Virus record (IMG/VR): IMGVR_UViG_3300027764_000014 | Coordinates: 1-35,691 of that record | DNA from: a virus | Lineage: Duplodnaviria; Caudoviricetes | Length of the DNA: 35,691 nucleotides | Direction: 5' to 3' (one strand) | Part shown: piece by piece, positions 1 to 35,691 of the stretch | How the letters are laid out: every line of letters begins with the position of its first letter | Numbering within the stretch: the stretch's first letter is position 1 | Position numbers and translations under genes: made by a program | The notes under the pieces: model-generated | What the model was told of the DNA's origin: nothing | What the model saw: the letters and a program-made list of their open reading frames with translations, nothing else | Databases searched by the model: none

Positions 1-621
1 TACTACAATGGAACTACATGGGTGCAAACTGCTCAAATTAGAGATGGGTCAAATAATACAAATAGGAGCATTTTAAGTCTTACTGATTTTGACAAACTTA
101 ATAAACCAGCAGGATTTTACCATTTTGGTTATCCAAATGGGGCAGTATTAGCAAATTATATTACTTATAATCTTTATTATTCAGGGGCTAATTTTCAAGG
201 TACAGGATTCGGATGGGTTAAAGTATTTGAATCTCCATACGGAGGAACTGCCACGACTAATTTTTTAGATTTAAGTTTGTCATTTAGTCAAATTGGATTC
301 CAAAGAAATGATGGTGCATTTTGGCAAACTGCGGGTTTTCCATTATATGCTTCATTTAACACAAGAAATGACAATGCTGTTGCTACAACTGGGACAAGAA
401 TAGGGTATCGAGTTTTTTTAGGATATGGCGGAGGTATGGGGATATATAATACAAATCAAAGTCCTTGCAATTGGTTTGATGGAACTGGAGCAGTTGGAGC
501 AGGATATGATGGAGGAAGTTGTGGTACATTTCCTAATGGATTAAAATGGGGAACTGGACAAACTGGTACGGCAGTTTATGCTAATATGTCTGGGACTTGG
601 CAGGCATGGATAAGATATTAA
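1..621 (+). CDS. Receptor-binding/tail-associated protein, 5'-truncated; paralog of 34703..35467
   Basis: Frame is open from base 1 (YYNGTTWVQTAQIRDG...). Shares WVKxFESPY, TTGTRIGYRVF and GYDGGSCGxFPNGLxWGTG with 34703..35467. Its N-terminus is probably the 35477..35691 segment or a close copy. Confidence 0.7.
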   Translation, partial: YYNGTTWVQTAQIRDGSNNTNRSILSLTDFDKLNKPAGFYHFGYPNGAVLANYITYNLYYSGANFQGTGFGWVKVFESPYGGTATTNFLDLSLSFSQIGFQRNDGAFWQTAGFPLYASFNTRNDNAVATTGTRIGYRVFLGYGGGMGIYNTNQSPCNWFDGTGAVGAGYDGGSCGTFPNGLKWGTGQTGTAVYANMSGTWQAWIRY

Positions 622-636
622 TTAAATAAATATAAA

Positions 637-1092
637 ATGGCTATTAAAATATTAACTCAAATTGGTACAGATTCGGGCATAACTTCAGAAGCTTATGTTC
701 GAATCCATGAATACAATATTTCTAAATCAGGAGCAATAAATTTGCAGTTAGAAATATATCTTTCTGAAGATTTAAAGAACCCTGTTAAAAACAAATCTAT
801 TGGTGATTCATTAGTATTAGATTTATCTCATAGCGAAATTGTAACTGAAACTAAAATTATATCAGCTACTAAAGGTGAGTTTTCTCCTATTCCACCAATT
901 AATCAGGAAGGATTAACTGTAATGCCAGAAGGTGTTAATGAGATTGAAGTAAAAGAAATTACTACTGAAACTTTAGTTAAAGTGGTTGATTTATCTGAAT
1001 TAGAAAATAAAACCATATTTGAGTTTGGGTATGACAAATTAAAGACATACTTAATCTCTATTTATGGTAAAGAAAATATTGTTGATTGTTAA
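637..1092 (+). CDS. Hypothetical tail-region protein (possible fibre chaperone)
   Basis: 151-aa ORF with tight spacing between fibre genes; function inferred from context only. Confidence 0.5.
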   Translation: MAIKILTQIGTDSGITSEAYVRIHEYNISKSGAINLQLEIYLSEDLKNPVKNKSIGDSLVLDLSHSEIVTETKIISATKGEFSPIPPINQEGLTVMPEGVNEIEVKEITTETLVKVVDLSELENKTIFEFGYDKLKTYLISIYGKENIVDC

Positions 1093-1104
1093 TAAATAAA
1101 AAGA

Positions 1105-2232
1105 ATGTCAAAAAATACTGATTTATCGGAACTAATTAATTATGTGAAAGGGATTTCATCAGGAAGATTGACATTCCCCTTTTATACTGCAACTACTTCT
1201 TTTACTGGAACAGTTGCAGGTTATCTTGCTTTTGATTCAAGTGGTAATATTTTAACTACTACTTCTCCTGCTACGCAATGGACAACAAGTGGTGCTAATA
1301 TTTATTATAACACAGGAAATGTTGGAATTAACAATGCTTCTCCAGCTTATAAACTTGATGTGGTTGGTGATATTAATATTACAGGTGCTTTCCGTATCAA
1401 TGGGACTTCTATAGGTACAGGTGGAGGCGGAGGAGTATCAGGTAGTGGAACAACTAACTACATTACAAAATGGAGTGGTTCAACTTCATTAACTAATAGT
1501 TTAATTTTTGACAATGGAACAGGTGTGTCAGTTGGTTCATCTAACCCATTATATAAATTTACTGTACAACCTAATACTAACTTAAACTTTGGTGTTGGTT
1601 TTGCTTCATTAAATTCTACTGATGATTCTATTTTTGTCAATGCGGTTAATAATTCTTATGGTGCAATTCCATTATTATTAAATGCTTCTCACTTAGGCTT
1701 CTATATTGGATTCTCTGAGGCTATGAGAATTACATCTTCTAAGATTGTTTTGGTAAATACTACAAGCGGAGTTAGTGGAGGAGGTATTCTTCAAGTTAAT
1801 GGAGATGTTAATATTACTGGTACATTTAAAGTAAATGGTACTGCGATTGGTACAGGTGGTGGTACAGGTAACATTAGTGGTAGTGGTAATTATGCTACTG
1901 TGCCTATATTTACTGCATCTCAGACAATTGGTAATTCATCTTTATTTGCTTCTCCATCGGGAGATTCGGGAGCTTATAGTGGAGCTAATGTTAATTGGCT
2001 TGGAGGTAATGGTTGTCAAATACAATTCTTAGGAGATAGCGAGTCGGGATACGCAAGGATAGCTATTTCTTCAAATAACTTGCCTTCAAATACAGGATTA
2101 AGATTAGAAGTTAGCAGAATTAGAACAACTGGTAAGCTTAATATTGGAGATACAAGTACAAGTGGTTTAATTGTTGGAGATTTATTTGTAGATGCTAATG
2201 GATTTGTTAAAAGGTCTACAAGTGCAACTTAA
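1105..2232 (+). CDS. Tail fibre/spike-like protein
   Basis: G/S/T-rich. Contains GNVGI...P..KLDV.G and EAMRITSS fibre motifs, an internal duplication (GDINITGAFRINGTSIGTGGG / GDVNITGTFKVNGTAIGTGGG) and a GVSGSGT..I.KW block shared with 31890..34565. Confidence 0.75.
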   Translation: MSKNTDLSELINYVKGISSGRLTFPFYTATTSFTGTVAGYLAFDSSGNILTTTSPATQWTTSGANIYYNTGNVGINNASPAYKLDVVGDINITGAFRINGTSIGTGGGGGVSGSGTTNYITKWSGSTSLTNSLIFDNGTGVSVGSSNPLYKFTVQPNTNLNFGVGFASLNSTDDSIFVNAVNNSYGAIPLLLNASHLGFYIGFSEAMRITSSKIVLVNTTSGVSGGGILQVNGDVNITGTFKVNGTAIGTGGGTGNISGSGNYATVPIFTASQTIGNSSLFASPSGDSGAYSGANVNWLGGNGCQIQFLGDSESGYARIAISSNNLPSNTGLRLEVSRIRTTGKLNIGDTSTSGLIVGDLFVDANGFVKRSTSAT

Positions 2233-2246
2233 TTCATAATTATTAT

Positions 2247-2254
2247 TATATTTG
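2247..2254 (+). promoter_or_regulatory. Bacteroidota sigma-70-type -7 element (TATATTTG)
   Basis: Intergenic match to TAnnTTTG upstream of 2286; -33 element unclear. Confidence 0.5.
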
Positions 2255-2285
2255 CTCATTCAAATACATAAACATCCAAAACAAA

Positions 2286-2681
2286 ATGAAAACTAACGCA
2301 GAGTTATTGACACTTGTACAATTCTTGAATGCCAATGTAGGCGAAGGAAAAACTAAAGGTCAAAAGAAATTAATTAAGATTGGAGAAAGAATCCAAAAGC
2401 AACTTGATGATTTTAACGAAAAGAAAGAAGAACTTCGTTTAGATAATGCTTCTGTTGATAAAGATGGTAACTTATTATTGAACGAAAAGAATGAGTATAA
2501 TTTTAATAAAGAAGGAGTTAAAAAGTTAAACTCTCAGTTAAAAGATTTATTACTAAGTGAAATTAGCTTTGAGCCAATTCCTGTTATTAATCCAGAAGGA
2601 TTAGAGCAATACGGATTCTTGAATGGTTGGGTTAGTGGTGTAGAGTTTATTAAAACTGGGATTAAAGAAGAAGAACTTTAA
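2286..2681 (+). CDS. Hypothetical helical protein (DUF1617-like)
   Basis: 131-aa charged coiled ORF with DKDGNLL motif, typical between tail and lysis genes. Confidence 0.5.
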   Translation: MKTNAELLTLVQFLNANVGEGKTKGQKKLIKIGERIQKQLDDFNEKKEELRLDNASVDKDGNLLLNEKNEYNFNKEGVKKLNSQLKDLLLSEISFEPIPVINPEGLEQYGFLNGWVSGVEFIKTGIKEEEL

Positions 2682-2703
2682 AATAGAATGTATTTAATTA
2701 GTA

Positions 2704-3036
2704 ATGGAGAATAATTTAGATAACATAATCAATCCACTAAATGCTATATGGACTATAATAGTTGGTATAGGGGCTTTTCTTACTGGAAGAAAAAAAGAAA
2801 AGATTGAGGTTAAAGGTAGTGAACTTGATAATGTAGATAAGGCGGTGAAAATTTGGCAAGACTTAGCAGAAACAATGACTTTAAAAGTTGAGAAACTAAC
2901 TGAGCAAGTCGAATTGCTTACAAAAGAAAATCAAGAGTTGCGTTCAACTATATCTCGTTTAGAGGATAAGTTAGACAAATTTGATGAAAATCGTAAAGTA
3001 AAAACAGTAAGAGTAAAACAACCAACAACTAAATAG
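2704..3036 (+). CDS. Holin/antiholin-like membrane protein (N-terminal TM plus coiled coil)
   Basis: Hydrophobic segment AIWTIIVGIGAFLTG followed by heptad coil; directly precedes the endolysin. Confidence 0.55.
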   Translation: MENNLDNIINPLNAIWTIIVGIGAFLTGRKKEKIEVKGSELDNVDKAVKIWQDLAETMTLKVEKLTEQVELLTKENQELRSTISRLEDKLDKFDENRKVKTVRVKQPTTK

Positions 3037-3062
3037 GCTACTTCGTGTAGCTTATTTTGTTT
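3031..3062 (+). terminator. Hairpin/intrinsic terminator before endolysin
   Basis: AAATAGGCTAC-TTCGT-GTAGCTTATTT followed by TGTTT. Confidence 0.55.
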
Positions 3063-3075
3063 AAACCCAAACCCA

Positions 3076-3525
3076 ATGGTAACATCAAAACAAGCATTAA
3101 AGAAGTATGGTGAACCGAGTGCAAGCAATCCGCACTTAGTTCTTTGGGATGTCCCAACAGAGTTAGAAATTGGAATCATTCCTAAACGCATCTATTGCAA
3201 TAAGGATATGATTGTGCCATTAGGCAATGCTTTTAAAAAGCTAATCTCAACAGGTTGTGTCAAAGAACTTAAAACCTGGGATGGATGCTTTAACATACGC
3301 AAGATGCGTGGTTTAACTTCAATGAGTTTACACTCTTGGGGTATAGCTATTGATATGAACGCATTTTGTAATCCACTTGGATTATCAAGGCAAGAAATTG
3401 TAAAAAAAGGAATGACACCATTTTCTGAGCAATTTTTAGATTGTTTTCGTTCAAGTGGTTTTGATTGCGGGGCTGATTGGAAATCTCGTCCTGATTTTAT
3501 GCACATGCAATTAGCAACAATATAG
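3076..3525 (+). CDS. Endolysin, peptidase M15 family (L-Ala-D-Glu peptidase-like)
   Basis: R..RG....SLHSWGIAID.N and W...D.MH.Q zinc-peptidase motifs. Confidence 0.9.
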   Translation: MVTSKQALKKYGEPSASNPHLVLWDVPTELEIGIIPKRIYCNKDMIVPLGNAFKKLISTGCVKELKTWDGCFNIRKMRGLTSMSLHSWGIAIDMNAFCNPLGLSRQEIVKKGMTPFSEQFLDCFRSSGFDCGADWKSRPDFMHMQLATI

Positions 3526-3573
3526 TGTTGCATATTCAATTTAAGTTTGTATATTTAACCAAACAAAATAAAT

Positions 3574-4089
3574 ATGTGGCATAAAATAGAAGAATCTAAT
3601 TACGAAGTTTCAAACTTGGGAGAGGTTAGAAACATTAATACTAAGCAAATTAAAAAATTGCACCCTGGTGGAACATCTGCATATTTAATGGTTCAGATTT
3701 ATTTAATAAATGGCAAAAGAAAGAATTATTTGGTTCATAGATTAATTGCCAAATATTTTATAGATAACCCATTTAATAAAGAGCAAGTAAATCACATAGA
3801 TGGCAATAAGCTAAATAATAATTTTGCTAATTTAGAATGGGTTACTCCTAAAGAAAATATGAAGCATGCTTTTGAATCTGGATTATATAAAAAATTTAAT
3901 AATCAGGTTTATAAAGGAAAGTTTGGTTCAGAACATAATCGTAGCATAAAAATAGAGTGCAATGGAATTGTTTATAATGGATATTCGGAAGCAAGTAGAT
4001 TAACAGGTATAAATGTTTCTACAATTCACAGAGCAATTAAATTTAACAGACCATGCAAAAAAATGCACTTCCAACTTGCAAAGATATGA
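3574..4089 (+). CDS. NUMOD4-HNH homing endonuclease, free-standing
   Basis: YEVSNLGEVRN (NUMOD4), VHRLIA..F, VNHIDGNKLNN...NLEWVT..EN..H and a C-terminal HTH-like segment. Confidence 0.9.
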   Translation: MWHKIEESNYEVSNLGEVRNINTKQIKKLHPGGTSAYLMVQIYLINGKRKNYLVHRLIAKYFIDNPFNKEQVNHIDGNKLNNNFANLEWVTPKENMKHAFESGLYKKFNNQVYKGKFGSEHNRSIKIECNGIVYNGYSEASRLTGINVSTIHRAIKFNRPCKKMHFQLAKI

Positions 4090-4535
4090 AACACTTAATA
4101 TTCATTGCGTTACTAATTGTAACGGTTTGCTCATGTAAGCCAACTAAGCAAATTACCGAGATAAAAGAAACCATTAAGGTTGATACTTTTACTCGTAATG
4201 TAGATAGATTCATTTATCGTTCTGTACACGATACTCTAACAATCCAAAATCCATGTGATTCTTTAGGTTTAAAGGACTTTTATTACAAAACTAACCTACC
4301 ACAAGGGAAGGTGATAATTCGTTCCTTAAATGGCAATATTCAAGCTACTATCAACATTGATTCAATTGTAAATGTGTATGAATCTAAGTATAAGTCAGCA
4401 CTATTAAGTAGTACGGATAGAACTATAAAGTTTGTACGCACAAATATTATCCCACAATGGGCATTAATGACAATCTTTATTGAAACACTTATTATCGGAT
4501 TGTATTTATACTTTCGATTAATGTTCCCTAAATAA
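4086..4535 (+). CDS. Lipoprotein with C-terminal TM; unimolecular spanin-like
   Basis: Start re-called at 4086 (ATGA overlap). MKHLIFIALLIVTVCSC gives a lipobox, and there is a C-terminal hydrophobic helix; lies in the lysis cassette. Confidence 0.65.
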   Translation: MKHLIFIALLIVTVCSCKPTKQITEIKETIKVDTFTRNVDRFIYRSVHDTLTIQNPCDSLGLKDFYYKTNLPQGKVIIRSLNGNIQATINIDSIVNVYESKYKSALLSSTDRTIKFVRTNIIPQWALMTIFIETLIIGLYLYFRLMFPK

Positions 4536-4540
4536 ACTTA

Positions 4541-5686
4541 ATGGAAAAGAAAAGCTATTCGCAAATAGTATTAGATGCTATTGCAATTTTTAGTAACAAT
4601 AATGTAACTAAGGCTGAGGCTTCAAGACAAGCATCTGAGGGAACTCATTACAATCCTGAAAACATTAGGAAGGGTATTGTAAAACACCAAGCAAAGAAGT
4701 CAAGAGAAGAAGCCCATGCTGGCTTAGTTTCTCATTGTGAAAGTCGTGGAATTGATGTTAATGATGTTTCACTTTATTGGGATAAGACTAAGGAATATTC
4801 AGTAAAAGTAAACCTTGACAGAAACCAAAAGACTTATGAGAATTTAAGAGATGAAATTATTGAGTCAATGGATGCTCACTCTCCTAAATACCCCAACATT
4901 GAAAGAGATTTCTTAGTTGATGGACATTTACTTGTGGTAGACCCAGCAGATATTCATATTGGTAAATTAGCTACTGCATTTGAAACAGGTGAAGACTATA
5001 ATTCACATATTGCAGTTAAAAGAGTTCACGAAGGTGTAGAAGGTATTTTACAAAAGGTAAAAGGATTTAACATTGACCAAATAATGTTGGTTATTGGTAA
5101 TGATATTCTCCATGTAGATTCACCTCGTAACACAACTACTTCTGGTACTAACCAAGATGTCTGCCAAATGTGGTATGATAACTTTTTAATGGCTAAACAA
5201 CTTTATGTTGAGGTTATTGAAAAACTTACAGGTGTAGCAGATGTTCATGTTGTATTCAATCCTTCTAATCATGATTATACTAATGGTTTCTTTTTGGCTG
5301 ATGCAATCAAGTCTTGGTTTAGACATTCTAACAATATCACATTTGATTGCTCAATCGCACATCGTAAATATTATAGATACTTTGAAAATCTTATTGGCAC
5401 TACGCATGGCGATGGTGCTAAACAGTCTGACTTAGGATTGTTAATGGCTGAGGAGGCTAAGAAGGATTGGGGAACTACTAAGCATAGATATTTTTACACC
5501 CACCATGTTCACCATAAGACATCAAAAGATTTAATCGGGATAACAATTGAATCTTTAAGAAGCCCAAGTGGTTCAGATTCATGGCATCACCGTAACGGTT
5601 ATGGTGTAGGAGGAGTTAAGGCTATTGAAGGTTTCTTACACTCAAAAGAGCATGGTCAGATATGTAGGATAACACATATTTTTTAA
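4541..5686 (+). CDS. Calcineurin-like metallophosphoesterase with N-terminal HTH-like region
   Basis: DxHxG (DIHIG), GND, SNHD, HGD and HHVHH metal-binding motifs in canonical order. Confidence 0.85.
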   Translation: MEKKSYSQIVLDAIAIFSNNNVTKAEASRQASEGTHYNPENIRKGIVKHQAKKSREEAHAGLVSHCESRGIDVNDVSLYWDKTKEYSVKVNLDRNQKTYENLRDEIIESMDAHSPKYPNIERDFLVDGHLLVVDPADIHIGKLATAFETGEDYNSHIAVKRVHEGVEGILQKVKGFNIDQIMLVIGNDILHVDSPRNTTTSGTNQDVCQMWYDNFLMAKQLYVEVIEKLTGVADVHVVFNPSNHDYTNGFFLADAIKSWFRHSNNITFDCSIAHRKYYRYFENLIGTTHGDGAKQSDLGLLMAEEAKKDWGTTKHRYFYTHHVHHKTSKDLIGITIESLRSPSGSDSWHHRNGYGVGGVKAIEGFLHSKEHGQICRITHIF

Positions 5687-5694
5687 TACCTTTG
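5687..5694 (+). promoter_or_regulatory. -7 promoter element (TACCTTTG) with no downstream ORF
   Basis: TAnnTTTG match immediately after the stop codon, about 40 nt before a terminator stem. Confidence 0.5.
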
Positions 5695-5698
5695 TTAC

Positions 5699-5770
5699 GC
5701 GTTCATCGTGTTTCATTGGGTGTTGTGGTTTGGTTAGCAAGGTCGGGGAATATCTCCGACTTTTGCTTTT
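5699..5770 (+). ncRNA. Candidate antisense sRNA-A (GU-rich seed with two CAU triplets plus terminator)
   Basis: Seed GCGTTCATCGTGTTTCATTGGGTGTTGTGGTTTGGTT is complementary to several start-codon regions. Terminator stem GTCGGGGA/TCTCCGAC plus U-tract. Confidence 0.6.
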
Positions 5771-5778
5771 ATAATGTA

Positions 5779-5820
5779 CTTGTTAGCATACCATAAGAAC
5801 TGCTAACAGGTCTTTTTTTT
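5779..5820 (+). terminator. Second intrinsic terminator of late operon
   Basis: CTTGTTAGCA...TGCTAACAGG followed by TC and T8. Confidence 0.7.
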
Positions 5821-5856
5821 AAACAAAAATACCCATCAACAAAGTCAATGGGTATT
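5821..5856 (-). terminator. Intrinsic terminator after dnaB
   Basis: Minus strand AATACCCATTGAC-TTT-GTTGATGGGTATT-TTTGTTT. Confidence 0.75.
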
Positions 5857-5879
5857 CTAATAAACACTATGAAATCAAA

Positions 5880-7235
5880 TTAAAATCCTTTTGATGTATA
5901 AGATGGGTTTAATTCCCTAATCTTGCTTGTTGCTACATCTATAAATAAATCAGCAGTTCTTGTATCCCCATCTCTATTCTTCATAAAGATGTACTCAATT
6001 ACATTATCAAAAACTACATTGTTATTGCCTTCCTCTTTAGCTTTCTCATACTTATAATAATCATCTCGGTATAAACCAATAACTACTGAAGCATCTTGTT
6101 CTATTTGTCCCGAAGAACGCAAGTCAGATAGCTTTGGTCTGTGAGATGTTCTACCTTCTGATTGGCGATTTAATTGTGCTGCACATAAGAAAGGAATGTT
6201 TAACTTCTTGGCTAATTGTTGAATCTTTTTGGAAACTGAGCCAACTACTGCCGTTTCATCATTGCTTCTAATAGAACTATCTGTTATAAGTTGTAAGTAA
6301 TCTACTACAACCATATCAATATTCTTTTCTCGAACAATCTTTTGTATTAAAGTGGATAGGTAATTTATATCTCGGTTTGCTCCATCATACCAAGTAATAG
6401 GTAACTTCTCAAGGTTAGTTACTGCTTTCTTTTGAATGTTGCTAAATTGATTAATATCTATTCGACCTGTTTTAATTTTAGAGTAAGGAGTTGAGTCATC
6501 TAATTGACCACTAATCATTCGGTAAATTAAGGATACAACAGGCATCTCTAAAGATAAGAATAGTACCTTCTTGTTCATCTCTCCTGCACATCTTGAATGC
6601 TCAAGTAAGCAAATGGTCTTTCCTTGCCCAGGTCGTGCTGCAAACAAGATAACATTACCCTTTAGCCAACCACCTGTAACATTGTCTAAGATATTGTATC
6701 CTGTTGGAACTCCCGATAAGCTACCATTAGTCATCACATCCCCGATATTTTCAACTGCACAACTTAAAGCAGACTTCATGTCCATAACTTCATTTGTGTC
6801 ATTTTGAATAATATCGGTAGATGTAACTTTATTAATCTTGTCAATAATTGAGAAATAATCTTCACCATTAACTAATGAATTATTAACTTCTCTGCTCATT
6901 GCAAGAATATCTCTTTTGCCTTTAAGTTCTGCTAAGTAGTAAATTACTTCTTGAGCATTCATTGGAGTTCTTGTTGTAGATGCCATCATAACATCTACCC
7001 AATCATTGCTTCCTTTTGATTTTAAGCGAATAATAATATCAGACTGAGTGAATGTACCTTTTTCAGAAAACAATTCAACACAAGTCAAATATACTGCCTT
7101 AGTTGTACTAAAGTGAAACACATCAGGATTGATTATCTTTTGAATGTCCTTTGTGTAATTTGGGTGGTTCATTAGAAGTGCTAAAATTTCTCTTTCAGCA
7201 TCTAAATCGGTAAATGCTACTTTATCTTGTTTCAT
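5880..7235 (-). CDS. dnaB: Replicative DNA helicase
   Basis: AARPGQGKT Walker A, FLSLEM, VVVDYLQL, QLNR, DLRSSGQIEQDA and KNRDG motifs. Confidence 0.95.
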   Translation of the reverse strand: MKQDKVAFTDLDAEREILALLMNHPNYTKDIQKIINPDVFHFSTTKAVYLTCVELFSEKGTFTQSDIIIRLKSKGSNDWVDVMMASTTRTPMNAQEVIYYLAELKGKRDILAMSREVNNSLVNGEDYFSIIDKINKVTSTDIIQNDTNEVMDMKSALSCAVENIGDVMTNGSLSGVPTGYNILDNVTGGWLKGNVILFAARPGQGKTICLLEHSRCAGEMNKKVLFLSLEMPVVSLIYRMISGQLDDSTPYSKIKTGRIDINQFSNIQKKAVTNLEKLPITWYDGANRDINYLSTLIQKIVREKNIDMVVVDYLQLITDSSIRSNDETAVVGSVSKKIQQLAKKLNIPFLCAAQLNRQSEGRTSHRPKLSDLRSSGQIEQDASVVIGLYRDDYYKYEKAKEEGNNNVVFDNVIEYIFMKNRDGDTRTADLFIDVATSKIRELNPSYTSKGF

Positions 7236-7251
7236 AGTGTGTTGTGTTTTA

Positions 7252-7935
7252 CTAAAATAAATCTAATTGTTTTGTTGGATAATCTTTTCCTAATAAAACA
7301 TCTCCCCATTGTTTTGCCATCGCATCAGCAATTCCTTTAAAAGTCTTGCTTCTTAAAGTCCTTCTTTCTGCTGGTGATTTTGCTTTTTGAAGTGCTTCAT
7401 AATACCATAATGCTTGCCTTTTTGTTTTACCTGTCTTTTTATCTTTCCATTCCATAAATTCTCCTTTTTCAACAATATTAGTATGAATTAGCTTTGGAAG
7501 ATTTTTTAACCATAAACAAGTAGACTTTGATGCTTTATCTCCAAAATGATATGGATGTACAATTTGGTCAGGCTTTCTAATTTTACTTGAAATTACAGAA
7601 ATTGGATTTTCAATTGCTATATGTTTAATATTTGAATCCATTAATTTTTGAACAAAAGCTAAACCATCATTTTGATTTTTTAACCTTTCCATATTAATTG
7701 AGCCATCTTTATTATATAGATGCCTTGCACCACTAACTGCTAAATAAGTGCAAGGTGGATGAGCAATCATCATATCCCAACCTTTATCAATTATTTCAAA
7801 TACATCTCCTTGATAATGCCATTGAGGTTCTCCTCCAGAACATGGTAACAAATCACAAGAATATGCTTCAAAACCTAATTTTCTAAAAGCCTTTGTAACT
7901 GCCTGACTTTCCTCACAAGCTATTAAAATTTTCAT
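7252..7935 (-). CDS. Orphan DNA cytosine-C5 methyltransferase-like protein
   Basis: ACEES SAM-binding start, HPPC catalytic motif, ENP, and RSKTF.GIA.AMA.QW; no cognate REase nearby. Confidence 0.8.
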   Translation of the reverse strand: MKILIACEESQAVTKAFRKLGFEAYSCDLLPCSGGEPQWHYQGDVFEIIDKGWDMMIAHPPCTYLAVSGARHLYNKDGSINMERLKNQNDGLAFVQKLMDSNIKHIAIENPISVISSKIRKPDQIVHPYHFGDKASKSTCLWLKNLPKLIHTNIVEKGEFMEWKDKKTGKTKRQALWYYEALQKAKSPAERRTLRSKTFKGIADAMAKQWGDVLLGKDYPTKQLDLF

Positions 7936-7937
7936 AA

Positions 7938-8414
7938 TTAAAACTTAAAAGGGTTCGAAGTTTGTGGTTTGATAATCATCTTTTGGATATATCCTTCATC
8001 TTCCCAAGTTCGTTGATTAAGATATGTTACAGGATGCTTTCTAAACTTAATATCAGGTGTTGATTTTAAATAGTGTGGCAAAGTTTCAAATATTTTCTCA
8101 ATATCCTTTATAGGTAGCTTTAAAAACTTTGTCTTTGCATCCTTAGTACCAATCTTTTTATCATACATCTCCCAGAACTTATTGAAATGCTCCTCCTTTT
8201 GATTGACCTCTTGAAGAATCTCTTGGGCACTAACTTTTGGAATTTGTGGTAATGCAATTGATTTATCAATGTGGTAAATTAATTCTAACCCTTCTGTTCC
8301 ACTTAACTTAGTTTCATTTAGTGAATCAAGTAATTCTTGGTCTTTAATTGCGTAGTGAAACTTGCTTAAAAGTTCTTGTAAGAAATCACCGAGTGCTAAT
8401 TGTTTTGTTTTCAT
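7938..8414 (-). CDS. Replication initiator/replisome-organiser-like protein
   Basis: Start re-called at 8414 (ACAACACA leader). C-terminal F..FW..Y.KK.G...A...F and HP.TYLNQ..WEDE motifs; close to dnaB. Confidence 0.7.
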   Translation of the reverse strand: MKTKQLALGDFLQELLSKFHYAIKDQELLDSLNETKLSGTEGLELIYHIDKSIALPQIPKVSAQEILQEVNQKEEHFNKFWEMYDKKIGTKDAKTKFLKLPIKDIEKIFETLPHYLKSTPDIKFRKHPVTYLNQRTWEDEGYIQKMIIKPQTSNPFKF

Positions 8415-8649
8415 TGTGTTGTTCGTTATACCAATCTTTAAATTTCTTAATTCGCATAAATGCAGCAAATTGTTCTCTGTTTTTCGAAAATTCCAATCTA
8501 TTAATTGAAACTAATAATGATTCATGAGAATTGTGAATTATAATATTATCATAACATTTAAAGTCAATCATTGGCTCTTTTGTTTTAATAAAATCAGTAG
8601 CCCAATCAACTGCCATTTGGTAGTATTCATCTTGCTTAGATTCCTCCAT
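8386..8649 (-). CDS. Hypothetical protein
   Basis: 87-aa ORF in the overlapping gene chain. Confidence 0.6.
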   Translation of the reverse strand: MEESKQDEYYQMAVDWATDFIKTKEPMIDFKCYDNIIIHNSHESLLVSINRLEFSKNREQFAAFMRIKKFKDWYNEQHNENKTISTR

Positions 8650-8908
8650 TTTCTTTGAGTTTAATTCTATCCATTTTAGCTTTTAAGTATTGCCTTTTAC
8701 GCATTTCTGTTGCATCATAAATTTTCATGTAGTTCGACATTGACCTAAGTAATAATTTGCTATTACACTCACAATTAAAACTAATTGATGCACTATTGCC
8801 AACCTTAAAGAATCTTTCCGCAAGGTTTGTTTTTGAATAATCATAATTGCAAACTGGGCAATTAAGTTCATCTTGGGTTAGTGTCTTTCCTCTAATTCTC
8901 ATTTGCAT
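8636..8908 (-). CDS. Small zinc-finger-like protein
   Basis: CPVC...CEC cysteine pairs. Confidence 0.55.
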   Translation of the reverse strand: MQMRIRGKTLTQDELNCPVCNYDYSKTNLAERFFKVGNSASISFNCECNSKLLLRSMSNYMKIYDATEMRKRQYLKAKMDRIKLKENGGI

Positions 8909-9117
8909 TTATGTTTTATTTTAAATGTAAAGTGCTTGCAACCATAAAAGACATAAGAAGAATCAAAATCATCATGAAAAGTTTCTTGAAATTCATCTCG
9001 TTCATATACCAAGGGTGTTTGCGTGTTCATCATCTGAGATTTTGAACTCCATGACAAAATAATTGTGAGCAATAACACTAATGGGATTGCAATTAGGAAT
9101 TTTCTTAGCTTCTTCAT
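8899..9117 (-). CDS. Small secreted/membrane protein
   Basis: Basic N-terminus plus hydrophobic stretch; ATGA overlap with the upstream ORF. Confidence 0.55.
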   Translation of the reverse strand: MKKLRKFLIAIPLVLLLTIILSWSSKSQMMNTQTPLVYERDEFQETFHDDFDSSYVFYGCKHFTFKIKHKCK

Positions 9118-9296
9118 ATTCTTCCAGCATTTTGATAACTACTTCCCGATTGTCTTTTAATGCTTGTTCGTGTTGATTTAGGTTCTTTGCCATAAAGTTT
9201 TTTGTAGTTTAATTTAAGTTGATAATCTAAATTTATACCCCATTCGGTATAAGTTAAACCAAGTTGATTTGTTTTGAATTTGTGTTGTGCGTTCAT
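9114..9296 (-). CDS. Hypothetical protein
   Basis: 60-aa ORF starting 1 nt after the exonuclease stop. Confidence 0.55.
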   Translation of the reverse strand: MNAQHKFKTNQLGLTYTEWGINLDYQLKLNYKKLYGKEPKSTRTSIKRQSGSSYQNAGRI

Positions 9297-9297
9297 T

Positions 9298-10038
9298 TTA
9301 AAATAGATAAGAGTTAATGTAATATTGATTAATGTCCATGTAAGAGTTTACCCCGAAAAAGTTGTTATAAACCTCAACTCCTTTAGCAACCTTAGTCCAA
9401 CCATTCTCTAAAAACTCATCTGAGCATTGAAAGAATCCTAAACGATTTGTTCCTTTTTCGATAACAATAAATGCCATCTTTTTACCAAATAATTGCTGAT
9501 AAATTGAAGCTTGAGAATCGTAATTATACTTCTTAGCTGAATACTTAAAATCATCCAACGAAGTTGTTGTCTTTAAGTCATAAATAACATCTCCATTAAT
9601 TACATCTGCTTTACCTTTGAATGGTAAGTCCATTATTACTCCAGTAGTAGGAACTTCATATTTACAACCATTATCCCAAACTAATTTAGATAACTCACGA
9701 TTGTTTCTCAAAGCTTTAACCATCCAATCTACTTCTTCAGCCTCCTTAGTCAAAAGCATAAAGTCTAAACTTCTTTCTTTGCAAGCATCCTTGTATAAGT
9801 TGGTAGTTCTTGTAGAAGCATCAACTAAAGGGAAATCTTTTAATTTATGAGGCTCTAAGCAAGCAGTATGAAAGTAATTCCCTTGTAACATTGCCAATGT
9901 CTTTTCAGTTGGCACTCCAAACATTTTAGGATTTCTTAATAAAACTCCAATGTCTGAATTAGATAAATAGTTACGACCTACTCCATTGTAGTATTCGTTG
10001 TCATCTTTAAGTGTTTCAATTATTTCTGGTGCGTTCAT
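9298..10038 (-). CDS. PD-(D/E)XK exonuclease, RecE/ExoVIII-like (DUF3799-type)
   Basis: LS.S, G..FH...LEP, KGKAD...IYDLKTT, Y..QA..Y and FIVIEK motifs. Confidence 0.85.
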   Translation of the reverse strand: MNAPEIIETLKDDNEYYNGVGRNYLSNSDIGVLLRNPKMFGVPTEKTLAMLQGNYFHTACLEPHKLKDFPLVDASTRTTNLYKDACKERSLDFMLLTKEAEEVDWMVKALRNNRELSKLVWDNGCKYEVPTTGVIMDLPFKGKADVINGDVIYDLKTTTSLDDFKYSAKKYNYDSQASIYQQLFGKKMAFIVIEKGTNRLGFFQCSDEFLENGWTKVAKGVEVYNNFFGVNSYMDINQYYINSYLF

Positions 10039-10043
10039 TTGGT

Positions 10044-10241
10044 TTATCTTTTAAAAGTTACTTGATATTTGGCTTTAAAGTAATCTCTAACATCTCCACT
10101 TGGGCTTACATAATCAAAGTCATCTGGGTAAATATCATTGACCATAAACTCAAGAAGTTGAAATATTTGCTCCCAATGAGCATTAGAAAGAATCTCTTGT
10201 TGTTCTAACCACTTTGGGTCATTTGGGATTATACCATTCAT
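10044..10241 (-). CDS. Hypothetical protein
   Basis: 65-aa ORF in the operon chain. Confidence 0.55.
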   Translation of the reverse strand: MNGIIPNDPKWLEQQEILSNAHWEQIFQLLEFMVNDIYPDDFDYVSPSGDVRDYFKAKYQVTFKR

Positions 10242-10440
10242 TAGCGATGCGTTTTAAATATTCTTCTACTTGTGGGTCATTAATGTTATTGTAGGCATGA
10301 GATTGAACGATTCCTATCGTGTATTCTCTACCCCTGTAAGGAAGTTTTTTATCTTCATTTAATTGTCTTGCAGTTTCCTGGAACAATTCAGAATAACTTC
10401 TTCCTCTTGGAATTGGTAGTTTTTCTTTTGATTTATTCAT
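10219..10440 (-). CDS. Hypothetical protein (possible DNA-binding)
   Basis: 73 aa; TARQLNE..LP.RG..YT resembles a recombinase-type HTH segment. Confidence 0.5.
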   Translation of the reverse strand: MNKSKEKLPIPRGRSYSELFQETARQLNEDKKLPYRGREYTIGIVQSHAYNNINDPQVEEYLKRIANEWYNPK

Positions 10441-10718
10441 AATACTTTAAATGCTAAAATGTTATTGATTGGAATACACATTTGCTTTACAAGTTTTGGT
10501 AACATTTCTCTTTTACCTTTACTAATGTGTTCCTCCATGATTGAGAAGTTTAGGAAAGGTTCGGGGTGGTTTACTATAACCATGTTCCCCGAATCACTAA
10601 CTCCTAAAATTTCAGATTCTAAATCTTCTTCTAAGTTTCCAAATTTGAAAATGAATCTTGCTTTATAGCCAATACTGCGTTCAATAGTTTTGACTAATTT
10701 ATTTGCGTTGCGTGTCAT
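10437..10718 (-). CDS. Hypothetical protein
   Basis: 93 aa; CACAACACACA leader. Confidence 0.6.
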   Translation of the reverse strand: MTRNANKLVKTIERSIGYKARFIFKFGNLEEDLESEILGVSDSGNMVIVNHPEPFLNFSIMEEHISKGKREMLPKLVKQMCIPINNILAFKVL

Positions 10719-10736
10719 TGTGTGTTGTGATTAAAC

Positions 10737-10931
10737 TTAGTTTAAAGAATCAATCGTTTGATTAAATGCAATTAATTGAATAACCTCAGAGGTTTTAAGT
10801 ACGCAAGTACCTTCATTTAATCCTTCTTGAGTAATTGAATTTTGACTTAAATAATCAATTTCTTCAACATCAATCCATGTTCTTATAATAGCATCATCTT
10901 TTCTTGTTGTAATCTTTACAAATTTTCTCAT
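10737..10931 (-). CDS. Hypothetical protein
   Basis: 64-aa ORF filling the gap. Confidence 0.55.
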   Translation of the reverse strand: MRKFVKITTRKDDAIIRTWIDVEEIDYLSQNSITQEGLNEGTCVLKTSEVIQLIAFNQTIDSLN

Positions 10932-10955
10932 TGTCTTTATTATTTAAAATGTGAA

Positions 10956-11597
10956 TTAAAAAGGTAATGGGTCGTTTTCTTCTACTTTGTCTAACTTAAA
11001 TACTTCTTGCTTTGGTGAATCCATTGAGAATTTGGATTTGTATTCAGGAGTTGAACTAATCTTATCAGCCAACCACTCAGGTAGTGTCATAAACAAGTCT
11101 TGATTCCATGAATCGTAAGCTAATACTCTTGTAGGATTAATTTGCTCAGGGCATTGCAATCCCTTTGGGATAGGAGTGATACCTGTAATGTTTGCGTAAG
11201 TCTTTGTGCCATCAGCGGAAGCTTTATGTACAATGTTTAACATACAAGGTGCACCAACTAATTTAGAGATGTCAAAGTTTGCTGCCTCTTGGTCAGTAAA
11301 TGCTTTACCTCTCCATGATTCTAACATCTTACGAAGTGTAGACTTCTCGTTAAATGATAAGGTAAAGTCCTTAGAGATAACAAAAGGTTTAGCTTCTTCT
11401 CCTTCTTTAAATACCGCAGTTTCTAAAGGTAATTCGAAGTCTACCATTACTTTGTGTAGTTTCTTCTTTTCTCCCATGTACTCTTGCTCTACTGTACCGA
11501 TTTGAATCATACCGTAGCATCTTGCTACATGATTCCCTGCTGGTACTACTTTGCGTTCAAGGTTTCCACCTCCATTTGATTTAGCGAAAATTGCCAT
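10956..11597 (-). CDS. SSB-like phage replication protein
   Basis: P.G.HVARC, S..EKS.LRK.LESWRG, GAPCML motifs and an acidic tail ending DPLPF (SSB-type tail). Confidence 0.7.
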   Translation of the reverse strand: MAIFAKSNGGGNLERKVVPAGNHVARCYGMIQIGTVEQEYMGEKKKLHKVMVDFELPLETAVFKEGEEAKPFVISKDFTLSFNEKSTLRKMLESWRGKAFTDQEAANFDISKLVGAPCMLNIVHKASADGTKTYANITGITPIPKGLQCPEQINPTRVLAYDSWNQDLFMTLPEWLADKISSTPEYKSKFSMDSPKQEVFKLDKVEENDPLPF

Positions 11598-11622
11598 TGT
11601 GTTAATTGTTTAAGTTTAAAAT

Positions 11623-11868
11623 TTAAGAAATTGTAATATTGATTTTTAATTCTTGATTGTTAAAATCCCATTGGTTAAAATCTTGATGATACTTAGATAT
11701 AAAACCTTTATTTTCAAGGGCTGATAACTTATCAAAAAGTTTGTCTGAATAATGCCCTTGGATTGCAACTGATTGAGTTGTTTTCCAAAATGATACAATG
11801 TAGAAATCATCTAATTCCAAGCCTAAATTGGCTAAATCTGATTCGATAGTGTTAATTTGCTTTTTCAT
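11623..11868 (-). CDS. Hypothetical protein
   Basis: 81 aa; first gene after the promoter at 11897-11927. Confidence 0.6.
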   Translation of the reverse strand: MKKQINTIESDLANLGLELDDFYIVSFWKTTQSVAIQGHYSDKLFDKLSALENKGFISKYHQDFNQWDFNNQELKINITIS

Positions 11869-11896
11869 ATTTTTTTTGTTGTTGTTATTTGTTGAA

Positions 11897-11927
11897 CAAT
11901 ATTAGTAAACAATTACTTAGTAACAAA
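11897..11927 (-). promoter_or_regulatory. Leftward Bacteroidota-type promoter
   Basis: Minus strand TTTG-N19-TAATATTG. Confidence 0.65.
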
Positions 11928-11959
11928 ATAAATATTAAAAAATATTTAAAAATTAGTGA

Positions 11960-11997
11960 AAAAAAATAAAAAAGGGCTCTAAATATGCCAAGCCCTT
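11960..11997 (-). terminator. Intrinsic terminator
   Basis: AAGGGCT...AGCCCTT stem plus long U-tract on the minus strand, overlapping the stop of 11979..12341. Confidence 0.7.
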
Positions 11998-12341
11998 CTT
12001 TTTTGTTGCAAATAATTTCCTTTTTTCAACTCTTTAATTTCTTCTTCTTGGGATAAAATTACCTTGTTAAGATTCTCAATGATTCTAACTTTTACATCAA
12101 GTTCTTCTTTTAGCTTAAAATGCTCTGCTATTAGGTCATCCCAAGAGTTGTATAAACTTTCAACATCACCCTTTAATCTTTTAAGGTACAAAGCCCCATC
12201 AAGCATTTCTTCGTATGCGTGTTGAATCCAATCAACTTCATCTAAGTCTTCTCTATCAAGAGTATTATTATACTTCTTAATGCCAACCTGAGAACGATTA
12301 TGCAAATCTTCTCTTACTGATTCTACTATGCTATCTTCCAT
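11979..12341 (-). CDS. All-alpha NTP-pyrophosphatase (MazG-like) family protein
   Basis: R...G.KKY...L.R.DL...DW..H..EE..D...Y motif followed by coiled coil. Confidence 0.5.
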   Translation of the reverse strand: MEDSIVESVREDLHNRSQVGIKKYNNTLDREDLDEVDWIQHAYEEMLDGALYLKRLKGDVESLYNSWDDLIAEHFKLKEELDVKVRIIENLNKVILSQEEEIKELKKGNYLQQKRRAWHI

Positions 12342-12699
12342 TATAATTATTTAAGTCTATGTTATACTCTTGTAGCAACTTATTCATTCTATCATTTAAC
12401 TCTACTTTCTTATCTTCTTCCATTAAGTCCATCTCCAGACCAACATTGAAAAAGAACTCCATTACAAAAGATGCGTTAATAAATTGGTCAAGAACATTAT
12501 TCATATCTACTCCACCATTTTGCTTTGATTCAAAGATGTGGTTAATAGACTTCTCTAATTCACCTTTTAATTGGTTAGTTAGGTATTTAACTTTCTTAAC
12601 ATTGTGAGAGGAATTTGACCACCTATCTTCGATAAAGTCAGTCATGAAATTGCAAAGTGAGTAATAGGTAAGAAATTTGTGTGATTCTTTTTGTGTCAT
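12331..12699 (-). CDS. Hypothetical protein
   Basis: 122-aa ORF in the chain. Confidence 0.6.
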   Translation of the reverse strand: MTQKESHKFLTYYSLCNFMTDFIEDRWSNSSHNVKKVKYLTNQLKGELEKSINHIFESKQNGGVDMNNVLDQFINASFVMEFFFNVGLEMDLMEEDKKVELNDRMNKLLQEYNIDLNNYNGR

Positions 12700-12806
12700 T
12701 TTGATTTTAGGTTAAAAAGTTGTTTAAAATACTCAACTGGAATAAAAACTATTGAGATAAATACATCTACCAATAGCCAATACATTTCTTTTAATTTAGT
12801 TTTCAT
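12696..12806 (-). CDS. Small membrane protein (36 aa, not in ORF track)
   Basis: MKTKLKEMYWLLVDVFISIVFIPVEYFKQLFNLKSK; AACCAAACACACA leader; ATGA overlap with the next gene. Confidence 0.6.
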   Translation of the reverse strand: MKTKLKEMYWLLVDVFISIVFIPVEYFKQLFNLKSK

Positions 12807-12824
12807 TGTGTGTTTGGTTTAGTG

Positions 12825-13175
12825 TTAAATAATATAATCTACTACTTCAATCGTAAATTCAATTCTGGGATTTTCTTTGTCTAATCCTTTAAACAAAAAT
12901 AATTCTGCAACCTTGTTATCATTCTCAAAAGCCTCAACTTTTTGTAGCAAGTCTAATACTGCTTTAGTAACTCCATCTAAATCAGATTTTCGATTTGGAT
13001 AATAAACCTTTAAAATAATTTTGAGGTTTCCTTCTATCTTAGCCCCTTTATACACTTGGCATTGCTCAATGAATGAAGATTCATAATCTTTGAGTGCCTT
13101 AGTCTTATAAACAAACCTACCACTAAAACGATATGAGTTAGATTTGCTTGGGACTGTTCCGTAGATTACTTCCAT
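12825..13175 (-). CDS. rusA: Holliday junction resolvase, RusA family
   Basis: PSKSN, DLDG..K...D.L......NDN.V and ENPRIE motifs. Confidence 0.85.
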   Translation of the reverse strand: MEVIYGTVPSKSNSYRFSGRFVYKTKALKDYESSFIEQCQVYKGAKIEGNLKIILKVYYPNRKSDLDGVTKAVLDLLQKVEAFENDNKVAELFLFKGLDKENPRIEFTIEVVDYII

Positions 13176-13303
13176 CTAATGCCAAAGCTTAGTGAGAATA
13201 TAACCCATGATAAGTGCATTGAAGCACTCTTTCTGTATTTAAACAAAGTAAAACAAGGCAAAACTTCAAGCCTGTTGTGAGATACAAATAGTCTTATTTT
13301 CAT
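13166..13303 (-). CDS. Small hypothetical protein (45 aa, not in ORF track)
   Basis: MKIRLFVSHNRLEVLPCFTL...FGIRWK; fills the gap exactly. Confidence 0.5.
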   Translation of the reverse strand: MKIRLFVSHNRLEVLPCFTLFKYRKSASMHLSWVIFSLSFGIRWK

Positions 13304-13304
13304 A

Positions 13305-13481
13305 TTATAAATTGTCTAATTCATCCATTACTTCCATCCAGAAATCTGAGGTATGAATATCTTCGTAATTAATTACTTTATCTACTGCAAACATCGCCAT
13401 TTGAACTGCTAACTTTGGAGTTATATCATAATTGTTAATCAAATCCTCCAGTAGTTCTTTTGTCATTCTTTGTGGTGTCAT
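13305..13481 (-). CDS. Small helical protein (58 aa, not in ORF track), paralog of 13478..13657
   Basis: MTPQRMTKELLED...AVDKVI...FWMEVMDELDNL; ATGA overlap. Confidence 0.6.
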   Translation of the reverse strand: MTPQRMTKELLEDLINNYDITPKLAVQMAMFAVDKVINYEDIHTSDFWMEVMDELDNL

Positions 13482-13657
13482 AGCTTTTGTATTTCTTTTT
13501 TAACTTGATTCCAATATGGTAATGCTGAATCTAATGTGTTTAATTTTATTTCATTTACTATCAAATCAGCTATTTCTTTAACTTCATCTAAATGTATTAT
13601 AGAAGTCTTAAACATTATGTTATGGGTAATTTGCATTGCGTGTTCTTTGGGTGTCAT
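13478..13657 (-). CDS. Small helical protein (MTPKE...YW..VK.EI.KL type)
   Basis: Start re-called at 13657 (ATGA overlap). Confidence 0.6.
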   Translation of the reverse strand: MTPKEHAMQITHNIMFKTSIIHLDEVKEIADLIVNEIKLNTLDSALPYWNQVKKEIQKL

Positions 13658-13794
13658 AAGTCGCAACATTTAAGTAATATGATAATTGAACAAATTGATA
13701 TTATCCAATATGCAATAGCCACACATTTGTGGTTTATTTCATCTAATTCTTTTTTCATTATTTCAGATTTATAATTTTCAAAAAAGTGCCTCAT
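13654..13794 (-). CDS. Small membrane protein (46 aa, not in ORF track)
   Basis: MRHFFENYKSEIMKKELDEINHKCVAIAYWIISICSIIILLKCCDL. Confidence 0.5.
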   Translation of the reverse strand: MRHFFENYKSEIMKKELDEINHKCVAIAYWIISICSIIILLKCCDL

Positions 13795-13820
13795 TTTTTA
13801 AATAGGAAAAAATAATTTTA

Positions 13821-13900
13821 GAAAAAAGAGGTGAAAAATAATTCCACCCCTTTAAATAATCACCTTTAACCTATCTATATGAAAAACAATCTACTACTAA
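13821..13900 (-). ncRNA. Candidate antisense sRNA-B (3' UTR of RHH gene: seed plus terminator)
   Basis: Minus strand TGTTTTTCATATAGATAGGTTAAAGG then terminator AAAGGGGTGGAA...TTTCACCTCTTTTTT. Seed is complementary to early-gene start regions. Confidence 0.6.
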
Positions 13901-14089
13901 TTAAATTGTGGAATTTTTGTCCATTAAATAGACCTTAATAAAGTCCTTGAACATTCCTTGCCAACCTATGCCAAATCTCTCATCTACTTCCTTCTTTAAT
14001 GCGGTTGGGATTCTAACTGAAATTACTGATGTTGGTTCACCTTGTGGGCGACCAGCTTTCTTTGGATTTTCTACTGTTTTAATATTCAT
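13901..14089 (-). CDS. Ribbon-helix-helix (CopG/Arc-like) regulator
   Basis: Start re-called at 14089. KAGRP then VISVRIP beta-ribbon and two helices. Confidence 0.7.
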   Translation of the reverse strand: MNIKTVENPKKAGRPQGEPTSVISVRIPTALKKEVDERFGIGWQGMFKDFIKVYLMDKNSTI

Positions 14090-14114
14090 TTTTTTCTTGT
14101 TGTGATTTCTTGTA

Positions 14115-14147
14115 CAAATGTAAACATTTATTATTAATAATTGCAAA
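14115..14147 (-). promoter_or_regulatory. Leftward Bacteroidota-type promoter
   Basis: Minus strand TTTG-N21-TACATTTG (consensus). Confidence 0.75.
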
Positions 14148-14153
14148 CATTAA

Positions 14154-14282
14154 TTAAAATAAAATTTTATAAATTAAAAAAGTGATTAAAATATTTAGTC
14201 CAACTATAATCCACAAAAGTATTCCAACCAATTTTAGAATTTTTTCGGAAAATTTCCTGGGACTATCAGCTTTTTTGCTCAT
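14154..14282 (-). CDS. Possible small membrane protein (42 aa)
   Basis: C-terminal hydrophobic helix; start uncertain (14282 or 14396). Confidence 0.35.
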   Translation of the reverse strand: MSKKADSPRKFSEKILKLVGILLWIIVGLNILITFLIYKILF

Positions 14283-14328
14283 ATAGGCTTGGGGCACTTT
14301 TTCCGCATTTCCTTGGCATCGCGCACCC

Positions 14329-14351
14329 TTATTTAGAATTAATCTAAATAA
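14329..14351. promoter_or_regulatory. 23-bp palindrome, Fur-box-like
   Basis: TTATTTAGA-ATTAA-TCTAAATAA with perfect arms; seven related copies at 16351-17399. Confidence 0.65.
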
Positions 14352-14640
14352 ACTACTTTTAAAATTGCTTTTGTGGGTATTCATTTTGTTTCTCATTGGT
14401 ATTAATGTTTAAATTTGTTTTAAGGTACTATATCTTAATTCTAAGGCACTTTTAATAGGTAATTAATACAATCACCTTATAAGCTATAAAAGTAGCTTAA
14501 AATCAAAGTATTAAAGTATTAAGGCAATAAGGTTTTACAGGCTATTAATAAGCCTAATTAAATACCTGGTTAATTAGCCTTTCTTTTGCCCTGTATTCAA
14601 TCAAATTGCTTTGGTTAATACATTGGTAGGCTATTAAATA

Positions 14641-14730
14641 AACAAAGGGCTAAAAAGCCCTATAAACAACAAAAGCCCCAAAAGGGCTTAATTAAATTAA
14701 AGTCTATAAAAAAAGGGCTAAAAAGCCCTA
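14641..14730 (-). terminator. Three tandem intrinsic terminators ending the early cassette
   Basis: AGGGCT/AGCCCT (14646-61), AAGCCC/GGGCTT (14673-89) and AGGGCT/AGCCCT (14714-29), each followed by U-rich sequence on the minus strand. Confidence 0.7.
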
Positions 14731-14740
14731 ATTTTAATTA

Positions 14741-14968
14741 TCAAGAAAAGCAGTCTAAATATTTATATTCATTGGTATTTGTATTCCAGATAGTTAATTC
14801 TATCCTTTTGCCTTTGTTTCTAAATTGGTAGTCTAAACAGTCTAAAAATTTACTCTTAATTTCTTTTATACTTGAATAGCCAAAATACCTTTGCTTTTCT
14901 ATTACTTCACCTTTATACCTGGCTAAAATTACTATTTGGTCGCTGGTGTTTATTCTATATCTTTTCAT
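14741..14968 (-). CDS. Early hypothetical protein (basic)
   Basis: 75-aa ORF, last gene of the early cassette. Confidence 0.6.
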   Translation of the reverse strand: MKRYRINTSDQIVILARYKGEVIEKQRYFGYSSIKEIKSKFLDCLDYQFRNKGKRIELTIWNTNTNEYKYLDCFS

Positions 14969-14972
14969 GGTG

Positions 14973-15566
14973 TTATTTGTTTTCTGTTTCTAAAATTTCA
15001 ATAAAATTACCTATCCAAATATTGTCTAAAATAAAATAACTCATATTATTTGAGTCAATTCCACTTATTGCCTCGTTTTGACAAATAAAAGCCAAAATTG
15101 AACCTAAATAATGTCCATTATTAGAAAAATCTTGAAAATTATTAGTATATGTTATCCAATCACATACCTGATTTGAATAGCTTGAAAAAAAACCTGATTT
15201 GTTAGAATAGTTATCGTATATATATTCCCTAAAATTTTCAAAGTTATTATGTATATACCAGCAAATTTTTTTAGAATCTATTTCAATTTTACAATTAATT
15301 GAATCAGTTGAAAAATTATAATATTTGGGGCTTATTAATTCTTGGAACTCAACAGATAAAACCCCAAAATTTTTTAATTCTTTTTCTATAAAATTGCAAG
15401 CATAAAAACTGCATTCTTTTTGCCATGATTCAAAGTCAAAATTTATTTGCTCATAGATTAAATTTTCTTCATTTAAAAAATCATTAATTTCAAAATCTCC
15501 ATCTATTAAGGAATTATAAAAACCTGGAAAAATTGGTAGGTATGTTTCGATTATTTGCGTTTTCAT
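14973..15566 (-). CDS. Early acidic hypothetical protein (F.GFY / SP..YNF.TD / SGF.S.Y motif type)
   Basis: 197 aa, D/E- and aromatic-rich; motif pattern recalled from uncharacterised early phage proteins. Confidence 0.6.
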   Translation of the reverse strand: MKTQIIETYLPIFPGFYNSLIDGDFEINDFLNEENLIYEQINFDFESWQKECSFYACNFIEKELKNFGVLSVEFQELISPKYYNFSTDSINCKIEIDSKKICWYIHNNFENFREYIYDNYSNKSGFFSSYSNQVCDWITYTNNFQDFSNNGHYLGSILAFICQNEAISGIDSNNMSYFILDNIWIGNFIEILETENK

Positions 15567-15594
15567 TGGATTAATTATTTAAGGTTAAAAATTA

Positions 15595-15753
15595 TTAATA
15601 TTCTAAAATTTCTTCGCACTCCCTACCAATATAATCACAAATTTGATAGACCTCAAAAAAATCATTTTTTAATATTGCTTCTTGCATTTCTTTAATTTGA
15701 GCTAAAATATAATTTTTTGCTTCTTCTTTTAATTCTAAATTTTGGGTTTTCAT
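15595..15753 (-). CDS. Small acidic early protein (52 aa, not in ORF track)
   Basis: MKTQNLELKEEAKNY...GRECEEILEY; same TTTTAACCTT leader as its neighbours. Confidence 0.65.
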   Translation of the reverse strand: MKTQNLELKEEAKNYILAQIKEMQEAILKNDFFEVYQICDYIGRECEEILEY

Positions 15754-15778
15754 AATGTTTTTTTTTAAGGTTAAAAAT

Positions 15779-16099
15779 TTAGTTTTCTTCTAATTGCTTT
15801 GCCTCTATTGCTTCTTCTATTTCATTTTGGTCAAATTCTTCATTAACCCAGTCGTAAAGGGCACAATATGCAGCCTGACAAATTCCGTTTATTTCTCCAA
15901 ATTCATGACCTGTAAAATCAGTAAAATTAAGGGCTTTACAAATATCGAAACAGTCTGAATAATAAATTACTGAATTATCAATATAGGAATGAATATAATC
16001 CCAAATTTCACTGGTATCTGTTAAATACCCATTTTTAATATCGTTTAATAAATCATTTTTAAGGTCTTCCAAAAAACCGTATTTGTTAAATGTGCTCAT
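15779..16099 (-). CDS. ocr: Ocr-like DNA-mimic anti-restriction protein
   Basis: 106 aa, very acidic. DTSEIWDYIHSYIDNSVIYYSDCFDI aligns by eye with T7 gp0.3 [27 protein letters not shown] (recalled); located in the early cassette. Confidence 0.7.
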   Translation of the reverse strand: MSTFNKYGFLEDLKNDLLNDIKNGYLTDTSEIWDYIHSYIDNSVIYYSDCFDICKALNFTDFTGHEFGEINGICQAAYCALYDWVNEEFDQNEIEEAIEAKQLEEN

Positions 16100-16126
16100 A
16101 TAGATTGTATTTAAAAGGTTAAAAAA

Positions 16127-16261
16127 TTAAGATAATAAAGTAATAACAGTAAGCATTGCTAACAAGCCTACCACCTGTTTTAACAATAGGATTAAATCCG
16201 ATTTTGTAAGGTCTTCACCTAAAAATAATTCGATAAGTTCGCGTTTTGTTGTGTTTTTCAT
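16127..16261 (-). CDS. First early gene, 44-aa membrane protein (not in ORF track)
   Basis: MKNTTKRELIELFLGEDLTKSDLILLLKQVVGLLAMLTVITLLS; directly downstream of the promoter. Confidence 0.6.
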   Translation of the reverse strand: MKNTTKRELIELFLGEDLTKSDLILLLKQVVGLLAMLTVITLLS

Positions 16262-16289
16262 TTTGTTATTGTTTATGTTAAATGATATG

Positions 16290-16320
16290 CAATACTAATA
16301 ATTGTAAACAACAATACAAA
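16290..16320 (-). promoter_or_regulatory. Early leftward promoter
   Basis: Minus strand TTTG-N19-TAGTATTG. Confidence 0.65.
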
Positions 16321-16350
16321 AGAAAAGTAAATTATTTTTACAAAAGACTG

Positions 16351-17399
16351 TAATTTATAATCATTCTAAATAAGCACACCTTTAAAAAAACTTATCTTAA
16401 ATGCTTGCATATTAATAAAAGTTTTACCTTTTTTCTAATTACAATTTATACCCCTTTATTACACTATTAAGTATACTATATCATTACACTAATAAGTATA
16501 CTATATAGTGTACTTAAAGAGTATTCTATCCTTTCTCTTTGTTTTCTTTGCTTACTTTCTTTTATTTCTCTTTGTCGTTTATCCAGGTTATTTGACCGTA
16601 TAAACTTATAAACCTATTAACCCTTATAAACCCCCTATTTTGTTTCTGTTGCACTATCTTAGTGCTTCGCTTATGTTTCCCTATCCAAGCTATTAAAGTC
16701 CTTTAAACTCAAAGTATGGGGCTTTAAATTCAATCCTTATTCTATTTAGATTCAGTCTAAATAAGTAACCCCTTTGTTATGTGGATTGAGTCTAAATAAA
16801 TACATTTTGTAGCTATTTAGGTTGAGTCTATACAACATATACCCCATGTAATTAGTATTCTATTTGTAGTCCCTTTGCTATCCTTTGCTTTGCTTTTTTG
16901 TTATGCTTTGGTGTGACTGATTGACCAAATGTAACCAGATAGATTAACAAGTGTAAAACCAATTTATTAAAGTGGTGTAAAGGATAGGAAACCCTGAAAA
17001 GGTAGGGTGGCTACCCCCCGACTACCACCTTTCTTATTGGTGTACCCTATTGATACCTACACTATACCACCTTAATAGGTATGTTATTGGGTGTTTCTGT
17101 GGTGTATGGGAGCATTTGAGGGGGTGTACCCCAAAAGGTGTGGAGCAAAAGGGGTAGGGGGTGATTGGTCGGGGTATCCAACAAAAAAAACCTAAGAAAA
17201 TTTGGGTAATACCTGTAAACACCGCAGATAAAAATTAGGTAAAAACAAAGAAATTAGATTGAATCTAAATAAGAAGTGTTATGTTTGTGGTGTAAACATT
17301 ATTAAGACTGAGTCTAAATAAGGCAAAAATCGGGTTTAACTATTAGATAAGAGGTTGGTTATTAAGTAGTTAGGTCTTATTTAGATTCATTACAAATAA
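16351..17399. repeat. Dispersed array of seven Fur-box-like palindromes
   Basis: Copies start at 16351, 16742, 16777, 16813, 17250, 17299 and 17377; consensus TTATTTAGA-nTnAn-TCTAAATAA. Confidence 0.8.
16458..16506. repeat. 24-bp direct repeat (period 25), iteron-like
   Basis: ATTACACTATTAAGTATACTATAT / ATTACACTAATAAGTATACTATAT; 18 bp of it recurs inverted at 17442-17459. Confidence 0.75.
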
Positions 17400-17560
17400 G
17401 AAAAGATATATATTATATTATTATACTCTTTAGTGTACTACTTAGTGTAATGATATAGTGTAATATGTTTTCGGTTAGCCAATTTTAGAAAATGTTTTGA
17501 TTTCTGATTTCGTTTTAAAAAAATACAAACCCAATTTGAAACCCTTTAATAACTACACTT

Positions 17561-18043
17561 ATGAGTGAAGAAAAGAAAAGAGAGGTTCATCCAAATAGTA
17601 TTAAGAACTTAAAGCCTGTTCAAAAGGGTGAGGTTCGTAATCCTCATGGTAGACCAAAGAGTATGATTCGCAAAGTGATTGAGGAAGCAGGAGATATACT
17701 TGATGTTAAGTTAAGTAGACACGATGTAATGAGTGTTACTGCTTTGGTGCAATCAATGACTGTTAGTGAGATTAAAAGAGTTGCATCTGATTCACAAACC
17801 CCAGGTTTTATTGCAGTAGTAGCCAATGCCATCTTAGGTGACATTAAGAATGGTGAGATGAAGAATACTCAGTTCATGTTAGAATTTCAGCATGGTAAGG
17901 CATTACAAGCCATTCAAATGGAAAAGGTAGTTAGAGAAGATATTATAGACCCAAGACAATTAAGCGATGAAGAAATTAGACAACGACTATCGGAACTTCG
18001 AGAAAGAGATATTGAGGAGAGAGATTTCGAGGAGGTCATTTGA
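17561..18043 (+). CDS. terS: Terminase small subunit
   Basis: NLKP..KG...NP.GRPK N-terminus and LSDEEI C-terminus; overlaps terL. Confidence 0.8.
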   Translation: MSEEKKREVHPNSIKNLKPVQKGEVRNPHGRPKSMIRKVIEEAGDILDVKLSRHDVMSVTALVQSMTVSEIKRVASDSQTPGFIAVVANAILGDIKNGEMKNTQFMLEFQHGKALQAIQMEKVVREDIIDPRQLSDEEIRQRLSELRERDIEERDFEEVI

Positions 18044-19349
18044 TAACTTTGTAAAGTATATCAAGCCCGATTATGATATGCAATGGTTTCACAAAGTTAT
18101 TGCAGACCATTTAGATAAGGTGCTTAATGGAGAGATAAAGAAGTTAATGATATTTGTGCCTCCTCAACATGGGAAGTCTGAATTATCTACTCGTAGCTTT
18201 CCAACTTATGCCTTAGGTAAGAAGCCTAATTTAAAAATTGCTCTTGCATCTTATAACGCAACCTTAGCTGAACAATTTAGTGCTGAGATTCAAAGAAGGA
18301 TTACAAGCGATGAGTATAAAATATTGTTCCCTGATACTCGTGTTAGCGAAAAGAAGGGTGAGGCTATTAGAACTGCTGAGTTTTTTCAAATTGTTGGTAC
18401 AGGTGGTTATTTAAAAGCCGTTGGTCGTGGTGGTTCACTTACTGGAACTGCCGTAGACTTAGGTATTATAGATGACCCCTTAAAAGACCGACAAGAGGCT
18501 CAATCTAACATTATTAAGGAGCAGTTGTGGAATTGGTACACCGATGTGTTCGAAACTCGCTTACATAACGATTCTGCACAAATCATTATTCAAACTCGGT
18601 GGTATGATGATGACTTAGCGGGTCGCTTGCTTGAAAGAGATGATGATTGGACAATTATTGAGTTCCCCGCTATTCGTGAAAGAGCCGAGAATGATTATGA
18701 CCATCGTGTTGAGGGTGAGGCTCTATGGGAGGCTAAACATAGTGCTGAGAAGTTATTAAGGGTTAAAAAGAACGAACCTTTTACTTTTGAATCACTTTAT
18801 CAGCAAAACCCTAAGCCAAGTAGTGAATCCTTGATTTATCATGATTGGCAAGTATGTGAGTTCTTTCCAAAAGATGCAGAAGTTATATTTAGTGGTCTTG
18901 ACTTTGGATTCTCTAATGACCCAACTGCTTTGATAAGAATTGCGAAAATTGGTAATAAGTTGTACCTTGACGAAGTAATTTACGATAAAGGATTAACTAA
19001 TTCCGATTTGGTTAAAAGGTTAGAAATGTATCCCGATAAAATGGGAGAGATTTATGCCGATAGTGCAGACCCTAAATCTATTGAGGAATTACGCAGGGCG
19101 GGTGTCAAAGTTCTTAAAGCAGTAAAAGGGAACGATTCCGTTAATGCTGGTATTAGTAAATTGCGGGAGTATGAAGTGTATTATACTCGCAGGTCAAAGA
19201 ATATCAAAAAAGAAGTGGACAATTATCAATGGCTAACAGTTGGTGGTAAACCAATCAATAAACCGATAGATGATTTTAACCACGCACTTGATGCTATTAG
19301 ATATGCGATTTATACGAAGTATTCTAAAAAGAAACTCTTAATTTTTTAA
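17967..19349 (+). CDS. terL: Terminase large subunit
   Basis: PPQHGKS Walker A, IIDDP Walker B, TRW..DDL.G, GLDFGF..DP and NH.LDA.RY motifs. Confidence 0.95.
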   Translation: MKKLDNDYRNFEKEILRREISRRSFDNFVKYIKPDYDMQWFHKVIADHLDKVLNGEIKKLMIFVPPQHGKSELSTRSFPTYALGKKPNLKIALASYNATLAEQFSAEIQRRITSDEYKILFPDTRVSEKKGEAIRTAEFFQIVGTGGYLKAVGRGGSLTGTAVDLGIIDDPLKDRQEAQSNIIKEQLWNWYTDVFETRLHNDSAQIIIQTRWYDDDLAGRLLERDDDWTIIEFPAIRERAENDYDHRVEGEALWEAKHSAEKLLRVKKNEPFTFESLYQQNPKPSSESLIYHDWQVCEFFPKDAEVIFSGLDFGFSNDPTALIRIAKIGNKLYLDEVIYDKGLTNSDLVKRLEMYPDKMGEIYADSADPKSIEELRRAGVKVLKAVKGNDSVNAGISKLREYEVYYTRRSKNIKKEVDNYQWLTVGGKPINKPIDDFNHALDAIRYAIYTKYSKKKLLIF

Positions 19350-19352
19350 ACA

Positions 19353-20726
19353 ATGGGATTATTTGATTTTTTAACTGGCAAGAAAGCCGTAAATGTGTCT
19401 GCCCAACCTGGCAAGCAACAACAATTTTTTTTAGGTGGTCAAACCTATTCTTTGTATAATGCTGATTATCGTAATGCGATAATGAATGGCTATGAGAAGA
19501 ATGTGGATGTTTATGCCATTATTAGTGATATTGCCTCTCGTGCAGTAGAAGTACCGATTGAACTATATCAATCAAGCAAAGTTGATATTAAGAAGGCAGA
19601 GAGATACAAATCTTTGTTAATGCGACCAAATGATAGAAGTATCATGGAAGCTAACTTAATTAAGAAAAACAACTTAAAAGAATTAGAAGAACATCCTATT
19701 TTGCAATTGTTAAGACAACCTAACAGTTATCAAACTACAAAGGAGTTTTTTGAATCAATTTTCTCTTATTACTTACTTTTGGGTGATGTTGGTATTTATG
19801 CTGAAGAAGACCCATTAAGAAAAGGTAAGATTGCAAGACTTCATGTTATTGCAGCAAATGATTACCAAATCGTAACTGATGGATTTCGTACTATTGTTGG
19901 GTATAATATTTTTTCTTTAAATGCTAAGAATGTAGACCCTAAGTATTTCTTATCTTTCCGTTCATTTAATCCAAACGAAACCAACTTTACTTCGATACCT
20001 CGTGGATTCTCTCCATTACAGGCAGGCTCAAATGTTTTGCAAAAAGCAAACTCTGGAGAAGAAGTTGCAATTGAGAATTACGAAACTCGTGGTGCAGTAG
20101 GTATGCTTTATACTGATGACCCTAATGTTCAAGATATTAGTGGTTCAGGATACCAAGATTTACAAGACCGAGTTTATGATAAAGTTTATAACTCTGCTAA
20201 CCAAGGTCGTATTGCTTTCTCAAATACTAAAATGGGTTATTTGAAATTATCTACAAGCAACATTGATTTAGACCTTCGCCAAATGAGCAAGTTGTCTACT
20301 GAGCAGTTGTGTCGTTTATGGCATTACCCTTATGTGCTTTTAAACTCAGATAACTTAACTGAAAGCAACTTAGCACACTTTATTCGCAGAATGATTATTA
20401 ACTGTGTTATTCCTTTGCAATCTAAGGTGTTAGAGAAAATGCTTGCTTGGTTGTCGCCAACAATGAACATTAACCCTGCTCAATACATTTTGCGTTTTGA
20501 TGTTGATGCTTACCCTGAGATGAAGCAAAACTTTTTAGATGCAGCTTCTATTCTTGAGAAACTTGATGGTGTTCTTACTCAAGATGAGAAAAGAGTGTTT
20601 ATGGACTTTGAGCCAACTAACGACCCAATTATGCAAAGTGTTTATATTAAATCAAATCAAGTGCCAATCGGTAGTTTAAATATTGACCCTACCATTATTG
20701 GTTCTCCAATTATAGATGAAGATTAA
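19353..20726 (+). CDS. Portal protein (HK97 family)
   Basis: Position after terL; LL..PN..QT..EF, G.SPL and LT.DE.R motifs. Confidence 0.9.
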   Translation: MGLFDFLTGKKAVNVSAQPGKQQQFFLGGQTYSLYNADYRNAIMNGYEKNVDVYAIISDIASRAVEVPIELYQSSKVDIKKAERYKSLLMRPNDRSIMEANLIKKNNLKELEEHPILQLLRQPNSYQTTKEFFESIFSYYLLLGDVGIYAEEDPLRKGKIARLHVIAANDYQIVTDGFRTIVGYNIFSLNAKNVDPKYFLSFRSFNPNETNFTSIPRGFSPLQAGSNVLQKANSGEEVAIENYETRGAVGMLYTDDPNVQDISGSGYQDLQDRVYDKVYNSANQGRIAFSNTKMGYLKLSTSNIDLDLRQMSKLSTEQLCRLWHYPYVLLNSDNLTESNLAHFIRRMIINCVIPLQSKVLEKMLAWLSPTMNINPAQYILRFDVDAYPEMKQNFLDAASILEKLDGVLTQDEKRVFMDFEPTNDPIMQSVYIKSNQVPIGSLNIDPTIIGSPIIDED

Positions 20727-20727
20727 T

Positions 20728-20865
20728 ATGGATTATATAAATTCAATTATATTAATAGTTAGTGTAGTAGGTTCTTTCTTGCTTGGGTTCATGATTACTT
20801 ATGAGCCTGAGCATAAAAGAATTGAACGCAAAAAAGTTGAACGCATATTTCGAACAAAAAAATGA
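20728..20865 (+). CDS. Small membrane protein (45 aa, not in ORF track)
   Basis: MDYINSIILIVSVVGSFLLGFMITYEPEHKRIERKKVERIFRTKK; starts 1 nt after the portal stop and overlaps the next gene by ATGA. Confidence 0.6.
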   Translation: MDYINSIILIVSVVGSFLLGFMITYEPEHKRIERKKVERIFRTKK

Positions 20866-21593
20866 ACGAAAAACAATATATTCGTGCTTGGTCAAGAAGA
20901 CAAGATATGAATGAAAGAGGTTTTTATGCTTTTCTTCAAACAAAGTTAAACATTGAAACAAAGGAGTACATTAAAAGTCTTGATGGGAGAAATCCAAATA
21001 CTTTTTATATAACATCACACTTTAGTGACAAGTGGATGATGGAAATATTAAAAGATGCTTATTTAAAGTTTGGAAGAAAGCAAAATGAGTTCCTTAATGG
21101 CACAAATAAAAAAGCTGAAGATGATGAGTTTAGTAACGCATGGTCTTTGCTTGTTCTTTTGCTTTTTAACAACATAGTAGAGTTTATTGTGATACTTGGT
21201 ATCATTAGAACAATTAAGAACGATATAAAGCTATTTGTAGAAGATAAAGTTAGTCGTGGAATACCAACAAGTGCAATAATTACTTTACTTGCATTATACC
21301 TAACTCAAAAAAATGTTATTAGGGCTCAAACAATTGCAAGGACTGAAATTACAAAGATTATGAATCTTGCAAGTTTGGAGTGGGCAAAACTTGAGAAAAA
21401 AGAATTAAAGAAAAAGTGGATAGTAACAATGGATGGAAGGGAAAGAGCAAGTCATGGTGCAATGGCAGATTACCCTGCTATAAATTTTTCTGATAAGTTT
21501 ATTGTTGGTGGTTTTCCTATGGATGCCCCAGGAGATTCATCTGCTCCAGTATCCGAGTTAGTAAATTGTAGATGTGGAGTAATGTTCATATAG
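20862..21593 (+). CDS. Minor head/head morphogenesis protein (SPP1 gp7/Mu gpF-like)
   Basis: RA..IARTE, K.W....D.R.R.SH and PGD......E.VNCRC motifs. Confidence 0.85.
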   Translation: MNEKQYIRAWSRRQDMNERGFYAFLQTKLNIETKEYIKSLDGRNPNTFYITSHFSDKWMMEILKDAYLKFGRKQNEFLNGTNKKAEDDEFSNAWSLLVLLLFNNIVEFIVILGIIRTIKNDIKLFVEDKVSRGIPTSAIITLLALYLTQKNVIRAQTIARTEITKIMNLASLEWAKLEKKELKKKWIVTMDGRERASHGAMADYPAINFSDKFIVGGFPMDAPGDSSAPVSELVNCRCGVMFI

Positions 21594-21623
21594 TTTGGTA
21601 ATTATTAATTTTTGTTATATTTG
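21594..21623 (+). promoter_or_regulatory. Promoter for protease/capsid genes
   Basis: TTTG-N18-TATATTTG. Confidence 0.6.
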
Positions 21624-21640
21624 CAAATATTGAATTAGAT

Positions 21641-22369
21641 ATGAGAGATTATAAAATAAAGTCATTAGGAGAAGTTACTGAGGTAGATTTTGAAAAGCGA
21701 ATCGTTACAGGTTATGCTGCTAAGTTCGGTAACATTGATTTACATGGTGATATGATAATGCCTGGTGCATTTACAAAAACCATTAAAGAAAGAGGTGTAG
21801 ATGGCAAGAATGAAATTTGGTTCTTACATGACCATGATTCATCTAAACCTCTTGGAAAGCCACAAGTATTAAAGGAAGATTCTTTTGGTCTTTACTTTGA
21901 AGCTAAAATTGTTGATACCGAAGTTGGTGAGGATATTCTTAAACTTTATGAAGAAGGTTTAATTAATCAGCACTCAATTGGGTTTTCTACAATTAAAGAA
22001 AATAAAGTTGAGCCGAAAGGTTCTGCTCCTTATTACGAAATTCAAGAGGTTAAGTTATTTGAATTTTCTTCAGTTTTATGGGCTGCAAATCCTGATACAC
22101 CATTTATGGGTCTAAAGAATTTAGATTCAAATGGTTTAAGAGAAAGATTTGATAAGCTATACAAAATGCTGAGAAAAGGAAATTTAAAAGATGAAACCTA
22201 TGAATTGTTAGAAATTGAGTATAACTTTATCAAGTCGGAAATGTTCAAGCTAATTGATAGCAGAGAGAAGTCGGAAATTATCACCACTCTTGAAGATGTT
22301 AATCCAGAAGAATTAATCCAAAAACAACAATTAGAATTTTTACAACAATTAAAAAACTCGTTTAAATAA
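21641..22369 (+). CDS. Prohead protease (HK97 family)
   Basis: GYAA.FG..D..GD....GAF, L.DH, SIGF and L.E.S.V...ANP motifs. Confidence 0.9.
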   Translation: MRDYKIKSLGEVTEVDFEKRIVTGYAAKFGNIDLHGDMIMPGAFTKTIKERGVDGKNEIWFLHDHDSSKPLGKPQVLKEDSFGLYFEAKIVDTEVGEDILKLYEEGLINQHSIGFSTIKENKVEPKGSAPYYEIQEVKLFEFSSVLWAANPDTPFMGLKNLDSNGLRERFDKLYKMLRKGNLKDETYELLEIEYNFIKSEMFKLIDSREKSEIITTLEDVNPEELIQKQQLEFLQQLKNSFK

Positions 22370-23553
22370 TGGAGGATATTAAAAAATTAGTTGAGGAAGT
22401 AAAAGGCGACCTTAACGAGATGATTCAAAAAGGTGTTAGTCGTGAAATCGAAGGTTTAAACATCGATGATTTGACTAACCAAGTAAAGAATGCAGGTGAG
22501 AAATATGCCTCATTAGAAGAAAAATTAGGTTTAGTAGAAAAAGGATTGTCTGATGCAATCTTGGATGTTCGTGCTAAAAATGTAGAAACTGTAAGCGAAT
22601 CTGATTTGCATAAAGTATTCTCTGAGAATGTAGGACAATTTAAATCATTAGAACGCGTTTCTAAAGGTGGTTTTTCTTTGAACACTAAGGCAGTTGGTAC
22701 AATGACTTTGCCTGTAAACATTGGTTCTGATTGGGCTTCTAAGATTGCAGGTTTGTCAAACACAATCTTAACTGACCCTTTGCGTACAATTCACTTGAGA
22801 GATTTGATGCGTACTTCTGTAATTGAGCAGAATGGTGTATTTAAGTTTGCTAAGAAAAGTGGTGGAGAAGGTGCAGTAGGTATCCAAACTGAAGGTTCAT
22901 CTAAGTCACAAATTGATTACGACTTTACTATCAGCGAAGTAACTCCAAAGACTATCGCAGTATTTTCTCGTATCTCTAAGCAGATGTTATCTCGTTTAAG
23001 CTGGTTACAAAACTTTGTATCTACTCAAATGGTAACTGATTTGCAGAACTTCGAAGATGACCAATTGATGGACATCGCTGGAACTTCTGATTTCTCAGGT
23101 TTGTGGGAAAATGCAACTACTTATGTACCTTCAGGTTCAGTAGTAGCAGGTTCTAACCGTTGGGATAAGTTGGCTAACGCAGTTGCTCAACTTCGTGCTG
23201 CTCGTTTTACTCCAAATGCAATCTTGGTTAATCCAATTGACCAAATGGAATTGTTGATTAACAAGGAGTCTGGTGCTGGTTATTCATTCCCTGCATTAAT
23301 TGCAAGTGGTAACTTATCAGTAGCTGGTGTACCTGTAATTGCAACTGACATCATGCCTGTTAATTCATTCATGGTAGCTGACTTAGCAAAAGGTGCTGAA
23401 TTATTGTTCGAAGATAACATCAATACTGAGTTCTCTTACGAAGATGCTGACAACTTTACTAAGAACTTGGTTACAGTTCGTGTTGAGGAGTCTGTTGCTT
23501 TACCAATCTATTACGGTTCAGCAATGAGAAAAGGTACTTTTGTAGTAGCATAA
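22369..23553 (+). CDS. Major capsid protein (HK97 fold)
   Basis: N-terminal coiled delta domain; EG..K, N.I.VNP.D, G.PV and F.KN.VT.R.E motifs. Confidence 0.92.
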   Translation: MEDIKKLVEEVKGDLNEMIQKGVSREIEGLNIDDLTNQVKNAGEKYASLEEKLGLVEKGLSDAILDVRAKNVETVSESDLHKVFSENVGQFKSLERVSKGGFSLNTKAVGTMTLPVNIGSDWASKIAGLSNTILTDPLRTIHLRDLMRTSVIEQNGVFKFAKKSGGEGAVGIQTEGSSKSQIDYDFTISEVTPKTIAVFSRISKQMLSRLSWLQNFVSTQMVTDLQNFEDDQLMDIAGTSDFSGLWENATTYVPSGSVVAGSNRWDKLANAVAQLRAARFTPNAILVNPIDQMELLINKESGAGYSFPALIASGNLSVAGVPVIATDIMPVNSFMVADLAKGAELLFEDNINTEFSYEDADNFTKNLVTVRVEESVALPIYYGSAMRKGTFVVA

Positions 23554-23586
23554 TTTATCTTTTTTGTTTGTTTTGTGTTAATTATG

Positions 23587-23624
23587 TAAGCCTACTTCCC
23601 ATGAGAACAGTAGGCTTATTTTTT
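23587..23624 (+). terminator. Intrinsic terminator after capsid gene
   Basis: TAAGCCTACT...AGTAGGCTTA plus T6. Confidence 0.8.
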
Positions 23625-23645
23625 AAAAAACTAAATTAAATTATA

Positions 23646-23843
23646 ATGGCAAAAGTAAAAGTATTAAGCATTTTCCATGATTTGGATACAAATATGCTAA
23701 GAATGCCTGGTGACATCGTTGAATGTACAAATGCTCGTGCAGATGTTTTTAATGAAAAGAATCTTGCAGAAATTATTGAGAAAGATTCTGAGATTAAACC
23801 TAAAGAGGATAAATCAGAGAAACCTTTATATAAGAAGAAATAA
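23646..23843 (+). CDS. Small head-associated protein
   Basis: 65 aa with F.D......R..GD..E....RA pattern; typical position after MCP. Confidence 0.6.
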   Translation: MAKVKVLSIFHDLDTNMLRMPGDIVECTNARADVFNEKNLAEIIEKDSEIKPKEDKSEKPLYKKK

Positions 23844-24379
23844 TGGCTTACGACTTAGAAGGAGTTAAGACACAAGGAATGGATTTGGTGGTAACATCAG
23901 ATTCATTACCTATTCCTATTAGTTTGTCTATTGTAAAAGAACACTTAAATGTGGATTTTAACGACCAAGACACAAAGATTACTGCTTTATTAGCAAGTGC
24001 TTTTCGTGAGGTGGAATTGTTTACTGAGTGTGGACTAAAGACTAAAACAGTTAGACTTTCTTACACGCAAATTAACGGTACTGTTTTATTACCTTATAAT
24101 CCAGTTCAATCTATCACTTCGGTGTTTGATTTAGATGGGAAAGCACTTGTATTAGATACTGATTATGAGTTAAGTGGAGAAAAGAATAAGCTTAGTGCTT
24201 ATAGTGCAGCAGGTATTAAAGTAACTTATGTTTGTGGATATACATCTTTACCTAAAGATTTAGAAAATGCAATTCTTGATATTGTTGCAATAGATTTTGA
24301 TAATAAGGTTGAAGATAAAAGATTGGCATTAAAAGCAGTTAAGGACAGAATTAGACATTATCGCCCTGTTTATGTATAA
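23843..24379 (+). CDS. Head-tail connector (gp6-like)
   Basis: VKEHL.VD...D..I..L, LP..PV.SI.SV and Y.CGY..LP.DL..AIL motifs. Confidence 0.85.
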   Translation: MAYDLEGVKTQGMDLVVTSDSLPIPISLSIVKEHLNVDFNDQDTKITALLASAFREVELFTECGLKTKTVRLSYTQINGTVLLPYNPVQSITSVFDLDGKALVLDTDYELSGEKNKLSAYSAAGIKVTYVCGYTSLPKDLENAILDIVAIDFDNKVEDKRLALKAVKDRIRHYRPVYV

Positions 24380-24722
24380 TAGACTAAATAGAATAAAAGG
24401 AACATTTAAAAGAAAGCTATCGGGAACTCCAGATGGTGCAGGTGGTTTATCAGGGGTAACTTATTCAAGCTATACCACAAGTATATACTTTGCTGAAACA
24501 AGTTCTTTTTATGGTAACTACGGAGGAATTAGAAACATTGAAAGTTCTAAATTTGGTGTCAATTTATCTTTTGAAGGTGAGATGAGATACAGAGATTCTT
24601 TTATACCTAAGACAACTGATATTCTGGAAGTAAATGGTGTTGAATATACTTTAAGTAGTATTATTGACCCTGATTTTACAAAAACAAAACTTACTTTTAA
24701 AGCAACAAAAAGAAGTGATTAA
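24372..24722 (+). CDS. Head closure/head-tail joining protein
   Basis: DG.GG motif, size and synteny. Confidence 0.7.
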   Translation: MYNRLNRIKGTFKRKLSGTPDGAGGLSGVTYSSYTTSIYFAETSSFYGNYGGIRNIESSKFGVNLSFEGEMRYRDSFIPKTTDILEVNGVEYTLSSIIDPDFTKTKLTFKATKRSD

Positions 24723-25152
24723 ACTAACATTTTCTGGTCTTAAAGTTTTACAAAATAAAATTAATAGGGCACAAACTAAGATTGATAGTAAAATTTATGA
24801 TAATGTGCAAAAAGAAGCAGATTACATAGAGATGAGGTCAAGGTCAAATGCTCCAGTTGATACAGGTGAACTAAGAAGAAGCCAATATCGTGAAGAAAGA
24901 CTTAAAAATAGACATTTAATTATTAAGATTGGTTTTAGAGCTGAATATGCTCCTTTCCAAGAATTTGGTACAGGTAAGCAATTTAGATTAAATGCTGAAT
25001 ATGGAGAATTTTCTGATTTGGCATTAAAATTTAAAAGAGGTACTCCGAGATTGTCAGTAAGACCAAGAAGATACTTTTTACACCACTATATTGTTGCAAG
25101 AAGGAAGTTAAATAGAACAACAAGTACAATAATGAAAAATTTACTAAAATGA
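24715..25152 (+). CDS. HK97 gp10-like tail/neck protein
   Basis: APVDTG.LR.S and YA.F.EFGT motifs; likely GTG start at 24715. Confidence 0.85.
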   Translation: MIKLTFSGLKVLQNKINRAQTKIDSKIYDNVQKEADYIEMRSRSNAPVDTGELRRSQYREERLKNRHLIIKIGFRAEYAPFQEFGTGKQFRLNAEYGEFSDLALKFKRGTPRLSVRPRRYFLHHYIVARRKLNRTTSTIMKNLLK

Positions 25153-25592
25153 TAAATAAGGATAGTGCATTTGATTTACGGAAGGCTTACTTTCAAGCAT
25201 TAAGTGGAATAACTTATAATAGCCAAGCAGTTGGTATTTATGATGAGATTGTTCCAGAAGGTGCAGTATATCCTGTTATTGTTTTAGGAAATCAAATTTC
25301 AAGAGGAGAAAGAAGTAAAGATGGATTTCAAAGAGATTCGACCATTGAGGTTAATGTAATTCAAAGGTATGATTCAAGTGAGGGTGGTAAGAAGCAAGTA
25401 AATGATATTTCAAACTTAATTATTGCAAGAATTGTTACATCTAATAATACTTATGGCTTTAGTCAATACTTAACTTCTTGGCAAGTTATGAATTGTGAAT
25501 ATGAAACAAATTCCGTAATATTACAATTGCCAACAGGATGGCAAGTTGAACAAAGTATAATTTTCAGTCAATTGTTAAATCAATTAAATTAA
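25149..25592 (+). CDS. Tail terminator/completion protein
   Basis: IYD.VP-like motif, YP.I.LG; immediately before the tail tube gene. Confidence 0.75.
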   Translation: MINKDSAFDLRKAYFQALSGITYNSQAVGIYDEIVPEGAVYPVIVLGNQISRGERSKDGFQRDSTIEVNVIQRYDSSEGGKKQVNDISNLIIARIVTSNNTYGFSQYLTSWQVMNCEYETNSVILQLPTGWQVEQSIIFSQLLNQLN

Positions 25593-25599
25593 AAATAAA

Positions 25600-26016
25600 A
25601 TGGGATTAGTAAAAGGAACAGACCTACGCATATTTGTAGGAACTAAAACAATAGCAAACGAAACTACTTGTAGTATCGATTTATCCACTTCAATGATTGA
25701 AACTTCAAGCAAGGATAGTGGAGCATGGATGACTCAAATTCCAGGTCGTAAGTCTTGGTCATTGACATCAACAATTTTATTAGATTATGCAGATGGAACA
25801 GTTCAATATACTTATGATGAGTTATTGACTGCTTGGTTAGACCAAACTGAATTAACAGTTTCATTTAAAACTGCTGCGGTATCAGAAACTACTCTTACAG
25901 GTAAGGCTTTCGTAGCTTCTAAGCCAGTAACAGGTGGCGACCAAGAGATTGCAACAGTAGAGATTACTTTACAAGGAACAGGTGTACTAACAAAAGGTAC
26001 AGTTCCAGCAGTTTAA
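25600..26016 (+). CDS. Major tail tube protein
   Basis: ETSSKDS..W....G.KSW and LQGTG.L motifs. Confidence 0.88.
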   Translation: MGLVKGTDLRIFVGTKTIANETTCSIDLSTSMIETSSKDSGAWMTQIPGRKSWSLTSTILLDYADGTVQYTYDELLTAWLDQTELTVSFKTAAVSETTLTGKAFVASKPVTGGDQEIATVEITLQGTGVLTKGTVPAV

Positions 26017-26042
26017 TAATCAAAAATAATTGATTACATTTG

Positions 26043-26071
26043 GGGTGAGGATTTAGTTCTTCACCCTTTTT
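26043..26071 (+). terminator. Intrinsic terminator after tail tube gene
   Basis: GGGTGAGGA...TCTTCACCC plus T5; adjacent TACATTTG (26035-42) may be a -7 box. Confidence 0.75.
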
Positions 26072-26096
26072 GTTTTAAACCCACAAACACAAAAAC

Positions 26097-26468
26097 ATGA
26101 GAACGATTACATTTGAAGGTAAAAAAATCAATTTTGACTTTTCTTTAGGAAGCATTAATGATGTATATGTTAAGGAATTAGGAGGTAACTTCAATGACTT
26201 AATTAATATGCAAGATTTCGAAAATGACACATCAAGGCTTATTGAAGTAACTCGTGATATGATGCTTAGTGGTCATATTTATTGGCTTTATGTTAATGGT
26301 CATGATGAGGATGCTGAATCTTTAGTTTCTAAAATTAAGACTTCTAAAATGGTTGCTACTAAATGGTTGATGCAAACCACAGTAATTTCAGTAGTAGAAT
26401 GGATTACTGCTGATTTAATGCCAAGTGATTTAGATGCACCAAAGAGTACGCAAGCAAAAAAAAAGTAG
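26097..26468 (+). CDS. Tail assembly chaperone (gpG-like)
   Basis: Between tube and TMP; ends in an A9G slippery run. Confidence 0.8.
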   Translation: MRTITFEGKKINFDFSLGSINDVYVKELGGNFNDLINMQDFENDTSRLIEVTRDMMLSGHIYWLYVNGHDEDAESLVSKIKTSKMVATKWLMQTTVISVVEWITADLMPSDLDAPKSTQAKKK

Positions 26469-26779
26469 TAATAACTTGGGGCAATATGCTCACAAGAATT
26501 TATAGGACTGGTTTGAAGCCATGGGAATGGAAAAGGATGACTTTAGGGGAATTTCTTGACTATGAACATGGCTTTGAATTTAGAAAGGCAGAGCAATGGG
26601 ATATTGCAAGAAATTTAATGTGGTCTTCTTTGGCAGCAATGGGAGGTAAGGATGTTAAACAACCTAAAGACATTGTGCCATTATGGACAGACAATATAGG
26701 GCAAGATTTAGAAAAATCAAAAGAAAAAGAGTATCTTTCGGATGAAATAGTTAAAAAGTGGGTTAATTCTATTCAGTAA
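26462..26779 (+). CDS. Tail assembly chaperone -1 frameshift extension (gpGT-like)
   Basis: -1 frame is open from A AAA AAG through the 26486 ORF; G..PWE...MT..E motif. Confidence 0.8.
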   Translation, partial: KVVITWGNMLTRIYRTGLKPWEWKRMTLGEFLDYEHGFEFRKAEQWDIARNLMWSSLAAMGGKDVKQPKDIVPLWTDNIGQDLEKSKEKEYLSDEIVKKWVNSIQ

Positions 26780-29109
26780 TGGCAGAAACTAATGAGTTTT
26801 ATATTAAGATTGGTGCTGATGTTAAAGATGCTCAAGATAAGCTAAATAGTTTATCAGCCGAGTTATCTAAATTAGGTACAGTTACACAAACAACTTCTAC
26901 TAAAATAGGTAGCAGTATGGGTGGTGCTTCAAGGGCAATATCATCTGCATTTGCTGCTATCGGAGTTTCACTAAGTATTGCTTCTATTATCGGAGTTGGA
27001 AAATCCGCATTAAAAACTGCTGCTGATTTAGAGCAAACCGCAGTTGCATTTAAGGTGTTTACTGGTAGTGCTGAAACTGCTAATGCTATGCTTTCTGAGT
27101 TGAAAGCACAAGCACTTAACTCACCAATGCAGTTTCAAGACATTACTAAAGGTGCTCAAACATTATTACAATATGGATTAACTGCAAAACAAACTACGGA
27201 GATTACCCGAATGTTGGGTGATATTTCGGGTGGTAATGCTGATAAGTTCCAAAGACTTTCTTTAGCTTTTGGTCAAGTTACCGCAGCAGGTCGTTTAATG
27301 GGTCAAGAGGCTCGCCAAATGATTAACGCAGGGTTTAACCCATTACAAGCAATTTCTGATAAGACAGGTCAATCTATGGCAGTTCTTACTCAGAAAATGC
27401 ACGATGGTCAAATATCTGTTAAAGATGTAGCAGATGCTTTTATTTTTGCTACAAGTGAGGGTGGCAGATTCTTCGGAATGGCTGATGAGCAATCAAAAAC
27501 ATTAGCAGGTGCATACAATAAAATGTCTGAAAGTATTTCATTTACTTTAGCAGAAATTGGAAATAACTTAAATGAAGCTTTTGATTTATCAAGTGCAGCA
27601 ACTCATATATCTGACTTAGTTGCAAAGATTGGAGAAAATTTTGAATCAAGTGGCAGTAAATCAACTTTTTGGGGTAATGCTTTAAAAGAGGTATTATCAG
27701 CATTAGCATTAGCACTTGATATAGTTATTAAAGCAGTTAAATTGTTTGCCAATGCAATTGAGGAGTTAGTTAATATATCTGGATTAAATACATTTTCAAA
27801 ATGGCTTGATGATTCTACAATAAAAGTTGCAGGTCTTTTTGGTCCAGAGGCTCAGAAAAATGTTAGGGATTTTATTGGTTATTTGCACAGTTTTGATGCT
27901 GAGATGCTTAACATGAAAAATAATGTTATGCCATCAGGTTTTGATAAAGCAATTCCATTTATGGAAAAGCAATCAAAAGAATTGAAGCAAAAAATGGAAT
28001 GGCAAATTTCAATTGACCCTAAAGGTTATTTAGAATCTTGGGAAAAATTAAAGAATTTAACATCCCAAATTGATTTATTAAAAAAGGGTTCTGGTCGTGG
28101 TGGGGCATCTAATTTAGGATTTAGTTCTAAGCCAAGTAGAAATCCTAACAAAGAGAAAAAAACAGAAAAATACGAAACAGTTATATTTCCAGACTTTATT
28201 ACAAAGGATGTTGGAACTAAGATAAAGGCATTTATAGAAGAAAATAAAGATGCAGCAACAACAATATCTAATTGGTGGAGTACATCTGATACAAAAAGAT
28301 TAACAGAGTTAAAGAAGAATTACGATAATGATATTGAGTTTGCTAAAAAATATGGCTTAGAATTAAATAATATTGAAGCGAAGTACAATGCGGAAAGAAA
28401 TTTAATTGTACAAGGATTTTCAATTGCTAAAGTTAAAGCAAGGGATGCTGCAAGACAAAAAGCTATTGAGCAATCAAGCAGAGATGTTGCAGATGCTTTA
28501 AAGAGAGAATCTCAAACATTAAATGGTTTATTTACATCTTTGAAATCACAAGATGCAGAAGCCTCTTTGGGTAATTTTGCTCAATCCATTTATTCTGCAC
28601 AAAGAGATTTTGCAATGAATATTTCAGTTGGATTTGCAGAAATTGCAGGTGCAGCTTTAACTGGGGCATTTAGTGTTGAAGATGCTTTTAAAGCACTTGG
28701 TTCAATGTTTACAAGTGCTATTGGTGATTTATTAATAAAGGTTGGAACATCTGCAATCCAATTAGGTTTATTTAAAGAAGGTATTGAAACTGCACTAAAA
28801 TCACTTGGTGGTGGTGCAGGAATGGTTGCATTAGGACTTGCAGCTATCGCTGCTGGTAGTGCATTAAAATCTTATAGTGGTAAGATTGATAATTCAATGA
28901 GTAAAAATAAAGCACAAGTAAGTAATTCTGCAAAGTCAGGTAGTTCATCTGGAATGACAAGTGGTTCATCTTATCAGTATGGTGGCTCATCTTACGCATC
29001 TCAGTCAATTAAATTATCTATTGACCTTACTGGTGCAATTACTGCAACTCAGACAGGTTATCAAATTAATAAATCATTAGAAACAACACTTAGAGTAACA
29101 GGAAGATAA
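26779..29109 (+). CDS. Tape measure protein
   Basis: 776 aa, Ala-rich helical; tape-measure domain motif (LGD..GG....F..L..AFGQ....GRL.G.E..Q). Confidence 0.92.
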   Translation: MAETNEFYIKIGADVKDAQDKLNSLSAELSKLGTVTQTTSTKIGSSMGGASRAISSAFAAIGVSLSIASIIGVGKSALKTAADLEQTAVAFKVFTGSAETANAMLSELKAQALNSPMQFQDITKGAQTLLQYGLTAKQTTEITRMLGDISGGNADKFQRLSLAFGQVTAAGRLMGQEARQMINAGFNPLQAISDKTGQSMAVLTQKMHDGQISVKDVADAFIFATSEGGRFFGMADEQSKTLAGAYNKMSESISFTLAEIGNNLNEAFDLSSAATHISDLVAKIGENFESSGSKSTFWGNALKEVLSALALALDIVIKAVKLFANAIEELVNISGLNTFSKWLDDSTIKVAGLFGPEAQKNVRDFIGYLHSFDAEMLNMKNNVMPSGFDKAIPFMEKQSKELKQKMEWQISIDPKGYLESWEKLKNLTSQIDLLKKGSGRGGASNLGFSSKPSRNPNKEKKTEKYETVIFPDFITKDVGTKIKAFIEENKDAATTISNWWSTSDTKRLTELKKNYDNDIEFAKKYGLELNNIEAKYNAERNLIVQGFSIAKVKARDAARQKAIEQSSRDVADALKRESQTLNGLFTSLKSQDAEASLGNFAQSIYSAQRDFAMNISVGFAEIAGAALTGAFSVEDAFKALGSMFTSAIGDLLIKVGTSAIQLGLFKEGIETALKSLGGGAGMVALGLAAIAAGSALKSYSGKIDNSMSKNKAQVSNSAKSGSSSGMTSGSSYQYGGSSYASQSIKLSIDLTGAITATQTGYQINKSLETTLRVTGR

Positions 29110-31211
29110 TGGTAGGATACGGAACAAGATATAGATTTGAATTTGATGCTACTTGCAAACCATTTGCAGCAGAAGAATTAAAGGTTACAAAATGTAAAGT
29201 TTTAATATTAAAAAAGGCTTATAGTGGGGCTATTACTGATATTCCTTATGGAGATGTTAGTCCTGTTGAAATTGACTACCCAACATCTGATGATGATATT
29301 TTCTACCCATTAAGAGGTAGTTCATTATCATTTAATGTGCTTGGTGGTGTCATTAATATGGATTCAATTATTTCTGAAGATGAAACGGAATATTTTCTTG
29401 AATATTACAGAAATAATGTATTATTCTGGAGTGGTTTTGTTTCTCCTGAGTTATGCGAAGAAGATATATTCTTAAAGTATCCTTCAATACAATTCCAAAC
29501 TATTGATGGACTTGGTGCATTAAAAAGTAAAAAATTAAATGATAACTCTAAATATCCAGATGGTATAATGAGTTTGTTAAAAGTTGTACAAGGAGCATTA
29601 AATTCTATTGGATATGGTTACGGATTAAATGTTTTATGTAAGTTATTTAACTTAAACCAAACTAAAACAAGTTACTCAACTCCATTAGAGCAAACATATA
29701 TTTATACTGCTGGTCTTCAGGATAAAAACTTTGAGTTTAAAGAAAATTCTGATTTAGTATTTGATACTTGTACATTATTTAACTCATTAGTTTATCAAAA
29801 CTATGGTGCTTGGTATTTTGTTAAAGTTAAAGATTTGGCATTTGGTGTAAATCAAGCAAGTAAGTTTGATGTTAATGGTAATCTTAACACATCATCTAAG
29901 CAAACTATTCCTACACTTAGACATGGTACTGATTTTCTTATTGTTGCTAAACCTAAAAGAAAGATTCGTAGATTCTATAAGGAAGTTGAGGTTGAATATC
30001 AAAGAGGTGATAGTAAATTAATTAATGGAAATTTTAATTTATGGACTGGTACAAAAAATGAAATTCCTTATACCACTACTTTAGACTTAAATAATGGAAC
30101 ATTAACTGAAACTAATTTTAAGTTTTTTGGAAAGAGTTTTCTTGGTAATACTAAAACTTATTGCTTGTATGATTCAATAGCTAATACTTATTTGCTTGGT
30201 CTTACTTCCACTTCTCCATCTCAAGGTTCACTTTCTTGTGGTCCTGCTGTTAGTATAAATTGGGGAAATGGTTTTGATTTAAACATTAAGTGCCCCACTA
30301 ATAATCCTTCTTTTTCAATTATAGTAGGATTAAAAGATGCACCTGGTTCTCCATCATTTTATTTTAATTTCGGAACAGGTAATTGGCAAACATCTCCTTA
30401 TGTTTTTACTAAGTCTGTTAATTACCCATCTGAAGACTTAAATGTATTTAGTTTTAATTTCCCATTTCCTGATGTAATTGATGCTTACGATTTGTATAAG
30501 TATAAGGAATATACTGTTGGAATAGTATTATATGCACAAGCAAGAACAGGTTATTCAGGTTATCAAACAATTTATGAGCAAGTTTTACTTAATGGTGTAG
30601 GTAATTATGCTGCCCAACCAACAGGAGAATACCCTATATTTTACGAAAGTAAAAGTCTATCTTATATTGATAATTTTAAATTAATAAATCCTAAAAACAC
30701 TTCTTTAAAACCACCTAAAAAGATTGTTTATAATGGAGATGCTTTAGAATCAGATAGTTTTTTAATATCAGACTATAACTATTCAAACCTTCATACTTTT
30801 GATGGTACTAATTATGTTACAACATACGATAAGTCTTGGTATGAAAGAGATGAATATGACCCAGCGAATCCTCCAGTAGAAGGTGGTATTTATGGGATAA
30901 ACGAATTAAATGCTCGTAATATTCTTAACCAATATTCTGATTATAGAAATATATTTACAGGTACACTTATTGGCAAAGACTTACAATTTGGAGCAATTTA
31001 TGAGTTCCCTGTTCAAGGTGCTTTAGCTGACAAGAAATTCTTTCCTTTATCAATGAAAATAAACGAAAGAGATTGTACTGCTGAAGTTGTGCTTATGGAA
31101 TTAACATCAAACGAAATTGATGCCTCAATGATAACCTCAAGGTACGATGTTAATGGCAACTTAATTTCCTCAGCAGCAACTGAGAGTAAAAAAAAAAACG
31201 TAATGGGGTAG
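29109..31211 (+). CDS. Tail tip/baseplate hub protein
   Basis: 700 aa after TMP; W.GF and DGLG.LK motifs. May extend to 31294 by -1 shift at A11. Confidence 0.7.
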   Translation: MVGYGTRYRFEFDATCKPFAAEELKVTKCKVLILKKAYSGAITDIPYGDVSPVEIDYPTSDDDIFYPLRGSSLSFNVLGGVINMDSIISEDETEYFLEYYRNNVLFWSGFVSPELCEEDIFLKYPSIQFQTIDGLGALKSKKLNDNSKYPDGIMSLLKVVQGALNSIGYGYGLNVLCKLFNLNQTKTSYSTPLEQTYIYTAGLQDKNFEFKENSDLVFDTCTLFNSLVYQNYGAWYFVKVKDLAFGVNQASKFDVNGNLNTSSKQTIPTLRHGTDFLIVAKPKRKIRRFYKEVEVEYQRGDSKLINGNFNLWTGTKNEIPYTTTLDLNNGTLTETNFKFFGKSFLGNTKTYCLYDSIANTYLLGLTSTSPSQGSLSCGPAVSINWGNGFDLNIKCPTNNPSFSIIVGLKDAPGSPSFYFNFGTGNWQTSPYVFTKSVNYPSEDLNVFSFNFPFPDVIDAYDLYKYKEYTVGIVLYAQARTGYSGYQTIYEQVLLNGVGNYAAQPTGEYPIFYESKSLSYIDNFKLINPKNTSLKPPKKIVYNGDALESDSFLISDYNYSNLHTFDGTNYVTTYDKSWYERDEYDPANPPVEGGIYGINELNARNILNQYSDYRNIFTGTLIGKDLQFGAIYEFPVQGALADKKFFPLSMKINERDCTAEVVLMELTSNEIDASMITSRYDVNGNLISSAATESKKKNVMG

Positions 31212-31299
31212 GTACTGACCTTGGAGAAGCAGGTGGCTCAGGTACTATATTTGATAGATTTGTTGCCTTCTTCATGGATGATTTTAAACCATAATAACA

Positions 31300-31887
31300 A
31301 TGCCAACTGAAAGAGAAATAGGATACTTTTATTATGTAAATCGTTCTTCAATAAAGATGTACGGAAGCGGTGATTTTAAAAACGCTAATGACACAGGATA
31401 CATCTACGGTTGGAGTGAAACATTAACAGACTTTACATTAAGGGTATATTTAAAAACATTTACATTTGACACAATTAAAGCAAAAGCTGGTTTACAATTT
31501 AGACAAGAGGCAAAGGATAATGTTCCTTTTGTTGGAATGTTTGTTGATGGTTCTGGGAAGTTGAAGATTTACAGAAGAACAAAGACCGATGGTAGTGTTT
31601 CTTTTGGCATCTCAGCCACGATTGGAGTTACGCAAGGTGTTTGGTTAGAGATGAAGAAAATAGATGGGGAAATCGAATTTAACTACTCTTTAAATCCAGA
31701 AAATACTTTACCTGCTTCAATAACTTGGACTAACTTAGATACTATCTACGATGAAACTGAATCTTATCCTACTTTGGAAAAGCATTTGAGTTGTAGTAGT
31801 GGTTCAGATAATGTAAATTTGGCTTATTATACAAAGGTTTATACTGAAGACTGTTGGATTAGCCCAATAGGTCAAAAAGAAGATTAG
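31300..31887 (+). CDS. Tail protein, concanavalin/lectin-like beta sandwich
   Basis: AKAGL.FR and WL...K.......YS.....W pattern. Confidence 0.55.
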   Translation: MPTEREIGYFYYVNRSSIKMYGSGDFKNANDTGYIYGWSETLTDFTLRVYLKTFTFDTIKAKAGLQFRQEAKDNVPFVGMFVDGSGKLKIYRRTKTDGSVSFGISATIGVTQGVWLEMKKIDGEIEFNYSLNPENTLPASITWTNLDTIYDETESYPTLEKHLSCSSGSDNVNLAYYTKVYTEDCWISPIGQKED

Positions 31888-31889
31888 AA

Positions 31890-34565
31890 ATGGCAATAAA
31901 GACATTAAGAGTATTTCAAGAGTTTACTTCAGAGGGGTATGTTCCAATGCCTCCTGCTGGCAACATTGACTATGGATATACCGTTGCAGGTACATTCCCT
32001 GGCACAACTCCTGCCACCTTCCAAACTGATGACCCTGATATAGATGTTACACTAACTGTGATGACTGACTACTATGTTTGGATTCGTTCTCATGGTGCTG
32101 AGTGGAATATTAATTATACTCGTAATGTTCGTGTTTACCCTGATAGCCCATTGATTAACAATGTGGTAATGGGTATTATTATTGCTAATTCAGAAAATGG
32201 ATTACCTGTTGGTGGAACTGCTGGTCAAATTTTATCAAAGATTAATGCAACAGATTATAATGCTGAATGGATTGATAATATTGCACAATATACAAGTCAA
32301 TTAAAACATGAAGTAAAAGCAGGAGTTGCTTTAACAAAAGGTCAAGCAGTATATGTTTCATCTGCTGATGGAACTAACATGGTTGTTTCTAAGGCTTCTA
32401 ATGTTAGTGAATCTACTTCATCTAAGACATTGGGTCTTATAGCACAAAATCTTGCCTTAAATGGCAAAGGATTCGTTATAACAGAAGGATTGCTTACAGG
32501 ATTAAATACTTCTTCTGCTACTATTGGTGATGCAGTTTGGTTAGGTACTGATGGCAATCTTATTTATGGGTTAGCTAATAAGCCTTATGCACCTGCACAC
32601 TTAGTATTTATAGGTATTGTTACTCGTGTTAATAATAATAATGGTGAGATATTTGTTAAGGTTCAAAATGGTTTTGAATTAAAGGAAATACATGATGTAC
32701 AAATTATTTCTCCTGCTAATAACCAAGGAATAGTTTATGATTTCACATCTGCTCTTTGGAAGAATGCTGCTATCCAATTACCAATCACTTTAACTACAAC
32801 AGGTTCAAGTGGTGCTTCTACATTTGCAAGTAATGCTTTAAACATTCCAACTTATACTTTGGTAGGGTTGGGTGGAGTTCCAACAACAAGAACATTATCT
32901 ATTAATGGGACACTATTTGACCTAAGTGCAGATAGAGTTTGGAATGTTGGTACTGTGACTTCAGTTAGTGCTTCAGTTCCTAATGGGTTTGCTATATCGG
33001 GTAGCCCAATAACTTCTTCGGGTACATTAGCGATAACTTTTGCTTCTGGATATTCATTACCAACTGATGCAAGGCAAGCACAATGGGATGTAGCTTACAA
33101 TAAAAGAATCATGACTGCTTCAATGCCATTGGAGATTGATTCTAACAATATTAATATATACCAATCTTCTCCTACTTCAAATGGTTATTTGTCAAGTACG
33201 GATTGGAATACATTTAATTCAAAACAAAGTACATTAAATGGTACTGGTTTTGTTAAAGCAAGTGGGACTACAATTAGTTATGATAACTCAACTTATGTAC
33301 CTACATCAAGAACTATTACAATTAATGGTACTACTTATGATTTATCAGCAGACAGAACTTGGACAGTTGGTGCTACTTTAACTGCAAATGCTCCATTGTC
33401 AATTACAAGTGGTGTAATTAGCATTACTCAAGCATCTGCTTCGGTTAATGGATATTTAAGTTCTACTGATTGGTCTGCTTTTAATGCGAAACAAACTGCT
33501 TTAAGTGGTACTGGATTTGTTAAGGTTAGTGGTACTACGATAAGTTATGATAATACTTCTTATACCCCAGCATCGAGATTATTAACAATTAATGGTACAT
33601 CTTACGATTTAACTGCTGATAGGTCATGGACAATTACACCTGGTTCAGGTATGCGTAATGTTCAAACATTTACTGCAACTTCGGGTCAAACTACTTTTAC
33701 CGTTACAGGTGGATATACAGTAGGATTGGTTGATGTTTATGTCAATGGTGCAAGATTAAGTACATCTGATTATACTGCAACAAATGGAACTTCAGTTGTT
33801 TTAGGTATTGGGGTTGTAACTAATGATATTGTTGATTTAGTAGCTTATACTGCCTCTGCAACAAGTGGGGTTAGTGGAAGTGGTACATCGGGTTATTTAG
33901 CTAAATGGTCAGGTTCTTCTTCAATTAATGGTTCATTAATTTACGATGATGGAACTAACATTGGTATTGGTAATGCTTTACCAAGTGCAAAGCTTCATGT
34001 TACAGGAACAATTTTAGCTTCAAGCACAATAACAGGAAGTTCTTTAATTAAATCAGGTGGAACTTCTGCTCAAATATTAATGGCTGATGGTTCAGTTCTT
34101 ACCGCTGGAACTAACATCACAATTAGTGGTGGTACAATTTCAGCAAGTGGTGGAGGAAGTATTAGTGGTAGTGGTACGACTAATACTATTGCAAAATGGA
34201 CAAGTTCAACTGCATTAGGTAATTCTATTATTACTGAATCTGGTAGTGTTATAACTATCACAGGTACAATTACGGAAACATCTGCTTTGAAGTATAAAGA
34301 GAATGTTAAAACTATTAATAATGCTCTTGACAAAGTATTAAATCTTAGAGGTGTTACTTACAATAAAATAGGTTATACAAACAAGGAAATAGGTGTAATT
34401 GCAGAGGAGGTTTATGAATATGTACCCGAATTGATTACTTTTGAGAATAAAGAAATAAACTCAGTTGCTTATTCGAGAACAGTAGGCTTGTTAATTGAAG
34501 CTATTAAAGAGCAACAAACTAAAATAGATGAATTAGATGGCTATATTAAAAAATACTGTAATTAA
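31890..34565 (+). CDS. Long tail fibre with C-terminal intramolecular chaperone (peptidase S74)
   Basis: Repeats P..R...INGT..DL.ADR.W (x3) and SSTDW..FN.KQ..L.GTGFVK (x2). TS...YKEN...ALDKV..LRGV.Y...G.IAEEV...LIEAIKEQ chaperone. Confidence 0.9.
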   Translation: MAIKTLRVFQEFTSEGYVPMPPAGNIDYGYTVAGTFPGTTPATFQTDDPDIDVTLTVMTDYYVWIRSHGAEWNINYTRNVRVYPDSPLINNVVMGIIIANSENGLPVGGTAGQILSKINATDYNAEWIDNIAQYTSQLKHEVKAGVALTKGQAVYVSSADGTNMVVSKASNVSESTSSKTLGLIAQNLALNGKGFVITEGLLTGLNTSSATIGDAVWLGTDGNLIYGLANKPYAPAHLVFIGIVTRVNNNNGEIFVKVQNGFELKEIHDVQIISPANNQGIVYDFTSALWKNAAIQLPITLTTTGSSGASTFASNALNIPTYTLVGLGGVPTTRTLSINGTLFDLSADRVWNVGTVTSVSASVPNGFAISGSPITSSGTLAITFASGYSLPTDARQAQWDVAYNKRIMTASMPLEIDSNNINIYQSSPTSNGYLSSTDWNTFNSKQSTLNGTGFVKASGTTISYDNSTYVPTSRTITINGTTYDLSADRTWTVGATLTANAPLSITSGVISITQASASVNGYLSSTDWSAFNAKQTALSGTGFVKVSGTTISYDNTSYTPASRLLTINGTSYDLTADRSWTITPGSGMRNVQTFTATSGQTTFTVTGGYTVGLVDVYVNGARLSTSDYTATNGTSVVLGIGVVTNDIVDLVAYTASATSGVSGSGTSGYLAKWSGSSSINGSLIYDDGTNIGIGNALPSAKLHVTGTILASSTITGSSLIKSGGTSAQILMADGSVLTAGTNITISGGTISASGGGSISGSGTTNTIAKWTSSTALGNSIITESGSVITITGTITETSALKYKENVKTINNALDKVLNLRGVTYNKIGYTNKEIGVIAEEVYEYVPELITFENKEINSVAYSRTVGLLIEAIKEQQTKIDELDGYIKKYCN

Positions 34566-34698
34566 TGATACTGGGCATATCACACTACCAAGTGGTACTA
34601 CTGCCCAGCGACCAACTCCTTCAGCAGGAATGATTAGATACAATTCTTCTCTTGGTACTTTAGAGTATTACAATGGGAGTGGATGGATAATTCTATAA
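34537..34698 (+). CDS. 53-aa anchor-only paralog of RBP N-terminus (not in ORF track)
   Basis: MAILKNTVINDTGHITLPSGTTAQRPTPSAGMIRYNSSLGTLEYYNGSGWIIL; overlaps the fibre gene end by 29 nt. Confidence 0.7.
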   Translation: MAILKNTVINDTGHITLPSGTTAQRPTPSAGMIRYNSSLGTLEYYNGSGWIIL

Positions 34699-34702
34699 AT
34701 AT

Positions 34703-35467
34703 ATGGCATCCTTAAAAAATACAACAGTAAACGATACAGGTAATTTAACATTGCCAGTTGGCTCTACGGCTCAAAGACCAACACCAATAGTAGGACAAAC
34801 AAGGTTTAATTCTACTCTTGGTGTAATGGAATACTATGGTGCATCAGGTTGGACACCTTGTGCCCAAGTTAGAGATGGTAGTGCTAATAATGCAACATCA
34901 GCAATATTGAGTATGACTGATTTTGATGTTTTAAAGAAGCCTGCTGGTAATTATTTTTTTATTAAACCTGGCGACCCAGCTATTACACCTACAATTGTTA
35001 GCCTTTATTATTCGGGACACAACTATAATGGTTCTGGATATGGATGGGTAAAACTATTTGAATCACCTTACAATGGAACTGCTACAACTAATTTAATTAA
35101 CCAAAATTATATTATGAAAGAATATTTGGTTGGTCGTAGTGATGGTAGTATTTGGGCAACTGCTGGGTGGAATGACACTAATTATGGTAGAGCATTCAAC
35201 ACAAGAAGTGAAAATGGTGATTTAAGTACAACTGGTACAAGAATTGGTTACAGAGTATTTTTTGGTTTTGGTGGAGGAATGGGAATATATAATACAGGTC
35301 AAACTCCATGTTTTTGGGCAACTGCTTCTGGTGCTATTGGTGCTGGTTATGATGGTGGTAGTTGCGGAAGTTTCCCTAATGGTTTATTGTGGGGAACTGG
35401 CAATGGTTCAAATGCAGTATATGATAATCGTTCGGGTACTTGGTCAATTTGGGGAAGATGGTTATAA
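34703..35467 (+). CDS. Receptor-binding/tail-associated protein (anchor plus Gly/aromatic-rich globular domain)
   Basis: LP.G.TAQRP....G..RFN.....EYY....W anchor; C-terminal domain possibly fibrinogen/lectin-like. Confidence 0.7.
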   Translation: MASLKNTTVNDTGNLTLPVGSTAQRPTPIVGQTRFNSTLGVMEYYGASGWTPCAQVRDGSANNATSAILSMTDFDVLKKPAGNYFFIKPGDPAITPTIVSLYYSGHNYNGSGYGWVKLFESPYNGTATTNLINQNYIMKEYLVGRSDGSIWATAGWNDTNYGRAFNTRSENGDLSTTGTRIGYRVFFGFGGGMGIYNTGQTPCFWATASGAIGAGYDGGSCGSFPNGLLWGTGNGSNAVYDNRSGTWSIWGRWL

Positions 35468-35476
35468 ATAATTGAT

Positions 35477-35691
35477 ATGGCTAATTTAAAAAATACAACT
35501 ATTAATGATACAGGGTATTTAACTTTGCCTGTTGGTACTACTGCACAAAGACCTACTGTGGCTAATGGTCAAACAAGATATAATTCATCTCTTGGTTTGA
35601 TGGAATACTATAATGGTACTGCTTGGGTTCAAACTGCTCAAATTAGAGATGGTTCAAATAATTCAAATAGGAGCATTTTAAGTCTTACTGA
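35477..35691 (+). CDS. RBP paralog, 3'-truncated by window end
   Basis: MANLKNTTINDTGYLTLPVGTTAQRP...QIRDGSNNSNRSILSLT. Confidence 0.8.
   Translation, partial: MANLKNTTINDTGYLTLPVGTTAQRPTVANGQTRYNSSLGLMEYYNGTAWVQTAQIRDGSNNSNRSILSLT
35606..35691 (+). repeat. Imperfect terminal repeat of bases 1-86
   Basis: 79/86 identical; last 28 nt identical. Confidence 0.9.

Follow-up and report, generated by a model that had tools for sequence, protein, structure and literature searches.

Why do several operon ends of a single tailed-phage genome (Duplodnaviria; Caudoviricetes) carry a G/U-rich seed with an anti-AUG CAU, followed at once by an intrinsic terminator? In the window analyzed here, the whole 35,691 nt of IMG/VR record IMGVR_UViG_3300027764_000014, a preliminary description had read four such sequences (S1 to S4) as RNAs with which each temporal transcript would silence another gene class. 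All four seed-plus-hairpin sequences are present, and three of them (S1, S2 and S3) are genuine elements, retained in a family of uncultured Bacteroidota-type phages; each is short, is capped by a terminator and mirrors start-codon regions in genes of the phage itself. S4, at the capsid gene, is an ordinary terminator. We observe positional conservation and complementarity above controls for the sequences of S1 to S3, and seed-target co-change for S1 (with the gene of a predicted Hfq/Sm-like protein) and for S2 (with the replicative helicase). As two of them change in step with their targets, the elements likely act as RNAs that hold back protein synthesis of the phage itself, and we give somewhat better than even credence to the prediction that S1, S2 and S3 act as antisense brakes on translation of phage genes. 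Transcription, pairing in the cell, repression, timing and an RNA role for the Sm-like protein are what we infer from these patterns. A search for RNA runs covering 4500–14300 found none, which weighs neither for nor against transcription.

Anti-start seeds, class leaders and known relatives

Pairing energies, which ignore accessibility, were calculated for each seed over 59 phage start regions and compared with those of 60 mono- and 60 dinucleotide shuffles. The mean of the five best S1 targets (-26.2 kcal/mol) was reached by 0/60 and 0/60 shuffles, respectively, S2 pairing by 0/60 and 3/60, S3 pairing by 3/60 and 2/60, and S4 pairing by 8/60 and 26/60, the last being chance, so that the anti-start reading stands for S1 to S3 and falls for S4. 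The suggested comparison with non-start windows did not separate the seeds, with 6/59 starts below the 5% quantile of 672 internal ATG windows for every seed, S4 included. What lies at 23547–23626 (+) is a conserved terminator after the major capsid gene, whose CAU is made up of the last codon and the stop; a covariance model trained without S2 or S4 gives it 17.9 bits (E 0.42), and gives 38.4 bits to S2, likewise outside the training set. Over 33 S1/S3 sequences, the hairpin features two-sided changes in 9/11 pairs, and CAU-to-CGU changes in the seed still allow a G-U pair. The leaders differ between gene classes, as had been proposed: across eight genomes, with the relatives' gene starts taken from a simple purpose-made caller, TAACC[TC] precedes 21/65 early, 7/201 middle and 1/208 late genes, and ACAC[AT]ATG 7/65, 27/201 and 0/208, respectively.

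This architecture, for which the preliminary description knew no precedent, is already described in bacteria. As far as the available text of the two reports goes, the Bacteroides thetaiotaomicron sRNAs FopS (Rfam RF04319; PMC11697453) and GibS (PMC7366714) share with S1 to S3 a length of ~70 nt and a 5' seed that is single-stranded, carries UUUUCAU...GGUU and leads into an intrinsic terminator; a sigma-ABfr promoter or 3'-UTR origin and pairing over the start codon, the geometry by which both repress, are features predicted for S1 to S3 as well; one FopS copy in a Caudovirales phage is also mentioned (PMC11697453). Against RF04319, S3 scores 28 bits (E 2.5; gathering threshold 56 bits), the best of 36 relatives scores 33.6 bits with 0/36 over the cut-off, and S1 and S2 are not reported at E <= 5; by one further criterion of FopS membership, S1, S2 and S3 fall with the family and the S4 seed outside it. 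FopS is described as 14 near-identical paralogues, whereas the window holds three divergent seeds, predicted to act on genes of the phage itself and co-changing in a lineage-specific way; for one of them (S2) the predicted target is the gene immediately upstream. Base pairing is also how other phage RNAs adjust the expression of phage or host genes, in some cases at translation starts, among them lambda OOP and aQ, P22 sar and sas, and the trans sRNAs PreS and VpdS; in the portion of the review available (PMC12197685), OOP, aQ, sar and sas are antisense to single genes, whereas S1 to S3 have their seeds encoded at sites other than the target start, and PreS and VpdS work with host Hfq, of which the phylum of this phage's host has no obvious homologue (PMC7366714, available text). 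Our literature search, with most subscription papers outside its coverage, found no paper on self-targeting anti-start sRNAs in Bacteroidota phages or on a dnaB 5'-3' clamp.

S1 and the gene of a predicted Sm/Hfq-like protein

Directly after the stop of a phosphoesterase/exonuclease gene, a -7 promoter motif of the Bacteroidota sigma-ABfr type (TAnnTTTG, consensus as given in the available text of PMC7366714) occupies 5687–5694 (+), with a predicted start near 5699, and is followed by the S1 seed (5699–5735, +; CAU at 5714–5716) and by a terminator hairpin with its U tail (5736–5770, +). The preliminary description had missed this motif, and likewise that S2 matches the start of dnaB and that the top S1 target encodes a protein of predicted Sm-like fold. 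Among 53 distinct relative loci, the exact motif lies <=14 nt from the stop in 27 and a relaxed one in 10 more, compared with 12/987 for other genes; no convincing -33 box was found upstream of S1, and a sigma-70 promoter scan, the wrong promoter type, gave chance level. The anti-AUG box is found in 37/38 terminator-capped ends behind the phosphoesterase gene (in G122 and G126, S1 has no CAU), and promoter, seed and terminator are kept also behind a different upstream gene. Having its own promoter motif, S1 need not come from the late transcript, against the proposal that each RNA is a product of a temporal transcript; probably it is an independent sRNA of ~70 nt, transcribed from a promoter of host type.

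S1 seeds pair best with the start regions of their own lineage, as expected had seeds and leaders covaried in relatives, with a gain of 1.8–2.2 kcal/mol (permutation p 2e-4, for nine groups, 8e-4 and 8e-5); the groups were assigned by eye, without a tree, and are not independent. Internal ATGs give ~0, and leader or seed shuffles equal or exceed the observed value in 0/16 cases in each of four sets; one leader-shuffle replicate also carried the signal (-0.98, p 0.0025), so composition contributes to it. S1 reaches <= -18 kcal/mol at 5/59 phage starts versus 7/526 "host" starts, the latter drawn from four Bacteroidota genomes. Its best predicted target in the window (-30.4 kcal/mol) is the start region of the Sm-like gene (10711–10741, -), which is the best S1 target in 8/13 genomes from two lineages with different seeds (it takes first rank in seven genomes and first or second rank for the window), with 16 nt of perfect match in one case. 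The seed of G123 pairs at -28/-29 with the Sm-like gene starts of its own lineage versus -9 to -11 with those of lineage A; in 5/13 genomes (G006, G008, G122, G124 and G126) S1 does not match this gene. The claim that this seed matches replication-module leaders is borne out and its extension to lysis leaders is not, as S1 pairs with early and middle classes alike and avoids late ones (mean z +0.25 for lysis/late).

The target gene (10437–10718, -) encodes a 93-aa protein with a predicted Sm/Hfq-like fold (AlphaFold pLDDT 94). The top Foldseek rows are Sm/Lsm/Hfq proteins (E 0.013–0.06; none at E <= 0.001), VIA Z scores of 7–8 against Hfq are tied with WYL, GerQ, RimP and designed SH3 barrels, and ESM Atlas hits, all under 0.9, serve as leads only; profile searches gave no match in Pfam (E <= 0.5) or PHROGs (E <= 0.001), and one of protein representatives returned two more full-length relatives. 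The predicted N-terminal helix and five-strand Sm barrel resemble Hfq/Sm and the LSm-like proteins of the T4 GoF family, an instance of the LSm-like folds known in phages, where a GoF mutant affects the helicase gene 41 mRNA (PMC12152347, available text). It differs from these proteins in having no sequence-profile match, in a long insert between the middle strands, and in that its gene is itself a predicted target of a phage sRNA. The modeled fold is common to Sm, WYL, GerQ and RimP domains, and the protein may have an RNA-chaperone role; since the phage encodes it, the circuit may not be RNA-only, as had been supposed. S1 would repress several replication-module genes, above all this one, and may in this way be linked to a phage RNA chaperone in a feedback loop.

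Predicted action of S2 on its own operon and of S3 on early leaders

At the end of the replication operon, the S2 seed (5858–5879, -) runs into a terminator hairpin (5826–5858, -; z -4.7), and its positions 5864–5874 are the exact complement of the dnaB start region (7230–7240, -; -5 to +6), which is also one predicted S1 target and pairs with a helix probability of 0.86–1.0 in a 1450-nt fold. The gene (5880–7235, -) encodes a DnaB-like replicative helicase (PHROG 19, E 1e-78; Pfam PF03796/PF00772 on homologues). S2 mirrors the start of dnaB over 11–14 nt in a register that shifts between lineages, and one S2 seed has no CAU. By energy, dnaB is the first-ranked S2 target in 7/9 genomes, the second in the other two, and the first in 4/5 further genomes; 13/13 new pairs of dnaB start and 3' end rank 14th or better among 1420 starts, and in 11 the match is perfect over 12–14 nt. 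The leader covariation anticipated for relatives is thus found here as well, as S2 tracks the dnaB start; the class on which S2 was said to act is another matter, its predicted target being dnaB of its own operon. No promoter motif was found before S2, which would form the last 55 nt of the replication transcript and would pair with the dnaB start either in cis, clamping the completed message end to end, or in trans, by way of a stable 3' fragment, capping helicase output.

The S3 seed (13854–13900, -) is of FopS type (UUUUUCAU...AGGUUAAAG) and, with its hairpin and U tail (13818–13853, -), belongs to the 3' UTR of the gene for a putative regulator of 62 aa (13901–14089, -; TAnnTTTG motif at 14115–14122), a putative ribbon-helix-helix protein by our own reading of its sequence, without a profile hit. 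No promoter motif was found before S3 itself. Its predicted targets are early-gene leaders with a TTTTTAACCTT box (15567–16130, -; starts 15566, 15753 and 16099), and the preference for early leaders ascribed to it holds in 9/10 testable genomes (8/8 in the class test, plus G124; G123 has none), with the qualification that S3 is lost or degenerate in 4/13 genomes and dispensable in two lineages. Near-identical seed triplets were found only in Arcicella genomes. Carried by the small-regulator mRNA, S3 would dampen early genes, perhaps along with host genes whose leader is of this generic type.

Competing readings and implications

Such host genes could be the main targets, with the elements mimicking FopS to silence generic AAACCT...AUGAAAAA leaders or to soak up an RbpB-like protein, and the phage matches following from leader resemblance. 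FopS binds RbpB and represses susC/PUL mRNAs (PMC11697453, available text), S3 pairs no better with phage starts than with the 526 Bacteroidota starts, and of 55 places where the S3-type pattern occurs in Bacteroidota, 37 are gene starts read in reverse complement, each opening a frame of at least 50 codons. However, S1 and S2 fit specific phage genes better than nearly all of 1419–1420 other starts and co-change with them, and ACAC[AT]ATG leaders precede 0/526 host genes, which makes this reading unlikely overall, although for S3 it may hold. In wider searches, 707 kb of sequence from four Bacteroidota genomes, scanned strictly for promoter, seed and terminator in order, gave one locus, promoterless; one of 81 Bacteroidota genomes matched the covariance model, a search that is uninformative since only ~58 candidates per genome were scored; no element was found in Lillamyvirus NC_048835 or in 6 kb of Elizabethkingia phage TCUEAP1, and a cultured phage with the same phosphoesterase gene shows none, which speaks against the main reading; and a metagenome pattern scan gave 34 matches, five of them S1 in phage context.

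We regard as quite unlikely the RNA-only cascade first proposed, with an RNA from each temporal transcript switching off a different class of genes. The leader motifs are class-biased, S3 favors early leaders and S1 avoids late ones, and in a second phage group an S1 orthologue sits at the end of the late block, often matching genes just downstream; but S2 has its predicted target in its own operon, S4 pairs at chance level, S3 is dispensable in two lineages, and S1 has its own promoter motif and pairs evenly with early and middle genes. Still more improbable is a DNA-level or neutral origin, with inverted repeats bracketing dnaB, or relics of an inverted leader duplication, having no RNA pairing role. 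In its favor, dnaB is indeed bracketed by an inverted repeat, made up of the S2 seed and the start of the gene, matches are inflated where sequence is AT-rich, and part of the signal can be had from a leader shuffle; against this, sequence and register vary by lineage yet stay on the start region, dnaB is inverted in 0/9 genomes and in none of five more, one dnaB match is kept even though an inserted gene separates dnaB from S2, G-U-compatible substitutions occur, and the S1 unit persists behind a different upstream gene. A function of the opposite strand instead, with reversed seeds serving as mini-gene leaders or ribosome decoys, is hardly credible: each reversed seed resembles a strong leader plus ATG, with a 24-codon frame in lineage A, but the antisense frames span 3 to 28 codons without a conserved peptide, the ATG is ACG in 2/24 genomes, and both the promoter motif and the U tail are oriented for the strand that carries the seeds.

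The best reading of S1 and S2 is thus as predicted feedback loops rather than a clean class-to-class cascade, and together with S3 the three FopS/GibS-like RNA segments would cover start codons of the phage's own genes. Tentatively, and with a good deal of doubt, they could form a self-contained post-transcriptional kit for an Hfq-less host: a phage Sm/Hfq-like chaperone, a promoter-driven sRNA feeding back on chaperone translation and replication genes, an end-to-end clamp switching off each fully made helicase message, and a FopS-type RNA retiring early genes, jointly timing infection at the RNA level. For bacterial sRNAs one seldom has co-change of seed and target between lineages to go by; in this family it points to two specific, testable targets. 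Should the Sm-like protein prove to be an RNA chaperone, a phage would be supplying it in a phylum without obvious Hfq, and a 3' end that mirrors the start of its own gene suggests a simple limit on protein made per message. Phage self-targeting with lineage-specific co-change would carry the FopS/GibS design beyond the metabolism of gut Bacteroides, into the self-regulation of phages.

Pairing of the four seed elements

The four seed-plus-hairpin sequences claimed in the preliminary description, S1 (5699-5770, +), S2 (5826-5879, -), S3 (13818-13900, -) and S4 (23549-23624, +), each a G/U-rich anti-AUG (CAU) seed ahead of a terminator, are all present in the window. Paired against 59 curated start regions, with 672 internal ATG windows and 60+60 shuffles for comparison, S1 outperforms every shuffle, S2 and S3 are borderline (0-3 of 60 shuffles as good) and S4 is at chance (8/60 and 26/60). 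Since 6/59 starts fall under the 5% internal-ATG quantile for each of the four seeds, that measure does not discriminate among them. A covariance model trained on 33 S1/S3 sequences recovered the unseen S2 at 38.4 bits and scored S4 at 17.9 bits; together with its chance-level pairing, this removes S4 as a weaker instance of the same architecture.

The best S1 partners are the starts at 10718 (-30.4), 12806, endolysin and dnaB. The start at 12806 belongs to a 36-codon ORF (12696-12806, -) below the first ORF cut-off, whose leader is among the best S1 matches (-25.8). The proposed match of S1 to replication and lysis leaders holds for dnaB and 10718 but is not general for lysis, as S1 pairs better with early and middle genes (z -0.15 and -0.21, respectively) than with late ones (z +0.25). 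Energies of -18 or below occur at 5/59 phage starts versus 7/526 starts from four Bacteroidota genomes.

Seed and start-region covariation in S2 and S1

S2 mirrors the start of dnaB (5880-7235, -), with 11-13 nt of perfect complement in a register that differs per lineage: in lineage A it spans the AUG, in B it covers mostly the first codons, and in C mostly the leader, with no CAU. By S2 energy the dnaB start ranks first among each genome's own starts in 7/9 genomes and second in 2/9, and first in 4/5 further genomes (fourth in G124). Out of sample, 86 further loci yielded 59 full-length genes (for 2 no hairpin was called) and 34 distinct pairs. The start region is new in 13 of these pairs, every one of which falls within the top 14 of 1420 starts, with 12-14 perfect nt in 11 and 9 in 2. 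The matches in two divergent lineages are bulged, at 8 and 10 nt; in one of these lineages another gene stands between dnaB and the element. When 1450 nt are folded at equilibrium, in a model with neither ribosomes nor co-transcriptional folding, helix probability is 0.86-1.0.

S1 likewise tracks the start regions of its own lineage, so that the anticipated seed/leader covariation is found for both elements. Seeds of 24 genomes, placed by eye in 9 groups, were scored against each genome's called starts with an in-house duplex program (correlation 0.955 with RNAduplex), giving an own-group residual of -1.76 kcal/mol, negative in 9/9 groups (p = 2e-4), versus about 0 for internal ATGs and -0.16 and -0.98 for two leader shuffles. 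Restricting the set to a single genome from each group gave residuals of -1.93 and -2.22, and in either set 0/16 leader shuffles and 0/16 seed shuffles were as strong.

In a ranking that excludes G007, the top S1 partner in G001-G005, G123 and G125 is the start of 10437-10718 (-) or of the orthologous gene; in the window it ranks first by RNAduplex and second by the in-house program. Both seed and leader of G123/G125 differ from lineage A, the G125 match reaches 16 perfect nt, and the G123/G125 seed on lineage-A starts gives only -9 to -11. The start is unranked for S1 in G006, G008, G124, G122 and G126, where the ATG mostly lies a few bases past an upstream stop codon. The product is predicted as a helix plus five strands (pLDDT 94), and Sm, Lsm and Hfq head its Foldseek list (E 0.013-0.06, none <= 0.001); VIA-align places Hfq level with WYL, GerQ, RimP and designed barrels at Z 7-8. 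Given these E values and this tie, we treat the Sm-like fold as a lead, with a chaperone role only putative.

S1 as a unit and S3 as a generic seed

By its sequence, S1 resembles an sRNA gene in its own right. It follows a phosphoesterase/exonuclease gene (PE), for which 78 of 80 loci (two cut at the gene end excluded) gave 53 distinct 3' regions: 38 bear a terminator, 37 of these with the anti-AUG box, and 15 have none. An exact TAnnTTTG motif, a promoter consensus taken from PMC7366714, lies <=14 nt from the PE stop in 27/53 versus 12/987 other genes. Scanning 12 phages for TTTCAT with a G/U-rich seed and terminator returned 8 matches, 8/8 with the promoter motif, versus 0-10 matches and 0-2 with promoter for nine control triplets. 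Antisense frames across the seed span 3-28 codons and are not conserved, and S1 is kept where the upstream gene is another phosphoesterase-like or an unrelated one (L317:263-1477, G122, G124, G126).

In L005, L008, L036 and G002, S1 and S2 are both intact and separated by an HNH-type gene that carries a promoter-like motif of its own. An additional hairpin-like insert lies between the convergent terminators at 5771-5820, also in L007 and absent from the closest relatives; L020 has a similar stretch within its S1 orthologue. At the S1 position after the late block, G122 and G126 carry an element with no CAU, whose best predicted partners include the tail chaperone start in the former and, in both genomes, the orthologue of window gene 2286. 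In the second phage group, G010, G021, G024 and G030 have a conserved terminator-capped non-coding stretch after family f90, with no anti-AUG box.

S3 is of the generic FopS type, scoring sub-threshold to that Rfam family (28 bits vs 56). Its described match to early leaders is borne out in 8/8 genomes (z -0.95; shuffled seeds 0.07 +/- 0.11) and in G124, but not in G123, and its pairing with phage starts is no better than with host starts from Bacteroidota genomes. The anti-AUG box is absent in G122, G123, G125 and G126. A genome scan for the S3 pattern covered 13/64 parts; among the first 80 of 120 loci (49 Bacteroidota by title), 37/55 Bacteroidota matches are reverse complements of gene starts, so the AACCT "early leader" box is a phylum-wide leader type, and 11 are seed-plus-terminator units, versus 0/31 elsewhere. 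FopS-like units outside Bacteroidaceae include L181, L212 and L222 (Arcicella), L187 (Flectobacillus) and L164 (Prolixibacteraceae). Three Arcicella genomes hold near-identical clustered triplets.

Phage context and proposed antisense control

The record is siphophage-like (35.7 kb), with terminase, portal, capsid and tail genes on the + strand, lysis genes and PE at the end of that block, and the replication block on the - strand. A-rich leaders lacking SD, TAnnTTTG before operons and PE matches that include Flavobacterium phages (top score, a Synechococcus phage) point to a Bacteroidota host. Over 86 nt the window ends (1-86 and 35606-35691) share 92% identity; because they fall within a run of paralogous tail-fibre-like genes (34537-35689), a tandem paralogue may account for the junction instead of a true terminal repeat. 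A 19-bp palindrome occurs at 14331, 16353, 16744, 16779, 17252, 17301 and 17379. All 8 complete genomes of the first group have 4-7 copies, five other genomes have 2-6, and those of the second group 0-1. The 14331 copy matches 18/19 positions of a Fur-box consensus (PMC5609570) from Riemerella; the palindromes may be host Fur sites, placing the early region under iron control, or a phage operator.

PMC6847099 agrees with the premise that initiation in Bacteroidota is SD-free, with leader structure and neighbouring adenines modulating it. A helix that covers the start should therefore block initiation, as PMC7366714 and PMC11697453 show for the Bacteroides sRNAs GibS and FopS. The phage elements share this already known design while falling outside FopS itself; our literature search found no description of such a self-targeting set. 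On balance we lean towards a model in which S1, S2 and S3, whose expression, repressive effect and timing we infer, act as antisense brakes on genes of the phage itself. Acting in trans, S1 would repress the Sm-like gene along with further replication genes; S2 would pair with dnaB either in cis or in trans, and S3 would restrain early genes and perhaps host genes too.

Follow-up and report, generated by a model that had tools for sequence, protein, structure and literature searches.

A candidate gene for a trans-acting RNA of about 70 nt between convergent phage operons, with predicted pairing to the phage's own gene starts

The window analyzed here, by which we mean the whole stretch of 35,691 nucleotides, is a phage record of 35.7 kb with an estimated completeness of 97%. 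Its + and - strand gene blocks meet convergently at 5687-5880, and this junction holds two compact units, element A on the + strand (5687-5770) and element B on the - strand. The features relevant to the analysis are as follows.

Late block, + strand: head, tail and lysis genes
Early/replication block, - strand: dnaB at its end
4541-5686, + strand: phosphoesterase/"DNA repair exonuclease"-like gene (phrog_704, E 1e-70), last gene of the + operon
5687-5694, + strand: Bacteroidota-type -7 promoter box TACCTTTG, immediately 3' of the stop of the phosphoesterase-like gene
5697-5738, + strand: pairing tract, weakly structured, with UUCAU at 5712-5716
5735-5770, + strand: intrinsic terminator hairpin and U tract, doubling as the end of the late + operon
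5775-5822, + strand: additional hairpin, not always present, whose 12-nt loop is widely conserved, followed by a T tract; a separate motif
5822-5884, - strand: element B, an anti-start tract and terminator directly 3' of the dnaB stop
7221-7250, - strand: dnaB start, secondary predicted site (25/30 ungapped)
10437-10718, - strand: gene for a 93-aa protein, adjoining the exonuclease VIII module
10704-10741, - strand: best predicted site, running from the leader through the AUG to codon 5 of the 93-aa gene
12696-12824, - strand: gene for a 36-aa hydrophobic (membrane) peptide, start at 12806, with a secondary predicted site

Since boxes of the form TAnnTTTG, the Bacteroidota promoter consensus according to PMC7366714, precede the genes and the leaders are A-rich, we infer from the sequence that the host is a member of the Bacteroidota; a genome search for the host returned a single match, a Bacteroidia MAG with a dnaB identity of 31%. 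Neither a tyrosine integrase (PF00589) nor a resolvase (PF00239) was found in any of the five genomes tested, and because of this the phage group is probably lytic. The phosphoesterase-like gene, which is the usual but not obligatory neighbor of element A, has its best phage match in a Synechococcus phage (61.6%) and is shared with the cultured Muminvirus record NC_048841.1 (54.7%), in which our detector did not find the UUCAU unit. Elsewhere in the window, about 1.3 kb without long ORFs (16262-17560) separates the divergent early and late blocks, carries repeated short inverted motifs and is likely an origin/promoter region. Short AGGGCT/AGCCCT hairpins cluster in a noncoding stretch of the early region (14560-14730), and small hairpins, each preceded by a TAnnTTTG-like box, lie 3' of the major head gene (23551-23645) and of the tail tube gene (26035-26096).

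A reading made from the sequence alone had described element A as a -7 box leading into an ORF-less stretch and a terminator. The layout was confirmed: TACCTTTG starts at 5687, and the terminator-like hairpin with its T tract, at 5739-5763, is the top such site within positions 1-18000. This box has the housekeeping-sigma form; no conserved TTTG at -33 was seen upstream of it by eye, and PMC7366714 likewise reports none for Flavobacterium. By analogy with the FopS-10 oligos, the 5' end of the RNA would lie close to 5699, for a length of about 70 nt (about 72). Folding of the pairing tract does not exceed that of shuffles (z -0.19), and the + strand folds to -23.3 kcal/mol versus -12.7 for the - strand, with the G:U pairs of the terminator favoring the former. 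The description as ORF-less holds for the + strand and fails for the - strand, where a 24-codon frame begins within the element; this frame is missing in 3 of 8 genomes checked, and the reading of it as a mini-ORF was rejected for that reason. An Rfam search, proposed along with the sequence-only reading, returned no family match on 5687-5770; the whole window gave no match at gathering level, and 5600-5950 only chance-level matches. The box-plus-terminator unit occurs once in the window, as does its DNA match, and there are no multicopy paralogues.

Comparison of the syntenic region in related phages, likewise proposed earlier, showed that element A is conserved: six type-A relatives match the window in it at 96-100% identity and a seventh at 88%, compared with 54-72% at the four-fold sites of the neighboring gene. 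In the best 80 of 192 loci fetched through the phosphoesterase-like gene, the promoter box lies 3' of the stop in 51, and the full layout of box, UUCAU or UUCGU, and hairpin with T tract follows the stop in 50 (two of the 30 remaining loci are incomplete sequence). Where the upstream gene has been swapped, the unit persists behind the other gene, box included. The stem pairs of the terminator vary by type with pairing preserved, as judged from a loop-centered table, which was preferred because the MAFFT alignment shifted hairpin registers. The sense strand folds better in 25/25 distinct UUCAU/UUCGU units (a few of them from other positions), and TTCAT occurs in 35 of 59 distinct box-plus-terminator units, which are related, against a mean of 3.9 and a maximum of 8 in shuffles. 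These data bear on the view that the locus is nothing but a terminator next to a relic gene start or minus-strand mini-ORF, devoid of pairing function. A terminator at the junction of two convergent operons is no surprise, and the minus strand does read as a leader plus ATG; nevertheless, we regard this view as very improbable, since conservation of the tract far exceeds that of silent sites, three of the genomes checked have no minus-strand ATG, the G:U pairs assign the hairpin to the + strand, and the box travels with the tract.

The putative RNA was scanned genome-wide for pairing sites. The best non-self site is the 10718 start, that of the 93-aa gene, with a duplex of -35.5 kcal/mol that ranks first among 80 candidate starts and was reached by 0/60 dinucleotide shuffles and 0/60 shuffles that keep the TCAT core. 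Scored without G:U pairs, it was reached by 0/100 plain and 3/100 core-keeping shuffles, and with opening energies included it still comes first (-22.0; next, -18.4). Within this duplex, codons 2-5 of the gene lie opposite the 5' portion of the tract. The 12806 start of the 36-aa peptide gene is third in the window by energy and ranks 2-4 in 6/6 type-A genomes, and an AC-rich leader is common to the starts at 10718, 7235 (dnaB) and 12806.

This ranking differs from that of the sequence-only reading, which had proposed a late shut-off of replication-gene translation. Its alignments were reproduced: 5709-5731 matches dnaB 7228-7250 at 20/23, 5713-5730 matches 10715-10732 at 16/18, GCGTTCAT matches both 10031-10038 (exonuclease) and 9289-9296 at 8/8, and the descriptions of the stretches at 12801-12820 and 8409-8422 (initiator) agree by eye. 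The match at 10718 was already on that list, by coordinates alone; the order of the targets had to be revised. In favor of a late switch acting mainly on dnaB, the initiator and the exonuclease are the position of element A at the end of the late operon, the identity score of the dnaB start (rank 1 in the window, reached by 0/100 plain and 2/100 core-keeping shuffles) and a dnaB rank of 4-12 among 80-92 starts in 6/6 type-A genomes. Several lines of evidence, however, make such a switch quite unlikely: (i) by energy dnaB is only 5/80 and the main site is 10718; none of the five mismatches over the 30 nt of the dnaB duplex is a G:U pair, and its energy without G:U is reached by 4/100 plain and as many as 30/100 core-keeping shuffles; (ii) outside type A, the dnaB rank is mostly 11-77, with one fragment at rank 3; (iii) the initiator (51/80), the exonuclease (19/80) and the 9296 start (37/80) do not rise above background; (iv) GCGTTCAT, proposed as a second seed, is not kept next to near-identical RNAs, being present at the exonuclease start in 2/6 and at the 9296-family start in 1/6 type-A genomes, and in the one relative where the exonuclease match persists, that CAT is gone from the RNA; and (v) dnaB has its own element B.

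Co-variation between the RNA and the gene starts of its own phage supports pairing as such. The dnaB-adjacent phages, which are related, contain six RNA types (A-F), and pairing was scored against each phage's own gene starts in 23 records, two of which (G028 and G032) had no element called and supplied targets only; starts came from a simple gene caller that missed the type-D target, which was then added by hand. In the 6x6 matrix with one record per type, the row minimum lies on the diagonal in 6/6 rows, and none of the 720 permutations surpasses the diagonal (none of 120 if type D is omitted). The observed best was reached by 0/60 shuffles for each of types A, B, C, D, E and F. The best target is the 93-aa gene in 6/6 type-A genomes and, with a differing start sequence, the 93-aa family in type F (3/3 genomes and L397; in L396 it comes second, hence first in 4/5 type-F records overall). 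Own pairs of types A and F with the 93-aa family score -32 to -41, as opposed to -14 to -19 for the type-F RNA on type-A 93-aa starts and -20 to -28 for type-A RNAs on type-F 93-aa starts. Transition mismatches are G:U compatible in 16 cases versus 3, the pairs being nonindependent. Type B fits best a 71-aa gene, where the record contains it (an atlas search gave no lead on this target), type D a 52-aa gene whose relation to the 9296 family was judged by eye, and type E, whose RNA has no CAU, a tail-region gene. Because the target family switches in this way, with the 93-aa gene at rank 7-49 in types B, C and E, the 93-aa gene is not a universal target. It should be added that own-genome fit would be expected as well if the RNA had arisen by inverted duplication of a local leader.

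The type-C RNA fits best a 42-aa hydrophobic peptide gene in 4/4 records, at a site that places a G opposite the G of the AUG. At this gene position types A and F likewise encode a peptide, the sizes over the three types being 34-42 aa. One might hence consider an antitoxin-like RNA, the key job of which is to restrain the hydrophobic peptide gene; the peptide ranks in type A, given above, and the first rank of the counterpart of comparable size in type C agree with this. We consider it very unlikely, as in type F the peptide at this position falls to rank 62-69 and the peptides are only weakly homologous (13-24% identity). A further possibility is that element A mimics the bacterial RNA FopS and is directed at the host, repressing host mRNAs or soaking up an RbpB-type protein, with the phage matches as a by-product. 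The layout and UUCAU core are as in FopS and GibS, and in eight more distant genomes of other layout the elements are nearer to the FopS 5' end and the own-genome fit is weak (reached by shuffles in 0-4/25; diagonal unclear). This explanation, too, appears improbable, given that the six types each fit their own phage best and that pairing into codons 2-5 would be superfluous for a host-directed RNA.

We therefore return to pairing with the phage's own starts. The claim of an sRNA that pairs with start codons is backed by conservation, strand asymmetry and co-variation with own gene starts, and, since the RNA changes in step with these start regions, it is predicted to lower their translation. 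On the sequence evidence, element A is probably the gene for a trans-acting RNA of about 70 nt whose predicted leader/AUG pairing would lower translation, chiefly of the 93-aa gene and, more weakly, of dnaB and the 36-aa peptide gene. Host RNA polymerase would start about 5 nt past the box, and late read-through would carry the pairing tract too; the housekeeping box would permit early synthesis, to which late read-through would add more. A duplex of 25-38 nt would cover the A-rich leader, the substitute of Bacteroidota ribosomes for a Shine-Dalgarno site, and would block initiation by analogy with FopS (PMC11697453) and GibS (PMC7366714). The net effect would be to limit the output of a few early/replication-operon genes, with dnaB likely damped also by element B, either in cis or as a processed fragment.

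As a candidate regulator of dnaB, element B appears, from its pairing, preferable to the element A RNA. It pairs best with the start of dnaB itself (rank 1/80 in the window), and across seven types, chosen from 29 distinct pairs, the diagonal of element B against dnaB starts is the best of 5040 permutations, with the row minimum on the diagonal in 6/7 types. In the stretch between the two elements, the hairpin with the 12-nt loop possibly represents, as a guess, a protein-bound conditional terminator. Its 18-letter pattern occurs in an estimated 190 or so viral stretches, in 97 distinct contexts with varying stems, most of which precede a T tract or adjoin tRNA genes; for 20 such loci, Rfam gave only the neighboring tRNAs. 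In L005 and L008, a gene that is HNH-like by eye is inserted between elements A and B, both of which are intact; it has its own box and a structured leader and lies about 30-130 nt 3' of the element A terminator.

The 93-aa gene occurs in all clades examined except for a short type-D record. The protein has no sequence match in Pfam, PHROGs or PDB and does not match the LSM/Hfq profile; a profile search gave 7 matches, 3 of them full-length relatives, and on these data the relatives seem confined to the phage group. Its structural model (pLDDT 91) consists of a helix and a five-stranded barrel with a long L4. Foldseek places Sm/LSm proteins first, with E 0.013 or weaker (all E>0.001), an atlas search gave low-score leads to Sm-like DUFs, and VIA-align placed Hfq rows at Z 7.5-7.9 with an rmsd of 1.8-3.0 over 57-63 residues; equal scores were obtained for GerQ, designed SH3 barrels, WYL domains and RimP domains (Z<=8.3). 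The residues that we take to be the Sm/Hfq RNA-binding signature are not kept, as read by eye from the alignment. The model thus points to an Sm-like fold, which is common also to nonchaperones, and a role as RNA chaperone would be a guess from that fold. Homologues of Hfq and ProQ have not been found in Bacteroidota, according to the accounts in PMC7366714 and PMC13750123, so that the 93-aa protein, if it binds RNA, would be a phage-borne Sm-fold chaperone in such a phylum.

It is tempting to combine these elements into a complete riboregulation kit of the phage, comprising its own Sm/Hfq-like chaperone, sRNA feedback on the translation of that chaperone, a self-closing dnaB 3' UTR and lineage-tuned pairing; we hold this to be speculative and rather unlikely, and, if true, it would serve a host phylum without a known Hfq. 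According to the review PMC12197685, the main text of which does not mention Bacteroides-group phages, little has been described of phage RNAs with trans targets among the genes of the same phage, and our search of the literature found no trans-acting RNA directed at own genes in Bacteroidota phages and no phage Hfq-like partner. New in this study are the own-genome co-variation test, an Sm-fold target common to two RNA types, and element B. Since RNA and target have changed jointly in this phage group, it provides natural pairs in which the rules of start-codon blocking in bacteria without Shine-Dalgarno sequences can be tested by swapping RNAs and leaders between types.

Among known systems, the c4 RNA of phages P1 and P7 resembles element A in being a phage RNA that acts on the ribosome-binding region of a phage mRNA, where c4 blocks translation, with a specificity that differs between related phages (PMC12197685). 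It differs in that it controls an antirepressor in temperate phages, whereas in the element A group neither tyrosine integrase nor resolvase was found in the five genomes tested, and the element has no Rfam match. Element B, in turn, is comparable to the 5'-3' UTR pairing of icaR and to OppZ and CarZ, in which a 3' UTR acts on its own initiation region (PMC7821165), and differs in being directed against the AUG and leader instead of the Shine-Dalgarno sequence, in being phage-borne and in its co-variation over seven types. GibS (RF04182) shares with element A an extended 5' seed of 30-50 nt across target start codons (PMC7366714); unlike element A, it is described by a 142-position model, is about 145 nt long, has two seeds (R1 and R2) and acts on host metabolic targets, and its model gave no match on element A. 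The closest parallel is FopS (RF04319) of Bacteroides thetaiotaomicron, one member of which, FopS-10, blocks translation initiation at the start codon, while another, FopS-14, derives from a 3' UTR, and one copy is reported in a Caudovirales phage (PMC11697453). FopS and element A have in common the housekeeping-sigma TAnnTTTG box, a single-stranded 5' part, the terminator, a U-run followed by CAU, a length of about 70 nt and start-codon pairing, which for element A is predicted. On the other hand, the FopS model does not match element A at E<=10, its cut-off was exceeded in 0/5 genomes, and the 5' end of FopS-10 shares with element A only the U-run and CAU core. Moreover, FopS binds RbpB, represses host susC mRNAs and is multicopy, element A is single-copy in the phage, and the predicted targets of element A, unlike those of FopS, are the phage's own genes, for which the tract has been retuned in each lineage. 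Although it scores as neither family, element A, by this analogy, likely acts as FopS and GibS do.
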